Positions 1-64,000 of a DNA stretch of 64,000 nt are shown piece by piece. This DNA comes from Faecousia sp. (lineage in GTDB: Bacteria > Bacillota > Clostridia > Oscillospirales > Oscillospiraceae), in assembly GCA_045602725.1 (NCBI GenBank), contig JAZSCE010000076.1:22919-86918 (forward strand). The letters are read 5' to 3'. Under the pieces are notes generated by a model. That model was not told the origin of the DNA. It was given only the letters and a program-made list of their open reading frames with translations, and did no database searches. The position numbers were made by a program, and so were the translations under genes. Every line of letters starts with the position of its first letter. Within the stretch, counting starts at the first letter, position 1.

Positions 1-365
1 TGCAAAGCCCCAAGCTGCTGGATCGCTACTATGCGGATCGTCGCAATCCTTTGGTGGCGTTTGCCGGACAGATGACCGGTGTGGAAGGCTATGTGGAGTC
101 GGCAGCCTCCGGCTTTTTGGCAGCGGTTGCGATGGCGGCCAAGGTTACGGGCAGGGAAGTGCCCGATTTTCCCAAGACGACCGCAATCGGCGCTCTGGGC
201 TGGTATATCAGCGATGAAAGCATCGAAAACTTCCAGCCGATGAATATCAATTTCAGTATCATTTCTCCGCTTCAGCAGCGGATCCGTAAGAAGGCAGAAA
301 AGAATCTTGCTATAGCCAACCGTTCCTTGGCCATCATTGACGAAATGATCGCCCGGGGACTGTGA
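1..365 (+). CDS. trmFO: tRNA (uracil-5-)-methyltransferase TrmFO/Gid, 3' part (truncated by window edge)
   Basis: FAGQMTGVEGYVESAASG and FQPMNINF are the conserved C-terminal TrmFO motifs; the frame is open back to the window start. Confidence 0.93.
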   Translation, partial: QSPKLLDRYYADRRNPLVAFAGQMTGVEGYVESAASGFLAAVAMAAKVTGREVPDFPKTTAIGALGWYISDESIENFQPMNINFSIISPLQQRIRKKAEKNLAIANRSLAIIDEMIARGL

Positions 366-382
366 ATGAAAAGAGGCGCGCT

Positions 383-1423
383 ATGAAAATTATTCTCGAC
401 GCAATGGGTGGCGATCACGCCCCCGAAGCACCCGTACTGGGTGCAATTATGGCAGCGCAAAAGTTCGGTACCCACATCACCCTGGTGGGCCGTGGGGAGG
501 AAATCTTAAATGTGCTGCGCAAAAACAATATCCCCAACCTGCCGGAAGGCCTGGAAATCGCCAATGCGGATGAAATTGTGGATATGCACGATGATCCCGC
601 CCGGGTCATCCGTACGAAGAAGGATTCTTCTATGGTGGTTGGTCTGCGGATGCTGGCAGAGGATCAGGGCGATGCCTTCGTTTCTGCCGGCAGCACCGGT
701 GCGCTGCTGAGCGGTGCAACGCTGATTGTCAAGCGTGTCAAGGGCGTTCGCCGTGCGGCTATGGGCCCTGCGATGCCCAACAAGGCGGGTGGAAAGACCG
801 TGATTCTGGACTGCGGCGCCAATGCCGAGTGCACCCCGGAATTCCTGCTGCAGTTCGGCCTGATGGGATCGCTTCACGCCAAGAAATCATTGGGCGTGGA
901 AAACCCCAGGGTTGGTCTTTTGAATATCGGTACCGAGGACTCCAAGGGCACACCCCTGCAGAAGGAAGCCTATGCGCTGCTGCAGGATGCAGCTGAGCGT
1001 GGCATTTTGAATTTTGTTGGTAATGTGGAAGCCCGCGATGTGCCTTTGGGCGCTGTGGATGTGGTTGTCTGCGATGGCTTCAGCGGTAATGTGCTGCTTA
1101 AGTCTATCGAGGGTACGGCTATGTTTATGGGCAGCCTGATGAAGCGGATGTTCAAGAAGAATATACTTACGATGATCGGTTATCTTTTCAGCAAATCCGG
1201 CGTGAAGGATCTTGTGAAGATGCTGGATTACCGTGAGATTGGCGGCACCCAGTTCCTGGGTATCCGTAAGCCGGTTATCAAGGCCCACGGCTCTTCTGAT
1301 GCACTGGCCTTCTGCAACGCCATTCGGCAAGCAGAGGCGGCTGTTTCCAGTAATGTTGCGCAGGAGCTGGAGGATGGCCTGGCTGCGCTGACCGCCCAGG
1401 AGGAGACTGAAAATGCTGAATGA
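383..1423 (+). CDS. plsX: Phosphate acyltransferase PlsX
   Basis: MKIILDAMGGDHAP, VSAGSTGAL, LDCGANAE, VVCDGFSGNVLLK, KAHGSS motifs; RBS AGAGG before ATG 383. Confidence 0.97.
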   Translation: MKIILDAMGGDHAPEAPVLGAIMAAQKFGTHITLVGRGEEILNVLRKNNIPNLPEGLEIANADEIVDMHDDPARVIRTKKDSSMVVGLRMLAEDQGDAFVSAGSTGALLSGATLIVKRVKGVRRAAMGPAMPNKAGGKTVILDCGANAECTPEFLLQFGLMGSLHAKKSLGVENPRVGLLNIGTEDSKGTPLQKEAYALLQDAAERGILNFVGNVEARDVPLGAVDVVVCDGFSGNVLLKSIEGTAMFMGSLMKRMFKKNILTMIGYLFSKSGVKDLVKMLDYREIGGTQFLGIRKPVIKAHGSSDALAFCNAIRQAEAAVSSNVAQELEDGLAALTAQEETENAE

Positions 1424-2102
1424 TTTGGAGGCGGCAATCGGCTACCGATTCCGTAATATTGCCCTCCTGCAAAACGCCCTTTCCCATTCGTCTTATGCCA
1501 ATGAGCGCTGGCACAATGGCCTGATGAGCAACGAACGGCTGGAATTTTTGGGCGACTCGGTGCTGGGAATGCTGGTGGCAGAGTTTTTGTACCGCAGTTT
1601 CCCGGATCGGCCTGAGGGTGAGCTTACCAGAATGCGGGCCGATATGGTCTGCGAGACTACCCTGGCGGAGATCGCCAACCGTTTGAAGCTGGGCGAGTAT
1701 CTGCTGCTGGGCAATGGCGAAGAGCAGGGTGGCGGAAGGACCCGCTATTCCATCCTGGCGGATGCGGTGGAGTCTGTGATCGCAGCCTGCTTCTTAGATG
1801 GTGGAATGGCCGCGGCTTCTGCATTTGTGGAAAAGTTCGTGCTGGTCAATGTCCCCACAAAGCGGATGCACAACGCCGATTACAAGACAGCATTGCAGGA
1901 ATTGGTGCAGCAGAAGAAAAACCAGGTGCTTTCTTACCGGTTGGTAGGAGAGAGCGGCCCGGATCACGATAAGCAGTTCACTGTAGAGCTTACGCTGAAT
2001 GACGAAGTTGTGGGTACCGGTGTCGGCAGCAGCAAGAAGCGTGCTGAGCAGGCAGCTGCTCACGCAGCAATTCAAAAGCTGTTCCCGGAAACGGAGCCTT
2101 AA
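1413..2102 (+). CDS. rnc: Ribonuclease III
   Basis: NERLEFLGDSVL signature; dsRBD DYKTALQE...GPDHDKQF...SKKRAEQAAA. Confidence 0.98.
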   Translation: MLNDLEAAIGYRFRNIALLQNALSHSSYANERWHNGLMSNERLEFLGDSVLGMLVAEFLYRSFPDRPEGELTRMRADMVCETTLAEIANRLKLGEYLLLGNGEEQGGGRTRYSILADAVESVIAACFLDGGMAAASAFVEKFVLVNVPTKRMHNADYKTALQELVQQKKNQVLSYRLVGESGPDHDKQFTVELTLNDEVVGTGVGSSKKRAEQAAAHAAIQKLFPETEP

Positions 2103-2106
2103 ATTC

Positions 2107-2219
2107 AAGGCCCCCTCTGACGAGGGGGCTGGATTTTTGCAAAGCAAAAAGACTGGGGGAGAGAACTACGCCTCAGTCAAAAATCAAGATTTTTGACAGC
2201 TCCCCTGACAAGGGGAGCC
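2107..2219. repeat. REP/MITE-like multi-hairpin intergenic repeat, family A copy 1 (probably also the rnc terminator)
   Basis: AAGGCCCCCTCTGACGAGGGGGCTG...GACTGGGGGAGAGAA shared with 63256-63362; four short hairpins. Confidence 0.75.
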
Positions 2220-2227
2220 ATTATTTT

Positions 2228-2256
2228 GCGTAAAATCTGCATTTTCGGACATCCTA
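2228..2256 (+). promoter_or_regulatory. Putative SigG-type forespore promoter of spoVAC
   Basis: GCGTA-N17-CATCCTA resembles the SigG consensus (GHATA-N17/18-CATACTA) upstream of a known forespore gene. Confidence 0.5.
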
Positions 2257-2273
2257 AAGCCGGAGGGATGGAA

Positions 2274-2711
2274 ATGACAGAACGGGAATACGGCAAATTG
2301 GTAGGGAAGATGAGCCCCAAATCACCTATCAAGAAGAATTGCATCAATGCGTTTTTGACTGGCGGATTGATTTGTGTGCTTGGGCAGTTGGCAACCAATG
2401 GATTTCTTGCCCTGGGGCTGGAAAAGAAGGATGCGTCCACGGCGGCATCCTGCGCACTGGTGGCGCTTTCTGCGCTGCTGACGGGGCTGAGCCTTTACGA
2501 TAATATTGCCAAATTTGCAGGCGCCGGCACGCTGGTGCCCATCACCGGCTTTGCCAATTCCATCGCCGCCCCAGCCGTGGAATTCAAGACCGAGGGCTTC
2601 ATCCTGGGCGTGGGCGCAAAGATGTTTACCATCGCCGGCCCGGTTATTGTGTATGGCGTAAGCGCAAGCGTAGTGTATGGCTTGATTTATTGGATAACGA
2701 CTTTATTCTAA
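2274..2711 (+). CDS. spoVAC: Stage V sporulation protein AC
   Basis: AFLTGGLICVLGQ, YDNIAKFAGAGTLVPITGFANSIAAPAVEFKTEG, MFTIAGPVIVYG; RBS GGAGG 7 nt before ATG 2274. Confidence 0.95.
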   Translation: MTEREYGKLVGKMSPKSPIKKNCINAFLTGGLICVLGQLATNGFLALGLEKKDASTAASCALVALSALLTGLSLYDNIAKFAGAGTLVPITGFANSIAAPAVEFKTEGFILGVGAKMFTIAGPVIVYGVSASVVYGLIYWITTLF

Positions 2712-2715
2712 AAAT

Positions 2716-2744
2716 AAAGGCTTGACCGGATCGGTCAAGCCTTT
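2716..2744. repeat. AGGCTTGACC palindrome copy 1 (bidirectional terminator-like)
   Basis: AAAGGCTTGACCG-GAT-CGGTCAAGCCTTT; same stem at 5162 and 6805. Confidence 0.85.
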
Positions 2745-2752
2745 TCTTGTCG

Positions 2753-3691
2753 TTATAGCATTTGGGTAAACTTTATTGCGCCGTTTGTCAGAAATCGGAT
2801 GTTTTCTTCGCGATAAATCACATCCTTTTTTGTATGGATCCGATCCATATACAGGGTTCCAAAGAGCTTCGATTTCTTTAATGCGGCAACGCCGATTCCA
2901 CCTTTGAAAGAGGCATTGTCGGAGGGATAGAAAGCGTTACTTGTTATTTCAACGGTGACATCAGCGGTGGAAACAAATGCCTTCTCTAATAGTGCTGCGT
3001 ATTTTTTCGTTGTTCTTTTCAGCGCAAACAGCATTGTTTCTCCGTCCGAAACGCAGTCAAAATTGATAACAAGCGTGTTCTTCTTGATTTCTTTATGCTT
3101 TGAAGCGAACGAGGAAGAGCCAAATAGACCTGCTTCTTCCAGGTCGAACAGAACAAAGGCGACATTGTTTTTCTGCTCTTGCGGAAGTTCTTTCATAATA
3201 TCGAGTACAGTTGTAACGCCCGAGGTATTATCGTTTGCGGTATTCTTATTTGCCGGACCGCAGAACAATAAAAACAGCAAAACATAAGAGATCGCTGAAG
3301 GTAAATAAGAGATCAGTGTGTATGATATTTCCTCATCAACGGGAAGATAAGATATTATCAAACCGGATAGAAAACCGATTGCGAAGATGAGCGCAAAGAA
3401 AATTCCTACAATCAAAAACTGATACAGCAAATAAATCAAAAAGTTCTTTGGTGTTATAAAGTTCGGAAAGGGAAGCCGGGCACAGGTGTCATAATGCGCT
3501 GTATAGATTACTTTCGCTGTGTCGGGATTTCCTATAACAATATTTCGTGCGCCAAAGCTTCCTTTTTCAACAGAAAAAGCATATCCGTAGCGCTTAGCGA
3601 TTTGCTCGACATATTCGATGAAAACTGTCTTTTGCTTTTTCGTTTTTCTGACCTGGTATTTTTCAAATATTTCTTTTGTTGTTTCTGTCAT
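2753..3691 (-). CDS. M28 family membrane metallopeptidase
   Basis: TAHYDT, ANDNTSGV, FDLEEAGLFGS, NFDCV, PSD, final H; internal TM segments; visibly more AT-rich than the flanks. Confidence 0.8.
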   Translation of the reverse strand: MTETTKEIFEKYQVRKTKKQKTVFIEYVEQIAKRYGYAFSVEKGSFGARNIVIGNPDTAKVIYTAHYDTCARLPFPNFITPKNFLIYLLYQFLIVGIFFALIFAIGFLSGLIISYLPVDEEISYTLISYLPSAISYVLLFLLFCGPANKNTANDNTSGVTTVLDIMKELPQEQKNNVAFVLFDLEEAGLFGSSSFASKHKEIKKNTLVINFDCVSDGETMLFALKRTTKKYAALLEKAFVSTADVTVEITSNAFYPSDNASFKGGIGVAALKKSKLFGTLYMDRIHTKKDVIYREENIRFLTNGAIKFTQML

Positions 3692-3730
3692 ATTGCAACC
3701 TCATTCGCTATTATTGGTTCGTATTTTGAA

Positions 3731-5104
3731 TCATCTGGTGATCCTTGCCTGTTGCCTGTCAAAGGTGTGGATCCAGTCTGCCTTCAGGAAATAGATGAGG
3801 AAAATGATGCTGCTTAAGGTCCAGGTGATGGGGTAGGCCCAGGAGACGGTGGTCAGCCGATTAACCAGCTTGACGGCGATGCTGATATAGGTTACCCGGA
3901 AAATGCACCAGCAGGCAAGCATCGTGAACATCGGTACGGTGGCCTTGCCTGCGCCACGCATAACGCTGGCGATGCAATGGGAAAAAGCCAGCAGGAAATA
4001 GAACAGGCAAATGGTGCGCATGTGCTGGGTGCCATAGCCGATGGCCTCCTGGGTTTCGCTGAAAAAGCCAATGAGTTGGGGTGCAAAAAAGTATGCCAAT
4101 GCGCCAATCAACTGCGCCATAATGCAGCTGCAGGCGACACCGAAAGCGATGCCTTTCTTGACCCGGTCATATTGTCCGGCACCCAAATTCTGACCAACAA
4201 AGGTTGACAGCGCTTGGGTAAAGCAGGTGACTGGCAGGAATGCGAAGCCTTCCAGCTTGGAGTAAGAGCCGCAGCCGGCCATTGCAGCCTTGCCGAAGCT
4301 GTTGATGTTGCTCTGCACAACTACATTTGCCAGGGCAATCACGCTGTTCTGCACGCCGGAGGGAATGCCGTAGCGGACGATCTCAAAGAAGCTTTCCTTA
4401 TGAAAGCGGATTTCACGGATGCTGATCTTGTAAGGCGCATCAACGCGCAGCAGATGCAGGAAGCAAAGCAGCGCGCTGAAACCCTGGGAAATGGTGGTCG
4501 CAATGGCGGCAGAGCCAACGCCCAAACCAAGAACAGCCACAAACAGCATATCCAAAGCAATGTTGACAAATGTGGAGAAAATCAGGTAATACAGCGGATG
4601 CTTGCTGTCGCCTACAGCGTGGAGAATGCCCACGAAAATATTATACATTACGATAAAAATCGCACCGTAAAAATAGTATCGGAAATAGGCTATGGATTGG
4701 GGAAGCACCTCGTCGGGCGTGCCCATCCAGCGCAGAATGGTAGGTGTCAGCGCAACGCCGGCAACGGTCAGGATTGCGCCTGTCACAATGCCGAAGGCGA
4801 TGGCAGTGTGGATGGATTTGCGCATGGAGTCATAGTGCTTTGCGCCAAATGTCCGGGCGATGACAACGCCGGCGCCCATAGCAAGACCGTTGAAAAAGCT
4901 GACCATCATAAAGATCAGACTGCCGGAGGAGCTGACGGCTGCCAAGGCATCGTCACCGATATAATTGCCGACGCACCAGGCATCGAAAGCGTTATAAAGC
5001 TGCTGGAATACATTTCCCAGGAAAACCGGCAGGGCGAAAAGCAGCATTGCTTTCCAAATGGACCCGCTGGTCAGACTATGACGGTTTGATTGCAATGCGC
5101 TCAC
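3731..5104 (-). CDS. MATE family efflux transporter
   Basis: LTSGSIWKAMLLFALP...QQLYNAFD, GDSKHP, FVGQNLGAG; about 12 TM. Confidence 0.93.
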   Translation of the reverse strand: MSALQSNRHSLTSGSIWKAMLLFALPVFLGNVFQQLYNAFDAWCVGNYIGDDALAAVSSSGSLIFMMVSFFNGLAMGAGVVIARTFGAKHYDSMRKSIHTAIAFGIVTGAILTVAGVALTPTILRWMGTPDEVLPQSIAYFRYYFYGAIFIVMYNIFVGILHAVGDSKHPLYYLIFSTFVNIALDMLFVAVLGLGVGSAAIATTISQGFSALLCFLHLLRVDAPYKISIREIRFHKESFFEIVRYGIPSGVQNSVIALANVVVQSNINSFGKAAMAGCGSYSKLEGFAFLPVTCFTQALSTFVGQNLGAGQYDRVKKGIAFGVACSCIMAQLIGALAYFFAPQLIGFFSETQEAIGYGTQHMRTICLFYFLLAFSHCIASVMRGAGKATVPMFTMLACWCIFRVTYISIAVKLVNRLTTVSWAYPITWTLSSIIFLIYFLKADWIHTFDRQQARITR

Positions 5105-5161
5105 CCCTTTCTTACGGGTCTATTATAGCACGCACCCAACAGAATGCAATATTTACCAAAG

Positions 5162-5191
5162 AAAAGGCTTGACCATTTGATCAAGCCTTTT
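5162..5191. repeat. AGGCTTGACC palindrome copy 2
   Basis: AAAAGGCTTGACCATTTGATCAAGCCTTTT, immediately downstream of the TIR gene stop. Confidence 0.85.
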
Positions 5192-5196
5192 GTAAT

Positions 5197-6036
5197 TTAG
5201 TTATCCAACGGCTTCAAATGATCAAAGACCTTTTTGCAGCGGTTGCAGCGGTAGCAGGTGGAGGAGAAGCCCCGGCGCAGACGGCTGCGTTTGATTTTAC
5301 CGCGGGCGATGTGCGCACCCCAAAAGCCTCCGGCAATAAGGCCGGCAAGGATAATGATAAAATTGATGTCTGTTCTATCTGCCGGAATGAAAAAGATGCT
5401 GACTGTGACAAACAGGAACATCGTAACGATGGCCATAAGGGGAATTAACAGCTTGGTTAGATACTCCGCAGCGTTCTGGCATTTGACCTTGTGCTTTCTT
5501 TCGGTCAGATCTTCGCCGCCGCAGGCAGGGCATTTGGCGTCGTAGAAATAATCTACAACCGTTTTCTTTTCTACCGGCTTCGGCGCTTCTACGGGTGCTG
5601 CTTCGGGAGTTTCCTGGGGCTGCTCGGCTTTGGAAGGGGAGGCATCCAAAATGCCACGGATACGGGCAATCAGGGTTTCCATTGCTTCAGACTTCTTTTG
5701 ATAGGCGGAGTATCTCTGCGCACCGGTCAGCAAGAAATTAAATTCGTCATTAAGCGCGCAATCTTCCAGCATAAATGGCAGAATCACCTTGCCGTTGTTC
5801 ACGGCAGAATCCAGCTCCTTCAGCACCCATTGAGAGTTCTGTGCGCTGTCGGAAAGAATCAGCAGAAATATCTTGCAATTACGGATAGCGGTGGGGATCT
5901 CCTTGGTATAATTGGAGCCGCCGGGAATATCCCGGGGGGCCATCCAGCAGGACAGTCCGTTCTTCTCCAAAACATTGCGCACCGTTTCCGCCTGGGGCGT
6001 GTCAATGGAGCTGTAGCTGATAAAAATCTCTTTCAT
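5197..6036 (-). CDS. TIR (TIR_2) domain protein with two TM helices flanked by CxxC pairs
   Basis: IFISYSS, CWMAPRDIPGG, SQWVLKELDSA (Glu at the usual catalytic position); CPAC and CNRC on either side of 2 TM. Confidence 0.88.
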   Translation of the reverse strand: MKEIFISYSSIDTPQAETVRNVLEKNGLSCWMAPRDIPGGSNYTKEIPTAIRNCKIFLLILSDSAQNSQWVLKELDSAVNNGKVILPFMLEDCALNDEFNFLLTGAQRYSAYQKKSEAMETLIARIRGILDASPSKAEQPQETPEAAPVEAPKPVEKKTVVDYFYDAKCPACGGEDLTERKHKVKCQNAAEYLTKLLIPLMAIVTMFLFVTVSIFFIPADRTDINFIIILAGLIAGGFWGAHIARGKIKRSRLRRGFSSTCYRCNRCKKVFDHLKPLDN

Positions 6037-6139
6037 ATTGTTTTCTCCAGTAAGGGAAGTATTATATGCACAATCCTACCATATTCGCCAACCTCTGTCA
6101 AATAAAACCAGTTAGTTTTGACTTATGAATGGTAGGTAT

Positions 6140-6168
6140 TGACGGTTTCTTCCATTTTTTGTACAATA
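6140..6168 (+). promoter_or_regulatory. SigA promoter for the 6225 gene
   Basis: TTGACG-N17-TACAAT followed by an 8-bp hairpin CCATAGCC/GGCTATGG and RBS AAGGAG. Confidence 0.6.
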
Positions 6169-6224
6169 AATCTATCCCATAGCCGTATGGCTATGGAGTA
6201 GCTACATAAAAGGAGAAAAGAGAT

Positions 6225-6794
6225 ATGCTGGATAGCTTGTATGAGAATATTGGCGGAAAAATCAAAAATTGGGCAAAGTGGATCTTTATTATCGAAGCAA
6301 TTGCTGCGATCCTTGCAGGATTTATTCTTGCTGCCGAAGAGGATGGAGCGTATATCCTTATCAGTATTATTGGACCGCTGGTTGCCTGGGTCGGTTCCTG
6401 GCTACTCTATGGCTTTGGTGAACTGATTGAAACCAATTCCGAAACGCGTTACTATGTTGCGAAAATATTGCAGACCAGGACATCCTCTCCCAACGAAGAT
6501 GACGCTGCATCGGCTACCGTACTTCGGAAGAGTGCTGCTACACAGCCTGCTACTCCCAAGAGAACCGCTGCGCCAGATAGTGGTTGGGTTTGTATCTGTG
6601 GAAGAGTAAATGATTTCTCTGTTGCTACCTGCGCTTGCGGTGTGACCGAGTTCGGGGCGTCCCTAATGAAGGAAAGGAACGATAATGTCCACGCAGAAAT
6701 TGTAAATGGCGAAAAGGTTTGCCCCAAGTGCGGTACGGCACAGAAGGCGGACAGAAAGGTTTGCTGGTCCTGCGGCGCAAAATTTGATAATTAG
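6225..6794 (+). CDS. Hypothetical 2-TM membrane protein with C-terminal Zn-ribbons
   Basis: AAGGAG RBS; two TM; WVCICGRVN...CACG and CPKCG...CWSCG. Confidence 0.8.
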   Translation: MLDSLYENIGGKIKNWAKWIFIIEAIAAILAGFILAAEEDGAYILISIIGPLVAWVGSWLLYGFGELIETNSETRYYVAKILQTRTSSPNEDDAASATVLRKSAATQPATPKRTAAPDSGWVCICGRVNDFSVATCACGVTEFGASLMKERNDNVHAEIVNGEKVCPKCGTAQKADRKVCWSCGAKFDN

Positions 6795-6804
6795 CCGATA
6801 TAAA

Positions 6805-6830
6805 AAGGCTTGACCAACCGGTCAAGCCTT
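6805..6830. repeat. AGGCTTGACC palindrome copy 3
   Basis: AAGGCTTGACC-AACC-GGTCAAGCCTT between convergent genes. Confidence 0.85.
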
Positions 6831-6839
6831 CTATTTGCA

Positions 6840-7394
6840 TTAAGATCTAAATATTCCGCATTTCTTGCACTGACCGTAATTGGTACTGTTGTTTGTCCCG
6901 CAGTGCTTACATACCCACGTGCCGGCGGCGGGAGGGGTGTAAGGTTTGTTTATGTGGGTTTGGGGTTTGCTGGTAGAGGGTGTGGTGTCTTCATCGGAGG
7001 GGATAGCGCCAATTGACGTTGTGCAATGGGATGCCTCATATAGTGCAACATTGGCGGAAATGATAGTGTTTTGCGTAATTAATGCAAGAGAACTGATCAG
7101 CAGGGCCAGCACATGATATGCGCAGTATTCAATAAATGCATAGAGAGCCCAGGAGATAGCAGTCGATATACAGGTTACGAATGCCATATCCTCGTTCACG
7201 TCTGCTGCGGCAAGCGTGTCAGTAATAGTGGAAAAAAAGCCGATAATGATGAGGACCCAAAAAAGAATTTTTCCCCAAGATTCTAACCGTTCAGCCCAAT
7301 AATGCAGATTTGCAGCAGTTGCATCCTGCTGTGTGCATTCGCCTAATGTTTTTGGAATTTGCTTGTCGTTTTTGCCTGAGAACATATTTGCCAT
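6840..7394 (-). CDS. Hypothetical membrane protein with RanBP2-type Zn finger
   Basis: RBS AAGGAG; TM segments; C-terminal WVCKHCGTNNSTNYGQCKKCG. Confidence 0.78.
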   Translation of the reverse strand: MANMFSGKNDKQIPKTLGECTQQDATAANLHYWAERLESWGKILFWVLIIIGFFSTITDTLAAADVNEDMAFVTCISTAISWALYAFIEYCAYHVLALLISSLALITQNTIISANVALYEASHCTTSIGAIPSDEDTTPSTSKPQTHINKPYTPPAAGTWVCKHCGTNNSTNYGQCKKCGIFRS

Positions 7395-7414
7395 TTTTCT
7401 CTCTCCTTCTGAAA

Positions 7415-7562
7415 TTAAAAGTGCGCAGCCGAAGCTGCGCACGAAAAATGCAGCCTCATCCTGCTGCGACACAGTTCATCCCCAACGAAAGGCAATGACG
7501 ATAAAGCATACATTTTTACAAAAAAAGTATGCCTTTGCGTTGGATTATTAAACTGTGTCGCA
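7415..7562 (-). ncRNA. Putative structured leader RNA / sRNA ending in an intrinsic terminator
   Basis: Minus-strand promoter TTGCAT-N17-TAAAAT (7596-7568); 12-bp perfect stem 7465-7476/7551-7562 with inner stems; C(UUCG)G terminator hairpin 7421-7442 plus U tract. Confidence 0.55.
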
Positions 7563-7666
7563 AAAACATTTTATCACGGCGTTATCAGCGATGCAAGCCT
7601 TTTGTTTGTTGCAATCTTGAAACAAGCGTGCTATACTGAAGATGAAAAAACTGGGGAGGGAATCTG

Positions 7667-8506
7667 ATGCTTTTACGCAAGTCGCTGAATGTGACAACAG
7701 GCAGATGCCTGGAGCTGAATTTCCTGAAAATGCTGCGAGAAAGTGGCTTTGATGGCGTAGATTTGAATTTCACTGCTGATTTCTTTCAGGGCGATCAATT
7801 GGATTCCATCATTGGGAACTTGAAAGAAGCCGGGCTCGTTTGCGCCCAGGTGCATTTGCCTACGTATGGTCTTTTTGCCGACAGCGGTACGGATGACCCG
7901 AAAATCGAATCGCAGATTGAATACGCCCTTAGCGTGATGCCGGAATTGGGCGCAAAATGGGGTGCGATCCACGTGCGCAGCGCTGTGGAAGCCGGCTTCG
8001 ACGCAGAACGGGCGATGCAGGACAATATCCGCTGGTTAAATCGGTTGGCTGGCATTGCGCACAGATATGATGTGGGCATTGCGGTGGAGAATTTGCCCAC
8101 TTTCCCGGATCGTCCGGATGCACCCTTCTTCTCATCCCGGATTGAAGATCAGTGCCGGCTCATTGACGCGATTGGTGATCGGCTGGTGGGGGCGTGCTGG
8201 GATTTTGGCCACGCGCATTTGAATATCCAGCATAAGGATAAATCCCAGCAGGAGCTGCTGCTGGCTTTGGGAAGCCGACTGAAGATCGTGCACGCTCACA
8301 GTAACTACGGCACCCGGGATTCCCATCTGCCGCCGGCCATCGGCTCTGTGGACTGGGAGGATGCGCTGACCGGTCTGAAGAAGATCGGCTACGATGGCTT
8401 TTTCTCCCTGGAATGTGGCTGCGGCGGCAGCGATCCCAAGATTGTGCAGGCATACTGTGAGTTTTGTGGCAAGTCTACGGATGCCATTTTAGAGAAAGTA
8501 TTTTAG
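7667..8506 (+). CDS. Sugar phosphate isomerase/epimerase (xylose isomerase-like TIM barrel)
   Basis: GFDGVD, IAVENL, CWDFGHAH, VHAHSNYG..DSHLPP..GSVDW, YDGFFSLE metal motifs. Confidence 0.85.
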   Translation: MLLRKSLNVTTGRCLELNFLKMLRESGFDGVDLNFTADFFQGDQLDSIIGNLKEAGLVCAQVHLPTYGLFADSGTDDPKIESQIEYALSVMPELGAKWGAIHVRSAVEAGFDAERAMQDNIRWLNRLAGIAHRYDVGIAVENLPTFPDRPDAPFFSSRIEDQCRLIDAIGDRLVGACWDFGHAHLNIQHKDKSQQELLLALGSRLKIVHAHSNYGTRDSHLPPAIGSVDWEDALTGLKKIGYDGFFSLECGCGGSDPKIVQAYCEFCGKSTDAILEKVF

Positions 8507-8517
8507 GAGGACGGACT

Positions 8518-9741
8518 ATGAATAAAGAAACTATGATGAAGATCTTGGAGGATACTGCCTATGTGCGGCTGACCGGTACGGAAGCAGAGCTGCGCTGCGC
8601 AAAGTATATCCAGGACAAGTGTGCTGAGATGGGCTTAAGCGCCACCATCGAGCCTTTTGAGGTGCAGCTTGCTAACATCAAAAAGGCAGAGCTGTACGCA
8701 GACGGTGTGAAGCTGCCCTGCACTGGCTACTTCCTGGCAGGCTGCGGCGAGGTAAAAGCACCTTTGTACTACCTGCGCTCTATGGAGGAGTATAATCTGT
8801 CCCAGTGCAAGGACAAGATCGTGCTGGTTGACTGCTATATGGACTACTGGGTCTATCAGGATCTGCTGAAATACGGCGCTGTGGGCTTTATCACCTATGA
8901 CGGCAGGATCAACTATGTTGATTCCGATATTGATCAGCGAGAGCTGCGTCCCTTTGTCAGCCGTGGTGTGAAGATCCCCGGTGTGCACGTCAATGCCAAG
9001 ACTGCCGTTGCGCTGGTAAATATGGGCGAGCCGATGCTGAAGATCGTGCTGGAGCAGGATGAATTCACAGGCGATGCCCACAATGTGGTGCTGGATATGC
9101 CCGGCGAGATCGACCAGTATATTGTGCTGAGTGCCCACTATGATACGGTGGCGCTGTCTGTTGGTGTGTATGATAATATGTCCGGCGCTGTGGGTCTGTT
9201 GGCGGTTGCGGATTACTTCACAAAACATCCCCATCACTATGGCCTGCGCTTTGTATGGACCAGCGGCGAGGAGCAGGGCGAGAACGGCTCCAAGGCTTAC
9301 TGCATCGCCCACGCTGATGAGCTGCACAAGTTTGCGCTGAATATCAACTTGGATATGATCGGCTGCATTATGGGCAAGTTCATCGCCTGCTGCACGGCTG
9401 AGGAGCAGCTGGTTACATATCTGAAGTATATGGGCCTGGAGTGGGGTATGCCAGTCCACGCCTATCAGGATACCTATTACAGCGATTCCACCTCCTTTGC
9501 CGATAAGGGTGTGCCTGCGCTGTCCCTGGCCCGTATTGCACCCAATGATACGGCTACCATCCATAACCGCTATGATACCATGGCGATTATGAAGGCCGAG
9601 CAGATGGAGCAGGACGTTGCATTCATCACCGCCTTTACGGAGCGGATGGCCAATGCAAAGTGCTGCCCTGTGGGCCGTGAGATTCCCGACAATGTGAAGG
9701 AAATGCTGGATTACTATTACTCACGCAAGAGAAAGAAGTAA
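8518..9741 (+). CDS. M28 family aminopeptidase with PA domain
   Basis: SAHYDTV, GVYDNMSG, SGEEQGENGS, NLDMIG, SDSTSF, IHNRYD; RBS AGGAGG. Confidence 0.85.
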   Translation: MNKETMMKILEDTAYVRLTGTEAELRCAKYIQDKCAEMGLSATIEPFEVQLANIKKAELYADGVKLPCTGYFLAGCGEVKAPLYYLRSMEEYNLSQCKDKIVLVDCYMDYWVYQDLLKYGAVGFITYDGRINYVDSDIDQRELRPFVSRGVKIPGVHVNAKTAVALVNMGEPMLKIVLEQDEFTGDAHNVVLDMPGEIDQYIVLSAHYDTVALSVGVYDNMSGAVGLLAVADYFTKHPHHYGLRFVWTSGEEQGENGSKAYCIAHADELHKFALNINLDMIGCIMGKFIACCTAEEQLVTYLKYMGLEWGMPVHAYQDTYYSDSTSFADKGVPALSLARIAPNDTATIHNRYDTMAIMKAEQMEQDVAFITAFTERMANAKCCPVGREIPDNVKEMLDYYYSRKRKK

Positions 9742-9767
9742 GGATATAAAGCAGTGATCAAAGAAGC

Positions 9768-9885
9768 TGTCATTCTGAGGGCCGTTAGGTCCGTGGGAAT
9801 CTCCCGGTACAATCACCAAAGGTTCCGTGCAGTGATTTGGACAGTACCTGGAGATTGCCACGTCGCTGCGCTCCTCGCAATGACA
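9768..9885. repeat. REP/MITE-like palindromic element, family B
   Basis: Imperfect terminal inverted repeats TGTCATTCTGAGG / CCTCGCAATGACA and inner AATCTCCCGGTAC / GTACCTGGAGATT. Confidence 0.7.
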
Positions 9886-9907
9886 TACTAACGAAAGACG
9901 TTGAAAT

Positions 9908-9929
9908 AGCCCCCTCGAGAGAGGGGGCT
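9908..9929. terminator. Hairpin terminator between the convergent M28 and RND genes
   Basis: AGCCCCCTC-GAGA-GAGGGGGCT followed by TTT. Confidence 0.65.
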
Positions 9930-9937
9930 TTCCTATT

Positions 9938-12900
9938 TTATTCGATGATTTTTTTGGCTTCATCCTCTGCCAGCGCCTGGGCAATAAACTCAGCCGCATC
10001 GTCGGGGATATCGTCCAGGCTTTCGCTGCCGATATCCACCACTTTGGGGGTGCGCTTGAAGAATATATCGTACAGCACCGGGACAACGATCAGGGTCATC
10101 AGCGTTGCATACAGCAGACCGCCAATGATAACGATGGCCATACCCCGGCCCATCTGACCCATCATATCGTCAGAGAATACCAGCTGCACCATCGCCAAAA
10201 TGGTGGTCAGCGTGGTCATCAGGATGGGACGCATACGGGTCTTGCCGGTGGCGATCAGCGCAGAGCGCCGATCCATACCGCCGATGCGCAGCTGATTGAC
10301 ATAGTCAACGAATACGATGCCGTTGTTAACAATGGTACCCATCAGGATAGCAAAGCCCATCAGCGACAGAAGGCTCAGCTGCTCGCCCAGGAGCAACAGG
10401 CCGATCATACCGCCGGTGAATGCCAAAGGAATCGTGAACATAACGATGAAGGGGGACTTGAGACTTTGGAACTGCGCCACCATAACCAGGTAAATGAAGA
10501 TGACACCCAGCAGAAGCAGCAGCACCATTTGGACCACCATTTCGTTTACGCTTTCGCTTTCGCCTCCCATACCCAGGTTGTAGCCATAGGGCAGCGTTTT
10601 CTCAAATTCAGCCAGCTTATCCTCCAGCTCACGGGAAAGAAGCGTAGCATTGTAGCCTTCCTCTACACCGGCAGAAACGGTGACATACCGGGTCTGATTC
10701 TCACGGCTGATAGAGCCGACGGAGGTGGTCTCCACAACGGTTGCAAAGTCGGACAGCTTGTGGGTATTGGTCACCATAGCACCGGTGGTATCCATCGAAG
10801 TGCCTTCCAGCTCAATATCCAGCAGATTTTCCACGGTTAATGGATCGGATTTGTCGGTAACGGAAACATTCAGATTTGTGCCGTTTACGGTAATGGTGGT
10901 AGCGTTGGCAGAGGTGGTCATCTTCTCGGTGATGGCCATATAGATCTGCGCAACAGTAAGGCCTGCGGCCATTGCCTTGTCCTTGTCGATCTGCAGATGG
11001 ATGGTGGGATCGCCTTCGGAGAAGCTGGTGGAAATGTCCTTATAACCGGGAACAGTTTCCACAACCTTTACGGCATCTTCTGCAATGGTTTTCAGCACAT
11101 CCAGGTCATAGCCGTAGATGTTCAGGCTCAGGCCGCTGCCCAGCATAGAAACGAGATCGCTCATACCGCCGGCAGAGGCTTCCAACGTACAGGGAAGGTC
11201 AGTACAGCTTTGGTTGATATCCGCGGTGATGCGCTGGATATCGGTGGCGGAACTGCCGGCAGACGCAATGACAAAGTAGGAGTAGCTGCCATAGGAATCG
11301 TTGGAGCCGGACATACCGCTGAGCATACCCGCTGCGGAACCGCTGGTCATCACGCCCACATTTTCAACGCCGTCAACAGCAAGCAGGCGGTCGATCACCT
11401 GGTCAGCTATTGCATAGGAATCCTCACGGGTCATATCCTCCGGCGTGGTAACGCTGATCTGAATCTGATTGCCGGTCATCTCCGGAAGCAGAACGATGCC
11501 CATATTCAAAACAGCGACAATACTGCCAGCCAGCAGCGCCACGGAAATGAGGATGGGAACGAACTTGCGCCGCAGGCACCAATCCAGGAACTTACCGTAA
11601 ACATTTAGAATTTTGTCATAGAAAGGATGCGCTTTCGGCTTGGAGTTGCGCAGCATTGTGGATGCGGCGGCAGGCACGACGGTCAGCGCTACGATCAGCG
11701 ATGCCATCAGGCAGAAGCCGATACAAAGTCCCAGCGGCAGCAGCAGATCTCGAACCATACCCTGCGTAAAGACCATAGGCAGGAATACACATACGGTGGT
11801 CAGGGTAGAGGAGATGATAGGGCCTGCAACCTGCCTGGCGCCTTGTACTGCAGCCCGGGGAGCGCTGATGCCACGGCCACGCAGACGGTAGATGTTCTCA
11901 ATCACAACGATTGAGTTATCCACCAGCATACCAATGCCCAGCGCCAGGCCGGAAAGGGTCATCATATTCAGCGAAATGTCGGTGAAATACATCAGCACCA
12001 GCGTAAACATAACAGACAGCGGAATACTGATGGCAACTACCAGCGTGGGCTTTACATCCTTCAAAAACAGCGCCAGGATAATGATTGCCAGCAACGCACC
12101 CAGCACCAAACTGGAAACGATGGATTCAATAATGATGTCAATATAGCTGCCCTGATTCATCAGCGTCAGGATCTTGGTGCCGCTGTACTTCTCCTCCAGC
12201 TCGTCAATGGCCTCAAGGCAGTTCGTGGAGGTCTCATTGGTGCCGGTGGTACTGTTTTTGAAAATGCTGAGAATAACGGATTGATCGCCATTGAGCCGGG
12301 CATAGGTGGTGGCGGCATTATCAATCACCGTAACGGTTGCCACATCCTTAATGCGCACCTGACCAATGCCGTTCATAGAAACCAGCAGAGTGTCTGCAAT
12401 GTCATCAGCGGAGGTATAGGTTTCGCCGACTTTCAGCAGCCAGCTGTTGTCATTGGCGTCGTCAATGTAGCCGGCAGGCATAGAAAAGTTTTGGGCGTAG
12501 ATTAACTGGGAAAGGGTGTTGATATTTAGAAGCTGGTCGAGATTTGCTTTGGAGAGAGCTTCATCCCGGGCAGATTCATACTGCGCCCGGGCAGCAGCCA
12601 ACTGGCTCTCGGCTGCGGTAAGCTGAGCGCTGGCGGTGGCAAAGCCAACAGCAGCTTCCAGCTGCGCCTGGGTAAGGCCGGCGTATGCGTCCTGCAGGCC
12701 TGCCAGGATATCGGGCACAGAGTCCAGCACGCCGGACAGATCCTGCAAAATGCCGTCAATGCTCTGGATGCTGTTCAGCAGCAGTGTAATGGAGGGCAGG
12801 GGCGTATTGTTGGGAATGGCCTGTTCGATTTTTTCCAGCAAGGTATAAATTTGCTCCGCAACAGTTTGCAGATTGCCTGACAGCTGCAAAAGATCTTCAA

Positions 12901-13813
12901 CAGACAGATTGCTCTGTGACAGCTTTGCAGAAATCTCATTCAGCTGCGCGATCAGCGCATCCAGCGCCTTAATAATATCGCTGTCGGTGATTTGATTGCG
13001 CATTGTCTGCAGCTGCTTGAGCAGGGCGTTGACTTCCGCCTGCATTTGATCTGCAGAATTTTGCACGCCGGCATTGAGTTGGTCGAAGATGCCGTTGGCC
13101 ATCGTAGCACCGAAGCTGGATTGGGCCTTGGAAAGCTCCGCTTTACCGGCAGCAACCTCCGCCTCGGCTTTATCCAGCTCCTGCAATGCATTTGCCAGCT
13201 GGTCACTGACATTGCTCAGGATTTTATCGTTCAGCGATTGGATCAGCGAGGGGTTCAGCTCTATGTGGACGTTCTTCTCAATCAGACCAATGGAGGATAC
13301 GCTGGCAACACCCGGCTGCCGCTCCAGATAGGGCTGGACGGTATCCGTAATAAAAGCTGATAGCTCATAGATATCATAGCCCTCGTGGCTGACGGAAATG
13401 TACATCGTTGCCATCATATCCATACTGATCTCGATGATGGACGGCGTGCCGCACACCTCGGGCAGCGTGGCGGACATCTCCTGCAGCGTGCTTGAGACTT
13501 TGACAAGGGTTGATTCCATATCCGTACCTTCGGCAAACTCCAGCTGTACCATGCCGAAGTTTTCCGACGAGGTGGAATAGACATTTTCCACACCGCTAAC
13601 TGTGCCCAATGCGCTTTCCAGTGGCTTGACTACATCCATTTCTACTTTCTCCGGGCTTGCGCCGGGATAGGGAGTCACCACCATCAGATAGGGAAGGCTC
13701 ATATTGGGCAGAAGGTCGGTGGTCATTCGTGTGACGGCAACCACACCCAACACCAGAACCATTATCACAGCCACCAATATGGTAAACGGCTTTTTAACAC
13801 TCAATTTTTCCAT
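9938..13813 (-). CDS. RND (AcrB/SwrC-like) efflux permease with a long helical insertion
   Basis: YPGASPEKVE, GMLVDNSIVVIENI, GTIVNNGIVFVD, RMRPILMTTLTT; ~230-aa Q/L/A-rich insert. Confidence 0.93.
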   Translation of the reverse strand: MEKLSVKKPFTILVAVIMVLVLGVVAVTRMTTDLLPNMSLPYLMVVTPYPGASPEKVEMDVVKPLESALGTVSGVENVYSTSSENFGMVQLEFAEGTDMESTLVKVSSTLQEMSATLPEVCGTPSIIEISMDMMATMYISVSHEGYDIYELSAFITDTVQPYLERQPGVASVSSIGLIEKNVHIELNPSLIQSLNDKILSNVSDQLANALQELDKAEAEVAAGKAELSKAQSSFGATMANGIFDQLNAGVQNSADQMQAEVNALLKQLQTMRNQITDSDIIKALDALIAQLNEISAKLSQSNLSVEDLLQLSGNLQTVAEQIYTLLEKIEQAIPNNTPLPSITLLLNSIQSIDGILQDLSGVLDSVPDILAGLQDAYAGLTQAQLEAAVGFATASAQLTAAESQLAAARAQYESARDEALSKANLDQLLNINTLSQLIYAQNFSMPAGYIDDANDNSWLLKVGETYTSADDIADTLLVSMNGIGQVRIKDVATVTVIDNAATTYARLNGDQSVILSIFKNSTTGTNETSTNCLEAIDELEEKYSGTKILTLMNQGSYIDIIIESIVSSLVLGALLAIIILALFLKDVKPTLVVAISIPLSVMFTLVLMYFTDISLNMMTLSGLALGIGMLVDNSIVVIENIYRLRGRGISAPRAAVQGARQVAGPIISSTLTTVCVFLPMVFTQGMVRDLLLPLGLCIGFCLMASLIVALTVVPAAASTMLRNSKPKAHPFYDKILNVYGKFLDWCLRRKFVPILISVALLAGSIVAVLNMGIVLLPEMTGNQIQISVTTPEDMTREDSYAIADQVIDRLLAVDGVENVGVMTSGSAAGMLSGMSGSNDSYGSYSYFVIASAGSSATDIQRITADINQSCTDLPCTLEASAGGMSDLVSMLGSGLSLNIYGYDLDVLKTIAEDAVKVVETVPGYKDISTSFSEGDPTIHLQIDKDKAMAAGLTVAQIYMAITEKMTTSANATTITVNGTNLNVSVTDKSDPLTVENLLDIELEGTSMDTTGAMVTNTHKLSDFATVVETTSVGSISRENQTRYVTVSAGVEEGYNATLLSRELEDKLAEFEKTLPYGYNLGMGGESESVNEMVVQMVLLLLLGVIFIYLVMVAQFQSLKSPFIVMFTIPLAFTGGMIGLLLLGEQLSLLSLMGFAILMGTIVNNGIVFVDYVNQLRIGGMDRRSALIATGKTRMRPILMTTLTTILAMVQLVFSDDMMGQMGRGMAIVIIGGLLYATLMTLIVVPVLYDIFFKRTPKVVDIGSESLDDIPDDAAEFIAQALAEDEAKKIIE

Positions 13814-13969
13814 GAAGCAAGCATATCCTTTGCCAGAAATTTTCCAATTTATATTATAACACAGTTTCGCTCAATAATATATAAACATTTAGTGAATTCT
13901 CAAATTATTTTCATTGAAATGCGTAATAATTTCGCCTATAATGAAGAAAATGGGAAGGAGGGCTGCCCA

Positions 13970-14644
13970 ATGGCGAATATTCAGGTGACCTTAAGCGCCA
14001 ATGCAGGTGTTTCAATCCAAATCCACAAGCACCGTATATGGGTGGATGTTCTGCACGAGGACAAGCAGCCCGGCTTCTCTGCGGTATCCCGGGAATTGTT
14101 TGAGAAGATTCTTGCAAGTGATGCGTTCATGGCGCCGGATTATATTTGCGTGACCCACGATCACCCTGACCATTATTCGCGGCGGCTGGTGGCACGCGCT
14201 TGTGAGCTGTGGCCGGCGGCAAAGCTGTGCATTGCAAAGCCGTTCAAGCTGGAAGATGGAGACCTTACCCTGGAATTTATCCGCCTGCCCCACGAGGGCG
14301 CGCAGTATGCCGATGTCGTGCATTATGGCATTTTGATTACTGCTGCCGGGAAACATATCCTGATCCCCGGTGATTGTGAAACGGCTGCTCCAGCCTTGAC
14401 GCAGGCGGTAGGGAAGCGGCAGATCGATCTTGCGATCCTGAATTTCCCCTGGGTCACGCTTTCCAAAGGCAGAGCCTTTTTGCAGCAGATTAAGCCGAAG
14501 CATATTCTGCTTTGCCATTTGCCCTTTGAAGCGGATGATGGAAATGGCTTCCGCAAGTCTGCCGAGAGAAATGCGCGGCTGCTTCCGCAGATGGATGTGC
14601 GTCTGCTCAGCGAGCCGCTGCAAACGGTAATTGTAAATATTTAA
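13970..14644 (+). CDS. MBL-fold metallo-hydrolase
   Basis: THDHPDH motif, later H, GD and H residues; RBS AAGGAGG. Confidence 0.8.
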   Translation: MANIQVTLSANAGVSIQIHKHRIWVDVLHEDKQPGFSAVSRELFEKILASDAFMAPDYICVTHDHPDHYSRRLVARACELWPAAKLCIAKPFKLEDGDLTLEFIRLPHEGAQYADVVHYGILITAAGKHILIPGDCETAAPALTQAVGKRQIDLAILNFPWVTLSKGRAFLQQIKPKHILLCHLPFEADDGNGFRKSAERNARLLPQMDVRLLSEPLQTVIVNI

Positions 14645-14666
14645 GGCGTGCCAACCGGCACGCCTT
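14643..14666. terminator. Bidirectional terminator; possible divergent member of the AGGCTTGACC family
   Basis: AAGGCGTGCCAACCGGCACGCCTT shares its outer arms and CCAACCGG core with copy 3. Confidence 0.6.
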
Positions 14667-14670
14667 TTTG

Positions 14671-15660
14671 TTATGCAAAAATGGTTTCTAAGAATTCCTG
14701 CTTTTCAATGCCACCCAGCATTTCCTGCAAATCGAATTTGTCAAGAATTGCGGCTACGGCATCCTCCCGATAGGTGCAGCCGATCAGCGCTTGTGCCAAC
14801 GGCTCCACAGGGACAAGCGCCAGGAAATCGCCCAGGATGCGCAGATCCTGAATACAGCCGTTGGCAACGGACAGATGGATCTCGATCACACCGGCGGCAT
14901 AGCGGTTCTTTGTCTTACGCTGGAACTTGGGCGAATGACCGAAATTCCATTCCCAGGTGTCATACTTTTGTGTCTTCAGCTTCTCTACTTCGGCCAGCTC
15001 TTCAGCGCTCAGGGAAGTGGGGAGGATGCCATCGGCAGACAGCGCAGTTTTCAGGTAATTCCAAAAGGCTTGCAGCGACATATCCGAGGGCAAAAGTTCG
15101 CGGATATTGCCCACACGGCTGCGGACAGATTTTACGCTCTTGGATTGGAACTTGGTGGGGTCCGGATTCAGCGCGCCGGCGATCATCTCGGGATTGGATT
15201 CAAACAGCAGCGTGCCGTGGTGTAGGATGCGACCCCGGATAATATGCTGCGCTGTGCCGGAGACCTTACGGCCGGAAATAAGAATGTCATTTCTGCCGGA
15301 GGCTTCCGCGTCCATTCCCAATGCCTTCAGCGCAGCTACCACCGGCGCAGTAAATGCCTGGGCAGAGCGCTCGGCAATATCGCCGGCATCGGTGATGAAG
15401 GAATAGTTGAGGTTTCCCATATCGTGGTATACAGCGCCGCCGCCGGTATTGCGCCGGATGACTTTGATACTGTGAGCCTTTACGAATGAAGAATTGATCT
15501 CTTCTTCAGCATTTTGATTTCTTCCGATTATGACGGCATTGTAATTCTGCCACAGAATCAGATAGTTACCTGTGCGGCGATGCGTCTGCACATATTCTTC
15601 AAATGCCAAATTGTATGCAGGGTCTGTTGACCCGGTTTCCAGGTAAAACGTATTGTTCAT
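14671..15660 (-). CDS. lplA: Lipoate-protein ligase A
   Basis: DPAYNLAFEE, IIGRNQN, RRNTGGGAVYHDMGNLN, GRNDI, KVSGTAQ, HHGTLLF, SVRSRV. Confidence 0.93.
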   Translation of the reverse strand: MNNTFYLETGSTDPAYNLAFEEYVQTHRRTGNYLILWQNYNAVIIGRNQNAEEEINSSFVKAHSIKVIRRNTGGGAVYHDMGNLNYSFITDAGDIAERSAQAFTAPVVAALKALGMDAEASGRNDILISGRKVSGTAQHIIRGRILHHGTLLFESNPEMIAGALNPDPTKFQSKSVKSVRSRVGNIRELLPSDMSLQAFWNYLKTALSADGILPTSLSAEELAEVEKLKTQKYDTWEWNFGHSPKFQRKTKNRYAAGVIEIHLSVANGCIQDLRILGDFLALVPVEPLAQALIGCTYREDAVAAILDKFDLQEMLGGIEKQEFLETIFA

Positions 15661-15779
15661 AAGAACCCCTCAGGATGGAATACTGGTAGTGTATCTATGT
15701 TTTTATGATACCCAAAATTGCGTGGTTGTCAAGGTGAATCGAAGCATAACGCGGATGTCAATTTGTTATGTCTACCAGC

Positions 15780-15909
15780 TGTGGATAAATTTCAATAAAA
15801 GTGTCGGAATTTTATTTAATTTGGTTGCTTTTGTCGGCGGGTGGTGTTATAATACAATCAACTTATTATCGGAAAGTGGGGGAATATATCCACAGCTTCG
15901 TGTGGATGC
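15780..15909 (+). promoter_or_regulatory. SigA promoter of the nucleic-acid utilisation operon, with DnaA-box-like sites
   Basis: TTGCTT(15825)-N17-TATAAT(15848) with extended TGn; TGTGGATAA at 15780, ATATCCACA at 15886, TGTGGATGC at 15901. Confidence 0.6.
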
Positions 15910-15958
15910 ATTTCAGACTTTCTGTTTCGATTGCGATTTTAGGCGGTGAAGGATAACG

Positions 15959-17092
15959 ATGGATCGAAAATTCAGGCTGTCCACAGCCTTGGATATTGAC
16001 GATGTGCTGATGGAGTGTGTACCCTATGCCATCCGTCTTGCCAATGAAAGATATAAGTTTGATCCACCGCTGAGCATTTATGAGGTGGATCGCTGGGGCA
16101 AGCTGGGCACCCGTGCGGATGTAATCTTTGAGATCTTTCAGGATCCGGAGTTTTACCGCAACCAGCCTGTCTTCAAGGGTGCCCGCCAGTTTGTGAAAAA
16201 GCTATCGCAGCTTACAGAGGTTTTTGTTTCCACTTCTGTCTGGCCTCAGTTTATGAGCATCCGGGCAGAGCGCATTGCCCAGGAATTTCCCGAGATCCCG
16301 GCTGACCATATTTATATGGGCTCACGCAAGGATAAGATCGATGTGGATATCCTATTTGATGACGGTATGCACAATGTGATGCGCTCCAATGCAGCCTATC
16401 CCATTTTGATGCGGCGGCCCTGGAATCAGGATGCCACCGGTGTTCTGGCGGTCAATACCTATGATGAGTTTCTGAAGCTGGTCGAGATCATCTCCGACAG
16501 TTACAGCACCAAGACCCAGGGCTTCAATCCGGACGAGCCGGGCATCGTGGTTTTGGTCGGCCCCTCTGGCAGCGGAAAGACCGATATTGCCAAGCGCTTG
16601 GTAAGACGGGGGAAGCGATTTGAAAAGCTGATCAGCTACACCACCGATGCGACGGTCGGTCTGCACGGCGGCGAGTGGTATCATTATATTTCCCTGGAAG
16701 CCTTCCGGGATATGCAGGAAAACGGTGAGCTGTTTGAGTCCACGATGTACGCCGGCCATTGCTACGGCTCCTGCAAAAAGGATGTTGAGAATATCCTGGC
16801 ATCCGGCAAGCACGTGCTGACGGTTATGGATATCTGCGGCGCAATGTCGCTGAAGACCAATTTCCCCAATGTGGCTACTATCTATATCAAGCGTGACAAG
16901 CGGGACCTGGTTGCCGCTGTGCTTGAGAAGAACTTAAGCAACAAGGAAAAGACCAGCCGTATCCTTGCTTTGGATTCAGAGACCCAAAACGCAGCGATCT
17001 GTGACTATGTGGTTCCCGGTGATGATTTTGATCAGGCAGCCAAGGAAATCCTAAAGGGCCTGTTCAAAACAGGAAGCCGGAAGAAGGGGTAA
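15959..17092 (+). CDS. Fusion: HAD 5'(3')-deoxyribonucleotidase (NT5C-like) + guanylate kinase-like domain
   Basis: N-term ALDIDDVL, VSTS, K, DILFDDG, RPWN (NT5C pattern); C-term LVGPSGSGKT P-loop, LISYTT, YHYIS, YAGHCYG. Confidence 0.8.
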   Translation: MDRKFRLSTALDIDDVLMECVPYAIRLANERYKFDPPLSIYEVDRWGKLGTRADVIFEIFQDPEFYRNQPVFKGARQFVKKLSQLTEVFVSTSVWPQFMSIRAERIAQEFPEIPADHIYMGSRKDKIDVDILFDDGMHNVMRSNAAYPILMRRPWNQDATGVLAVNTYDEFLKLVEIISDSYSTKTQGFNPDEPGIVVLVGPSGSGKTDIAKRLVRRGKRFEKLISYTTDATVGLHGGEWYHYISLEAFRDMQENGELFESTMYAGHCYGSCKKDVENILASGKHVLTVMDICGAMSLKTNFPNVATIYIKRDKRDLVAAVLEKNLSNKEKTSRILALDSETQNAAICDYVVPGDDFDQAAKEILKGLFKTGSRKKG

Positions 17093-17095
17093 GCG

Positions 17096-17938
17096 ATGTA
17101 TTGTGATCTGCATACCCATTCCACAGCATCCGACGGAACCTGCACGCCGGCTGAGATTATCCGCCTGGCTGAGCAGCGGAAGCTGTCTGCGGTGGTACTC
17201 AGCGACCACAATACGGTGGCAGGCCTTGCGGCATTTTTGGCAGCAGGGGAGAATAGCCCGGTAGAGGCTGTGCCGGCGGTGGAGTTTTCCACCCAATACG
17301 GTGAAACAGAATTGCATATTTTGGGCATGTTTATCCGTACGGAAAAATATGCGGTGGTCACGAATCTGCTGGAAGAGCTGCTCCGCGCAAAAGAGCAGAG
17401 CAATATTGCCCTGGTGCAGAAGCTGGCCGGCGTTGGCATCACGCTGGATTATGAAAAGATCAAAGCGCAATCCGGCAGCTATGTGAACCGTGCGGTGATC
17501 GGCGCGGAAATGGTGCGGCTTGGCTATGTGGCTTCCGTGCCGGAAGCGTTTGATCAATACCTTTCCGAGAAGAGGGGCTTATATGTGCCGCCCCGGCGCT
17601 TGGATGCTTATGATGCGATCCGGTTTATCAAGTCCATCGGTGCGGTGGCGGTGCTGGCGCATCCGTTGCTGAATCTGGATGAATCCGGTTTGCGCATATT
17701 CCTGCCGGAAGCAATCGAAGCCGGCCTGGATGCAATGGAAGTTTACTATTCTAAATATAGCCCGGAGAAGACTGCGCTGGCGGAAAGTATTGCGAAGGAG
17801 TTTCACCTGCTGCCCAGTGGCGGCAGTGACTTCCACGGTGACAACAAGCCCGGCATCGACCTGGGCGTGGGCAGGGGAGACCTGAAGATCCCCGATTGCT
17901 GGCTGGAAGCACTGCGCAGCCGTGCGAATAATTTATAA
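17096..17938 (+). CDS. PHP domain hydrolase (YciV/TrpH-like)
   Basis: DLHTHSTASDG, SDHNT, VEFS, HILG, VLAHP, SGGSDFHG. Confidence 0.9.
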   Translation: MYCDLHTHSTASDGTCTPAEIIRLAEQRKLSAVVLSDHNTVAGLAAFLAAGENSPVEAVPAVEFSTQYGETELHILGMFIRTEKYAVVTNLLEELLRAKEQSNIALVQKLAGVGITLDYEKIKAQSGSYVNRAVIGAEMVRLGYVASVPEAFDQYLSEKRGLYVPPRRLDAYDAIRFIKSIGAVAVLAHPLLNLDESGLRIFLPEAIEAGLDAMEVYYSKYSPEKTALAESIAKEFHLLPSGGSDFHGDNKPGIDLGVGRGDLKIPDCWLEALRSRANNL

Positions 17939-17955
17939 TGTATAGGAAGTAAAAA

Positions 17956-18723
17956 ATGGAGTTGCAAAGAGCAAGTGGTTGGAAAAGAATAGCTGCCTGG
18001 GTTTTGGACCTGATGCTGCTGTGTGTGATTGCCGTTGGTGTGGCTTATGCTCTCTCCGCTGTGCTGGAGTATGATGTTCACCAGCAGACGGTACAAACGG
18101 CGTATGAAAAATACGCGCAGCAATATGACATTGATCTGGATATGGATCAGGCAACCTATGACGCAATGTCTGCTGAAGAACAGGCGGAGTACGACGCAAA
18201 AGCTGAGCAGATCGAAAAGGCGCTGAATGAAGATGATGAAGTCAAGTATGCCTATAATATGGTTGTCAGCTATTCGGTGCTGATTATTACAATGAGCATC
18301 CTGCTCGCAACGGTATTGCTGGAGTTTGTGCTGCCGCTGATCCTGAAAAATGGTCAGACCGTTGGCAAGAAGTGCTTTTCCCTGGCAGTTGTCCGTGTCG
18401 ATGGCGTCAAGGTCAATGCGGTGCAGATGTTTACCAGAGCGGTGCTGGGTAAGTTTGCCGTTGAGACAATGATCCCGGTGTATGTGGTTATTATGCTGTA
18501 CTGGGGATTGATGGGCTTTGGCGGACTGATCGTGCTGCTGCTCCTGCTTGTGATCCAAATTGCTTGCATTGCAGTTAACCGGGACCGGGCTACAATTCAT
18601 GATCGTTTTGCAGGCACCGTGGTTGTGGATATGGCCAGCCAAAAGATTTTTGAAAGTACAGAGGAACTGATCGCTTATACCAATCGCATTCATGCTGAGC
18701 AGGTAAAGCGACAGGACTCTTAA
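17956..18723 (+). CDS. RDD family membrane protein
   Basis: ASGWKRIAAWVLD, GQTVGK, IHDRFAGTVVV. Confidence 0.88.
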   Translation: MELQRASGWKRIAAWVLDLMLLCVIAVGVAYALSAVLEYDVHQQTVQTAYEKYAQQYDIDLDMDQATYDAMSAEEQAEYDAKAEQIEKALNEDDEVKYAYNMVVSYSVLIITMSILLATVLLEFVLPLILKNGQTVGKKCFSLAVVRVDGVKVNAVQMFTRAVLGKFAVETMIPVYVVIMLYWGLMGFGGLIVLLLLLVIQIACIAVNRDRATIHDRFAGTVVVDMASQKIFESTEELIAYTNRIHAEQVKRQDS

Positions 18724-18764
18724 AATAATCAATAATAAAATAAACATATTTGGAAGGGGTTCAT

Positions 18765-19868
18765 ATGAAAGTTACATTGCAGAATCTTACTAAAATCTTC
18801 CCCAGCCGGGACAAGAAGGCCGGCAAAGAAGTCGTTGCTGTCAGCGACTTTACCTTCGACATTCCCGACGGCAAGCTGATCGGTCTTTTGGGACCGTCCG
18901 GTTGCGGCAAGTCCACCACGCTGTATATGATCAGCGGCTTGCAGAAGCCTACTAGCGGCAGAATTTTCTTCGGTGATGATGATGTAACGGAGCTGTCCAC
19001 CGAAAACCGCGGTATCGGCCTGGTGTTCCAGAACTACGCACTGTATCCCCACATGACCGTCAAGCAGAACATCCTGTTCCCCCTGCAGAACCTGAAGGGC
19101 AAGGACAAGATGACCAAGGATCAAATGCTGGAGCGTGCCTATGAGGCAGCCAAGCTGGTTCAGATCGATGAGCTGATGGATCGTAAGCCCAGCGAGCTGT
19201 CCGGCGGTCAGCAGCAGCGTGTTGCTATCGCCCGTGCGCTGGTTAAGATGCCCCGAGTTCTGCTGTTGGACGAGCCCCTTTCCAACCTGGATGCCCGCCT
19301 GAGACTGCAGACCCGTGAGGAGATCCGCCGTATTCAGAAGGAAACCGGCATCACCACCGTTTTCGTTACCCACGACCAGGAAGAGGCAATGAGCATCTCT
19401 GATATGATCGTGGTTATGAAGCTGGGCGTTGTCCAGCAGATCGGCAAGCCTCAGGAAGTTTACGACAACCCCACCAATCTGTTCGTTGCCAAGTTCCTGG
19501 GCACACCTCCCATTAACGTATTCAGCGGCCTGATCAAGGACGGCAAGCTGTATATTGGTGAAGAAGCTGTGCTGGATGTAGCCGGTGTTGCTGATCAGGC
19601 TGTTACCGTCGGCATCCGTCCCGAAGGCTTCGAGCTGGCAGAAGATGGCAAGCTGGCCTGCAATCTGAGCAATGTAGAGGTTATGGGCCGTGATGTCAGC
19701 GTGGTTTCTACCCACAACGCATCTGCCAACCCCGTGATCCGTTCCATTATCAATGCCGATAACAAGATCGACCTGAGCCAAAGCGTTGTCCGTTTCAATT
19801 TGAAGCCTCACAAGGTCTTTATCTTCAATGCAGAGACCGAGGAGCGCCTGTACGTTGAGGTGAAGTAA
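18765..19868 (+). CDS. ABC transporter ATP-binding protein (MalK/MsmK-type)
   Basis: GPSGCGKST, VFQNYALYPHMTV, LSGGQQQRVA, LLLDEPLSNLD, VTHDQEEA. Confidence 0.96.
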   Translation: MKVTLQNLTKIFPSRDKKAGKEVVAVSDFTFDIPDGKLIGLLGPSGCGKSTTLYMISGLQKPTSGRIFFGDDDVTELSTENRGIGLVFQNYALYPHMTVKQNILFPLQNLKGKDKMTKDQMLERAYEAAKLVQIDELMDRKPSELSGGQQQRVAIARALVKMPRVLLLDEPLSNLDARLRLQTREEIRRIQKETGITTVFVTHDQEEAMSISDMIVVMKLGVVQQIGKPQEVYDNPTNLFVAKFLGTPPINVFSGLIKDGKLYIGEEAVLDVAGVADQAVTVGIRPEGFELAEDGKLACNLSNVEVMGRDVSVVSTHNASANPVIRSIINADNKIDLSQSVVRFNLKPHKVFIFNAETEERLYVEVK

Positions 19869-19869
19869 T

Positions 19870-20808
19870 ATGGTAGATAACATGCAACAATGGAAGGCGT
19901 GGCTGTACCTGTCGCCGGCGATTGTACTTTTGCTGGTGTTTACCGTATGGCCCATCTTCAACACTGTGCGTATGGCTTTCTTGGAGAATTACTCCGGTCT
20001 GAAGGCTGCGGGCGGTATGGTTTTCGAGTTTGGTATCGGAAACTTCCAAAAGGTCATTGAGTATAAGCGCATTATTGAGTGCTTGACCAATACGGTGCTG
20101 CTTTGCGTTCTGACTGTGCCGATCTCCACGCTCCTTGCGCTGCTGATCGCTGTTACACTCAATTCCATCAAGCCCCTGCAGAAGCTGCTGCAGACCATCT
20201 TCTTCCTGCCCTATGTTACCAACTCCATCGCCATCGGCATGGTGTTCGCAGCAATGTTTAACATCATTGGCCTCCGGCCCGATGGTGTGACCGCAGATAC
20301 CTGGGGTATTGTCAACAATGTAATCCAGTTCTTTGGTGGAAAGCCGATCAACTGGATCAACCAAGGCTCCCAATACTGGGCCAACATGACCGTTATGGTT
20401 GTGTACATCGTGTGGAATGCGCTGCCCTTCAAGATCCTGGTTTTGCTGGGCGGTTTGCAGAGCATCAACAAGCAGTACTATGATGCTGCCAAGGTTGATG
20501 GCACTCCCCGCAAGAGAGTGTTCACCCGCATCACCGTGCCGCTGCTGTCCCCGATGCTGGCCTATGTTATCATCACCGGCTTTATCGGCGGCTTCAAGGA
20601 ATACTCCAGCATCGTCGGTATCTTCGGCGAAACGATGGGACCTCCGGATGCAGAGCGCAGACTCAATACGATGGTCGGCTTCATTTACGATGCCTTGAGC
20701 AGCAACAGCCAGGGCCGCGCAAGTGCCGCCGCACTGATCCTCTTTGCAATTATTCTTGCTGTTACATTGTTTAACAACTATGTCATCAAGAAGCACACAC
20801 ATTATTAA
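19870..20808 (+). CDS. ABC transporter permease 1 (CUT1 family)
   Basis: 6 TM; EAA-like loop LQSINKQYYDAAKVDG...RITVPLL. Confidence 0.95.
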   Translation: MVDNMQQWKAWLYLSPAIVLLLVFTVWPIFNTVRMAFLENYSGLKAAGGMVFEFGIGNFQKVIEYKRIIECLTNTVLLCVLTVPISTLLALLIAVTLNSIKPLQKLLQTIFFLPYVTNSIAIGMVFAAMFNIIGLRPDGVTADTWGIVNNVIQFFGGKPINWINQGSQYWANMTVMVVYIVWNALPFKILVLLGGLQSINKQYYDAAKVDGTPRKRVFTRITVPLLSPMLAYVIITGFIGGFKEYSSIVGIFGETMGPPDAERRLNTMVGFIYDALSSNSQGRASAAALILFAIILAVTLFNNYVIKKHTHY

Positions 20809-20822
20809 TAGGAGGGCTGTTT

Positions 20823-21707
20823 ATGGATAAGAATGTTATGCATGCGAAAGACCTGCAGCAGACCTCCTTCAACCAGAAGATCATCAAGTTTTGTGTAAAG
20901 TTCTTTACGTATCTGTTCCTTTGCACAATGGCATTGATCGTGCTGTTCCCGTTCTATTGGATGATTATTTCCTCCCTTAAGAGCCTGGCGGAATATCGCC
21001 TGAATGTGCCGACCTTCTGGCCAAAGAAAATTTTGTTCAGCAACTATTCTGAGGCATTTACCACCGCAAACCTGGGCAGCCTATTCATCAATACGATGAT
21101 CGTCGGCGTGTCCTCCACGCTGCTGTCGCTGATCATTACGGTGCTGTCCGCATTTGCCTTTGCCCGCCTGGAGTTCAAGGGCAGAGATACGATGTTCACG
21201 CTGCTGCTGGCTACTATGATGATTCCCGGTGAGCTGTTTACCATCACCAACTACACCACTGTTACCCAGCTGAACTGGATGAACACCTATACGGTCCTGA
21301 TCGTCCCGTTCCTGGTCAGCGTGTTCTATATCTTCCTGCTGCGTCAGAACTTCCTGCAGATCCCGAACGAGCTTTACCTGGCTGCAAAGGTGGACGGAAC
21401 TTCTGATCTGAAGTATTTGTGGAAGGTTATGGTGCCCCTGGCATTGCCCACATTGATCTCCATCACCATCCTGAAGATGATGGGCGCCTGGAACTCCTAT
21501 ATGTGGCCCCGCCTGGTTGCCAACGATGAGGCGCACCGCCTGATCACCAATGGTTTGCGTAATGCATTTACCACCACAACCGGTGATGTAAACTACCCCG
21601 TGCAGATGGCTGCAGTTGCTCTGGTTTCCGCGCCGCTGTTCCTGGTATTCATCTTCCTGCGTAAGTACATTATGGCTGGCGTCAGCCGTAGTGGTATCAA
21701 GGGCTAA
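20823..21707 (+). CDS. ABC transporter permease 2 (CUT1 family)
   Basis: FPFYWMIISSLK, AFAFARLEFKGR, IPNELYLAAKVDG, WNSYMWP. Confidence 0.95.
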   Translation: MDKNVMHAKDLQQTSFNQKIIKFCVKFFTYLFLCTMALIVLFPFYWMIISSLKSLAEYRLNVPTFWPKKILFSNYSEAFTTANLGSLFINTMIVGVSSTLLSLIITVLSAFAFARLEFKGRDTMFTLLLATMMIPGELFTITNYTTVTQLNWMNTYTVLIVPFLVSVFYIFLLRQNFLQIPNELYLAAKVDGTSDLKYLWKVMVPLALPTLISITILKMMGAWNSYMWPRLVANDEAHRLITNGLRNAFTTTTGDVNYPVQMAAVALVSAPLFLVFIFLRKYIMAGVSRSGIKG

Positions 21708-21824
21708 AAGCTTCCGCGTAGAAATTTTCTACACATAAAATTTAAGTCTATATACAGACCCGCGCATACGCAACGGCCTGATAAAGAAAAACAAAATTTT
21801 ATATATAGAAAGGAACGAACAAAC

Positions 21825-23249
21825 ATGAAAAGAATCCTGGCACTGCTTCTGCTGGTTGTGATGGTCATTGGCCTCGTAGCTTGCAGCAGCACAAAAACTC
21901 CCACCGGCACCCCCAATGCAGGCGCAATCAACTTTACTGTACCTGAAGGCGGTTACGATGGCAGTGCGGTAGAAATCAAGTTCTATCACACTATGGGCGC
22001 TAATCTGCGTGAAGTTCTGGATGCATACATTGTTGAGTTCAACAAGCTGTATCCCAACATCACCATCATCAGCGAGCAGGTTGGCGGCTACGATGATGTG
22101 CGTGAGCAGATCAGCACCGAGATCCCTGCCGGCAATCAGCCCCACATCGCATACTGCTACCCTGACCACGTTGCTCTGTACAACCTGGCTGGCGCAGTTA
22201 CCACCCTGGACGGCCTGATCGACAGCAAGATCGAGATTACCCGCAATGATGGCACCAAGGAAATCCTGGGTCTGACCGACGAGCAGAAGGCCGACTTCAT
22301 CGAAGGTTACTACAACGAAGGCAAGGAATTCGGCGACGGCTTGATGTACACCATGCCCCTGAGTAAGTCCACCGAGGTTCTGTACTACAACAAGACCTTC
22401 TTTGATGCAAACAACCTGACCGTTCCCACCACTTGGGACGAGCTGGAAGCTCTGTGCGCACAGATCAAGGCAATTGATCCTAAGTGCATTCCTCTGGGCT
22501 ACGACTCCGAGGCCAACTGGTTCATCACCATGTGTGAGCAGTATGGCTCTGACTACACCAGTGCCAGCGGCGACCACTACCTGTTTGACAATGAGCAGAA
22601 CCATGCATTCGTTAAGAAGTTCAACGAGTGGTATAACAAGGGCTACCTGACCACTCAGACTCTGTACGGTGCTTACACCTCCGGCCTGTTCACTGCTCAC
22701 GGCGAGGATACCACCAAGAGCTATATGTCCATCGGTTCTTCCGCAGGTGCAACTCACCAGCGTCCCGATATGGTTGACGGCGCTTATCCCTTCGAGGTTG
22801 GTATCGCTACCATTCCTCAGGTCAGCGCTGACAACAAGAAGGTCATTTCTCAGGGCCCCAGCCTCTGCATCTTCCAGAAGAGCAATCCTCAGGAAGTCAT
22901 TGCTTCCTGGCTGTTTGTTAAGTTCCTGACCACCAATGTTTCCTTCCAGGCCGAGTTCGGTATGGCTTCCGGCTACGTTCCTGTCCTGAAGTCCGTTGGT
23001 GAGAACCCTGTTTACAAGGACTACCTGGCCAGCGCTGACGGCGGTGCTTACATCGCTGCTCTGTCCGCTAAGGTTTGTCTGGAGCAGGAGAGCGCTTACT
23101 ACACCTCTCCCGCATTTAACGGTTCTTCCACCGCTCGTGACCAGGTTGGCGCTCTGATGGCTAAGTGCCTGACGCTGACCGGTGATGTGGATTCTCAGAT
23201 TGCCGCTGCATTCCAGGATGCAATCGACGAATGTGAATACCACACCTAA
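21825..23249 (+). CDS. ABC transporter substrate-binding lipoprotein
   Basis: Lipobox LVAC; IKFYHTM, EFNKLYPNI, LYYNKTFF, VPTTWDEL, SWLFVKFLT. Confidence 0.93.
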   Translation: MKRILALLLLVVMVIGLVACSSTKTPTGTPNAGAINFTVPEGGYDGSAVEIKFYHTMGANLREVLDAYIVEFNKLYPNITIISEQVGGYDDVREQISTEIPAGNQPHIAYCYPDHVALYNLAGAVTTLDGLIDSKIEITRNDGTKEILGLTDEQKADFIEGYYNEGKEFGDGLMYTMPLSKSTEVLYYNKTFFDANNLTVPTTWDELEALCAQIKAIDPKCIPLGYDSEANWFITMCEQYGSDYTSASGDHYLFDNEQNHAFVKKFNEWYNKGYLTTQTLYGAYTSGLFTAHGEDTTKSYMSIGSSAGATHQRPDMVDGAYPFEVGIATIPQVSADNKKVISQGPSLCIFQKSNPQEVIASWLFVKFLTTNVSFQAEFGMASGYVPVLKSVGENPVYKDYLASADGGAYIAALSAKVCLEQESAYYTSPAFNGSSTARDQVGALMAKCLTLTGDVDSQIAAAFQDAIDECEYHT

Positions 23250-23255
23250 TTCTGA

Positions 23256-24614
23256 ATGCGTATGCTGAAAAAATTACTTTGTTTATTGATGGCTCTGTGC
23301 CTCACAGCCGGTCTTTTGGCCGGTTGTGGGGAGCCGGCTACCGGCCCCGTAACAGATGCCACAGAGCCTACCTCCGCTGATCCTACCGAGACTGTGGACT
23401 ATGCGGTATCCGAAAAGCTGAATATGAACTCCGCTACGGCAAAGATTGAAGTTACGGTCAAGCAGTTCATTGATGGCGATACCACCCATTTCCATGTTCC
23501 TGCATCTTTGATGCCCGGCGGCGTGCTCAAGGGCCGTTATTTGGCCGTGAACACTCCGGAATCTACCGGTAAGATCGAAGAATTTGGTAAAAAGGCATCC
23601 AATTTCACCAAGGAAAAGCTTTCCGCTGCCACCTCTATCGTTATCGAGAGTGAGACGGCAACCTGGGATGCAGACTCCACCGGTGACCGTTATCTCGTTT
23701 GGGTTTGGTACCGCACAGATGAAAACAGCGAGTACCGCAACCTGAATATTGAGCTTCTGCAGAATGGTTTGGCAATTGCCAGCAACTCGGCAAACAATCA
23801 GTATGGCGCCACCTGTATGAACGCTATCAACCAGGCCAAGGCACAGAAGCTGAATGTCTACTCCGGCCAGAAAGACCCTGATTTCTATTATGGCGACGCT
23901 GTGGAGCTGACACTGAAGGAACTGCGTACCAATGTGGAGACCTACAATGGTATGAAGGTCGCATTCAACGGTGTTGTTACCGTTAACGATAGCAACAGCG
24001 TTTATGTGGAAGCATACGATGCTGAAACAGATATGTACTACGGTATGTCCGTGTACTACGGCTACAATCTGAACGGCAAGGGCCTGGAGATCCTGACTGT
24101 GGGCAATGAAGTCCGCATTGTCGGCTCTGTCCAGTACTACGAAGCAGGCGGCACTTATCAGGTGTCTGACCTGAACTATCGTCTGATGCAGCCGGATGAT
24201 CCCAGCAATATCCAAAAGATCAGCGAAGGAAACGACCCTGCATTCTTTGAAACGACTGCAGACCGCTTCCTGAACGGTCAGGTTACCGTCACCGATGATG
24301 AGGGTAATGAAACTACGAATAAATATGCTGCAATGGCAATGAGCACCTCCATTGAAATGAAGGGCCTGACTGTTGTGGATTCCTACACTACCAAGACCGA
24401 AGGCAGTGCATCCAAGGGCGCATTCACCCTGACCTGTGTTGTTGACGGCCAGTATGTGGATGTCCGCACCACAGTCCTGACTGACAAGGACGGCAATCTT
24501 GTCAAAGCAGATGTTTATGAAGGTAAGACCATTGATGTAAAGGGCATTGTCGATTACTACAACGGCGCTTACCAAATCAAAGTGTTCTCCGCAGATAATA
24601 TTACAATTCATTGA
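23256..24614 (+). CDS. Thermonuclease (SNase) family lipoprotein with C-terminal OB-like domains
   Basis: Lipobox LAGC; IDGDT, RYLAVNTPE, GDRYLVWVW, NIELLQNGLA; C-term VGNEVRIVGSVQYY and GKTIDVKGIVDYYNG. Confidence 0.88.
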   Translation: MRMLKKLLCLLMALCLTAGLLAGCGEPATGPVTDATEPTSADPTETVDYAVSEKLNMNSATAKIEVTVKQFIDGDTTHFHVPASLMPGGVLKGRYLAVNTPESTGKIEEFGKKASNFTKEKLSAATSIVIESETATWDADSTGDRYLVWVWYRTDENSEYRNLNIELLQNGLAIASNSANNQYGATCMNAINQAKAQKLNVYSGQKDPDFYYGDAVELTLKELRTNVETYNGMKVAFNGVVTVNDSNSVYVEAYDAETDMYYGMSVYYGYNLNGKGLEILTVGNEVRIVGSVQYYEAGGTYQVSDLNYRLMQPDDPSNIQKISEGNDPAFFETTADRFLNGQVTVTDDEGNETTNKYAAMAMSTSIEMKGLTVVDSYTTKTEGSASKGAFTLTCVVDGQYVDVRTTVLTDKDGNLVKADVYEGKTIDVKGIVDYYNGAYQIKVFSADNITIH

Positions 24615-24631
24615 TATTAAAGGAGTAAGCT

Positions 24632-27600
24632 ATGAAGAAAATAATCATTTGGAGCCTTATTATAGCTTTGCTGCTGGGTATCGGCGTTGGCGCATTCCTG
24701 TACTTTGGCAAGAATGAGCCCTCCACTGAGACTCCCGGTACCAGCAACGCTGTAACGAAGGCCGACTTGGAGGCCGCACTTGCGTATATCAAGACGGTCT
24801 ACAAGAACCCCAGCGAGAAGACACCTCGCGATTTCCAGCGCATTGCAAATGTCCCCGTTAACGGCCAGAACATCGAGGTTGTTTGGTCTGTTGATGTAGG
24901 GGAGGAGCATGTCAAGGTCGTCAAGGGCGAAAATGGCATGGTCACCATCGATGTGAATGAGAATTCCGCACAGGATATCAAGTACGTCCTGACCGCTACC
25001 ATTTCCAATACCGATGGCGAAAGTGTTTCCCATAGCTGGAACCACCTGCTGCCCATGGTCAACAATGACATGGCTGCCATCGTTGAGGAAGCTTACCAGC
25101 TGGAAGTTGGCGCTTCCATGGACTACGAGGTCACCCTGACCGGCGTAATCACCAGAGTTAACACCGCTTATGATCCCAACTATCAGAACATCACCGTCAC
25201 CATCGAGGTTGCCGGTGCTGAAGGCAAGCCCATCGAGTGCTATCGTCTGAAGGGCGAAGGCGCTGATACTCTGCAGATTGGCGACACCATTACCGTTACC
25301 GGTACTCTGAAGAACTATAACGGTAAGATCGAGTTCGATCAGGGCTGTGTCCTGGATGAGGTTATTAAGGGTGAGGCTGTTGATGCTCCTACTGATGCAC
25401 TGCAGATTCTGAAGGAAGCTTACGCTCTGGAAGACGGCAAGGCTCTGCCTTACGTTGCTACCCTGACCGGTAAGATCACCACCATCAATTCCGTCTACAA
25501 CCCCGCTTATGGCAACGTTTCCGTTACCATCGTTGTTGACGGTAATACCGACTATCCCATTCTGTGCTACCGCATTGCCGGTGAAGGCGCAGACAACCTG
25601 CTGATTGGCGATACCATCACCGTTAAGGGTTACATTTGTAACTATGCAGGTAAGATCGAGTTCGAGCAGGGCAGCCAGCTGATCAAGGTCGAGAAGACCG
25701 GCACTGAGATCGAGGCTCCCACCGACGTCAACGAGATTTTGAATGCTGCATTTGGTCTGGCTGACGGCGAGACTCTGCCCTACAAGGCAACCCTGACCGG
25801 CGTTATCACCAAGATCAAGACTCCTTATGACCCCGGTTATAAGAATGTCACCGTTGCTATTAAGGTCAACGGCAAGACCATCGAGTGCTACCGCCTGGCT
25901 GGCGAAGGCGCTGACAAGATCGGCGAGAAGGATACCATCACCGTTACCGGTTACCTGATGAACTATCACGGCACCGTTCAGTTCGCTCAGGGCTGTACCC
26001 TGGACAGCTGGAAGGACACCGGCACGGATGTTCCTCCCGAGGATGAGAACATTTCCGCTTCCACCGTTGTTGCGGAGATCGTTTCCAAGCCCAAGACCGG
26101 CACCGCTTACAAGTTCTTCCTGCATCAGAAGACTCTGGGCAAGAACCTGTACCTGACCGGCAATATGGACGGTTTCTATTTCGAGACCTCTGCTGACCAC
26201 ACCGAGGCTATTGATGTCTTTGTCGAAGAAGTTTCCGGTGGCTACCGTCTGTACTTCAAGAAGAACGGTGTCAAGAACTACATCGAAGTTCTAAGACAGT
26301 TCTCCGATTCCACTGGCAAGTACCACAACAATGTTGTCTTCACCACCAAGCCCACCAAGGTCCTGAAGTGGAATGACACCATCAAGTCCTTCACCTGTGA
26401 ACTGGATGTTGACGGTACTGCTACTACCTTCTACTTCGGTACATACAGCTCCTACCAGACTATGAGCGCTTCCGATATCGCTAAGGTTACCGGCGAGAAT
26501 GCTTCTACCCTGGAAGAGACCAACTTTGTTGCGCACCTGGCTACCCTGAAGGAAACCAAGGTCAGCGCAGAGGAGAAGGCTTTTGAAGAGCTGAAGTCTG
26601 ACTATCCCGCTACCCAGAACCCCGCTAATGTTACTGAGAGCTTCACCCGCAGAGCATACTACACTGTTGAGGGCAAGAAGGTTCAGATCAAGTGGACTAC
26701 CGACAACAAGTCCGTCAAGATCGTTGACAACGGCAACGGCACCGTTACCGTTAAGATCGCTCGTGGCGAAGAGGTCACTAACTTCAAGCTGACCGCTACC
26801 ATCACCGGCGATGACGAGACCTTTACTACCTCCTGGGATTACAAGATTCCCGCTAAGCCCAGCGAGGATGTTCCTGAGCTGCCCACCAAGGACGGCGCAA
26901 CCATCACCATCGAGCAGGCCCTGATTTACGGTGCCGAGCTGGATGAGTACACCACCATCAAGTACAAGGTTACCGGCAAGATCTTCAAGGTCTACAACAC
27001 CCAGTACGGCAATATGTACATTACTGATGAGAAGGGTAATGTCCTGACCATCTACGGCACCTACAATGCTGACGGCACTGTGCGCTACGATGAGATGGAA
27101 GTTAAGCCTGTTGCCGGCGATACCATCACCGTTTATGGCTCTTTGGGCCAGTACAACGGCACTGCACAGATCAAGAACGGCTGGATCGTTGATCACATCC
27201 CCGGCACCGGTGAGGAAGAAGACGATGACAAGCCCGAGATGACTATGCAGGAGATCGTCGATGCTGCTTATGACCTGGCTCCCGGCGGCATGCTGCTGGA
27301 GGACCATACTCTGACCGGTATCATCACCAGCGTTGACACTCCCTACAGCGATCAGTATGGCAATGTTACCGTTACCATCCAGGTTGCTGGCCGTGAGAAC
27401 AAGCCTATCAAGTGCTACCGTTTGGCTGGCAAGGGTGCTGACAAGATCAATGTCGGCGATACCATCACTGTCACCGGTATTCTGAAGAACTACAACGGCA
27501 CCATCGAGTTCGATCAGGGCTGCACTCTGGATTCCTACGTCAAGGGCGAGAATCCTCCTCCCACTGAGCCCACCACTCCCGCAACTCAGCCCACCACACC

Positions 27601-30600
27601 TTCTGGCGGCATTTTGGTTCCTCAGATCGTTACCGAGCCCAAGACCGGCAAGGCTTACAAGTTCTTCCTGACTCAGAAGAATCTGGGCAAGACCCTGTAC
27701 CTGACCGGCGAGATGAACGGCTTCTACTTCGCTACCACCGAGTCTCACGAAGAGGCAGTTGATGTCTATGTTGAGAAGGTTACCGGCGGCTACCGTCTGT
27801 ACTTCAAGAATGGCAACGAGAAGAACTACATTGAAATGGCCCGCTCTGGAACCCATAACAATGTTATCTTCACCACCACTCCCACCAAGGTTCTGAAGTG
27901 GAATGCCGACATCCAGTCCTTCACCTGCGACCTGGATATCGACGGCGAGATCACCGATCTCTACTTCGGTACTTATGGCACCTACAGCACCTTTAGTGCT
28001 TCCAAGATTTCCTATGTTACCGGCGATAAGGCCGATACTATGGATGTCACCAACTTTGTTGCTCACCTGGCAACTATGAAGGAAGTCGCTGTTGTTCCCA
28101 CCGAGCCCACGACTCCTGCTACTAAGCCCACTACTCCCGCAACTAAGCCCACCACTCCCGTAGGTCCCACCACTCCCACTCAGAAGCCCACCGCTCCTGT
28201 TGTCAATCCTGACATTCCCACTACCGGCAAGGCATACAAATTCTTCCTGACTCAGAAGAATCTGGGCAAGACTCTGTATCTGACTGGCGAAATGCAGGGC
28301 TTCTACTTCGCTACCACTGAGAATGCGGCAGAAGCAGCCGATGTCTTTGTTGAGAAGGTTTCCGGCGGTTACCGCCTGTACTTCGTCAAGGATGGCGTTA
28401 AGAAATACATCGAAATGGCCCGCTCTGGAACCCATAACAATGTTATCTTCACCACCACTCCTGCAAAGACTCTGAAGTGGAATGCTGATATCAAGTCCTT
28501 CACTTGCGATTTGGATATCGACGGCGAGATCACTGATCTTTACTTTGGTACTTACGGCACCTATAGCACCTTCAGTGCATCCAAGATCTCCTATGTTACC
28601 GGCGAGAAGGCCGATACCATGGATGTATCCAACTTCGTTGCACGTCTGGCAGAAGTATCCGAGCCTCCCGTAGAGCCCACCACTCCTGCAACTCAGCCCA
28701 CTACTCCCGCAACTCAGCCCACTACTCCTCCTGCAACGCAGGCTACCGAGCCCACTCAGGCTCCCACTGAAGAGCCCACCGCAGCTCCTACCGAGCCCGC
28801 ACCCGGCATGACTATGCAGGAGATCGTTGACGCAGCTTACGAGCTGGCCAACGGCGCTTCTCTGGATGGTACCTACACTCTGACCGGTGTGATCACCAGA
28901 GTTCCTGAAGCATATAGCAGTCAGTATAGCAATGTAACTGTTGTTATTATCGTTGAGGGCCGTGAGGACAAGCCCATTACGTGCTACCGTATGAAGGGCG
29001 AGGGCGCTGATGTGATCAAGGTTGGTGATACCATCACTGTTACCGGCAGCATCAAGAATCACAACGGCACCTTCGAGTTTGCGCAGGGCTGCACTCTGGA
29101 TTCCTATGTTGTTGGCGTAGCGCCCGAGGATCCCACCGAGGGCATGACCATGCAGGAGCTGGTCGATTACGCTTACCAGCTGCCCATTGGTGGCTACATC
29201 GATGGCAAGACCCTGACCGGTGTTATTACCAGCGTTGATATTCCCTACAGCGATCAGTATGGCAATGTTACGGTTACCATCGTTGTTGAGGGTAGGGAAG
29301 ACAAGCCCATCGAGTGCTTCCGCCTGAAGGGCGAGGGCGCTGATGTGATTGCTGTTGGCGATACCATCACCGTCACCGGCAACCTGACCAACTACGAAGG
29401 CAAGATCGAGTTCACCTCCGGTTGTATTCTGGATTCCTATGTGAAGGCAGAGCCTCCCGTTGAGCCCACGACTCCCACCGAGCCTACCGTGGCTCCCACC
29501 GAGCCTACCGTGGCTCCCACCGAGGAACCCACGCAGGCTCCCACCGAGGAACCCACTGTCGCTCCTACTGAGCCTGTTGCTCCCAGCTATGAGCTGATTG
29601 GCCAGCCCAGTGTCGGCGTTGCCTACAAGTGGGCGGCTGATACCGGTAACGCAAAGGGCATCCTGACTTTCACCGGCACTACTGCTAACGCAGACTACCG
29701 TCTGGCCGTCTCCACCACTATGACCGATGGCGTCGATGTTTACGTCGAAGAGGTCACCGGTGGCTATCGGATGTACTTTATGTCCGGCGAGACCAAGACC
29801 TACATTGACATTTATCAGAACGGTACATATGTCAATGCCCGCCTGACCACCGAGCCCACTGCTGTGTTTGCCTGGAACAGCGAGTTCAACACCTTCGTGA
29901 CTGACATTGCTGGCACGGCTTGTTATCTGGGTACTTATACCAACAACAGCGGCACGACCTTCGACAATCTGAGCGCATCCAAGCTGAGCTATATGAATCC
30001 TGATAACGTTGACGTTACTCAGTTCCCCGCTCGCTTCTATGCACAGGCTGGTGCAGTTGAGCCTCAGCCTACTACTCCCGTAGTTCCCACCGAGCCCACG
30101 GTAGCCCCCACCGAGCCTACCGTGGCTCCCACGGAGCCCAGCGTTGCTCCTACCGAGCCCAGCGTTGCTCCTACCGAGCCCACTGTTGCTCCTACCGAGC
30201 CCGCAGCTGAGCCCGTATACAGCAAGATTACCACTCTGGCTGAGTTGACTACCGGCAAGTATGTTATGGTCGTCAGCAGTGGCCATGCTCCCACGACCCT
30301 GAGCGGCAATTGGGTGCTGTCCGGTATGCCCACTGTTTCCGGTGATGAGATTACTGTTGCCAATGCAGCCGGCTATATCTGGGATCTGACTGTCAGTGGT
30401 ACTTCCGTTGTACTGAAGGATTCCAATGGCGTGAGTATCAAGCCCAAGGGTGGCAACGAAAACGGCATTGCGAGCGGCACATACAGCTGGACAGTTTCCT
30501 GTACCAACGGCACTTTCCAGTTCAAGGGCACTGGCTCTGATACCACCACTCTCGCTGCAAATAAGGTTTCGAGCTACAAATTCCGTGCTTACAAGAATAC

Positions 30601-32266
30601 CACAGCAAATGACACTACCGGCTATCCCAGCGCATTCACTCTGTACAAGCTGGTAGAGGGTACTGTTGTAGAGCCCACGACTCCTACTGAGCCTACTCAG
30701 GAACCCACTCAGGCTCCTACCGAGGCTCCCACTACCGCTCCCACCGAGCCCGGTACTGAGATGACTATGCAGGAGATCGTTGACGCAGCTTACGAGCTGG
30801 CAAAAGGCGCTTCTCTGGATGGCACCTACACCCTGACCGGTGTGATCACCAGAGTGTCTGAACCTTATAACAGCCAGTACAGTAATGTTACCGTCGTTAT
30901 TACCATTGCAGGCCGTGAGGACAAGCCTATCACTTGCTACCACATGAAGGGCACCGGCGCGGATGTGATCGCTGCTGGCGATACCATCACCGTTACCGGT
31001 ACGATTACGAACTACAATGGCACCATTGAGTTCGCCTCTGGCTGTGCGCTGGATTCCTATGTTAAGGGCGTTGCCCCTGAGGATCCCTATGCCGGTATGA
31101 CCATGCAGGAGCTGGTCGATGCTGCATACGCTCTGGAAGCAGGCAAGTACATTGACGGCAAGACCCTGACCGGTAAGATCACCAGTGTCGATGAAGCTTA
31201 CAATCAACAGTATAAGAACGTTACCGTTACCATCGTTGTTGAGGGTAAGGAAGACAAGCCCATCCAGTGCTATCATCTGAAGGGCAATGGCGCCGATATG
31301 ATCGGCGTTGGCGATACCATCACTGTTACCGGCAACCTGACCAACTACAAGGGCAACAAGATCGAGTTCGATTTCTGCACCCTGGATTCCTATACCAAGG
31401 AACAGAACGGCGGTGAGCTGGACCCTAGTGATATCAACTACGTTTACGGCAGTGCAAGTGGTTACAACAATGTAATCAAGAACTGGGGCGAGCGTGGCGT
31501 AGTTGCGACTGGTCTGTCTCCCAATGCCAAGAAGTTCTACACCGACAACAACACTTCCTACAGCACTCTGTCCGCTCTGTCCGGCAGCGCTACTGTTTCC
31601 AGCGTTCCCAGCAGCGCACTGTACAGCGAGCTGCAGGAGCTGATGGTGGAAAACCACACCAAGCAGACTTCCTACGGTGACACTCGCGATCTGTACTGCT
31701 TCACCGATTGTGAGAATTCTGACGATTCCAGCATTTCCTGCTTCTACTCCGGCACGGCTATCGGTCCCGACTGGGACAACGGTACCACCTGGAACCGTGA
31801 GCACTGCTGGCCCAAGAGCAAGACTCCTGCCGGCGATGCTGACAATGGCAGCACCGGCGAGGTTGGCGACATTATGACCCTGCGTCCTACCAAGTCCAAC
31901 ATCAACTCCAGCCGTGGCAATAAGGCTTACGGCCAGAGCAGCAGCTATTACAATCCCAATGGCAGCCTGGGCAGCACCGGTTATGACCTGCGTGGCGATG
32001 TAGCCCGTATTGTGCTGTACAACTATGTCCGCTGGGGCAATACCTCCAAGATGTGGGGTACCGATGGCGTTATGGAGAGCAAAGATGTCCTGCTGGATTG
32101 GATCGAGGCTGACCCCGTTGACACTTGGGAACTGGGCCGTAACGACTCTGTTGAGTCCATCACCGGCACCCGTAATGTCTTTGTTGACTATCCCGAGCTG
32201 GCCTTCGTCCTGTTCGGTGAGACTGTTCCCACCACTATGCAGACTCCTTCCAAGGCAGCTGCTTAA
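24632..32266 (+). CDS. Giant membrane-anchored repetitive surface nuclease (about 9 OB-fold-like repeats, Pro/Thr linkers, C-terminal endonuclease I/Bsn domain)
   Basis: N-term TM; repeats LTGxIT...NVTVTI...PIxCYR...GDTITVTG...YNGxIEF; C-term WNREHCWPKS, NSSRGNK, RGDVAR, LLDW...DPVD..E..RND...RNVFVDYPE. Confidence 0.88.
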   Translation: MKKIIIWSLIIALLLGIGVGAFLYFGKNEPSTETPGTSNAVTKADLEAALAYIKTVYKNPSEKTPRDFQRIANVPVNGQNIEVVWSVDVGEEHVKVVKGENGMVTIDVNENSAQDIKYVLTATISNTDGESVSHSWNHLLPMVNNDMAAIVEEAYQLEVGASMDYEVTLTGVITRVNTAYDPNYQNITVTIEVAGAEGKPIECYRLKGEGADTLQIGDTITVTGTLKNYNGKIEFDQGCVLDEVIKGEAVDAPTDALQILKEAYALEDGKALPYVATLTGKITTINSVYNPAYGNVSVTIVVDGNTDYPILCYRIAGEGADNLLIGDTITVKGYICNYAGKIEFEQGSQLIKVEKTGTEIEAPTDVNEILNAAFGLADGETLPYKATLTGVITKIKTPYDPGYKNVTVAIKVNGKTIECYRLAGEGADKIGEKDTITVTGYLMNYHGTVQFAQGCTLDSWKDTGTDVPPEDENISASTVVAEIVSKPKTGTAYKFFLHQKTLGKNLYLTGNMDGFYFETSADHTEAIDVFVEEVSGGYRLYFKKNGVKNYIEVLRQFSDSTGKYHNNVVFTTKPTKVLKWNDTIKSFTCELDVDGTATTFYFGTYSSYQTMSASDIAKVTGENASTLEETNFVAHLATLKETKVSAEEKAFEELKSDYPATQNPANVTESFTRRAYYTVEGKKVQIKWTTDNKSVKIVDNGNGTVTVKIARGEEVTNFKLTATITGDDETFTTSWDYKIPAKPSEDVPELPTKDGATITIEQALIYGAELDEYTTIKYKVTGKIFKVYNTQYGNMYITDEKGNVLTIYGTYNADGTVRYDEMEVKPVAGDTITVYGSLGQYNGTAQIKNGWIVDHIPGTGEEEDDDKPEMTMQEIVDAAYDLAPGGMLLEDHTLTGIITSVDTPYSDQYGNVTVTIQVAGRENKPIKCYRLAGKGADKINVGDTITVTGILKNYNGTIEFDQGCTLDSYVKGENPPPTEPTTPATQPTTPSGGILVPQIVTEPKTGKAYKFFLTQKNLGKTLYLTGEMNGFYFATTESHEEAVDVYVEKVTGGYRLYFKNGNEKNYIEMARSGTHNNVIFTTTPTKVLKWNADIQSFTCDLDIDGEITDLYFGTYGTYSTFSASKISYVTGDKADTMDVTNFVAHLATMKEVAVVPTEPTTPATKPTTPATKPTTPVGPTTPTQKPTAPVVNPDIPTTGKAYKFFLTQKNLGKTLYLTGEMQGFYFATTENAAEAADVFVEKVSGGYRLYFVKDGVKKYIEMARSGTHNNVIFTTTPAKTLKWNADIKSFTCDLDIDGEITDLYFGTYGTYSTFSASKISYVTGEKADTMDVSNFVARLAEVSEPPVEPTTPATQPTTPATQPTTPPATQATEPTQAPTEEPTAAPTEPAPGMTMQEIVDAAYELANGASLDGTYTLTGVITRVPEAYSSQYSNVTVVIIVEGREDKPITCYRMKGEGADVIKVGDTITVTGSIKNHNGTFEFAQGCTLDSYVVGVAPEDPTEGMTMQELVDYAYQLPIGGYIDGKTLTGVITSVDIPYSDQYGNVTVTIVVEGREDKPIECFRLKGEGADVIAVGDTITVTGNLTNYEGKIEFTSGCILDSYVKAEPPVEPTTPTEPTVAPTEPTVAPTEEPTQAPTEEPTVAPTEPVAPSYELIGQPSVGVAYKWAADTGNAKGILTFTGTTANADYRLAVSTTMTDGVDVYVEEVTGGYRMYFMSGETKTYIDIYQNGTYVNARLTTEPTAVFAWNSEFNTFVTDIAGTACYLGTYTNNSGTTFDNLSASKLSYMNPDNVDVTQFPARFYAQAGAVEPQPTTPVVPTEPTVAPTEPTVAPTEPSVAPTEPSVAPTEPTVAPTEPAAEPVYSKITTLAELTTGKYVMVVSSGHAPTTLSGNWVLSGMPTVSGDEITVANAAGYIWDLTVSGTSVVLKDSNGVSIKPKGGNENGIASGTYSWTVSCTNGTFQFKGTGSDTTTLAANKVSSYKFRAYKNTTANDTTGYPSAFTLYKLVEGTVVEPTTPTEPTQEPTQAPTEAPTTAPTEPGTEMTMQEIVDAAYELAKGASLDGTYTLTGVITRVSEPYNSQYSNVTVVITIAGREDKPITCYHMKGTGADVIAAGDTITVTGTITNYNGTIEFASGCALDSYVKGVAPEDPYAGMTMQELVDAAYALEAGKYIDGKTLTGKITSVDEAYNQQYKNVTVTIVVEGKEDKPIQCYHLKGNGADMIGVGDTITVTGNLTNYKGNKIEFDFCTLDSYTKEQNGGELDPSDINYVYGSASGYNNVIKNWGERGVVATGLSPNAKKFYTDNNTSYSTLSALSGSATVSSVPSSALYSELQELMVENHTKQTSYGDTRDLYCFTDCENSDDSSISCFYSGTAIGPDWDNGTTWNREHCWPKSKTPAGDADNGSTGEVGDIMTLRPTKSNINSSRGNKAYGQSSSYYNPNGSLGSTGYDLRGDVARIVLYNYVRWGNTSKMWGTDGVMESKDVLLDWIEADPVDTWELGRNDSVESITGTRNVFVDYPELAFVLFGETVPTTMQTPSKAAA
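27630..28660 (+). repeat. Intragenic duplication of a ~145-aa beta-rich module (two near-identical copies; divergent copies near 26080 and 29590)
   Basis: TGKAYKFFLTQKNLGKTLYLTGEM...MDVxNFVA repeated with long DNA identities; boundaries approximate. Confidence 0.85.
28807..31398 (+). repeat. Intragenic duplication of an OB-repeat pair (about 28807-29450 vs 30759-31398)
   Basis: ATGACTATGCAGGAGATCGTTGACGCAGCTTACGAGCTGGC is shared verbatim. Confidence 0.8.
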
Positions 32267-32280
32267 TCGCAAAACCTAAT

Positions 32281-32316
32281 AAAAAATCCCAAGGGTGAAA
32301 ACCCTTGGGATTTTTT
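32281..32316. terminator. Bidirectional intrinsic terminator
   Basis: AAAAAATCCCAAGGGT-GAAA-ACCCTTGGGATTTTTT between convergent operons. Confidence 0.9.
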
Positions 32317-32317
32317 A

Positions 32318-33040
32318 TTAACCTTTTAAGTGTTTTATTTTTTCGTATACAGCCGGGTCTGCCCGGTCAATGGTCAGGGGCATAATGGAAATATAGCCGC
32401 TCATTACGCAATCACTGTCTAATGTCAGGTCATTCTGATTTTTGTACACACATTTGCCGTGGGGCATATACATATCGTTTCCCTCGTGAATGAAATCATC
32501 GGAGTAGAAATGACCGCCCTGGCGGGTGATACGAATGCCCTTGGCATCGGGCACAACATTGACATTATACACATCGCACAGCTCCATCAGCTTGTGCTTG
32601 CAGAAGAATTCCAAAACCTGATCCAGCGGCTCGGTGGCACGATCATAAAACTCAGGTCCGGTGGAGATTGCTACAGCCTTCAGACCCAGTGAAACTGCCT
32701 CAAATACAGCGCCGGCTGTGCCGGAGTACATAATGTCACAGCCCATATTGAAGCCCCGGTTGATACCGGAGATCACAAGATCAAACTGCATTTTCATACC
32801 CAGCACGGCGTAACGGATGCAGTCGGCAGGAGAGGAGTCCACCGTGTAGGCCGTCAGCCCCGGCTCCAGCTCCACTTGCTTGACTTCGAAGGGCTTGTGC
32901 AGCTCGATGCTTTGGCTCTTGCCACTTTGTTCATATTTTGGGACGACAACGGTGACCTCTCCCAGTTTTTGGCACCACTTTACCAGCGGTATCAGCTGGG
33001 GAGCGCTGATACTATCGTCGTTTACAACCAGTATTCTCAT
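32318..33040 (-). CDS. surE: 5'/3'-nucleotidase SurE
   Basis: MRILVVNDD, EQSGKS, SPADC, VISGINRGFN, YSGTAGAVFEA; ATGA overlap with the upstream gene. Confidence 0.93.
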   Translation of the reverse strand: MRILVVNDDSISAPQLIPLVKWCQKLGEVTVVVPKYEQSGKSQSIELHKPFEVKQVELEPGLTAYTVDSSPADCIRYAVLGMKMQFDLVISGINRGFNMGCDIMYSGTAGAVFEAVSLGLKAVAISTGPEFYDRATEPLDQVLEFFCKHKLMELCDVYNVNVVPDAKGIRITRQGGHFYSDDFIHEGNDMYMPHGKCVYKNQNDLTLDSDCVMSGYISIMPLTIDRADPAVYEKIKHLKG

Positions 33041-34023
33041 AACCAATCCTCGTGCGTTTCCTTGTATTCCTTGACCAGTGCGTCGGTTTCACGGATCAGC
33101 ATATTCATCTCGGCTTTGCTGTGTACTGTGGCGCCGCTGGCACAGGCGTGACCGCCGCCATTGTACTTTTCAGCGATGGAATTGATGTGAACGAAGCGGG
33201 AGCGCAGACGGACCCGGATGGCGCCGTCGGCATTGCCGGTATCAATAAATACGATCCAGCTGATGCAGCCACGAATCTTATCCATTGTGTTGACGCAGGC
33301 GCTGGCCTCTTCCATGGTCAAGCCGAATTTCTCCTGCATTTCCTTATCCACATACAGATACGCAACACCATGCTCGGTGACCTGCATGTGCTCGTAAATA
33401 TAGGCTTTGAACTTGTAGTAGGAGAAGTCCTCCAAATATAGCTGGGCGAAGAGCATATCCGTATTGATGCCGGCATCCAGCAGGGTTGCTGCGGCACGCA
33501 GCGTATCGCCGTTGACACCCGCGTACTTGAAACGGCCGGAATCCGTCACCATACCGGTGTACAGATAGGTCGCGGCCTCGCTGGTCAGCACCAGCTCATC
33601 GCTGAAGGTTTGATAAAAGTCTGCCACCAGCTCGCAGCAGGAGGAGCGCTCTTCCTCAACCCACACGATGTCGCCATAGCTTTCAACGGGAATGTGATGG
33701 TCAATCTTGATCAGTTCCTTACAGCGCTTATAGTTCTTGTTGGAAATCCGGGCTTCCGATGCGGTGTCCAGCACGATGCCCAAAGCATCGTCATAGAGCG
33801 TCTCATCCACAGCCGCATCCTCGGGGCCCAGGAATTTCAAATACTCGGTGTTGTCATCGTCAATCAGGTAGATTTCCTTTTCCGGAAAGCTGGCGATAAG
33901 GATTGCCTTAAGGCCTTTTGTAGCGCCAACGCAATCGCCATCGTTGCGCACATGCCGGAACAGAAAAATCCGGTCATATTCCTTGATTTTCTCTAAAATT
34001 TCTCTTTTTATCTCAAAATTCAT
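33037..34023 (-). CDS. nrnA: DHH/DHHA1 oligoribonuclease / pAp phosphatase (NrnA-like), copy B
   Basis: HVRNDGD, IDHH, TDSGRF, RVRLRS, GGGHACASG. Confidence 0.88.
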   Translation of the reverse strand: MNFEIKREILEKIKEYDRIFLFRHVRNDGDCVGATKGLKAILIASFPEKEIYLIDDDNTEYLKFLGPEDAAVDETLYDDALGIVLDTASEARISNKNYKRCKELIKIDHHIPVESYGDIVWVEEERSSCCELVADFYQTFSDELVLTSEAATYLYTGMVTDSGRFKYAGVNGDTLRAAATLLDAGINTDMLFAQLYLEDFSYYKFKAYIYEHMQVTEHGVAYLYVDKEMQEKFGLTMEEASACVNTMDKIRGCISWIVFIDTGNADGAIRVRLRSRFVHINSIAEKYNGGGHACASGATVHSKAEMNMLIRETDALVKEYKETHEDWL

Positions 34024-34961
34024 TTGCTTTCTCCAATCATAGCGTCCAGGTCAGCCAGCATTGCCATAGCGGTGGCTTTGTCTGCAACGGTTGCGCCGCT
34101 GGCCTTGGCGTGACCGCCGCCGCCGTACTTGACAGCAATGGGGTTGATATTGTACTTGCTGGAGCGAAGCTCGCACAGTACGCCCTTTTCGGTTTCCGTA
34201 AAGTTGACCCAAATATCTACACCCTTGGTGTCGGACATAGTGCCCACCATACCCCGCGATACGGTAAAGGTATCCACATTCAGCGCTGCCAGCTCTTCCC
34301 GTGTGGTGTAGATGTAGGCAACATTATTTTCGGTGAAGTTGATCTTCAGTATGAACTTTGCCTTCAGCAGCTTGGAGGAGAAATCATCGGCGTATAGCGT
34401 GCGGTACAGTTCGTTGGTATCAATGGGGTGCTCCATCAGCTTGGATGCCAGCCGGAAGGTGCGGGAATTGGTGCTGTCATAGCGGAAGCGGCCGGAATCG
34501 GTGATCATACCGGTGAACAGCGCTTTGGATGCCTGCAGATTCAGCTTCAGATCGCATTGGATCGCAAATTCCGTGATCAGACCGCAGCAGCTTTCAAAAC
34601 TGGTATCGATGATTTCCAAATCTGCGATTTCTTCGCAGAAAATGTGGTGATCAAAGCGGATGGTCTTGGCTGCCAATGCGTAACGCTCATCGTTGATCAT
34701 AGATATAGAGCCGCAGTCCAGGATGATCGCCAGTGCGCCTTCATAGGTGCTGTCGGGGATCTCATCCATTTGGCTGCCTTCGATAAAGCCGTAAAATCCG
34801 GGATTATCGCCAACCACATACACCTGCTTAGCGGGGAAGTTCTCCTGAATAATCTGCTTCATACCTACCTGGCTGCCAATAGCATCGCCATCGGGCCGAC
34901 CGTGACGGTGGATAATGATGGTGTCAAATTCTTCAATTGTTTTTAGAATTTCTTGAAACAT
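34020..34961 (-). CDS. nrnA: DHH/DHHA1 oligoribonuclease / pAp phosphatase (NrnA-like), copy A
   Basis: HGRPDGDAIGS, FDHH, TDSGRF, ELRS, GGGHAKASG; RBS GAGGT. Confidence 0.9.
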   Translation of the reverse strand: MFQEILKTIEEFDTIIIHRHGRPDGDAIGSQVGMKQIIQENFPAKQVYVVGDNPGFYGFIEGSQMDEIPDSTYEGALAIILDCGSISMINDERYALAAKTIRFDHHIFCEEIADLEIIDTSFESCCGLITEFAIQCDLKLNLQASKALFTGMITDSGRFRYDSTNSRTFRLASKLMEHPIDTNELYRTLYADDFSSKLLKAKFILKINFTENNVAYIYTTREELAALNVDTFTVSRGMVGTMSDTKGVDIWVNFTETEKGVLCELRSSKYNINPIAVKYGGGGHAKASGATVADKATAMAMLADLDAMIGESK

Positions 34962-35059
34962 CGTAAACCTCACTTGTAAACGGCATCAAATTATCGTATA
35001 ATAAATCATAACATAAAACGACCGCTTACGCAATGTAAATATGATGAAAAACAGGTGAT

Positions 35060-35911
35060 TTGTTGGAAAACGAACATATTTTGCTGGTTGACGGCAGCAA
35101 TCTGCTGTTTCAGATGTTTTACGGTATGCCGGCACGGATCATTGGAAGGCAGGGGAAGCCCATCCAGGGCACGCTGGGCTTTGTGGGTGCGCTGCTGAAG
35201 ATGGTAAGAAAATTGCAGCCCACCCATTTGGCAGTGCTGTTTGACGGCGAAACGAAGAATCCAAGAGGGGATTTGGATGAAGGCTATAAAGCAAATCGGG
35301 AAGATCTGAGCTTGCTTCCTGAGGAAGAGACGCCATTTTCTCAATTGCCGGACGTGTATGCCGCGCTGGACTATTTGGGCATCTGCCACCGGGAAACCTT
35401 CGCGTGCGAAACAGACGATTGGATGGCATCCTATGCTCTGGGTTTGGGCAGGGAATACCGAATGACGCTGATGTCCCAGGACAGCGATTTCTTCCAGCTG
35501 ATTACAGACAGGGTATCTGTTCTGCGCTACCGGGGTGACAATTCCGTTGTGTGCGACTGCGCCTATATCCGGGAAAAGCTGGGCATTGAGCCGTGGCAAT
35601 ATGCAGATTTCAAAAGCTTGACCGGCGATGCATCTGACAATATCCGGGGTGCAGATAAGGTGGGGCCCAAAACAGCGGCTGCGCTGATGAATCAGTTTGG
35701 CTCACTGCAGAATCTTTTGGAAAATGCGGAGGATATTGCAAAACCCTCTATTCGGGCATCTATTCAGGCGAACAGAGAACGATTGCTGCGCAATCAAATG
35801 CTGATTCGCCTGGAACAGAAATATCCAGTGCCCTTTTCTATGGAGGAGATGGCCTATACATACGACGGACAGACCTCAACCCAAGTGCTGACGGCAATTG
35901 GCGTAAAATAA
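35060..35911 (+). CDS. Stand-alone 5'-3' exonuclease / flap endonuclease (PolA N-terminal-like)
   Basis: LLVDGSNLLF, LFDG, YKANR, ETDD, SQDSDFFQL, LTGDASDNIRG..KVGPKTA; no polymerase domain. Confidence 0.9.
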   Translation: MLENEHILLVDGSNLLFQMFYGMPARIIGRQGKPIQGTLGFVGALLKMVRKLQPTHLAVLFDGETKNPRGDLDEGYKANREDLSLLPEEETPFSQLPDVYAALDYLGICHRETFACETDDWMASYALGLGREYRMTLMSQDSDFFQLITDRVSVLRYRGDNSVVCDCAYIREKLGIEPWQYADFKSLTGDASDNIRGADKVGPKTAAALMNQFGSLQNLLENAEDIAKPSIRASIQANRERLLRNQMLIRLEQKYPVPFSMEEMAYTYDGQTSTQVLTAIGVK

Positions 35912-35938
35912 AACGGGAAGCAATTGCTTCCCGTTTTT
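35910..35938. terminator. Bidirectional terminator
   Basis: AAAACGGGAAGC-AATT-GCTTCCCGTTTT. Confidence 0.8.
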
Positions 35939-35941
35939 GCT

Positions 35942-36688
35942 TTATTTATTTTCCATTGCTACGGCCACATCCAGCGCAACTTTCATCATTGCGGTAAAGG
36001 CTGTCTGCCGCTCCTCAGAGGTGGTTTCCACGCCTTTGAGCACGTGGTCGGATATGGTGCAGATGCACAGCGCACGCTTGCCGTACCGGGCTGCGTTCAT
36101 ATATAGCGCGGCGGCTTCCATCTCCAGCGCCATAACGCCCATCTTCTTCAGGCCATATACGCTGTCCAAGCCCTCAGGCACGCCTGCGTGGTCACCATAG
36201 AACACATCGGAGGAATTGACATTACCCACGTGATAAGTGGCACCGGCGGCTTTGCAGGCCTCCACAGCGGCGCTGAGCAGCTCATAGGAGGCAATAGGAG
36301 CGAAAGTGCCAGGCAGATGGAACTGTGCGGCAAAATTGGAATCGGTGCAAGCGCCCTGAGCCAGGACCAACTCATACAGATTGATATGCTCCTGAATAGA
36401 GCCGGCGGAGCCGACACGGATGATATTTTCCACGCCGTAGCCGTTATAGAGTTCGTGAGAGTAAATGCCGATAGCGGGCATACCCATACCGGAAGCCATT
36501 ACGGAAACCTTAACGCCCTTGTAGTAGCCGGTATAGCCGTGGACACCACGGACATTGTTTACCAAAACGGGATTCTCCAGGAAGTTTTCAGCAATAAACT
36601 TGGAGCGCAGGGGATCGCCGGGCATCAGAACGGTCTTGCCGAAATCGCCGGGCTTGGCGCTGATGTGGGGGGTAGGTGTGTGTAACAT
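35942..36688 (-). CDS. deoD: Purine nucleoside phosphorylase (hexameric DeoD type)
   Basis: PTPHI, VLMPGDPLR, SGMGMP, IIRVGSAG, LEMEAA, TISDH; RBS AGGAGG. Confidence 0.96.
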   Translation of the reverse strand: MLHTPTPHISAKPGDFGKTVLMPGDPLRSKFIAENFLENPVLVNNVRGVHGYTGYYKGVKVSVMASGMGMPAIGIYSHELYNGYGVENIIRVGSAGSIQEHINLYELVLAQGACTDSNFAAQFHLPGTFAPIASYELLSAAVEACKAAGATYHVGNVNSSDVFYGDHAGVPEGLDSVYGLKKMGVMALEMEAAALYMNAARYGKRALCICTISDHVLKGVETTSEERQTAFTAMMKVALDVAVAMENK

Positions 36689-36704
36689 AGTATTGTCCTC
36701 CTGA

Positions 36705-38237
36705 TTAGTAGTTTTCAAAGCCGCCATCTTTGGCGAACTGCGCCAGCAGATCCCGGGCATAAACCTCGGCATCATAGCGGTCGATTTCTGTCAGTTTATT
36801 GGGGCCGTAGAGGGAAGAATAGCTGTCTACAATGACATAGTAGGTTTCGTCATATTCAATATTCTGCTCCAAGTACCGGCCGTATTCACCGTAGCTGATA
36901 AAATAGCGGTCATTTGTGGTGTTGTAGAAGCGATCCAGCAGATCTTCGCCCTTAATGGAGCAAAGCACCAATTGATTATCAAAGGGGAAGAGGGAATAGA
37001 GCATTTTGTAGGTAACTTCTCCGGCGGCTAAATAGCCGGGATCCCGGATGGAGATGAAGCCGCCACCCAGCGCAATGTCATATTCATCGCCCCAGATCTC
37101 TTCGCCGGCTTTGTAGTAAAGGTCCGCTACCAACTGCTGCATATACTTGTTGTTGCGGTTGTATTTGTTTGTGCCCAGGATCTCGTTGCCTTTGTCAACC
37201 TTGTCGGCGTACTTATCCAGCAGCTCGCCAACGATGGGGTGATCCTCTTCGTGGGCGTAGGTACGGGGCTCAACCAACTCCGCAGTCTGGACAGAGGCTT
37301 TGCCTGTAGCAATGTTGATGGCGACCTCTGCGTGGGTGATGCCTTCGTTATCGCCGCCGCCCTGCAGGTGATATACGCCGCGGCTGTCGGTCAGCACATA
37401 TTTGCGGTGGGTATGACCCTCGAAAACAAGATCCACATAGCCATCCGACAGCGAGATATCATAGTAGGATTTCAGCATACCGTCGCTGACAGTTCCGGAT
37501 TTGTTGGAGCCAAGACCATCGTGGAGCAGGTAAACGATGAAATCAGCACCGGCTTCGTGAAGCATATCGGATTCTCTCTTGACCAGTTGGGTCAGTTCCG
37601 AGCCGGTCTTAAAATAAACATCCGTTACCTTATCAGAAGCAATGGAGGAGTAGCAATCGCCCACAGCGCCGATAATACCGATCTGCAGCTTGCCGAGATC
37701 TACCATCGTGGAGCTGTTGCAGTAGCTGACCTGCTGATTGGTCTCACGGTCATAAATATTTATGGCCAGGAAGGGAAATTCGGCGTGCTTTGCGTTCTCT
37801 TCGATGGGAGCCTCGCCCCAATCGTATTCGTGGTTGCCGATGGCCATTGCGGCAAAGCCCATTTCGTTCATCCAATCCACCATAATGCGGCCGTGGGTCA
37901 GGTTGGATTCTGAGGCGCCCTGCCACATATCGCCGGCATTGAGGAAGATGGCATGATCATCCGACTTTTTTGCGTTTTCCAGATAGGTACTCAGTTCGTC
38001 AAGACCGAGATGGGTATCTGCATCTGCCAGCTTGCCGTGGATGTCATTGAGCGAATAGAAATCCACCATAACAAGCAGAAATTCGCTGCAAACATCACAG
38101 AAGCCATCATTGGCTGCGTCAGTATGACCATCCGTGCAGGTGGGAGGTGCGGTTTCAGCAGGCGCCTGGGCAGGTGAGCAACCCACAAGCAGCAGACAAA
38201 GCACCAAGAGCAGGCATAGTTTCTTCAGCATAGACAA
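36705..38237 (-). CDS. 5'-nucleotidase / bifunctional metallophosphoesterase lipoprotein (UshA/CpdB-like)
   Basis: Lipobox LVGC; NDIHG, AGDMWQG, GNHEYD, LLHDG, EGHTH; C-term FPFDN. Confidence 0.9.
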   Translation of the reverse strand: MSMLKKLCLLLVLCLLLVGCSPAQAPAETAPPTCTDGHTDAANDGFCDVCSEFLLVMVDFYSLNDIHGKLADADTHLGLDELSTYLENAKKSDDHAIFLNAGDMWQGASESNLTHGRIMVDWMNEMGFAAMAIGNHEYDWGEAPIEENAKHAEFPFLAINIYDRETNQQVSYCNSSTMVDLGKLQIGIIGAVGDCYSSIASDKVTDVYFKTGSELTQLVKRESDMLHEAGADFIVYLLHDGLGSNKSGTVSDGMLKSYYDISLSDGYVDLVFEGHTHRKYVLTDSRGVYHLQGGGDNEGITHAEVAINIATGKASVQTAELVEPRTYAHEEDHPIVGELLDKYADKVDKGNEILGTNKYNRNNKYMQQLVADLYYKAGEEIWGDEYDIALGGGFISIRDPGYLAAGEVTYKMLYSLFPFDNQLVLCSIKGEDLLDRFYNTTNDRYFISYGEYGRYLEQNIEYDETYYVIVDSYSSLYGPNKLTEIDRYDAEVYARDLLAQFAKDGGFENY

Positions 38238-38273
38238 TGTTATCTACTCCATTTTCTGTATATCTTTGAAAAA

Positions 38274-38315
38274 TGCAGCCTTTCGTGTTTGGTACAGAAA
38301 CACGGAAAAGCTGCA
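38274..38315 (-). promoter_or_regulatory. Terminator-like hairpin in the 5' leader of the 5'-nucleotidase-deoD operon
   Basis: Minus strand TGCAGCTTTTCCGTGTTT-CTGTACC-AAACACGAAAGGCTGCA then TTTTT, just after TTGATT-N16-TAAAAT. Confidence 0.5.
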
Positions 38316-38407
38316 CATAACTTATTTTACAGCATATTGGTGAAAAATCAAGAGCTTTTGCTAAAAAAAGAGCGGAGTATTGCACTCCGCTCCTGTGGTG
38401 ATGGAAT

Positions 38408-39319
38408 TCAGGAAAGTTCCGCATAGCCGATTTGGGGATAGGGGGTAGGATTGCATTCGGTCTTGCTGTCAAATACGCCACCGCCGGTAACGTTGCCGAA
38501 GGTTTCACCCCAGCCTCCGTAGTAGTTCAGGTACTCCGTGAAATCGTTGTAATGATTGTGGGTATAGAATACGAAAATCTCGTGGGGCTCATAGGTTCCG
38601 TTGCCGTTAATGTCCTGCTTGGTATACACCAAACGGGCTGCCCCACGGACGATGGAACTGCCGTTGTTGTAAGGACGGGGCTTATAGCCGGGGGTTACGG
38701 TGCCGGTGGTGCCGATGTCCATTTCAAAATAGCGGAAGCCCTGACCATTGCCGGGTAATTCCGGCTCATAGGGGTACTTTTTGGGGTTATTCTTATACCA
38801 GGAGTGATTCAGGCGCAGGTACTGTCCCCAAATGTTGCCAACGGGCTTGGCACTTTTCTTGCTGGTATGGTTTGCCGGCAGCTCTTCACTGCTGCCAAAG
38901 GCATACATATAGGCCGCAACCTCTTCCAGCGTGATATAGGCGCCGCCTTTATAGATGCGCATTACCTCATTGCCGTATGCATCGGTGACGATATAGGTAT
39001 TGCCGTTATCTTCGTAGCGTGTGGCGGTATTGCGGATATAGCGGCCATCCTCGGTGGGCTGATAGTCAGCTCTGGTGAAATCCTGATCAGGAACCTCTAA
39101 AGAGCCGGAGAGGAAGCCGTGCTTGGAGCGATACTGCGCATCCTCATAGCTGGTGGCGGGGGAGTAATTGCTGTAAAATTCCTCGGCGGTCATACCCACA
39201 TAGGGATCACTGGTGGGTACGGCAGGTCGTGTGGGTTGGGTTTCAGTTGGTGCAGTTGGACTTGCACAGCTGCTCAGCAGAAACAGTACAAGCAAAATTG
39301 CAGATAAAACGCGTTTCAT
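38408..39319 (-). CDS. Barnase/RNase Sa-like ribonuclease lipoprotein
   Basis: Lipobox LSSC; EEVAAY, LPANH..K, YFEMDI, RGAARLVY, FYTHNHYNDF match the barnase E73/R83/R87/H102 pattern. Confidence 0.75.
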   Translation of the reverse strand: MKRVLSAILLVLFLLSSCASPTAPTETQPTRPAVPTSDPYVGMTAEEFYSNYSPATSYEDAQYRSKHGFLSGSLEVPDQDFTRADYQPTEDGRYIRNTATRYEDNGNTYIVTDAYGNEVMRIYKGGAYITLEEVAAYMYAFGSSEELPANHTSKKSAKPVGNIWGQYLRLNHSWYKNNPKKYPYEPELPGNGQGFRYFEMDIGTTGTVTPGYKPRPYNNGSSIVRGAARLVYTKQDINGNGTYEPHEIFVFYTHNHYNDFTEYLNYYGGWGETFGNVTGGGVFDSKTECNPTPYPQIGYAELS

Positions 39320-39523
39320 ATCTCATTTCTCCGTAGATGCAGGCTTATTTGGCACCCCCGTGAGACGCAGGATCGCCGCCTTTCGCATAGCAGACACCGG
39401 GGGAATTACCTCTTTTATCCCTTATCATACCCCAAAATTCTATGCTGTCAAGAGATTTTTGATGTGAGAGGAAAGTACCATTGCTGCAAGATAGATCAAA
39501 GTTACACGCGGAATTCTCTTGCA

Positions 39524-40228
39524 TTATCCGATTATGTATTCAACTGAGTTGATTACCAGACAGCGATCATCCTTCCAGTATATCTGCATAGTTTCATACT
39601 CGCCCCATTCACCGAAATAAACCCTTTGAGGTTTCTTTTCGATTTTGAAAAGAATTGCGTTTATTCCGCTTTTCTTATATACATCGACAAGGGTATCCCC
39701 TCCAAGCGCACCTTGGTCACTGTCAATTACTTGTGCATAGTATTTTCCGCTTGGCGATTCAACAGTTTGAACGACAGTGTTTTGTCCAATGCTGCCAAAA
39801 ATCGAGAGAATAAAACTGATGAAGCCAAGTGGCACTATCATTAGTGCGGATAATACCAAAGCAACGATCATAGGCAATAAAGGTCTTCCGTATTTTACCG
39901 CCAGGAAGCAGCAACATACCGCAGAAACAAAGACATTTGCAACCACCCATCCTTGAGGACACGCAAAAATGTAGAACGCAGCGTTGATTAAAGATAAGGG
40001 CGGCATAATGGCCATCAAAATCGGTATTGTTTTGCTTTCAGGCGGTTCTTTGAAAACAAGGTTCAGAACGACTATACATACGGATAGCACAGCAAGTGCG
40101 ACAGAAAAAGCGGAAATGCTTATAAGCGCAAAACGATATCCAAAACACGCTGTTGCAATAACACCGGCAGGATACAGAATTGTCAGCACAAATAGCAAAA
40201 TAATCAAAATAGAAATCGCTTTTCTCAC
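39524..40228 (-). CDS. Hypothetical multi-TM membrane protein (ECF cassette)
   Basis: About 5 TM plus a C-terminal SPSGKY..DQGALGG domain; probable GTG start 40228 just after the anti-sigma stop. Confidence 0.7.
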   Translation of the reverse strand: MRKAISILIILLFVLTILYPAGVIATACFGYRFALISISAFSVALAVLSVCIVVLNLVFKEPPESKTIPILMAIMPPLSLINAAFYIFACPQGWVVANVFVSAVCCCFLAVKYGRPLLPMIVALVLSALMIVPLGFISFILSIFGSIGQNTVVQTVESPSGKYYAQVIDSDQGALGGDTLVDVYKKSGINAILFKIEKKPQRVYFGEWGEYETMQIYWKDDRCLVINSVEYIIG

Positions 40229-40238
40229 ACAACTCACC

Positions 40239-40868
40239 TTACTCTTTCCCCAACATTTTTGCGTATTGGTTGGAAAATACCTTGGACAAAGCACAAAATG
40301 TAGCCGTCAATAAAATACCGATGCCGTTGAGCAGTAAAAACGCGAGCAGGACTTCTAAAACTTCAGAAAAACCATTTCCGGAAAACAGATCGGAAAAATT
40401 CATTTCGTAATGGAATCCTGACCATACATATGCACAAAGCGTGATACCAAGCGTGGCAAAAACAGAGAAAATGGAAAAACTTTTTCTGCTTTTATAAAGC
40501 CTGACAAAATACCAATTTGCCAAAGAAAGCATAAACCCGGTAGCCGGAATTACAAGATTCAATGCCCAAAAGCCATTTCCGATCCCGGATGGAGTTCTTG
40601 CTTCCAATGCAACACCGATTGTAATCAAGGCAAAGGATAGGAACAGTAAAGCAGACTGTAAAACAGAGGCCTTCCAGTCGTTAAGTTTATGAAGCGTTTT
40701 TGGCGCGTTGGTCACCACAACTGTATCGGCGGGGGCGTTCATATCCTCGAAAAGTTGTTTGCATCCGTTGCAATTACAAATATGTTCTTTGACGAGATTC
40801 TCGCTTTCCTCGCTGCAGCATCCGTCAATGTACAGCGGGATTAAATCTTTTATTATATTGCAATCCAT
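40239..40868 (-). CDS. zf-HC2 membrane anti-sigma factor
   Basis: CNIIKDLIPLYIDG..SEES..LVKEHICNCNGC plus 4 TM. Confidence 0.88.
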   Translation of the reverse strand: MDCNIIKDLIPLYIDGCCSEESENLVKEHICNCNGCKQLFEDMNAPADTVVVTNAPKTLHKLNDWKASVLQSALLFLSFALITIGVALEARTPSGIGNGFWALNLVIPATGFMLSLANWYFVRLYKSRKSFSIFSVFATLGITLCAYVWSGFHYEMNFSDLFSGNGFSEVLEVLLAFLLLNGIGILLTATFCALSKVFSNQYAKMLGKE

Positions 40869-40872
40869 ATTC

Positions 40873-41349
40873 TTACCTCATTTTTTCCAATAGTTTTTGC
40901 TTGGCACGGTAAAATGTAACTCGTGCCCAGCTTTCGCTTTTTCCAAAAATCAAGCTGATATACTTCAGAGAGAAACCACCGAAAACCGAAAGCATAAATA
41001 CTTCCTTATAGGGCTCTTCCAATTTGTGCAAGCAATGTAGCGCTTTTTGCGAAAGTTCCCTTTGCACAAAGGCATCCTCGATACTTTCATCGCTGCTTGC
41101 TGCATCGAGATCGTCAAGGGGAATCTTTTTCTTTTGCTCACTAAACCATGCAAAGTATGTATTCTTTGCAATCTGGCACAGCCATATGGAAGCCTTATCC
41201 TTATTTCGAAGAGAAGTGAAGTTCATATATGCACGAAAAAAGGTTTCTTGTGTCAACTCCTCGGATAGCGAAATGTCCTGTGTCATTTTCATTAGATATT
41301 TGAAAATGAACTCCCGGTTTTCATTGAAAAGCTTTTCAAAATCAGTCAC
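40873..41349 (-). CDS. ECF RNA polymerase sigma factor
   Basis: SEELTQETFFRA, WLCQIAKN, LEEPYKEVF, KSESWARVTFYRAK. Confidence 0.92.
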   Translation of the reverse strand: MTDFEKLFNENREFIFKYLMKMTQDISLSEELTQETFFRAYMNFTSLRNKDKASIWLCQIAKNTYFAWFSEQKKKIPLDDLDAASSDESIEDAFVQRELSQKALHCLHKLEEPYKEVFMLSVFGGFSLKYISLIFGKSESWARVTFYRAKQKLLEKMR

Positions 41350-41499
41350 AATTTCACCGCCCTTTCAACTATTAGATTGGAAAACTTGCAAAACGTTACA
41401 TCAATTATATCACATTTTCTGAAAATTTCAAAAGAGTGTATTAACGGAACATATTTCTGAGAAATTAGCAAAAAAACCGTCTCAAAAGAGACGGTTTTT

Positions 41500-41576
41500 T
41501 GGCACGCCCGGCGCGATTCGAACGCGCGACCTTCCGCTTAGGAGGCGGATGCTCTATCCAGCTGAGCTACGGGCGC
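41500..41576 (-). tRNA. tRNA-Arg(CCT)
   Basis: GCGCCCGTAGCTCAGCTGGATAGAGC...TCCGC-CTCCTAA-GCGGA...TTCGAAT...GCCA; terminator at 41470-41500. Confidence 0.97.
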
Positions 41577-41692
41577 ATATCAGCACCAAAGTATTGTAAC
41601 GGAAATTTGAAAAACTGTCAATAAATTTCAGGTATATTTCCAATATGAGCTGCATATACTGGCAGGAAAACCAATTGAAGGGAGGGCTTAAT

Positions 41693-41773
41693 ATGCCGGA
41701 AAATGAGAAAGAAAAGGCTGATATTGACGACTTGATTTTTGATGAGGATGACGGAGGACCCAGCGAAAGATAA
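41693..41773 (+). CDS. Putative 26-aa acidic small protein
   Basis: RBS AGGGAGG, ATG..TAA, MPENEKEKADIDDLIFDEDDGGPSER; upstream CATATACT resembles a sporulation-sigma -10. Confidence 0.45.
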   Translation: MPENEKEKADIDDLIFDEDDGGPSER

Positions 41774-41883
41774 CAATTATCGCTTACTTTGACTGCTTTT
41801 TCCGAATTCCTCTTTACAGATGCGGAATTTTCGGATATAATATTGGGCGAAAATGTAAAAATCTACGAAATGAGTGAAAACCT

Positions 41884-43011
41884 ATGAACATCGAATTTGA
41901 TGCCTATAAGCAAAAGCTCAATGATATCAAGCTCGCCCTGGATAATTTGGCGGATTCTTTGAATCTGGAAGGTTTGCGCAGTGAGCTGGAGCGCTATCAG
42001 GCGATGCAGGAAGCTCCCGGTTTTTGGGATGATCCTGAAAAGAGCCAAAAGATCGTTATGAAAGCCAGACAGGCAGAGAACAAGGTGGAGCGTTATGCCA
42101 AGATGCGTGCCACCTGGGATGACCTGATGACCATTTGTGAAATGGCAGAGGAAGAGGATGACGACTCCATGCTGTCGGAACTGAAGGAAGGCTTCGAACT
42201 GCTGGTAAGCGAAATGGAGTCCTGCCGCCTGGAAACACTGCTGACCGGCAATTATGATGCCAACAATGCGCTGATGAGCTTCCACGCCGGCGCCGGCGGC
42301 ACAGAGGCACAGGATTGGTGCCAAATGCTGTACCGTATGTACACCCGTTGGGCAGAGCGCCACGGATTTACCTACAAGATTCTGGACTATATGGAAGGCG
42401 ATGAGGCCGGCCTGAAGTCTGCTGACATCCTGATCGAAGGCACCAATGCCTACGGCTTCCTGAAGGGTGAGAACGGTGTGCACCGTTTGGTGCGTGTTTC
42501 CCCCTTTGATGCCAATTCCCGTCGGCAGACATCTTTCTCTGCGGTGGAGGTTATTCCTGAAATTCCGGATGACAGCAACGATGTGGAGATCCGTCCTGAG
42601 GACTATGAGATGCAGGTGTTCCGTTCCTCCGGCGCAGGCGGTCAGCATATCAACAAGACATCTTCCGCTGTCCGCTTGATCCATAAGGCTACCGGTATCG
42701 TTGTCGCTTGTCAGACCGAGCGCAGCCAGTTCCAAAACAAGGAAAACTGTCTGCGTATGCTGCGCTCCAAGCTGGTGGAGATCAAGGAGCGTGAGCATCT
42801 GGATAAGATCTCTGACATCAAGGGTGTCCAGCAGAAGATCGAGTGGGGCAGCCAGATCCGCAACTATGTCTTTATGCCCTATACCCTGGTCAAGGATACC
42901 CGTACCGGCTGCGAGACCGCAAATGTAAACGCGGTTATGGACGGTGCGTTGGATCCCTTTATTCAGAGTTATTTGAACTGTTTGGCAACCGGAAACTGGG
43001 TTACCAAATAA
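41884..43011 (+). CDS. prfB: Peptide chain release factor 2 (no programmed frameshift)
   Basis: GAGGTEAQDW, SPF specificity motif, GGQ, WGSQIR; continuous 375-aa ORF. Confidence 0.97.
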   Translation: MNIEFDAYKQKLNDIKLALDNLADSLNLEGLRSELERYQAMQEAPGFWDDPEKSQKIVMKARQAENKVERYAKMRATWDDLMTICEMAEEEDDDSMLSELKEGFELLVSEMESCRLETLLTGNYDANNALMSFHAGAGGTEAQDWCQMLYRMYTRWAERHGFTYKILDYMEGDEAGLKSADILIEGTNAYGFLKGENGVHRLVRVSPFDANSRRQTSFSAVEVIPEIPDDSNDVEIRPEDYEMQVFRSSGAGGQHINKTSSAVRLIHKATGIVVACQTERSQFQNKENCLRMLRSKLVEIKEREHLDKISDIKGVQQKIEWGSQIRNYVFMPYTLVKDTRTGCETANVNAVMDGALDPFIQSYLNCLATGNWVTK

Positions 43012-43105
43012 AAAATTGCAAAAAATCAAAAAATCACTTGATATTTTCGTTTTACTGTGCTATTATTTATTGGCTATGTAACACCCGTGGAGGGAGGTAA
43101 AGGAA

Positions 43106-43342
43106 ATGATTGTTCTGAAGTATATCAATATCGCTTTGGTTGTTTTGAGCAGCATCGCTCTGATTGCGACCATTCTGCTGCAGTCCGGCAAGGAATCCGG
43201 TATGGGCTCTATCACCGGTAAGAACGAAACTTACCTGAGCAAGAGCAAGTTTGGCACCCTGGATAAGGCCCTGGCTTCTGCTACGAAGTGGCTGGTTCTT
43301 GGTTGGGCTGTCCTGACTTTGACTCTGCACCTCTTCCCCTAA
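43106..43342 (+). CDS. secG: Preprotein translocase subunit SecG
   Basis: ILLQSGKESGMGSITG, 2 TM, 78 aa; RBS AAGGA. Confidence 0.9.
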   Translation: MIVLKYINIALVVLSSIALIATILLQSGKESGMGSITGKNETYLSKSKFGTLDKALASATKWLVLGWAVLTLTLHLFP

Positions 43343-43435
43343 TCACATAAAATGTAGCCGCAGGGAGCTCCCTGCGGTTATTTTTATAGACTTTTCCTTG
43401 CGCGTGTGGTATGCTGAAGGAAACCAAGCAGAAAG

Positions 43436-44887
43436 GTGATGGATATGGAAAATTATAAGCTTACCGGCCTTGAGCCCCGGGCGGTATTTCGTTATTTTGA
43501 GGAAATTTGTGCCATTCCCCACGGAAGCGGCAATACAAAGCAGATCAGCGACTATTTGGTTGCGTTTGCAAAAAAGCAGGGAATTCGCTATATTCAGGAT
43601 GATTTGAATAATGTGATTTTGTTCGCAGATGGCACTTGCGGCTATGAGGACCACGCACCTGTGATTTTGCAGGGGCATATGGATATGGTCTGCGAGAAGG
43701 ATGCTGATTGCCCCATCAATATGGACACCGATGGCCTTGACATTGCCCACGATGGAAGCTGCGTTTACGCTAAGGGTACTACGCTGGGCGGCGATGACGG
43801 CATTGCCGTTGCTTATGCGCTGGCGCTGCTGGCTGACAGAACTATTCCCCATCCGCCATTGGAGGTTATTATCACCGTTGACGAGGAAACCGGTATGTAC
43901 GGCGCTGCCGGTATTGATCTTTCTATGCTCAAAGGCAGAACGATGCTGAATCTTGACTCGGAGGATGAGGGTATTTTTACCGTTGCCTGCGCCGGTGGCG
44001 CCAGAGCGACATTGACGCTGCCGGTAGAGCGCAGAGCTGTCTACGGCCCTTGCGTCAAGCTGACAATAGACGGCTTGCAGGGCGGACACTCCGGCGTTGA
44101 GATCCACAAAAAGCGTGCCAATGCCAATAAGGTGATGGGCGAACTTCTCAGCCGGGTGCAGAATTTGATGCCCGTGTGCATTACCAAGCTGGAAGGCGGC
44201 GCCAAGGACAATGCGATTCCCCGGTCTTGCACCGTGACCTTTGTGGCTTTGGGAATGTATATCGAGCGCATCAACGATATCACCGCACAGCTGGAAAAGG
44301 AAATCCGGGAGCAGTATGATGAGCCCGAAGTACGCATTTGGGGCGACGATGTGGACGCCCTGGGCGGCAATGCCTTGACGACGGAGGCCTCCTCGCAGGT
44401 AATTGCAATGCTCAACAGCGTGCCCAATGGCATTCAGGCCTGGAGCGCGGATATCCCCGGCCTGGTGCAGACCAGCCTGAATTTGGGCGTGCTTCGCCTG
44501 GATGAGCAACTGAAAATGACCTTTGCGGTACGCAGCAGCTTGAATCAGGAGAAGCGGGATTTGCTTGCGCAGTTGAAGGGAATTGCATCGATGTTCAATG
44601 GTGGCTACAGCGATACCGGCGATTATCCAGCCTGGGAGTATAGGAAGGATTCCAAACTCCGTGACCTGATGGTAAAGACCTTTACCGAAAAATTTGGCAA
44701 AGCGCCTGACGTTGTGGCGATCCACGCCGGTTTGGAATGTGGCCTGCTCAGCGACAAACTGCCGGGGCTGGATTGCGTTTCCATCGGCCCGGATATGCAC
44801 GATATCCACACCAGTCGTGAGCGCCTGGAGATTGAATCCACCCGCCGCACCTGGGAATTCCTGCTGGATGTTTTGAAAGCGCTATAA
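43436..44887 (+). CDS. pepD: Aminoacyl-histidine dipeptidase (M20C)
   Basis: FEEICAIPHGS, QGHMDMVCEK, TTLGGDDG, VDEETG, GGHSG, IHAGLECG. Confidence 0.94.
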   Translation: MMDMENYKLTGLEPRAVFRYFEEICAIPHGSGNTKQISDYLVAFAKKQGIRYIQDDLNNVILFADGTCGYEDHAPVILQGHMDMVCEKDADCPINMDTDGLDIAHDGSCVYAKGTTLGGDDGIAVAYALALLADRTIPHPPLEVIITVDEETGMYGAAGIDLSMLKGRTMLNLDSEDEGIFTVACAGGARATLTLPVERRAVYGPCVKLTIDGLQGGHSGVEIHKKRANANKVMGELLSRVQNLMPVCITKLEGGAKDNAIPRSCTVTFVALGMYIERINDITAQLEKEIREQYDEPEVRIWGDDVDALGGNALTTEASSQVIAMLNSVPNGIQAWSADIPGLVQTSLNLGVLRLDEQLKMTFAVRSSLNQEKRDLLAQLKGIASMFNGGYSDTGDYPAWEYRKDSKLRDLMVKTFTEKFGKAPDVVAIHAGLECGLLSDKLPGLDCVSIGPDMHDIHTSRERLEIESTRRTWEFLLDVLKAL

Positions 44888-44911
44888 CGAAAATGACCTG
44901 CCTTGGGCAGG

Positions 44912-46396
44912 TCATTTTTTGCAAATAAGTCCTTTGATCCAGCGCAGATCCTCTTTGCTCAGGATTCGCATCAGGAAAAGCAGACACAGAAGAATGATTG
45001 CATAGGCGGCGCTGCGGAAAACTGCACCGGTAACAAAACGGCAGACCCAAACGGCAAGCGCGGCTGCAGCCAGCGTCAGTAGGGGAATGTGACAGGGGAT
45101 CTTTTGAACTGTGATGCGCAGAAGCCGCCGTAGACTTAGGCAGAAATTGATAATATGCGTCACAAGAAAACTGATATAATAGCCCAATATGCCGTATTTT
45201 GGCAATAAAAAGTATAGAAATGTTACATCCATCGTGTTGGTGAGGATGTTGTAGCGGACAGATGCCTTTTGCTCCCCAAGACCTTTTATCATCGCATCTG
45301 TTACGCCGTCGCAGTATAGCATTACGGCAAGCAGGGAAAACCAGCGCAGGTATGTACCGGCTTCTTTGCTGTTGTATAGCGCCATACACAGCTCGTCTGC
45401 GCTAAGAAACAGAATGCCGCCGCAAAGCGTACCGTAGAGCAATGCGATCCGCAGGCTCTTTTGCACCAAGTAGTGGATGCGCAGTGTGCTGCCGGCGGCC
45501 CGGCATCGAGCAAGCTCCGGGATCAGAAGTTCAGTTAGACCAAAGAGAATCGCCATCGGGAAGGTGAGGATCGGGAACACCATTCCGCACACTGTACCGA
45601 ACGCAGCCAGCGGTGAGATCGCACCGGAGTATAGAGCCAGCCGTTTGGGCACCATCAAATTCTCGATTGTAGAAATGCCGGTGCGCAGATCGTCTGCCAA
45701 TGCAAGGGGAATTGCCGTATGCGCCAGCTGCTGAGCCACACGCAGGCGGGAAAAAGTTTTAGGCCGCTCCAATATTCGCAAAATTACAAGGCTCAGCAGA
45801 GTGAAGCAGGCGCCCATAGCGCTGCCCATCACCACAGCCTGGCAAGACCTTGCTGCTTCTTGACCTGACCATAGGGATAGAAGGGTTACGGTGCAGATCA
45901 TACAGCAAATTTGCTCAGCTATCTCAACGGCTGCCAGCGTGCCAATACGGCTGGCACCGGTGAAATAGCCCACCATTACCCCCGTAAGACAATTGATCGG
46001 CAGAAACGCTGCAAACAGCCTCAAAGAGGAAACGGTATTGGGGTTACCAATCCATTTTTCAGCGATCTGTGGTGCGAAAATATACACAGCGCCGCCGACA
46101 ACTGCGCTGCAGATCACGCTATACAGCAAGCACCCGGACAGCACCCAGGTGACATTTTGCGGCTTCTTTCGACCGATCTGCTCGGCGGTCAAATACATCG
46201 TTGCGGTGCGGATGCCTGCCATACCCGCAACCAAGGCCATAGAGCCTACGCTCATTACCAATTGCAGCAGACCAATGCCCTCTGCGCCAATTTGGGAGGA
46301 CAGGTACACCTGGAAGGATGTCCCCACCAGCCGTAGCAGCAGATTGACTCCGGTCAGCAGCAGGGCACTATAGAATATAGGAAGCTTCTTGGGCAA
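44912..46396 (-). CDS. SpoVB-like MOP flippase / polysaccharide biosynthesis membrane protein
   Basis: IGAEGIGLLQL, EIAEQ, LIPELA, many TM; SigE-like ATA-N16-CATAAACT upstream. Confidence 0.8.
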   Translation of the reverse strand: MPKKLPIFYSALLLTGVNLLLRLVGTSFQVYLSSQIGAEGIGLLQLVMSVGSMALVAGMAGIRTATMYLTAEQIGRKKPQNVTWVLSGCLLYSVICSAVVGGAVYIFAPQIAEKWIGNPNTVSSLRLFAAFLPINCLTGVMVGYFTGASRIGTLAAVEIAEQICCMICTVTLLSLWSGQEAARSCQAVVMGSAMGACFTLLSLVILRILERPKTFSRLRVAQQLAHTAIPLALADDLRTGISTIENLMVPKRLALYSGAISPLAAFGTVCGMVFPILTFPMAILFGLTELLIPELARCRAAGSTLRIHYLVQKSLRIALLYGTLCGGILFLSADELCMALYNSKEAGTYLRWFSLLAVMLYCDGVTDAMIKGLGEQKASVRYNILTNTMDVTFLYFLLPKYGILGYYISFLVTHIINFCLSLRRLLRITVQKIPCHIPLLTLAAAALAVWVCRFVTGAVFRSAAYAIILLCLLFLMRILSKEDLRWIKGLICKK

Positions 46397-46452
46397 AATA
46401 AATCCCCCCTTGTCCGAAGTTTATGCGGACAAGGAGGGGAGTATGTTCGTTT

Positions 46453-47082
46453 TCAGGGGTTAAACTGCTTGCAATGGAATGCCAGGGGACATTCAGCACA
46501 TCTGGGCGCTCTTGCTGTGCAAATTTCTCTGCCGAACAGCACGATGCGGTGGCAAAAATCGGAGCTTTCTTCCGGCGGCAGGATTTTTCGCAGCTGCGTT
46601 TCCACTTTCTCCGGGTCTTTGCTGCCATCGGTCAGACCCAAGCGGCCACAGATGCGAATGCAGTGGGTATCGCAGACTACGCTGCCGGGTACTGCATACA
46701 GATCGCCCAGCAGCAGGTTTGCCGTTTTGCGGCCAACGCCGGGGATCTTCAGCAAAGACTCCATATCGCCGGGAACTTTTCCGCCGTAATCGGAGATGAG
46801 CATTTGGCAACCCAGCACAATATCCCGGGCCTTGTGCTTATAAAAGCCGCAGGAGTGGACATAGCTCTCAATGTCAGCAATATTTGCGTTTGCCATCGCT
46901 TCCAGCGTTGGATAGGCGGCAAAGAGGGCAGGGGTGACCAGGTTGACCCGGGCATCGGTGCACTGGGCAGAAAGGCGAACTGCAATCATAAGCTCATAGT
47001 CCTTGCTGTAATGCAGGGCGCAGGCGGGATTGGGGTATTTCAGCTTCAGGGCTTCGATGATGGCGCTGACCTTTTTCTGCAT
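46453..47082 (-). CDS. nth: Endonuclease III
   Basis: LSAQCTDARVN, IPGVGRKTAN, DTH, CTARAPRCAECPLAFHC 4Fe-4S cluster. Confidence 0.97.
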   Translation of the reverse strand: MQKKVSAIIEALKLKYPNPACALHYSKDYELMIAVRLSAQCTDARVNLVTPALFAAYPTLEAMANANIADIESYVHSCGFYKHKARDIVLGCQMLISDYGGKVPGDMESLLKIPGVGRKTANLLLGDLYAVPGSVVCDTHCIRICGRLGLTDGSKDPEKVETQLRKILPPEESSDFCHRIVLFGREICTARAPRCAECPLAFHCKQFNP

Positions 47083-47140
47083 AAGCGCACCTCCTTTTTC
47101 CCTATAATATCACAAATTTCGGGGAATGAAAAGATGCAAT

Positions 47141-47752
47141 TTATGGCTCTTGCTGGATAATTTCTGCGCTGAGTGCGGAAATTTCATACGCAGTTCGCTC
47201 CTCCGGGCCATCTTCCGTCTGCTTTGTGTAGATGCGGCTTTGCAATCTGCCACGGATACAAATCTGATCCCTGACCTGGCATTGGGAAATTTCCTGGGCC
47301 GTTCTGCCCCAAAGTATGCAGGGCAGGTAATCGGCTCTGTGAAAAGCCCGGGGAATCGCCAGCATCACATCGCAAATTTCTCTGCCCAGTGGTGTACGCC
47401 GAAAAATTGGCTCTTTGCAGATAAACCCTGTGACTACCACATCATTGGCAGGTTCGGCATCCTCAGCAATGATATCGGATGCGAAAATGAAGATCATTAG
47501 GTGCCGGACACCGTTTGTGCGGCTGTTGTGGGAGCGGATCTGCCCGGTAACGGTCAGCATTTCGCCACCGGAAAGATCAATCCGGTTCATAACGATTTCC
47601 GGTGCGATTACCTGCAGCGCATCCACAGTACCGGACAGACGGGGAATTTCCAGCACAAAGCGATAAAATCGCTTGCCGTGGTTTTCGTGGGAGAATACCG
47701 GCAGTTCACGCAGGCTGCCGCAAACCGTGATTTGGTTGACTGTATGTTCCAT
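47141..47752 (-). CDS. ssb: Double-OB single-stranded DNA-binding protein (clostridial, probably sporulation-associated)
   Basis: FSHE, RLSG, GQIRS; second OB with RRTPLGREICD, DYLPCILWGR, GRLQSRIY; CATAGAAT SigE-like -10. Confidence 0.85.
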   Translation of the reverse strand: MEHTVNQITVCGSLRELPVFSHENHGKRFYRFVLEIPRLSGTVDALQVIAPEIVMNRIDLSGGEMLTVTGQIRSHNSRTNGVRHLMIFIFASDIIAEDAEPANDVVVTGFICKEPIFRRTPLGREICDVMLAIPRAFHRADYLPCILWGRTAQEISQCQVRDQICIRGRLQSRIYTKQTEDGPEERTAYEISALSAEIIQQEP

Positions 47753-47857
47753 AGTATCACCTCAAGTTCAGATGTATGGAACATTCTATGCGTATAAAAA
47801 CGAAAAAGACCGCCCAAAGGGCAGCGCACCCTAGTGAGCGGTCTTTTATTTGAAATA

Positions 47858-49045
47858 TTACAGACCCATTTCGGCCTTAACTTCGCCAAAGCAACGGATG
47901 GCAAAGTCCAGGTCTTCCTTGGTATGACCAGCAGAGATCTGTGTGCGGATGCGATCGCGCTCCTTGGGCACGACGGGGTAGCAGAATGCAACCACATACA
48001 CACCCTTATCCAGCATACGGCGGGCAAATTCGTGGGCGACCTTGGGATCGTACAGCATAACGGGTACGATGGGATGCTCACCGGGCAGCAGATCGAAGCC
48101 CAGCTTTTCCATACCGGCACGGAAGTAACGGGCGTTCTCGTGGACCTTATCACGCAGAGCGGTGGATTCCTCCAGCAGCTCGATGGTGCGGATGGTGGCA
48201 GCGCAGATAGCAGGTGCTACGGTGTTGGAGAACAGGTAAGGACGGCTGCGCTGACGCAGCAGGTCAACGATGGGCTGACGGGCAGCAGTATAGCCGCCGG
48301 AAGCACCGCCCAGCGCCTTACCGAAGGTGCCGGTAATGATGTCAATGCGATCCATAACACCGCAGAATTCAGATGTGCCACGGCCGTGGTCACCCATAAA
48401 GCCGACTGCGTGGCTGTCATCGACCATTGTCAGGGCATCGAATTCGTCTGCCAGGTCGCAGATTGCCTTCAGGTTGGCAATATAGCCGTCCATGGAGAAG
48501 ACACCATCGGTGGCGATCAGGATCTTCTTGCAGCCGCTGGCTCTTGCATCTTCCAGGCAACGGCGCAGGTCTTCCATATTGTTGTTCTTGTAGCGATAGC
48601 GCTTGGCCTTGCAAAGGCGAACACCGTCAATAATGGATGCGTGGTTCAGCTCATCGGAAATAACGGCATCCTCAGCGCTCAGCAGCGTTTCAAACAGACC
48701 GCCGTTGGCATCAAAGCAGGAGGAGTAAAGAATGGCATCGTCCATACCCACGAAGGCGGAGATCTTCTTCTCCAGGTCCTTGTGGATCTGCTGGGTGCCG
48801 CAGATAAAGCGGACAGAGCTCAGACCGAAGCCCCAATTGTCATAGCTTTCCTTGGCTGCAGCAATCAGCTCAGGATGTGCGGAAAGACCCAGGTAGTTGT
48901 TAGCGCACATATTGACAACGCCGGTGGTCTTGGTGGTGTCGATGCGGGAACGCTGGGGAGTGGTGATGATACGCTCGTCACGCCAGGTGCCTGCCTCACG
49001 GATGGCTTCCAGCTCCTGGGTGATTGCAGTAAGTGCAGATTTCAT
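47858..49045 (-). CDS. kbl: Glycine C-acetyltransferase (2-amino-3-ketobutyrate CoA ligase)
   Basis: [42 protein letters not shown]. Confidence 0.97.
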
Positions 49046-49047
49046 AA

Positions 49048-50097
49048 TTATTCTCCCTTCTTGGTGGTCCAGTCCAGAACAACCTTGCCGGAACGGCCGC
49101 TGTTCATAGCCTCAAAGCCCTTCTCAAACTCGGTGTAGTGGAAGCGGTGGGTAATGACGGGAGTCAAATCCAAACCACCCTGCACCATATAGCTCATCTG
49201 ATGCCAGTTGTCCATCTTGCGACCGTAGATGCCCTGCAGGGTCAGACCCTTGGTGATAATGGTGTTCATATTCAGGCTGACAGGCTTATTGCTGATGCCC
49301 AGCAGGGAAATCTTACCGCCGTTGCGCATAACGCTGATCATCTGCTCCAGCGCCATACCGTTGCCAGACATTTCCAGACCCACATCGAAGCCTTCTGTCA
49401 GGCCCTGCTCGCGCATAATCTTGGTCAGGTCTTCCTTGGCGGTGTTGACAGCGGCATCCACACCCATTTTCTTAGCAAGATCCAGGCGATAGTCGTTAAC
49501 ATCGGTAATGATGACACGGCGGGCGCCGGCGAACTTACAAATGCCTGCGGCAATGATGCCAATAGGACCAGCACCGGTGATCAGCACGTCCTCACCGATC
49601 AGATCAAACATCAGAGCCGTATGGGTGGCGTTACCGATGGCATCAAAGAATGCAACCACATCCTCAGGCAGAGACTCATCAATGATGACCACATTGCTTT
49701 CGGGAATGCACAGATATTCGGCAAATGCACCGTCACGGTCAACGCCGACGCTGACGGTATCTTTGCACCACTGAATATTGCCGGTGTGGCAGTTGCGACA
49801 GTGGTGGCAGGTAAGATGTCCTTCGCCGGACACACGCTGGCCTACCTTCAGGCCGGTAACACCGGCACCCAGCGCAGCGATTTCGCCTACATATTCGTGA
49901 CCAATGGTCATAGGAGCCTTAATGTGCTCCTGTGCCCAGGGATCCCAGTTGAAAATATGTACGTCGGTACCGCAAATGGCGGTCTTGTGTACCTTGATCA
50001 ACACCTCACCGGGACCGGGGGTGGGGACGGGTACTTTGCGCAGCTCCAAACCGGGACCTGCAACGGGTTTTACGATGGCATCCATAAGTCTTTCCAT
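49048..50097 (-). CDS. tdh: L-threonine 3-dehydrogenase
   Basis: [41 protein letters not shown]; co-oriented with kbl. Confidence 0.96.
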
Positions 50098-50197
50098 GGT
50101 TAAACCTCCAAAATTTGTAATTCTCCATTTATTTTAGCACAGACCATCCACGCTTTCAAGTGGTCAGACGGTACCGAGTGCAATTAAAATTTATCCT

Positions 50198-52099
50198 TTA
50201 TCGCTTTTTCTTGTTTTGCCCGGTTTTTGCAGGCTTTTTGCCGCCTGCAGGACGGGGAACAGGCTTCTTCAGCGCCGATCTGGGTGGCGGCGAGGAATGA
50301 GTAGTCCTGGGGGGAATTGCCCGGATCAGACATTTCGGCCCGGAGCCAATCAGGTCCTCCCGATGCGCTTTAATCAGCGCCTCTTTGACCAGGTAATAAT
50401 TCCTGGGATTTCGGTACTGGATCAGCGCACGCTGCATTGCCTTCTCGTGAGGGTCCGTGGGGACATAGACCTTCTCCATCGTCCTTGGGTCAATGCCGGT
50501 GTAGTACATTACGCTGGAGAGCGTAGAGGGCGTGGGATAGAAATCCTGCACCTGCTCCGGATTATAGCCCATTTCCCGGATGTATTCGGCAAGCTCGATG
50601 GCTTCCTTTAAGGTAGAGCCGGGGTGGCTTGACATCAGATAGGGGACAAGGAACTGATTCATTCCGTATTGCTTATTCAAAGCATAGTATCTGTCCACAA
50701 AGCGGTTGTAGACCGCATTTCTCGGCTTGCCCATTCGGTCAAGCACCGCATCGGATACGTGCTCCGGCGCTACTTTCAACTGGCCGGAAATGTGGAACTG
50801 CACCAACTCCTTGAAGAAGGTGTCTTTCTTATCCGCCAGCAGGTAGTCGAAGCGGATGCCACTGCGGACAAAAACCTTCTTAACGCCTGGGATCTTACGC
50901 AGCTTACGCAGTAGCGAAACATAGTCGGAGTGGTCAGCCTTCAAATTTTTGCAAGGGGTGGGGTAGAGACATTGCCGGCCACCGCAAGTGCCCTTGGAAA
51001 GCTGCTTTTCACAAGCAGGGTGGCGGAAGTTGGCAGTAGGGCCGCCTACATCGTGGATATAGCCCTTAAAATCCTTATCCTTTGCCATCAATTCTGCTTC
51101 CTTGAGGATGGATTCGTGGCTCCGAGTCTGAATAATGCGACCTTGATGGAAGGTCAGCGCACAGAAGGAACAGGCACCGAAGCAGCCACGGTTACTGACA
51201 AGGCTGAATTTGACCTCCTCAATGGCTGGCACACCGCCGGCCTTGGCATAGCTTGGATGCCACGTGCGCTCATACGGCAGGTCATAGACCGCATCCATCT
51301 CCTGGGTTGACAGAGGCTTTTGGGGCGGATTCTGAACCACATAGAGGTTACCATAGGGCTCAGCAAGCCGCTTGGCGGTAAAGGGGTCACAATTGCCGTA
51401 CTGTACCTTAAAGGATTCGGCATATTTGCGCTTATTGGACTTTACTTCCTCATAAGACGGCAGGGTTATGGTAGGCAGGGAATCGTCAAGCTGCGCGGTC
51501 TTAAATACCGTTCCGTCAATGTAGGTGATGTCTTTTACATCCATGCCGGAGTTTAAGGCATCGGCAATCTCCACGATGCTACGCTCACCCATACCGTACA
51601 TCAGCAGATCTGCCTGGCTGTCCAGCAATATGGAGCGCTTCATAGATTCCGACCAGTAATCGTAATGGGCCAACCGCCGCAGGCTGGCTTCAATGCCACC
51701 GATGAGAATGGGGATATTCTTATAAGTCTGCCGGATCAGATTGCAATAGACTACAGTTGCATAGTCCGGCCGCTTGCCCATCACACCACCGGGGGTGAAG
51801 GCATCGGTCTTTCGCTTGTGCTTGGTGACGGAATAGTGGTTGACCATCGAGTCCATATTACCGCCGGACACCAAAAAGCCCAGCCGGGGCGCACCAAACA
51901 CGTCAATAGACTTGGGATTTTTCCAATCGGGCTGGGAGATAATTCCCACGCTGTAGCCGTGACTTTCCAGCACCCGGCTGATGATGGCGTGACCGAAGGA
52001 TGGGTGATCCACATAGGCGTCACCGATGACATAGACAAAGTCGCACTGTGTCCAGCCCCGTGCCAGCATATCCTCTTTACAAATGGGAAGAAAGCGCAT
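50198..52099 (-). CDS. YgiQ family radical SAM protein
   Basis: [46 protein letters not shown]. Confidence 0.95.
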
Positions 52100-52194
52100 A
52101 GTGATCCTCCGGTAGTTTTTTCGTTATTATAGCACCTTTTCTTCGGAAATGGAAGAATAAAAATCCGGGAAGTATGATAACTTCCCGGAGTGTT

Positions 52195-52614
52195 TTATGC
52201 AGGATAGCAATTGATGATCCAAATCAGAATCGGCACCGCAAGGCTGAACAGGCTGACCAGCCACGGTGTCAGCAAACGCTTGGAGCAGAACATCAGAAGC
52301 AGGCACAGCGCTGTGATTGCGATAGGGCCAAGAACTGCGATGCCACGGCCAACCACAAAGTCAAACGTTCCGTCCAACTGCAGACCAAAGCCCACTTTTT
52401 CCGGAAGCACACTTAAATTGCGGATGGCCAAAATTACAGCGCCAAGAATAACAGGAATCGCCAAAACAAACTGCTTGAATTTGACGATGAACTTCCAGGC
52501 ATTGGATACGCGGTCACCAGCCTTGCGGAGGGAGGCGCTGGCCTTCTCACGGCCGGAAGCGGATTTTTCCACAAAATTGTCCCATTTTTCAGTCATTGAT
52601 TCGATAAAGCTCAT
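52195..52614 (-). CDS. Hypothetical membrane protein
   Basis: RBS GGAGG; 3 hydrophobic segments. Confidence 0.7.
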   Translation of the reverse strand: MSFIESMTEKWDNFVEKSASGREKASASLRKAGDRVSNAWKFIVKFKQFVLAIPVILGAVILAIRNLSVLPEKVGFGLQLDGTFDFVVGRGIAVLGPIAITALCLLLMFCSKRLLTPWLVSLFSLAVPILIWIINCYPA

Positions 52615-52681
52615 AGAATACCTCCAAGGGTACGATTCACGTAAGCAAGTTTACCACATTTGTGGGGCTTTTGCAAGTGGC

Positions 52682-53449
52682 TTAGCGCTTGTTATCCCGA
52701 TACAATGTGGCAAGACCCTTCACGATCAGGTCTTTGTCATAGATCATCGGCGTTTTGCACAGAGGCACAATGAATTTTGCGATGCCGCCGGTGGCGATGA
52801 CGGTGCATTTATGGCCAAGCTCTGCTTCCATACGCTGGATCATTCCATCCAGCATACAGGCGTTGCCGATCATAATGCCGCTGCGCATACAATCGATGGT
52901 ATTGCGGCCAATGGCCTTTTTAGGCTGATCCAGCTGCAGGCCGGGCAGCAGGGCAGTACGGTCTGTCAATGCATCCAGGGAGATCTTCACACCGGGGCAG
53001 ATGCAACCGCCGATCAATGCGCCGGTCTCATCCAAAACGGTCATTGTGGGGGCGGTGCCCATATCAATGACGGTCAGCGGCGGCGTATGCTCACGCAGGG
53101 CCGCTACGCTGCCAACAACAAGGTCAGCTCCGGTTTGGGAAGGGTTCTCAATCTTGATATTCAGACCCGTCTTAAGGCCGGGACCAACCACCAGGCTGGA
53201 TTTACCGGTAAGCTTCTTGATGGCTGTTTGCATCGAGTTCAGAACCTGAGGCACAACGGAGGCAATGATGGTGCCCTCGATTTCCTCAGGCTTGATGTGA
53301 TACACATCCAGGATCATACTCAGGTCGATGCAGTATTCATCGGAAGTTTTGGTGGCATCGGTGCGAAGCCGCGCCTCCATCAGGATCTTGTCCGCTTCAA
53401 CACCGCCAAGGACGATGTTGGAATTGCCAATATCAATAGTAAGAATCAT
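52682..53449 (-). CDS. coaX: Type III pantothenate kinase
   Basis: IDIGNSNIVLG, ASVVP, GAD, IDMGTA, GGCICPG, ATGG. Confidence 0.93.
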   Translation of the reverse strand: MILTIDIGNSNIVLGGVEADKILMEARLRTDATKTSDEYCIDLSMILDVYHIKPEEIEGTIIASVVPQVLNSMQTAIKKLTGKSSLVVGPGLKTGLNIKIENPSQTGADLVVGSVAALREHTPPLTVIDMGTAPTMTVLDETGALIGGCICPGVKISLDALTDRTALLPGLQLDQPKKAIGRNTIDCMRSGIMIGNACMLDGMIQRMEAELGHKCTVIATGGIAKFIVPLCKTPMIYDKDLIVKGLATLYRDNKR

Positions 53450-53940
53450 TTCTTTCCCTCCAAATCACGGATGCGCACAATGGTGCAGCTTGAAATTGCG
53501 TTATTTTCGGTCTCGATCAGGGCAACGCTGCCATCGGCACAGTTGCAGGCGCCGGGGTTGAGGATCAACAGCGCACCTTCTTGATGGCAATCCATCACGT
53601 GGGCATGACCGTAAAGGGCAACCTGCGCGTTTTGCTCTCTTGCGTCTGCCACAAGCCGGTGCAAGCCGCTTTTTACGCCGTGCAGGTGTCCGTGTGTCAT
53701 ATAGAATTTTACGCCGCCGATGCTGTAGCAGAGAATTTTAGGCGTATCCTGGGGGCAGCGGCAGAAATCGCCATTACCGGGCAGAATGTGAAACCGAATG
53801 TGGTGATATTCTTCCGCCAGGGTCTCGGCATTGTCGTAGTAATCGCCAAGATGGATAACTGCTTCGGGCTTTAAGGTGTCGATGGCCAGGCGCATATATC
53901 GCATAGTGCTGTGGGAATCGGACATAACGAGAATTCTCAT
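53446..53940 (-). CDS. YfcE/MJ0936-type metallophosphoesterase
   Basis: MSDSH, HLGD, GNGD, THGH, YGHAH, LNPG. Confidence 0.88.
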   Translation of the reverse strand: MRILVMSDSHSTMRYMRLAIDTLKPEAVIHLGDYYDNAETLAEEYHHIRFHILPGNGDFCRCPQDTPKILCYSIGGVKFYMTHGHLHGVKSGLHRLVADAREQNAQVALYGHAHVMDCHQEGALLILNPGACNCADGSVALIETENNAISSCTIVRIRDLEGKK

Positions 53941-53945
53941 AGTTC

Positions 53946-53973
53946 ACCAACCCTCTTACCATTGCATATAGTA
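53946..53973 (+). promoter_or_regulatory. Putative SigK promoter
   Basis: AC-N17-CATATAGTA fits the SigK pattern AC-N16/17-CATAnnnTA. Confidence 0.55.
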
Positions 53974-54021
53974 TAACACAACGCTTCTATTATAGCAGGA
54001 AAATGGACAGGAGGCAACGAT

Positions 54022-54255
54022 ATGCAGAAAAAAACTGAAGGATTTGACGAATTTCCCCTGCATCAGGCTGCCGCAATGGCAAAAAGCGAGGCAGGACAGC
54101 AGCTAATCGGGCTGTTAAGAAGCCAAAACGCAGATAAGCTCCAGCGTGCAATGCAGCAGGCAAGAGCGGGGGATTTTGCGTCGGCGAAGGAAATATTGGA
54201 GCAGATGATGGCGTCGGAGCAGGCCCAGCAGCTGCTGAAGAAGCTGCAGGAGTAG
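54022..54255 (+). CDS. Small Gln-rich hypothetical protein (putative spore protein)
   Basis: RBS AGGAGG; helical Q/A-rich ORF; first of a tight trio. Confidence 0.7.
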   Translation: MQKKTEGFDEFPLHQAAAMAKSEAGQQLIGLLRSQNADKLQRAMQQARAGDFASAKEILEQMMASEQAQQLLKKLQE

Positions 54256-54258
54256 CCT

Positions 54259-54606
54259 ATGGATGGAATGGAAGAGAAGCTGAATGCGATTTTGGGCAAC
54301 CCCCAAATGATGCAGCAAATTATGTCCATGGCCCAGGCAATGGGTCAGCAGGAAGAGCCAAAACCGGAGCCGCCACCGCAAAATAACGGGCCAGGATTGG
54401 ATCTTGCAATGATCCAGAAGCTCAGCGGGCTTGCCCGGCAATCCAGCATCGATAAAAACCAGCAGAATCTTTTGCGTGCCTTGGGGCCATACCTGAGCCG
54501 GGAACGGATCACAAAACTGGAGAAGGCAATGCGTGCAGCTAAAATCGCCGGAATCGCATCTACAGCGCTATCAGGCTCCGGCATCTCATTACTTTCAGGC
54601 AGGTGA
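54259..54606 (+). CDS. Hypothetical protein (putative spore protein)
   Basis: RBS AGGAG; ILGNPQMMQQIMSMA, LLRALGPYLSRER..KLEKA. Confidence 0.75.
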   Translation: MDGMEEKLNAILGNPQMMQQIMSMAQAMGQQEEPKPEPPPQNNGPGLDLAMIQKLSGLARQSSIDKNQQNLLRALGPYLSRERITKLEKAMRAAKIAGIASTALSGSGISLLSGR

Positions 54607-54610
54607 AGCT

Positions 54611-54958
54611 ATGTATAACCGTTATGTTCCGCAACCCGACGGCTCGTTCCGCCGCAATTACATCCCGGATCCGCCACCGCCACGCAGACCGGCACCGCCA
54701 CCGGAGCCGGAGTGTCCTCCACCACCGGAGCCAGAGTGTCCGCCGCCGATTCCGGACAAGGGACATCCGCAGCAGGAGCAACGCAGACCGCCTTGTCAGC
54801 AACATACCGGCGCAGGGGACTTTCTGCGCCGTCTGCTGCCAAAGAATCTGGACACCGGCGATTTGCTGGTGATAATTTTGCTGCTTTTGATGGCAGGGGA
54901 TTGCGCCGAAGATAAAAATACAGCGCTATTGACCCTTGCGCTGTATCTGTTTATGTGA
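54611..54958 (+). CDS. Pro/Cys-rich small protein (putative spore coat protein)
   Basis: RBS AGGTG; MYNRY, (PPPEPEC)2, DTGDLLVIILLLLM. Confidence 0.72.
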   Translation: MYNRYVPQPDGSFRRNYIPDPPPPRRPAPPPEPECPPPPEPECPPPIPDKGHPQQEQRRPPCQQHTGAGDFLRRLLPKNLDTGDLLVIILLLLMAGDCAEDKNTALLTLALYLFM

Positions 54959-54987
54959 AAATGCCCGCCAAACGGCGGGCATTTTGA

Positions 54988-56001
54988 TTATCTAGCAACG
55001 AAGCCGACTTTTTTGTAGACCTTGCGCAGAGTCTTTTCGGCGACATAAGATGCCTTCTGTGCGCCGTCCCGGAAGACGCCTTCCAGGTAGGCCTTGTCCT
55101 TCATCAGGCGCTCTGCTTCCTCCCGGATGGGACGCAGCAACTCCACAACGGCTTCACCGACAGCAGGCTTGAACTTGCCGTAGCCGCAGCCGGCAAACTC
55201 GGCCTCAATCTCTTCATAGGTCTTGCCGGTAACAGCGCTGTAAATGGTCATCAGGTTGGCAACGCCGGGCTTATTCTCCTTGTCAAAGCGGACGCAGTTC
55301 TCGGTGTCAGAGTCAGTAATGGCACGCTTGAATTGCTTCATAATCACCTCAGGCGCATCCATCAGCAGCACACGGCCGGTATCCTCATCCTCAGACTTGG
55401 ACATTTTGGCAGTGGGATTGGTCAGACTCATAATTCTTGCGCCCACCTTGGGAACGTAGGGCTCAGGAATCTTGAACACATCGCCATAAACACCATTGAA
55501 GCGGCGGGCAATGGTGTGGCACAGCTCCACGTGCTGCTTCTGATCCTCACCGACGGGGACGAAATCAGGCTGATACAGCAAAATATCCGCTGCCATCAGG
55601 CTGGGGTAAGTAAAGAGACCGCCGTTGATATTGTCAGCATTCTTTGCGGACTTGTCCTTAAACTGGGTCATACGGCTCAGCTCACCGAACATAGAGTAGC
55701 AATTCAAGACCCAGCCCAGCTCTGCATGCTGGTGTACGTGGCTCTGAATAAACAGCGTGTTTTTCTCAGGATCAAGACCGCAGGCAATGTACTGCGCCAG
55801 CTGCTCCAGCGTACGGCGACGTAAAGATGCGGGATCCTGCCGGACGGTAATGGCGTGCAGGTCAGCCATAAAGTAGAAGCAGTCAAATTCATCGGCACGC
55901 TCTTTCCAATTCTTAATGGCGCCCAGATAGCTGCCCAGGGTCAGATCACCGGAGGGCTTGATACCGGACAACATTCTTTTCTTTGCAACAATTTCTTCCA
56001 T
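54988..56001 (-). CDS. trpS: Tryptophan--tRNA ligase
   Basis: SGIKPSG..TLGSY, ADLHAIT, YPSLMAADILLY, GEDQKQH, KMSKS. Confidence 0.97.
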   Translation of the reverse strand: MEEIVAKKRMLSGIKPSGDLTLGSYLGAIKNWKERADEFDCFYFMADLHAITVRQDPASLRRRTLEQLAQYIACGLDPEKNTLFIQSHVHQHAELGWVLNCYSMFGELSRMTQFKDKSAKNADNINGGLFTYPSLMAADILLYQPDFVPVGEDQKQHVELCHTIARRFNGVYGDVFKIPEPYVPKVGARIMSLTNPTAKMSKSEDEDTGRVLLMDAPEVIMKQFKRAITDSDTENCVRFDKENKPGVANLMTIYSAVTGKTYEEIEAEFAGCGYGKFKPAVGEAVVELLRPIREEAERLMKDKAYLEGVFRDGAQKASYVAEKTLRKVYKKVGFVAR

Positions 56002-56138
56002 AATGGATTCACCTCGTAATTTCCATATCAATATCCGCATTTTATCACACTGATAAGAAAAACGCAATCTAAAATTGACTTTATTGCCGGGAGATGCTAT
56101 AGTATTTGCAGAAAAATTTGAGAATTGAGGTAATCACT

Positions 56139-57782
56139 ATGGATTATCAAGCCTTAGCGCAGTTGCTTTTTCCGGATGTAACGGATACTCCCGAAATGCT
56201 GGAGGAAAAGTATCCTGTCCGTAACCTGCCGGAGGGCGCGGTCGTGACCCGTATGGCACCGTCTCCCACCGGATTTGTCCACCTGGGCAATTTGGTACAG
56301 GGTCTGACTGCTGAACGTATGGCTCATCAGAGCGGCGGCGTGCTGTTCCTTCGTGTGGAAGATACAGACGCCAAGCGGGAGGTTCCCGGTGCGGTTGAGG
56401 TGCTCATCGATACGCTGAAGCACTACGGTATCGCCTTTGATGAAGGCGCTACCCACGATGGTGATAACGGCATTTACGGCCCATACCGTCAAAGACAGCG
56501 TGCAGGTCTATACCACGTATATGCCAAGAAGCTGGTTTCTCAGGGTATGGCATATCCCTGCTTCTGCACCGAGCAGGAGCTGGCAGCTATGCGGGAAAAG
56601 CAGGAAGCCAACAAGGAAACCACCGGCTATTACGGCAAGTACGCAATGTGGCGTGATCGCTCTATGGAGGAGATCCAGGCGAAGCTGGATGCTGGCGCTC
56701 CTTGGGTGCTGCGCTTCCGCTCGGAAGGCTCCATCTCCAATCAGTTTAAGTTTGATGATCTTGTCAAGGGTAAGCTGACCATTACGGAAAATGATGTGGA
56801 TCACGTACTGCTGAAATCCGACGGCATTCCCACTTATCACTTTGCCCACGCAGTGCATGATCACCTGATGCGCACCACCCACGTTGTCCGCGGTGATGAA
56901 TGGCTGGCAACGCTGCCGTTCCACATTCAGCTGTTCCGGGCGCTGGACTTTAAGCTGCCCAAGTATGTCCACATCGGACCGCTGATGAAAATGGACGGCA
57001 CCTCCAAGCGCAAGCTCTCCAAGCGGAAAGATCCTGAGCTGGCTCTGACCTTCTATAAGGCAGAGGGCTTCCCGGTGAAGGCGGTTTATGAGTATATTAT
57101 GACCATCCTGAACTCCAATTTTGAGGATTGGCGCAGAGCCGAGCCGGATAAGGAAGCTACGGAGTTTAAGTTCAGCCCCAAGAAGCTCAATCCTGCCGGC
57201 AGCTTGTTTGACTATGCCAAGCTGACCGACGTTTCCAAGAATGTCATTTCCAAGATGGATGCGGAGACTGTTTATGCATTGCTGCTGGAGTGGGCTCAGG
57301 AATTTGATGCGGACTTTGCCCAAAAGCTGGCTGCCGATAAGGACTTTGCTGTTGCGATTCTTGCCATCGGCCGTGGCGGCAAGAAGCCGAGAAAGGACCT
57401 GGCTACCTGGAAAGAGGCCAAGCCCTATATGGGCTTCTTCTATGACGAGTACCTGGAAGCACCCGCGTTTGACGAGAAATTCGACAAGGCGGTCATCAAG
57501 ACCGTATTGGAGAAGTTTGTGGCATCTTATGACGCCGCTGACGACTCTGCAGCCTGGTTTGAGAAGGTTAAGGATATTACGACAGCTATCGGCTTTACAA
57601 CCGATATGAAGGCCTATAAGGCCGATCCTGCCGCATTCCCCGGAACGGTGGCGGATGTATCCACCTTTATCCGTCAGGCAGTTACCGGCAAGACCAATTC
57701 CCCGGATCTTTACACGGTTATGCAGATCCTGGGCAAGGACCGCTCGTTGCAGCGGATCAATAAGGTGATCGCTACTTTGTAA
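56139..57782 (+). CDS. gltX: Glutamate--tRNA ligase
   Basis: TRMAPSPTGFVHLGN, LRVEDTD, AYPCFC, PTYHFA, VRGDEW, KLSKR. Confidence 0.95.
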   Translation: MDYQALAQLLFPDVTDTPEMLEEKYPVRNLPEGAVVTRMAPSPTGFVHLGNLVQGLTAERMAHQSGGVLFLRVEDTDAKREVPGAVEVLIDTLKHYGIAFDEGATHDGDNGIYGPYRQRQRAGLYHVYAKKLVSQGMAYPCFCTEQELAAMREKQEANKETTGYYGKYAMWRDRSMEEIQAKLDAGAPWVLRFRSEGSISNQFKFDDLVKGKLTITENDVDHVLLKSDGIPTYHFAHAVHDHLMRTTHVVRGDEWLATLPFHIQLFRALDFKLPKYVHIGPLMKMDGTSKRKLSKRKDPELALTFYKAEGFPVKAVYEYIMTILNSNFEDWRRAEPDKEATEFKFSPKKLNPAGSLFDYAKLTDVSKNVISKMDAETVYALLLEWAQEFDADFAQKLAADKDFAVAILAIGRGGKKPRKDLATWKEAKPYMGFFYDEYLEAPAFDEKFDKAVIKTVLEKFVASYDAADDSAAWFEKVKDITTAIGFTTDMKAYKADPAAFPGTVADVSTFIRQAVTGKTNSPDLYTVMQILGKDRSLQRINKVIATL

Positions 57783-57787
57783 AACAA

Positions 57788-57822
57788 GAAAACCTCCAAC
57801 GGAACACCGTTGGAGGTTTTTT
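57788..57822. terminator. Bidirectional terminator between gltX and rpe
   Basis: AAAACCTCCAACGG-AACA-CCGTTGGAGGTTTTTT. Confidence 0.85.
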
Positions 57823-57823
57823 A

Positions 57824-58474
57824 TCAGCTTTCCAGGGATTTGACAAAGGCGTTCTTGTCCTCGGCCTTGTAAAATGCAGAGCCGGCAACAAGCACATCGG
57901 CGCCGTTTTCCTTGCAGATTTCTGCGGTGACAACATCTACGCCGCCATCCACTTCCAGGTGACAGCCGGGCTTGTGGGTGTCGATCATTTCCTTCAAAGC
58001 CTTCAGCTTGGGCATCATATCCGCCATAAATTTCTGACCGCCGAAACCAGGCTCAACGGTCATTACCAGCACCAGCTCACACTTGTGCAGGTAGGGGAGT
58101 ACCGTTTCCGCCGGGGTCTTGGGCTTGACTACAATGCCGGGCTTGACACCGTTTGCGATGATCTTGTCAAGCGTTGCATCAATATTTTCGGGAGTATCGG
58201 ATTCTACGTGAATGGTCAGATAATCCGCACCGGCCTTGCAGAATTCGTCTACATAGCGGATGGGCGTATCGATCATCAGGTGAACATCCAGCACCATATT
58301 GGTAATGGGGCGCAGCGCCTTGACCATAGAGTAGCCAAAGGAAATGTTGGGAACGAAATGACCGTCCATAATATCCACATGGAGCCACTTTGCACCGGCA
58401 GCTTCCGTCATCTCAATATCCCGTTGCAGATTTACATAGTCCGCAGACAACATAGAAGGAGAAATAATCGCCAT
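57824..58474 (-). CDS. rpe: Ribulose-phosphate 3-epimerase
   Basis: SPSMLSAD, HVDIMDGHFVPN, DVHLM, MTVEPGFGGQKF, VDGG, VAGS. Confidence 0.97.
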   Translation of the reverse strand: MAIISPSMLSADYVNLQRDIEMTEAAGAKWLHVDIMDGHFVPNISFGYSMVKALRPITNMVLDVHLMIDTPIRYVDEFCKAGADYLTIHVESDTPENIDATLDKIIANGVKPGIVVKPKTPAETVLPYLHKCELVLVMTVEPGFGGQKFMADMMPKLKALKEMIDTHKPGCHLEVDGGVDVVTAEICKENGADVLVAGSAFYKAEDKNAFVKSLES

Positions 58475-58529
58475 AACAGTACCTCCTGAAAAATAAAAAG
58501 AAATCCGGAGGCGAGTGCCTCCGGATTTT

Positions 58530-58617
58530 TGGTGGGCGAGGCGGGACTTGAACCCGCACGTCCGCAGTGAACACTAGAACCTGAATCTAGCGAGTCTACC
58601 AATTCCACCACTCGCCC
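58530..58617 (-). tRNA. tRNA-Leu(CAG)
   Basis: CTAGA-TTCAGGT-TCTAG anticodon arm, long variable arm, TTCAAGT, CCA end. Confidence 0.96.
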
Positions 58618-58705
58618 ATATGTAGTTGCTCTTTACAGCCCCCGTATCATAGCACGAGAATTTCGATTTGTCAACAGGAAATTTGATAAATTTTCAAGAA
58701 AATTT

Positions 58706-58900
58706 TTAGTCCTTGTAATAGAGCATACAATGGCAGTAGCCTGTGAAATCCGGATCGGCAATCTGTTCTTTGAATTCCTTGCAGATGCACTTGTTATCTT
58801 CGGTGCGCTCCAATCTGCAGGGGCAGTATCCGCCGGTGCGTTTCAGACCTTCCCGAATGGTGGCGACCATTTCCTTGTCATCATTTAAGCGAACAGCCAT
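58706..58900 (-). CDS. Ferredoxin-thioredoxin reductase catalytic beta-chain-like small protein
   Basis: GYCPC..KCIC..GYCHCMLY Cys pattern; RBS AAGGAAG. Confidence 0.8.
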   Translation of the reverse strand: MAVRLNDDKEMVATIREGLKRTGGYCPCRLERTEDNKCICKEFKEQIADPDFTGYCHCMLYYKD

Positions 58901-58990
58901 TGCTTCACTTCCTTTCAAAAACATTATATCAATTTTGTCAAGTATAGTATGTTGTATATACAGAAAACACCACCCAGCAGGGTGGTGTTT

Positions 58991-59082
58991 TGGCGGAGTG
59001 AGAGGGATTTGAACCCTCGCGCGCTTTTTAGACGCCTACTCCCTTAGCAGGGGAGCCCCTTCGGCCTCTTGGGTATCACTCC
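58991..59082 (-). tRNA. tRNA-Ser(GCT)
   Basis: CTCCC-CTGCTAA-GGGAG anticodon arm, long variable arm, TTCAAAT, CCA end. Confidence 0.96.
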
Positions 59083-59234
59083 GTAGCCGAAAGCAATATT
59101 TGATTGCCAAAGTATTCTAGCATACCCATTTTCGTTTGTCAAGCCGTATTTCCGACCGTGTTGAACATTTATTTTGCAATCTGAATTCAGAATGTAACAA
59201 GGCCACCCAGGCGGGTGGCCTTGTAGCTTTATAT

Positions 59235-62200
59235 TTACCTTTTCACTGTCAGCTTGACCTTGGTGGTGTAGACGGTATTGCCGCCGTTGTCCTTGACACG
59301 GCAGCGATAGTAGTTGCCGTTATGGGTGGTTTTGCTGGTGAAGGTAAAGGTGGCCTTCCTTGCGGAGCTGGAAGAGCAGTTCTTCCAGGTCTTGCCGCCG
59401 TCGGTGGAGCACTGCCACTGATAAGTCTTACCAGCGCCGGTGGCCTCAACCACAAACTTGGCAGTCTTGCCTTTGGTCACGGTCTTGCTGACCGGCTGCT
59501 CGGTGATACCCAGCACATACAGCCGGACGGCATCGGTGTAAACCGTATTACCTGCGTTGTCTTTGATCCGGCAGCGGTAGTAATTGCTGCTGTGGGACGT
59601 CTTGGCGGTGAAGGTGAAGGTTGCACTGGTGGCGCTGGAGGAGGAACAATTCTTCCAGGTCTTGCCGTCAGTGGAAACCTGCCACTGGTAGGTTTTTCCT
59701 GCGCCGGTAGCCTTTACAGTGAACTTGACCTTCTCGCCGGCTTCTACCTTCTGCGTCTTGGGCTGGGTGGTAACGCTCAGAACATACAGCCGTACAGCAT
59801 CGGTGTAAACCTTGTTGCCATCGGAATCCGTGATAACGCAGCGGTAGTAGTTGCTGCTGTGGCTGGTTTTGGATGTAAAGGTAAAGGTGGCCTTCTTAGC
59901 GGTGCTGGAGGAGCAGTTCTTCCAGGTCTTGCCGTCGGCAGAGGACTGCCACTGATACTTAAGACCGACACCGGTAGCTTTGACCGTAAACTTAGCAGTA
60001 GCGCCAACTTTCACCTTCGCCGTCTTGGGCTGAGTGGCAATTTTCGCTGCCGGCTCAATGACAAAGTGCAGAATCTTTTGACCGCTGTATTTGCCCTTCA
60101 GGGTAATCGTCACTTCATAATCACCGGCTTCAACTGCATTGCTGGGATAGCGCACAGTATAGTCGGTGCCTTCGATCAGAAGATTTCCCTGCGCGTCCTT
60201 AACAGCGACAGAGGGCTTCTTTGTTGTGCCATCAGCGATAATGCTTTGGCCTAAAATGCCGCATACATCCACACGGTGGATAATGCTTGTGGGGCCGTCA
60301 GCGCCGCAGGTTTCACACTTTTGCGTGATGCTGCCATCTGTTGCAAAGGTGGCCTTTACCACGGTAGGCATGAAGCTGTGATCTGCTGTGCCGATACAGG
60401 ATTCGCAGTGCCAGGTTGCTGCAGCGATGATAGGATCTTCGATTGTGATATTCAATTTCTGCGCTTGCGTTCCGCGGTAGTAGACATCGGTCAGGTTATC
60501 GCAGAAGTAGAAAACATCCAAATCGATGTCGGTAACCGTTGCGGGAATTGTGATTTCCTTCAGGCTGGTATTGGCCCAGAACATACCATTGGGGATTCTG
60601 CAAAGCCCGCTGCCAATAACAGCGGTTTTCAGGTTGCTGCAATACTCAAAAACATGGGCTCCGACCTCCGTAACACTATCCGGGATGATAATGCTCTTCA
60701 GCCAGGAGCATTCCTTGAATGCATAGGATCCAATGCTGGTAAGACTGTTGGGCAGGGAAATGCTTTCAAGGTTTGTGCATCTTGAGAATGCACTTTCGCC
60801 AAGACTTGTTACACCATTGCAGAGTGTAACATTGGTCAGGCCGGTACAATCCATGAATGCGGCTTTCTCAATCATAGTAACACTGCCGGGAATCACAAGC
60901 TGGCGCAGATTGGTGCAGCCGTAAAATGCAGACGGACCGATCACGGCCACGTTGTTCGGAATTGTGATTTCGCTCAGGCTTGTGCAGCCGTAGAATGTGA
61001 ATTCCTCAATGGTGCCAATTTTCTTTGATAATTGAATATCGCTCAGGCTTGTGCAGCTGCTAAAAGCACCATTTCCGATAGCGGTGACATTGTTGCTCAT
61101 GGTTACGGTCTTCAGGTTGGTGCAATAGGCAAAGGCGTTGATGCCGATGGAGGTCACGCTGTCGGGCAGATGAACCTCAGTAATATCGGTACAAGACTGG
61201 AATGCCCAGGGATCAATGCCAACCACCGGATAGCCGCCCAAGGTGTCGGGAACGGTAATACTGCCGGTTGCGTACTCGCTGCAGCCGGTAATGTAAGCGC
61301 CATCTTCATAGATATTCCAGGAAAGATCCCACATAATCGGTGTGCAGTTATACAGAAGATTCAAATACTGCGGATGCTTGTTATTATCCAGCATGTGGAT
61401 CGCATCCCATTGCTCCCGCGTGCCGGCGTAGAGAACCATGGCCTGAGATTCCTCCAGCGGATGCAGATTGAAGTTAAAGATGGTTGCAGTAGCGGGAATA
61501 TAGACCTTCTTAAGATTGCAGGACCAGAATTGGCTGTCGATATTTGTAAGACTTTCGGGGAAATAGAGCCCGGTCAAATCGGAACAGTATTCAAAGGCAT
61601 TGTTAAGGGAAGTAACACCCTCGGGGACGATATAATCACCGCTTATGGTTTTGGGTGCGTAGTAAATGTTGCTTCCGTCTTTGCTGTAGAGGACGCTTTC
61701 AGCGTCTGCGTAGTAGCTGGGATTTGCCGGATCCACAATTATGGTGCTGAGGCTGGTGCAATCCTTGAAAATGCCTGCATCAAAATCCATATTGGTAACG
61801 CTGGCAGGAATGTCAAGCTGCGCAAGTTGCGAGCAGCCAAAGAAAGCGGAATAACCCACGGTCGTTACGGTGCTGGGAATTGTGTACGTGCCCAGCAGAG
61901 CGCAGGGAGCAGAAATCAGCTTGGTTTGGGGCTTATTAAACAGAATACCGTATCCGTCACTGCTGAAGTAGGGGTTGTCCTGCGCTACTACGAAACCGTT
62001 AAAGTCGCTGCATTCCTGAAAAGCAACCTGACCGATGGTATGTACGCCGGAAGGAATATAAATGCCTCTCAGAGCGGTACCGCAAAAGGCATTGTTGCCA
62101 ATGGTTTCTAAAGTTTCGGGCAAGGTGATATCCGTGATTTGGCAGAAACGGAAGGCGTTATTGCCAATGCCGGTGATGGGATAGCCGCCCAGGGTTGCAG

Positions 62201-63170
62201 GCAGCTCCAGGTTGCCCTCAATGAACGTATCACAAGCTGTGATGACGGCTCCACCGTCGATAATCTCATAGCTAAGATACCAGGGGTCAGGGGGAGCTGA
62301 GCCATCGCTTTCGTAGTGCATCGTAGCAGCATCCAGGGTTTCGTTGTTGCTGCCGATGGTAATATCGCGCCATTGGCTTTCTGTGCCTACATAGTGAACG
62401 TCTGCCAGCCCGGTGCATCTGTAGAATGCGTTATCATTAATGTTGCTAACACTTACAGGAACAACAAGCTTGCTGATACGGGAGCAGTTGCAAAATGCGT
62501 AATTGCCAATGATTGCAACGCTGTTGCCAAGCTTGACCGTTTTCAGGTTCATGCAGTTATTGAATGCACGGCCACTGATGGTGGTTACATCGTCGCTGAT
62601 AATCAGGTCAGTCAGGTACATACAGCCATCAAATGCGTATTCACCCACGGTCAGTACGCCGGCAGGAACGGTATATTCGCCGGAGATGGTCTTGGGAGCG
62701 CAGACAAGGACGGTTGCATTCTTGTTGAAGAGAATGCCGTCGATACAGCTGTAATTGGTGTTATTGTCAGAAACAACAAAACTCTGCAAATTATCACAGG
62801 CTTCAAATGCCAGCGTGCCAATGCTGCTGACGCTGTGACCTAGAGCGATTTGCTCCAAACCGGTGCAGCCGAGGAACGCAGCATCGCTGATGGTGGTTAC
62901 ACCGTTACCAGTGTTTACGCTGAGCGGATTGGTTAGATGCGCGAAAGCAAACTCACCAATGGTGGTTACCGGGTAGCCGCCCAAGGTGGAGGGGATTTCA
63001 ATGCTTCCGGTGGCGGTATTATCGCAATCGGTAATGATCGCTTCGCCATCGACAATTTCGTAGGTGAGCCAGCCGTCTGTTGCCGCCTTAGCTTCCGTGG
63101 GAAACAGCGTGAAGCAAAGAACGCAGATAACCAGCGCAGCCAATGCCGCTAATAACCAATGCTTTTTCAT
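59235..63170 (-). CDS. BspA-type leucine-rich-repeat secreted/surface protein with three C-terminal Ig-like repeats
   Basis: Signal peptide (AKA-A); many IPxSVTxIGxxAFxxCxxL repeats; 3x YQWQxSxDGKTWKNC..YYRC modules. Confidence 0.9.
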   Translation of the reverse strand: MKKHWLLAALAALVICVLCFTLFPTEAKAATDGWLTYEIVDGEAIITDCDNTATGSIEIPSTLGGYPVTTIGEFAFAHLTNPLSVNTGNGVTTISDAAFLGCTGLEQIALGHSVSSIGTLAFEACDNLQSFVVSDNNTNYSCIDGILFNKNATVLVCAPKTISGEYTVPAGVLTVGEYAFDGCMYLTDLIISDDVTTISGRAFNNCMNLKTVKLGNSVAIIGNYAFCNCSRISKLVVPVSVSNINDNAFYRCTGLADVHYVGTESQWRDITIGSNNETLDAATMHYESDGSAPPDPWYLSYEIIDGGAVITACDTFIEGNLELPATLGGYPITGIGNNAFRFCQITDITLPETLETIGNNAFCGTALRGIYIPSGVHTIGQVAFQECSDFNGFVVAQDNPYFSSDGYGILFNKPQTKLISAPCALLGTYTIPSTVTTVGYSAFFGCSQLAQLDIPASVTNMDFDAGIFKDCTSLSTIIVDPANPSYYADAESVLYSKDGSNIYYAPKTISGDYIVPEGVTSLNNAFEYCSDLTGLYFPESLTNIDSQFWSCNLKKVYIPATATIFNFNLHPLEESQAMVLYAGTREQWDAIHMLDNNKHPQYLNLLYNCTPIMWDLSWNIYEDGAYITGCSEYATGSITVPDTLGGYPVVGIDPWAFQSCTDITEVHLPDSVTSIGINAFAYCTNLKTVTMSNNVTAIGNGAFSSCTSLSDIQLSKKIGTIEEFTFYGCTSLSEITIPNNVAVIGPSAFYGCTNLRQLVIPGSVTMIEKAAFMDCTGLTNVTLCNGVTSLGESAFSRCTNLESISLPNSLTSIGSYAFKECSWLKSIIIPDSVTEVGAHVFEYCSNLKTAVIGSGLCRIPNGMFWANTSLKEITIPATVTDIDLDVFYFCDNLTDVYYRGTQAQKLNITIEDPIIAAATWHCESCIGTADHSFMPTVVKATFATDGSITQKCETCGADGPTSIIHRVDVCGILGQSIIADGTTKKPSVAVKDAQGNLLIEGTDYTVRYPSNAVEAGDYEVTITLKGKYSGQKILHFVIEPAAKIATQPKTAKVKVGATAKFTVKATGVGLKYQWQSSADGKTWKNCSSSTAKKATFTFTSKTSHSSNYYRCVITDSDGNKVYTDAVRLYVLSVTTQPKTQKVEAGEKVKFTVKATGAGKTYQWQVSTDGKTWKNCSSSSATSATFTFTAKTSHSSNYYRCRIKDNAGNTVYTDAVRLYVLGITEQPVSKTVTKGKTAKFVVEATGAGKTYQWQCSTDGGKTWKNCSSSSARKATFTFTSKTTHNGNYYRCRVKDNGGNTVYTTKVKLTVKR

Positions 63171-63255
63171 ATTAGTTCCTCCTTAGTTACAGTTATCTCT
63201 ATTGTATCGTGTATCTAGTCAGAAATCAAGTGTTTGCAGTGAGGATACAGATGAA

Positions 63256-63362
63256 AAGGCCCCCTCTGTCGAGGGGGCTGTCGAGCGTATGCGAGACTGG
63301 GGGAGAGAATCTCTCCCTCCGGCACGGCACAGGCCGCGCCACCTCCCTCATCAGAGGGAGGC
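63256..63362. repeat. REP/MITE-like multi-hairpin repeat, family A copy 2
   Basis: AAGGCCCCCTCTGTCGAGGGGGCTG...GACTGGGGGAGAGAA...CCTCCCTCATCAGAGGGAGG. Confidence 0.75.
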
Positions 63363-63366
63363 ATTA

Positions 63367-63753
63367 TTAAAGTTTCGCGTAAGTTCTGTCCAGAAATTTT
63401 TGGGTATTGACGCAGGCGCGCTTATGGGTGGCCTCGCCGATGATGCCGGCTTCGTCATAAGCGGTGATTTGGAAAGTGACGATCTTGCCGTCTACGGCGG
63501 TGACCTCAGCCTCCGCACGGACCTCAAGCCCCACCGGGGTGGCGGCGGTGTGTTTTAAGTTCAGCTCAATACCAACGGTGGTTTCACCATCAGCCAAGCC
63601 TTCCTCAATAGCGGCGCAGGCTGCGCCCTCCATCAGGGCTGCCATACAAGGTGTTGCATACACCAGCAGACTGCCGGAGCCAACCTCCAGGGCGGTGTCT
63701 TCCTTTTCACAGAGGTTTTCCGCAATGCCTTTCATTCCAACGGTTACATTCAT
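63367..63753 (-). CDS. FlK-like hotdog-fold thioesterase
   Basis: DTALEVGSG, YATPCMAALME, TTVG, HTAATPVG, EATHKR; RBS AAGGAG. Confidence 0.88.
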   Translation of the reverse strand: MNVTVGMKGIAENLCEKEDTALEVGSGSLLVYATPCMAALMEGAACAAIEEGLADGETTVGIELNLKHTAATPVGLEVRAEAEVTAVDGKIVTFQITAYDEAGIIGEATHKRACVNTQKFLDRTYAKL

Positions 63754-63879
63754 AGCAAGTGCTCCTTTGCTTTTTTCTTTCATCATACCCCAAAGGGGTA
63801 TTGGTGTCAATAATTATGGTTGCTATTTGGAAAAAAGGGGGTTATAATAGCGGTATCTTGAACAAAGGAGATAATCCGA

Positions 63880-64000
63880 ATGGATACAGATACTAAGCTG
63901 AATATGACCATGCTGTGCGATTTCTATGAGCTGACTATGGGCAATGGCTACTTTGAAAAGGGCTTCAAGGATCGCATCACCTATTTCGATCTGTTCTTCC
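63880..64000 (+). CDS. pncB: Nicotinate phosphoribosyltransferase, 5' part (truncated by window edge)
   Basis: RBS AAGGAG; MDTDTKLNMTMLCDFYELTMGNGY...YFDLFF matches the PncB N-terminus. Confidence 0.85.
   Translation, partial: MDTDTKLNMTMLCDFYELTMGNGYFEKGFKDRITYFDLFF

Follow-up and report, generated by a model that had tools for sequence, protein, structure and literature searches.

The window, the whole 64-kb stretch of DNA that was analysed, carries sixteen adjoining open reading frames between positions 15959 and 39319, with intergenic gaps of at most 170 nt (Table 1). Nine genes on the plus strand (15959-32266) are followed by three on the minus strand (SurE and two DHH proteins), one on the plus strand (a 5'-3' exonuclease) and three on the minus strand (DeoD, a nucleotidase and an RNase-like protein). 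Three terminator-like hairpins fit five transcription units, which agrees with the original prediction of sixteen adjoining genes in about five units. Taken whole, the promoter and terminator scans did not yield more sites than shuffled sequence, and no Rfam riboswitch scored above threshold at the locus. Upstream of the RDD gene in homologs a promoter-like element was spotted, by eye only. RNA-library contigs from relatives span the region, indicating presence only and not expression level or induction. Curated NCBIfam cut-offs were passed by SurE and DeoD only, out of the 16 genes, and lipoboxes were found in the binding protein, the SNase, the nucleotidase and the RNase-like protein.

Table 1. 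Genes and terminator-like hairpins of the locus (positions in the window; loci are the closest 80 of 522).
Feature	Position	Strand	Basis
NT5C (deoxyribo)nucleotidase fused to divergent guanylate-kinase-like domain; accessory	15959..17092	+	PF06941 E 1.9e-14, PF00625 E 2.8e-22
PHP phosphoesterase, RNase AM/YciV type; accessory	17096..17938	+	PF02811; NF047791, NF041577 E ~1e-42, below cut-offs
RDD-family membrane protein; core	17956..18723	+	PF06271
CUT1-type ABC ATPase (likely start 18765); core	18750..19868	+	Pfam and NCBIfam
ABC permease 1; core	19870..20808	+	PF00528; 73/80 loci
ABC permease 2; core	20823..21707	+	PF00528; 76/80 loci
Substrate-binding lipoprotein (SBP_bac_8), predicted dinucleotide or short-oligonucleotide binder; core	21825..23249	+	Best PDB match U3G-binding protein; site residues conserved
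SNase (thermonuclease) lipoprotein, C-terminal OB-like part; core	23256..24614	+	PF00565 E 3.3e-12; 80/80 loci
2544-aa surface protein with C-terminal endonuclease I domain; slot core	24632..32266	+	Pfam Endonuclease_1, residues 2332-2522
Terminator-like hairpin, bidirectional, between convergent operons	32278..32319	.	18-bp inverted repeat read from sequence
SurE 5'/3'-nucleotidase; core	32318..33046	-	TIGR00087 above cut-off
NrnA-like DHH/DHHA1 phosphodiesterase 1; core	33037..34023	-	Pfam, NCBIfam; catalytic motif residues kept 43/43
NrnA-like DHH/DHHA1 phosphodiesterase 2; core	34020..34973	-	Pfam, NCBIfam; 36% identical to NrnA-like 1
Stand-alone 5'-3' exonuclease, Pol I N-terminal type; accessory	35060..35911	+	PF02739 and PF01367; 9/80 loci
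Terminator-like hairpin, bidirectional	35910..35937	.	Terminator scan
DeoD purine nucleoside phosphorylase; accessory	35942..36775	-	PNP_UDP_1; TIGR00107 above cut-off; 1/80 loci
Surface nucleotidase lipoprotein, 5'- or 3'-/2',3'-cyclic specificity; accessory	36705..38237	-	PF00149 and PF02872
Terminator-like hairpin 3' of RNase-like gene	38368..38394	-	Terminator scan
Barnase-like RNase lipoprotein; accessory	38408..39319	-	PF00545 23.5 bits (cut-off 24)

Most of the protein families originally proposed were recovered by Pfam. These include three surface nuclease families (SNase, Endonuclease_1 and, just under its cut-off, Ribonuclease), a complete CUT1-type ABC importer (ATPase, two permeases and SBP_bac_8), and the NrnA pair, PHP enzyme, SurE, 5'-3' exonuclease and DeoD, whose likely start is 36688, preceded by a ribosome site. 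In the SNase, residues D73, D75, T76, R94, E102, D140 and R145 are invariant in 79/79 homologs, and position 99 is N in 72 and D in 7 of them. The RNase-like protein had no PDB match by sequence; its E199, R225, R229 and H256, candidates for the catalytic Glu, two Arg and His of barnase in order, fall in conserved columns (45 homologs). The protein proposed as a surface 5'-nucleotidase is indeed a Metallophos/5_nucleotid_C lipoprotein, but its 5' specificity was not borne out, as its best NCBIfam model is a multifunctional 2',3'-cyclic phosphodiesterase/3'-/5'-nucleotidase, matched below cut-off. Similarly, both domains of the proposed NT5C-guanylate kinase fusion were found, but the kinase half is divergent (101.6 bits against TIGR03263, cut-off 160.45), and the arginines of TTRxPR, presumably the GMP-site arginine motif of guanylate kinases, are lacking both here and in 15 of the 16 relatives listed. 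On both counts it departs from canonical guanylate kinases. A separate canonical gmk is present in 4/4 relatives, and a second copy of the fusion lies on another contig (C64).

The 2544-aa surface protein consists of an N-terminal anchor (a hydrophobic stretch without a lipobox), two Ig-like, nine OB-type and four beta-rich repeats, Pro/Thr linkers and the endonuclease I domain. The OB-fold call for its repeats came from Atlas (0.95-0.96).

Conservation was counted in the closest 80 of 522 confirmed loci, with SurE and DHH genes counted in the 46, and RDD in the 67, that have enough flank. The core, which recurs in these 80 loci, Lachnospiraceae and Sphaerochaetaceae included, is made up of RDD, the ABC ATPase, two permeases, the binding protein, SNase and an OB-repeat protein, facing SurE and two NrnA. 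Of the 67 loci with 4 kb or more of upstream sequence, 66 have RDD, a gene left unnamed in the original prediction, immediately 5' of the ATPase. The ATPase was matched in 71/80, the remaining nine running off contig edges. An OB-slot homolog stands 3' of SNase in 76/80 (244-2125 aa when whole), and an endonuclease I domain was found in 0/45 of the OB-slot homologs scanned; the slot is core, and the large size and nuclease domain of the window's protein are not. Where 9.5 kb or more of downstream sequence was available (46 loci), 32 contain SurE and 38 a DHH gene. The synteny search proposed earlier thus confirmed the core, but the accessories proved optional and endonuclease I is not the rule. 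About ten of the sixteen genes form the conserved unit, and the rest are optional accessories that track the core from genome to genome: the PHP gene occurs in 17 and the NT5C fusion in 8 of the closest 80 loci, and in 22 the NrnA operon also includes a dGTPase-like HD gene. A close binding protein was found in 10 of 60 relatives, and these ten include 5/5 of the RNase-like carriers, 6/7 of the nucleotidase carriers and 5/8 of the NT5C-fusion carriers, which are kin and not independent. In ten distant loci taken from a draw of 400 genomes of the phylum, NrnA directly follows the permeases in seven, and an SNase lipoprotein lies 3' of the binding protein in one. Clustering therefore exceeds chance, since 80 loci from other species share the core order and further nucleic-acid enzymes have been recruited to it. 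Genes for capture, cutting, import and finishing are co-located in the window, so that the proposed likeness to a PUL holds for the functional set. PULs also feature a dedicated sensor or regulator within the locus, but neither was found by Pfam among the 16 genes.

The top PDB match of the binding protein is the U3G dinucleotide-binding protein of Thermus thermophilus (phmmer E 5e-20; next family 4.5e-10), reportedly described by Chandravanshi et al. in 2021 (PDB 7C0F series). This protein is the nearest solved relative by sequence (profile search 2e-28, vs 1e-21 for UgpB) and by Foldseek, where it fills ranks 1-21 among the matches listed, although identity is only ~21-23% in structural alignments. 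By VIA-align it comes second (Z 37.9, rmsd 3.5) to M. tuberculosis UgpB (Z 39.2, rmsd 2.3, 379 aligned), with a maltose binder at Z 37.1. As all three lie close, the fold alone cannot name the ligand. Eight residues were mutated in the 7C0x entries, and the entry titles suggest that they contact the ligand. Three are identical in the window (Y56, S127 and Q274, here Y89, S182 and Q343), four are similar and one, Y224, is ambiguous in the alignment and probably corresponds to Y284. The two proteins differ at F79, N81 and T240, which are Y112, D114 and S305 in the window, and at Y246, which is H311; Tyr is found there in 21/80 close and 73/133 distant homologs. Two Tyr and two Ser reportedly bind phosphate in UgpB, GPC- and U3G-binding proteins, and not in glucose binders (PMC12718374). 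The likely counterparts of these residues, Y89, S182, S306 and Y384, are kept in 79-80 of 80 homologs. Importers of this kind are usually labelled as sugar transporters; on the residues above, the cargo is likely to be short phosphorylated pieces, namely dinucleotides or short oligonucleotides.

Among the best 150 representatives, the binding protein was found fused to SNase (P0272, a cluster of five), to OB repeats (P0276, P0264) and to a beta-rich repeat (P0300). A homolog on a Thermus plasmid (25% identical) has surE directly 3' of it and an ExeM/NucH nuclease nearby. Weak matches to the P68 lipoprotein model NF045826 were seen in 37 of 50 binding proteins (best E 4e-12, far under the 200-bit cut-off). 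The ATPase groups with long mycoplasma ATPases (SH-aLRT 96 in a quick tree; a more careful one gave 87/84). Named Bacilli relatives are Alteracholeplasma palmae J233 (37% identity) and Mycoplasmatota WC44, and no named Izemoplasmatales was among the sequences retrieved. A sister clade at ~30% identity keeps most site residues.

We read the block as a likely nucleic-acid foraging system with an importer likely for dinucleotides or short oligonucleotides, and assign this a probability of about 0.68. Synteny, co-occurrence, fusions and the U3G likeness support the capture-cut-import-finish scheme first put forward, although for a unit of about ten genes. Against this reading, SNase and DHH matches are absent from 10/10 stretches fetched for the sister clade, which has a small OB-like lipoprotein only, NrnA is missing in 8/46 loci, and the RNase-like gene is often alone (in 45 of 60 loci no further gene of the block is seen; most of these contigs are short, but some measure 6.5-14 kb). 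Moreover, the surface nucleotidase would compete with the uptake of phosphorylated pieces. That enzyme suits a variant in which the polymer is fully degraded outside the cell and what enters through the importer is mononucleotides (3'- or 5'-NMP/dNMP) or nucleosides, with NrnA mainly clearing 3',5'-bisphosphates and the cell's own nano-RNA. Mononucleotides are substrates of SurE and NT5C, the 84%-complete genome yielded no nucleoside binding protein of the Bmp type, and the published models for mycoplasmas and Izemoplasmatales, as far as their locus descriptions go, propose uptake of nucleotides, nucleosides or bases. However, the conserved phosphate-binding residues disfavour nucleosides, the nucleotidase occurs in only 3/80 of the closest loci, and it is NrnA, not a nucleotidase, that follows the permeases in most distant loci. 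We regard this variant as rather unlikely, while giving it some weight.

Two further explanations appear far less probable. The importer's best NCBIfam models are UgpA/B/C/E, every one below cut-off, and with UgpB first by VIA-align and the Thermus plasmid homolog adjoining phosphonate genes, glycerophosphodiesters or sugar phosphates could be the cargo of a general phosphate-ester scavenger whose nucleases free phosphorus at the surface. Yet no glycerophosphodiesterase was found in the 16 genes or in the recurrent neighbour clusters scanned, the U3G protein ranks well above UgpB in sequence searches, and the binding protein occurs in fusions with SNase and with OB repeats; such cargo is very improbable. 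It is equally doubtful that the surface nucleases mainly help to remodel biofilm, evade host DNA traps or control transformation, with feeding secondary. Mycoplasma nucleases are reported to act in such ways (PMC9740415), the genome encodes ComEC, and ddb is related to a transformation system. Such roles would nevertheless leave the invariant link to the importer, two NrnA, SurE and the dGTPase-like gene unexplained; competence genes are absent among the 16 locus genes, and ComEC is also present in a genome without a close core (G007).

The concept of a foraging locus is already published for Izemoplasmatales, mycoplasma SNase-ABC operons and Bacteroidales ddb. An M. genitalium cluster had been named as the known relative; the larger and closest published case is that of the Ca. 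Izemoplasmatales 'DNA-degradation loci' (Wasmund et al., 2021, PMC8289736; zrk13, PMC8397711; zrk29, PMC10470597). In their published descriptions these loci hold secreted nucleases, further nucleases, phosphohydrolases and an ABC importer for which nucleosides or bases were proposed as cargo, and they were likened to PULs (PMC8289736). A giant protein that carries OB folds and ends in an endonuclease I domain was proposed to hold DNA at the cell, and the H. nucleasis zrk29 locus, with an extracellular ribonuclease, NrnA and ABC genes, is described as DNA/RNA-induced (PMC10470597). The window also clusters several secreted nucleases, an ABC importer and phosphohydrolases with a large OB-fold surface protein ending in endonuclease I. 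However, its host is an uncultured, gut-dwelling clostridium, Oscillospiraceae-like to judge by the nearest named loci, and the lamin-tail domain and phosphate ABC transporter of Izemoplasmatales have no match in the 16 genes (Pfam, E 0.01). Conversely, the text on those loci does not name RDD, SurE with tandem NrnA, a barnase-like lipoprotein or an NT5C fusion, all found in the window.

The mycoplasma P80/MslA-SNase-ABC 'nucleotide transporter' operon (MAG_5030-5070, MBOVPG45_0307-0311), for which import of nucleic-acid precursors was proposed, shares with the window a binding-protein-like lipoprotein with an SNase lipoprotein directly 3' of it, and a sugar-type (CUT1) ABC importer in the same cluster. 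Its ABC genes lie 3' of SNase, whereas those of the window lie 5' of the binding protein, and its descriptions include no OB-array protein, RDD or SurE, all three of which the window has. In the Bacteroidales gut locus ddbABCDEF, secreted nucleases and a transporter are combined with a predicted DNA-binding partner for DNA utilisation (PMC12478041; bioRxiv 2025.03.18.642099). Its TonB-dependent transporter (DdbC) is absent from the window's locus. Atlas pointed (0.90) to DUF5689, the domain of the partner DdbD, for the OB repeat of the window's surface protein, in which Pfam had no match to it; the domain scored above cut-off in 3/5 other core-bearing genomes, in frames sized like their OB-slot proteins.

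It was proposed earlier to check whether the genome lacks de novo purine and pyrimidine genes. It retains them: purH and pyrD are above cut-off, a pur cluster lies on contig C28 and a purF-like match was found below cut-off. This sets the host apart from mycoplasmas, which lack the pathway, and the system is therefore not needed for salvage. In favour of foraging, deoB and deoC are above cut-offs in 5/5 core-bearing genomes; against it, no Pdp was found in 5/5 genomes searched. From the genes and their families, conserved catalytic residues, gene order, co-occurrence and fusions, we infer the following activities, ligand and flux for a foraging system that imports short oligonucleotides. At the surface, the giant protein would tether DNA or RNA to the cell by its OB repeats, and its endonuclease I domain and the SNase and barnase-like lipoproteins would cut the nucleic acid into short fragments, most of them bearing 3'-phosphates. 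The binding protein would hold a dinucleotide or short oligomer by its phosphodiester for uptake by the CUT1 importer. Inside, the two NrnA, the PHP enzyme and the 5'-3' exonuclease would yield mononucleotides, from which SurE and NT5C would remove phosphate. DeoD, aided by enzymes encoded elsewhere (DeoB, DeoC and a Udp-like one), would then release base and (deoxy)ribose phosphate, which may provide the organism with carbon, energy and material for salvage.

The 16 consecutive genes at 15959-39319 most probably form a real and conserved nucleic-acid foraging locus, found here in an unusually full version; we place the probability of this broad reading, which draws on gene content and context, at about 0.88. 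The three hairpins are compatible with the five or so transcription units first proposed. The gene labels of the original prediction are backed by Pfam and NCBIfam, but the kinase half of the NT5C fusion, the specificity of the nucleotidase and the RNase call had to be qualified. The kinase half scores under the NCBIfam cut-off for guanylate kinase and lacks the arginines of the GMP site. The Pfam match of the RNase-like lipoprotein lies slightly below its cut-off, and its Glu199, Arg225, Arg229, and His256 fall in columns conserved among 45 homologs. A second NT5C-kinase fusion (G000:C64:3531-4640, 62% identity) is encoded elsewhere in the source genome, and no canonical guanylate kinase was found in this 1.43 Mb, 84% complete assembly.

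Organization of the locus in the window
Feature	Position	Strand	Basis
Nine-gene run: NT5C-kinase fusion, PHP, RDD, ATPase, two permeases, binding protein, SNase lipoprotein, 2544-aa protein		+	ORF reading
Binding protein (in the nine-gene run)	21825-23249	+	
2544-aa surface protein (in the nine-gene run)	24632-32266	+	
SurE and two DHH genes, convergent with the nine-gene run		-	ORF reading
5'-3' exonuclease		+	ORF reading
DeoD, surface nucleotidase, RNase-like lipoprotein		-	ORF reading
Hairpin	32278-32319		read from sequence
Hairpin	35910-35937		
Hairpin	38368-38394		

When species-representative genomes were searched with the binding protein, at least 522 stretches were confirmed among 600 read, and the best 80 (68-93% identity) were retained; core counts therefore refer to close relatives only. 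Among these best 80 of at least 522 loci, SNase is found in all 80 and an OB-repeat homolog in 76, followed by DHH (43), SurE (37), PHP (17), and the exonuclease (9). When contig ends are allowed for, RDD is present in 66 of the 67 loci with 4 kb of upstream sequence, and DHH and SurE in 38 and 32 of the 46 loci with 9.5 kb downstream. Hosts of the core in this set include Oscillospiraceae, Lachnospiraceae, other Clostridia, and Sphaerochaetaceae. The conserved co-occurrence proposed as a check was borne out for the core, whose order recurs in the best 80; the NT5C fusion is found in 8/80, the nucleotidase in 3/80, DeoD in 1/80, RNase in 1/80, and endonuclease I in 2/80. The same 80 loci also contain genes of other kinds: a dGTPase-like HD gene, absent from the window locus, heads the NrnA-NrnA-SurE operon in 22 (e.g., L028:17012-18232), and a non-specific endonuclease, a further nuclease family, is present in two. 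Individual loci vary in structure. One of the 80 has no intact SNase frame (L078). In genome G014 (L120) the binding protein and OB protein are without SNase between them, and in genome G029 (L114, G029:C52) both are tandemly duplicated around the SNase gene. In four loci (L031, L032, L041, and L066) VTC-domain, DUF4956, and histidine-kinase genes come after the OB protein.

Genes outside the core change position yet stay with it. Among 60 relatives, 10 encode a close binding protein, and these 10 include 5/5 RNase carriers, 6/7 nucleotidase carriers, and 5/8 carriers of the NT5C fusion; as kin are not independent, no statistic is attached to these counts. A sixth NT5C fusion (genome G028) adjoins a broken binding-protein gene, and two more are found in incomplete genomes without a close binding protein. 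The broken gene (L124, G028:C12:164-1489) has an internal stop and lies directly behind the fusion, which suggests a decaying locus. In metagenomes, 15 of 60 loci with the RNase-like gene carry other genes of the locus. In many of these the RNase is placed after the OB protein and before SurE, and a third gene order is seen in L126. The remaining 45 show no other locus genes; most lie on short contigs, but some on contigs of 6.5-14 kb.

The giant 2544-aa protein is hydrophobic at its N-terminus and carries endonuclease I as its C-terminal domain; it further contains Pro/Thr linkers and three kinds of repeat, of which two are Ig-like, nine OB-type, and four beta-rich. The repeat profiles were derived from the protein itself, and the OB call is based on Pfam PF01336 together with Atlas scores of 0.95-0.96. 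For the beta-rich repeat Atlas gave a weak ricin-B lead of low recognition. Homologs found after SNase span 244-2125 aa when whole. A scan of 45 out of about 77 revealed no endonuclease I, although the closest homologs are cut by contig ends; this argues that the slot is most often filled by a predicted non-catalytic binding protein.

The nature of the imported substrate was approached through the binding protein, for which an alignment-based model reached pLDDT 95 (36 for a single-sequence fold). By phmmer, profile, and Foldseek searches, its best PDB match is a Thermus thermophilus protein crystallized with the dinucleotide U3G, whereas VIA-align placed Mycobacterium tuberculosis UgpB first (Z 39.2 versus 37.9 for the U3G protein). 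Of eight residues mutated according to the U3G entry titles, three are identical in the binding protein, four similar, and one ambiguous. Apart from H311, which is Tyr in 21, each position is retained in 79-80 of the best 80 of at least 522 homologs. Seven of the positions, together with Y384, show 81-92% conservation across 133 distant representatives, against 47% for the median column. According to one study, two Tyr and two Ser bind phosphate in UgpB and in the proteins that bind GPC or U3G, but not in glucose binders (PMC12718374). From the U3G alignment, their counterparts here would be Y89, S182, S306, and Y384.

Gene context favors nucleic-acid pieces as the predicted cargo, on the following grounds. 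In 10 distant loci, obtained from a 400-genome draw across the phylum with six candidates scored per genome, NrnA directly follows the permeases in seven and SNase follows the binding protein in one. Fusions of binding-protein homologs also occur, with SNase (P0272), with OB repeats (P0276 and P0264), and with the beta-rich repeat (P0300). On T. thermophilus HB8 plasmid pVV8 (L199, 30091-42464) a homologous importer is followed by surE, with an ExeM/NucH nuclease nearby. In another record a homolog is followed by a 2',3'-cyclic phosphodiesterase. The plasmid importer also lies near phosphonate genes. The most likely mechanism would be uptake of di- or oligonucleotides, which we consider probable. 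Other members of the family differ in architecture: some homologs are borne on long stalks with leucine-rich or InlB-type repeats (P0255, P0275, and P0284), and in a distant clade (L187-L192 and L194) the importer directly precedes a single NrnA gene and the Y89 position is Thr or Val. A sister system (L101-L110, e.g., L106:5806-11067) consists of an ATPase, two permeases, a binding protein of about 30% identity, and an OB-like lipoprotein of about 260 aa, the sole gene type after the importer in 10/10 stretches. Neither nuclease nor NrnA was found in these 10 fetched stretches. Of 36 genomes of the genus, 22 carry it, as do four others; the full system accompanies it in only four. Such a system may scavenge pieces released by others or bind something else.

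Recent transfer of the locus into the source genome is not supported, because its GC and GC3 match those of the flanks and the two nearest loci have the same upstream neighbors. GC also matches that of the genome, and the closest named loci among the matches listed are from Oscillospiraceae and Faecousia MAGs. Beside the locus, 39524-41576 is of low GC (~0.40-0.43), encodes an ECF sigma factor, a zinc-finger anti-sigma factor, and a DUF5412-like protein, adjoins a tRNA (41503-41576), and looks like a separate insertion. Sphaerochaetaceae binding proteins are 72-77% identical and are placed among clostridial ones; as a single Bacillota clade was compatible with an AU test on 29 rows (p 0.128), a transfer may have run in either direction. 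Pfam revealed no regulator among the 16 genes, an Rfam search of the locus returned neither riboswitches nor other RNAs over threshold, and inspection by eye of the homologous sequences listed noticed no shared operator upstream of RDD. In four RNA-library runs from one animal-gut study, 7-10% of words were present. Their contigs span 30/30 bins of the locus and are mostly 85-95% alike, hence from relatives; they were not counted as evidence of expression.

The concept of such a locus is unsurprising, since multi-gene DNA-degradation loci are already in print. Izemoplasmatales loci are described that combine multiple secreted nucleases with phosphohydrolases, an ABC importer, and a large protein containing OB and endonuclease I domains, and the parallel to polysaccharide utilization loci is drawn (Wasmund et al., 2021; PMC8289736). 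Two other papers cover cultured strains and induction by DNA or RNA (PMC10470597; PMC8397711). A nuclease-linked ABC operon of mycoplasmas is likewise described, its cargo being a proposal in the text available (PMC3585158; PMC4045577; PMC9740415; PMC12838404). Mycoplasma ATPases cluster with that of the locus with moderate support, and the binding proteins match the P68 model weakly; common descent of the importers is therefore likely, as far as these sequence comparisons go. When mycoplasma loci were sought in the 400-genome phylum draw, no match exceeded the P68 cut-off. A binding protein of 37% identity is encoded by the cultured Alteracholeplasma palmae J233. The proven gut case is the Bacteroidales ddbABCDEF locus (bioRxiv 2025.03.18.642099; PMC12478041), whose transporter differs from that of the window locus. 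Strong DNA depletion in a 35-strain panel was limited to four species, three Bacteroides and one Sutterella, and DdbD belongs to the DUF5689 family (bioRxiv 2025.03.18.642099). DUF5689 scores over cut-off in 3/5 core-bearing genomes. In a search of mainly open-access literature, no published description of the locus in gut Clostridia was found.

Absence of de novo purine and pyrimidine genes, raised in the original prediction, was not found: purH, pyrD, and a pur cluster (gene names read from motifs) are present in the source genome, and purH and pyrD occur in 57 and 53 of 61 genomes. Nucleotide auxotrophy, and with it a need for salvage, is thereby ruled out as the driver. DeoB and DeoC exceed their cut-offs in 5/5 core-bearing genomes, where profile searches returned neither Pdp nor ribokinase over cut-off; a Udp-like gene adjoins deoC. 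Only one further CUT1-like permease pair was found in the incomplete source genome. The gain would likely lie in the pentose as a source of carbon and energy, phosphate and bases being additional benefits.

A wider reading, which we offer tentatively and hold at somewhat below even odds, is that a single unrecognized ABC family, annotated as sugar transporters, is common to gut Clostridia, Acholeplasma-like bacteria, and mycoplasmas and would import intact short oligonucleotides. Its substrate would be supplied by a modular surface scaffold of OB repeats, corresponding in Gram-positive bacteria to Bacteroidales DdbD, with NrnA nano-RNases as catabolic finishers. Because the binding protein is soluble, confidently modeled, and has named site residues, it lends itself to direct assay; the locus also makes testable the cargo of the mycoplasma importer, a proposal in the accessible literature. 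The identity of the gut bacteria that turn over nucleic acids from diet, host, and microbes is little known, and the locus, with at least 522 stretches confirmed in species-representative genomes, provides a marker for a clostridial route. If the wider reading is true, hundreds of uncultured gut species would be specialist DNA/RNA foragers.

What the first reader, a model, noticed from the sequence alone, without database searches (positions are those of the whole stretch)
24632..32266. 2544-aa membrane-tethered nucleic-acid-harvesting protein: OB-repeat stalk ending in an endonuclease
Seen: an N-terminal TM anchor and two Ig-like segments. Eight closely related ~95-aa repeats (LTGxIT..NVTVTI..CY..GDTITVTG..YNG.IEF) plus one divergent copy have the pattern of OB folds. 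There are also four ~145-aa beta-rich modules, one further distinct beta module, Pro/Thr-rich linkers and a C-terminal endonuclease I domain retaining the EHxWP His. Established: OB folds commonly bind single-stranded nucleic acid, and Pro/Thr linkers are typical of clostridial modular glycanases. Inference: a multivalent binder that holds polymeric DNA/RNA at the cell surface and cuts it close to the importer, much as CBM-bearing cellulases do. I know of no described protein with this architecture.
Basis: partly seen in the sequence, partly recalled or inferred. Interest (0 to 1): 0.82.

Follow-up and report, generated by a model that had tools for sequence, protein, structure and literature searches.

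The report
Gut clostridial DNA/RNA-harvesting surface nuclease stalk
This intact gene of an uncultured gut bacterium encodes a giant, likely membrane-anchored stalk of predicted nucleic-acid-binding folds tipped with a nuclease domain, inside a gene cluster that likely captures and imports DNA or RNA as food; the same design was already proposed for marine bacteria in 2021.

Summary
The 2544-aa ORF is real: hydrophobic N-terminus, two related Ig-like segments, nine OB repeats (confident AlphaFold model matching anticodon-binding/RPA OB folds), four unnamed beta-trefoil modules, one further beta module, six Pro/Thr linkers and a C-terminal Endonuclease I domain whose putative catalytic Glu, His and Asn are invariant in 107 homologues. 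It ends an operon with a sugar-type ABC importer and a thermonuclease lipoprotein, flanked by nucleotidases, two NrnA-like oligoribonucleases and a nucleoside phosphorylase.

Two corrections. First, the nuclease is an add-on: 12 of 12 complete operon-terminal orthologues examined lack it, and most are lipoproteins; the C-terminal nuclease forms one branch, likely one fusion. Second, the design is in print: Wasmund et al. 2021 described an OB + C-terminal Endonuclease I protein in Izemoplasmatales DNA-degradation loci with the same hold-and-cut hypothesis.

Binding is unproven: the repeats are acidic, and 13 of 150 relatives pair them with starch-binding modules. This scan noted similar operons before on other DNA. 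Verdict: new variant of a known kind, interest 0.4.

The parts
24632..32266 (+). Giant surface protein, 2544 aa, last gene of the operon
24641..24706 (+). Hydrophobic N-terminal segment (aa 4-25), predicted membrane anchor; replaces the lipobox of most orthologues
   Evidence: hydropathy; lipobox pattern in 110 of 120 homologues
24749..25060 (+). Ig-like segment 1 (aa 40-143); fold not modelled
25058..26023 (+). OB repeats 1-3 (aa 143-464)
26075..26557 (+). Beta-trefoil module 1 (aa 482-642)
26558..26866 (+). Ig-like segment 2 (aa 643-745), homologous to segment 1
26885..27205 (+). Divergent OB repeat 4 (aa 752-858)
27233..27550 (+). OB repeat 5 (aa 868-973), the copy that was modelled (pLDDT 97.7)
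27617..28087 (+). Beta-trefoil module 2 (aa 996-1152), the copy that was modelled (pLDDT 96.4)
28211..28660 (+). Beta-trefoil module 3 (aa 1194-1343)
28805..29449 (+). OB repeats 6-7 (aa 1392-1606)
29585..30055 (+). Beta-trefoil module 4, divergent (aa 1652-1808)
30209..30667 (+). Distinct beta module D5 (aa 1860-2012); possibly a second beta-trefoil type (weak lead only)
   Evidence: no profile match to the other module
30758..31405 (+). OB repeats 8-9 (aa 2043-2258), directly before the nuclease
31529..32263 (+). Endonuclease I (PF04231) domain, aa ~2300-2544; E2390, H2391, N2425, R2428
32277..32320 (.). Perfect 20-bp inverted repeat with A/T tails between convergent genes; likely bidirectional terminator
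23256..24614 (+). Thermonuclease (SNase) + OB lipoprotein, 17 nt upstream of the giant gene
21825..23249 (+). ABC substrate-binding lipoprotein; best solved relative 7C0x series (E 5e-20) ahead of UgpB (E 5e-10)
18750..21707 (+). ABC ATPase and two permeases (sugar/CUT1 type)
17956..18723 (+). RDD-family membrane protein
17096..17938 (+). PHP phosphoesterase, nearest RNase RNM / 3',5'-nucleoside bisphosphate phosphatase (below curated cut-offs)
15959..17092 (+). NT5C 5'(3')-nucleotidase fused to a guanylate-kinase domain; first gene of the run
32318..34973 (-). SurE nucleotidase and two DHH/DHHA1 enzymes nearest NrnA oligoribonuclease (232 bits, below the 350 cut-off)
35942..39319 (-). Purine nucleoside phosphorylase-like gene, 5'-nucleotidase lipoprotein, weak ribonuclease-family (PF00545) lipoprotein

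Best explanation
The gene encodes the surface capture arm of a likely nucleic-acid feeding system: a predicted membrane-anchored chain of nine OB folds and four beta-trefoils that would hold extracellular DNA or RNA, ending in an Endonuclease I domain that is likely active. Proposed sequence (inferred throughout): the distal Endonuclease I, held beyond the cell wall by the stalk, makes the first cuts; the OB repeats retain the polymer and its fragments; the co-operonic thermonuclease lipoprotein trims them at the membrane; the ABC importer takes up very short oligonucleotides or nucleotides; the NrnA-like, PHP, SurE, NT5C and phosphorylase enzymes finish them inside, giving phosphate, pentose and bases. 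The ancestral operon gene is a non-catalytic OB/beta-trefoil lipoprotein; one lineage appears to have fused to it an Endonuclease I that elsewhere is a separate secreted gene, sometimes lying beside the same locus. The beta-trefoils are most likely adhesion or spacer modules; their ligand is unknown.
For: Shown: ORF and domain layout. OB model pLDDT 97.7; top matches LysRS anticodon domain (Foldseek E 5e-4) and AsnRS, LysRS, RPA, MCM (Z 9.6-9.0, rmsd 2.5-3.0, 86-98 aligned). Across 84 repeats the conserved non-core-looking positions include Y38, Y42, N44, Y62, R63, K65, Y87, E92. E2390, H2391, N2425, R2428 invariant in 107 of 107 homologues; Vvn uses Glu79, His80, Asn127 (PMC5758888, passages). 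Operon gaps 1-117 nt. At least ten genes at 15959-39319 match nucleic-acid or nucleotide enzyme families. In 200 genomes of the genus, 43 of 50 with the OB repeat also carry the thermonuclease lipoprotein, against 12.75 expected if independent (kin are not independent). The only enzyme domain recognised among 150 top OB-repeat cluster representatives is Endonuclease I (6 of 150), and OB joins it in two layouts, N-terminal and C-terminal (15 and 15 of 120 hits). The binding protein keeps the two Tyr and two Ser motifs shared with 7C0x (alignment); such residues bind phosphate in UgpB, GPC and U3G binders (PMC12718374, passages). Precedent: in ExeM, deleting the OB region abolishes activity (PMC6085458, passages).
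Against: No binding, activity or expression data. Every OB repeat is acidic (pI 4.2-5.2; D+E 12-18, K+R 6-10), though so is the nuclease domain (pI 4.5). A shared fold shows no function, and the best Z of 9.6 is modest. No single repeat passes PF01336 on its own. 13 of 150 representatives combine the same OB repeat with starch-binding modules (CBM26, X25, CBM20), some with dockerins, so the module is shuffled into other settings. The genome has matches to PurC, PurH and PyrF, so nucleotide auxotrophy does not explain the locus. The alignment to solved Endonuclease I structures covered only the C-terminal half: the Glu/His/Asn equivalence rests on motif and conservation. The N-terminal helix could be a cleaved signal peptide.
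Confidence: 0.68

Rival explanations
1. The stalk is an adhesin or glycan-binding spacer (OB and beta-trefoil modules binding food particles, mucus or the cell's own wall) that only positions the nuclease; the OB repeats do not bind nucleic acid, although the locus does feed on it.
For: Acidic repeats; beta-trefoil matches include many lectins and glycosidase-attached modules; 13 of 150 relatives join the OB repeat to starch-binding modules; Pro/Thr linkers; repeat number and order vary freely.
Against: Nearly all top structural matches are nucleic-acid-binding OB domains; tight co-occurrence with the thermonuclease operon; no glycoside hydrolase domain on any of 120 newly scanned representatives at E<=1e-7; conserved aromatic plus Arg/Lys/Asn/Glu positions.
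Confidence: 0.2
2. The nuclease serves biofilm remodelling, escape from host extracellular traps or exclusion of foreign DNA rather than feeding, as for streptococcal SWAN/SsnA or Vvn; the importer carries something else, such as glycerophosphodiesters.
For: Those roles are published for related architectures (PMC4118848, PMC9744736, PMC5714182; passages); the binding protein also matches UgpB (E 5e-10; NCBIfam 57.7 bits, far below the cut-off of 411); de novo nucleotide genes are present.
Against: Does not explain the clustering of nucleotidases, NrnA-like enzymes and a nucleoside phosphorylase around the importer; the best solved relative is the 7C0x protein, not UgpB.
Confidence: 0.08
3. 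The C-terminal nuclease domain is a degenerate passenger and the protein is simply a longer form of the non-catalytic lipoprotein.
For: 12 of 12 complete operon-terminal orthologues do without it.
Against: Catalytic-motif residues invariant in 107 of 107 homologues, 21 of them C-terminal forms, up to 85% identical across genomes.
Confidence: 0.04

Closest known systems
[quoted passage not shown] Izemoplasmatales DNA-degradation loci (Wasmund et al. 2021, PMC8289736; main-text passages and supplement file 4 part 3 read)
   Same: Predicted membrane-bound, YhcR-like OB folds, C-terminal Endonuclease I, inside a locus with other nucleases, phosphohydrolases and an ABC importer; the authors propose that it holds polymeric DNA near the cell for digestion and uptake.
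   Different: 1,049 aa against 2,544; has a lamin-tail domain, which Pfam did not find here; no beta-trefoils or Pro/Thr linkers reported; wall-less marine Bacilli against a walled gut Clostridia lineage; their loci include a phosphate ABC transporter, not seen among the genes annotated here. Sequence homology of the stalks was not tested. Figure pages of the supplement are pictures and could not be read.
Mycoplasma SNase-lipoprotein/ABC operon (M. agalactiae MAG_5030-5070; PMC3585158, passages)
   Same: Thermonuclease lipoprotein co-located with a sugar-type ABC transporter and binding protein, proposed to import nucleic-acid precursors.
   Different: No giant OB/beta-trefoil protein and no Endonuclease I described; different gene order.
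Surface-anchored OB + nuclease enzymes: Shewanella ExeM, Streptococcus SWAN/SsnA/SpnA, Bacillus subtilis YhcR (PMC6085458, PMC4118848, PMC9744736, PMC3222306; passages; the YhcR paper itself is not held)
   Same: OB module(s) plus a non-specific nuclease kept at the cell surface; in ExeM the OB region is required for activity.
   Different: Catalytic domain is EEP/DNase I-like (or, for YhcR, recalled, thermonuclease plus 5'-nucleotidase); C-terminal anchors; far fewer OB folds.
Endonuclease I family PF04231 (Vvn, EndoI, Dns, RNase Bsn; PMC5714182 section 22 read)
   Same: Catalytic domain; the family is known to carry many cell-surface Ig-like accessory domains.
   Different: The review lists fn3, LTD and Big_2 as partners, not OB arrays or beta-trefoils; DNA versus RNA preference of this member is unknown.
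Bacteroidales ddbABCDEF DNA-utilisation locus (PMC12478041, passages)
   Same: Gut locus joining secreted nucleases, a transporter and candidate binding proteins; shown experimentally to be needed for DNA degradation.
   Different: Gram-negative TonB-dependent system with a different set of parts.

Membership tests
Endonuclease I (PF04231) | Profile match above the curated cut-off | tested here: met
   75.3 bits against 25, aa 2332-2522
Endonuclease I (PF04231) | Glu-His pair and downstream metal-binding Asn of the His-Me finger | tested here: met
   E2390, H2391, N2425 invariant in 107 of 107; equivalence to Vvn E79/H80/N127 by motif, not by structural alignment
Endonuclease I (PF04231) | Metal-dependent non-specific nuclease activity | not testable with these tools
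   needs an assay
Nucleic-acid-binding OB fold (PF01336 and relatives) | OB barrel | tested here: met
   model pLDDT 97.7; Foldseek E 5e-4 LysRS; Z 9.6, rmsd 2.7, 89 aligned to AsnRS; whole-protein Pfam 44.6 bits against 27, no single stretch passing
Nucleic-acid-binding OB fold (PF01336 and relatives) | Aromatic/basic ligand face | tested here: inconclusive
Nucleic-acid-binding OB fold (PF01336 and relatives) | Binds nucleic acid | not testable with these tools
   needs a binding assay
Izemoplasmatales large OB-Endonuclease I protein (Wasmund 2021) | N-terminal export/membrane signal, OB folds, C-terminal Endonuclease I | tested here: met
Izemoplasmatales large OB-Endonuclease I protein (Wasmund 2021) | Lamin-tail domain | tested here: not met
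   no PF00932 match at E<=0.01
Izemoplasmatales large OB-Endonuclease I protein (Wasmund 2021) | Lies in a locus with nucleases, phosphohydrolases and an ABC importer | tested here: met
Izemoplasmatales large OB-Endonuclease I protein (Wasmund 2021) | Sequence homology of the stalk to the published protein | not tested
   direct comparison not made; works-like claim only
ExeM/SWAN/SsnA/YhcR surface nucleases | EEP (or thermonuclease + 5'-nucleotidase) catalytic domain and C-terminal anchor | tested here: not met
   only Endonuclease_1 found; the protein ends in that domain
Mycoplasma-type SNase-ABC operon | SNase lipoprotein adjacent to sugar-type ABC genes and a binding protein | tested here: met
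Mycoplasma-type SNase-ABC operon | Co-transcription | not testable with these tools
   gaps of 1-117 nt and one shared terminator-like repeat suggest it
Ricin-type/CBM13 beta-trefoil lectin | Beta-trefoil fold | tested here: met
   pLDDT 96.4; 122 chains at Z>=8, best Z 11.8, rmsd 3.1, 129 aligned
Ricin-type/CBM13 beta-trefoil lectin | Family profile match and sugar-binding sites | tested here: inconclusive
   no ricin-type Pfam hit on this protein or 27 relatives; top structural hits are tied across lectins, FGF, Kunitz and others, 3-13% identity

The most novel reading that the evidence does not exclude
The OB array is a relay across the Gram-positive wall: a distal nuclease cuts polymer outside, and a chain of low-affinity OB sites hands oligonucleotides down to a membrane-level thermonuclease and a dinucleotide-type ABC importer. 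The locus would then be a Gram-positive counterpart of a polysaccharide-utilisation locus for nucleic acids, marking about a quarter of the species of a large uncultured herbivore-gut genus as specialist DNA/RNA degraders, with an unnamed beta-trefoil family as a second binding module.
Probability: 0.15. Interest if true: 0.72.

Novelty: new variant of a known kind. Interest (0 to 1): 0.4.

Why it matters
Who recycles the large load of microbial and dietary nucleic acid in the gut, and how walled Gram-positive bacteria import it, is little known: the one gut DNA-utilisation locus with experimental proof that I found is in Bacteroidales (PMC12478041). This locus gives a concrete, testable candidate in Oscillospiraceae, with small expressible parts (a 105-aa OB repeat, a 150-aa beta-trefoil without a Pfam family, a 245-aa nuclease, a binding protein). 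It also shows a natural pair, stalk with and without the fused nuclease, that tests what tethering adds. The concept itself is not new.

Tried and rejected
Whole-protein and profile searches of solved-structure sequences gave only low-complexity or weak hits. Foldseek gave no match at E<=0.001 for the beta module; its list and that include toxin receptor-binding beta-trefoils, which reflects the common fold only. NCBIfam names none of the modules. The Pfam NanE, OstA_2 and BP74_N hits are sums of weak repeat matches, no stretch passing, and were dismissed. D5 versus the beta-trefoil profile: no match; the Atlas lead to RicinB_lectin_2 (22% of one cluster, low recognition) is weak. Assembly artefact rejected. 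DnaA-box-like sites before the operon (motif recalled): 8 matches in the window against 5.1 expected, and not kept upstream in 8 related loci except one imperfect site, so rejected. Promoter/terminator scan at chance level, and it missed the inverted repeat found. Auxotrophy idea rejected: PurC match in 175 of 201 genomes. Context of the OB + starch-module proteins could not be obtained: one weak locus without OB hits and 0 of 401 genomes at E<=1e-90. No RNA holder listed. A paper search did not confirm that PDB 7C0x is the U3G-binding protein; that link is recalled. No paper on such a locus in Oscillospiraceae appeared in searches of the open library. No complex prediction was run, as no protein-protein binding is claimed.
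Full report
OBSERVATION. The ORF at 24632-32266 (+) encodes 2544 aa. It begins with a hydrophobic stretch without a lipobox cysteine and contains nine ~105-aa repeats (eight 44-82% identical, one about 30%), four ~150-160-aa modules (31-84%), two mutually homologous ~100-aa segments, a further module at aa 1860-2012, six Pro/Thr linkers totalling 282 residues and a C-terminal Endonuclease I domain (75.3 bits, cut-off 25). Exact DNA repeats inside the gene are at most 50 nt, and two independent proteins of 2974 and 2959 aa have the same layout and are 79-80% identical over the last 505 residues, so the gene is not an assembly artefact. Its nearest named relatives are uncultured Oscillospiraceae from herbivore guts (record titles; source names).

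FOLDS. An AlphaFold model of one repeat from an 84-row alignment is confident (pLDDT 97.7) and matches OB domains: LysRS anticodon domain (Foldseek E 5e-4); AsnRS, LysRS, RPA, AspRS, MCM (Z 9.6-9.0). The Atlas places it near PF01336, DUF6359 and DUF5689 clusters. The 150-aa module (39 rows, pLDDT 96.4) is a beta-trefoil: 122 chains at Z>=8, best 11.8, tied across lectins, glycosidase-attached modules, FGF and others at 3-13% identity; Foldseek found nothing at E<=0.001 and no Pfam or NCBIfam family names it. D5 and the Ig-like segments were not modelled. In the nuclease, E2390, H2391, N2425 and R2428 are invariant in 107 of 107 homologues; Vvn uses Glu79, His80 and Asn127 (PMC5758888, passages). 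The equivalence is by motif, since the alignment to solved structures covered only the C-terminal half. The family includes DNases and the RNase Bsn (PMC5714182, section 22), so the substrate is open.

CONTEXT. The gene ends a same-strand run with gaps of 1-117 nt: NT5C-guanylate kinase fusion, PHP phosphoesterase (nearest RNase RNM/pNp phosphatase), RDD protein, ABC ATPase, two permeases, binding protein, thermonuclease-OB lipoprotein. A perfect 20-bp inverted repeat follows the stop. Beyond it lie SurE, two NrnA-like DHH enzymes, a 5'-3' exonuclease, a nucleoside phosphorylase, a 5'-nucleotidase lipoprotein and a weak ribonuclease-family lipoprotein. The binding protein's best solved relative is the 7C0x series (E 5e-20) ahead of UgpB (5e-10), with the Tyr and Ser motifs kept; that 7C0x is the Thermus U3G dinucleotide binder is recalled, while the existence of that binder and the phosphate-binding role of two Tyr and two Ser come from PMC12718374 (passages). 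In a draw of 200 genomes of the genus, the OB repeat matched in 50 and the thermonuclease lipoprotein in 51; 43 have both, 12.75 expected if independent (incomplete genomes, related species).

THE NUCLEASE IS AN ADD-ON. Of the 20 loci fetched (chosen by OB score), 12 show a complete OB gene directly after the thermonuclease or binding protein, and none of these has Endonuclease I; three more run off their contig (one of them after a complete, nuclease-free OB gene) and five are not beside those genes. Among 120 proteins found with the beta-trefoil profile (311-2000 aa only, which excludes full-length giants), 110 have a lipobox-like pattern and 2 have the nuclease. Among the top 120 hits to aa 2040-2544, including the window's own, 30 combine OB and Endonuclease I, 15 with it C-terminal and 15 N-terminal. 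In 80 best genome loci for the nuclease (of 332 confirmed), 75 carry it N-terminally in a separate secreted gene, 7 of those within 10 kb of the thermonuclease or binding-protein gene and 12 near any gene of the locus; the 4 C-terminal forms all precede SurE-DHH-DHH and one shows the whole operon. In a quick tree of 107 domains (80 loci, 25 hand-picked proteins, one further locus, the window), the 21 C-terminal forms fall on one side of a branch (SH-aLRT 88, no bootstrap, midpoint root): compatible with a single fusion, not proof. Genome G398 has the operon with the 5' part of the giant gene at one contig end and the OB-OB-nuclease part on another contig.

BREADTH AND A CAVEAT. The OB profile matches 6,887 clusters at E<=0.001 (835 at 1e-30). 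Of the best 150, 120 were newly scanned: 81 lipobox-like, 34 with the beta-trefoil, 1 with Endonuclease I, none with a glycoside hydrolase at E<=1e-7, and 8 with CBM26/X25 starch-binding modules; with the 30 seen earlier the totals are 6 with the nuclease and 13 with starch-binding modules. The context of the latter could not be found. All nine repeats are acidic, as is the nuclease domain, but Y38, Y42, N44, Y62, R63, K65, Y87 and E92 are conserved. The genome has PurC, PurH (one stop inside the match) and PyrF matches, so the gain is more likely phosphate, pentose and salvage than relief of auxotrophy (inference).

MECHANISM (inferred). Anchored at its N-terminus, a chain of 16 folded modules and flexible linkers would carry the nuclease beyond the wall; the OB repeats would retain the polymer and its fragments; the thermonuclease lipoprotein would trim them at the membrane; the importer would take up di- or short oligonucleotides; NrnA-like, PHP, SurE, NT5C and phosphorylase enzymes would finish them. 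From established chemistry, thermonuclease leaves 3'-phosphates and Endonuclease I 5'-phosphates, so together they yield pNp, which fits a pNp-phosphatase-like PHP gene in the operon. Confidence 0.68; rivals are a glycan-binding or spacer stalk (0.2), a non-nutritional nuclease (0.08) and a dead nuclease (0.04).

KNOWN SYSTEMS. A cultured relative grows better on DNA and induces its locus (PMC8397711, passages). The thermonuclease-ABC core parallels M. agalactiae MAG_5030-5070 (PMC3585158, passages). ExeM, SWAN and SsnA are surface OB + nuclease enzymes with a different catalytic domain (passages). The ddb locus is the tested gut precedent in Bacteroidales (passages). Searches of the open library listed no paper on this locus in Oscillospiraceae; subscription papers and preprint supplements were not covered. 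Earlier notes of this scan describe the same operon type in other genomes.

VERDICT. Real, coherent and well supported by context; a new variant of a known kind. What is new is the unnamed beta-trefoil family, the large mostly non-catalytic OB-array lipoprotein family, the lineage-limited nuclease fusion and the walled gut host. Interest 0.4.

Noticed in passing
window 15959-17092 (+): NT5C-type nucleotidase fused to a guanylate-kinase domain heads the operon; split into two ORFs in L046.
   Followed up: partly
window 17956-18723 (+): An RDD-family membrane protein is kept directly before the ABC ATPase in nearly every related locus; a functional clue for a poorly understood family.
   Followed up: partly
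proteins P0137, P0139, P0153, P0160, P0171, P0201, P0290, P0298, P0308: Secreted proteins combining this OB repeat with CBM26/X25/CBM20 modules and often a dockerin, with no catalytic domain recognised; context not found.
   Followed up: partly
proteins P0124-P0131, P0136: Lipoproteins with 11-13 OB repeats, often one CBM26, and a hydrophobic, basic-tailed C-terminus, so possibly anchored at both ends.
   Followed up: no
proteins P0039-P0113 (about 600 aa): A large family of lipoproteins made only of one Ig-like segment and three of the new beta-trefoils, with no OB repeat.
   Followed up: no
window 27233-27550 and other repeats: Two cysteines are conserved in the OB repeat (C61 in 77 of 84, C97 in 60 of 84); a possible disulfide, not checked in the model.
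   Followed up: no
L041:4621-9197 and L046:7075-10756: One relative has the binding protein and OB gene duplicated; another has lost the importer and thermonuclease but keeps the OB/beta-trefoil gene directly after PHP.
   Followed up: no
window 38408-39319 (-): 303-aa lipoprotein with a weak microbial-ribonuclease match (PF00545, 23.5 bits against 24); homologues lie near the locus in L048 and L054.
   Followed up: partly
window 59235-63170 (-): 1311-aa BspA-type leucine-rich-repeat surface protein with Ig domains.
   Followed up: no
window 9938-13813 (-): 1291-aa AcrB/AcrD/AcrF-family (RND) transporter, longer than usual.
   Followed up: no
window 39300-41400: Low-GC stretch (about 40%) with a sigma-factor-like gene and two small membrane-protein genes by eye; possibly acquired.
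   Followed up: no
window 15780-15909: One perfect and one near DnaA-box-like site before the operon; not conserved in relatives, likely chance.
   Followed up: yes
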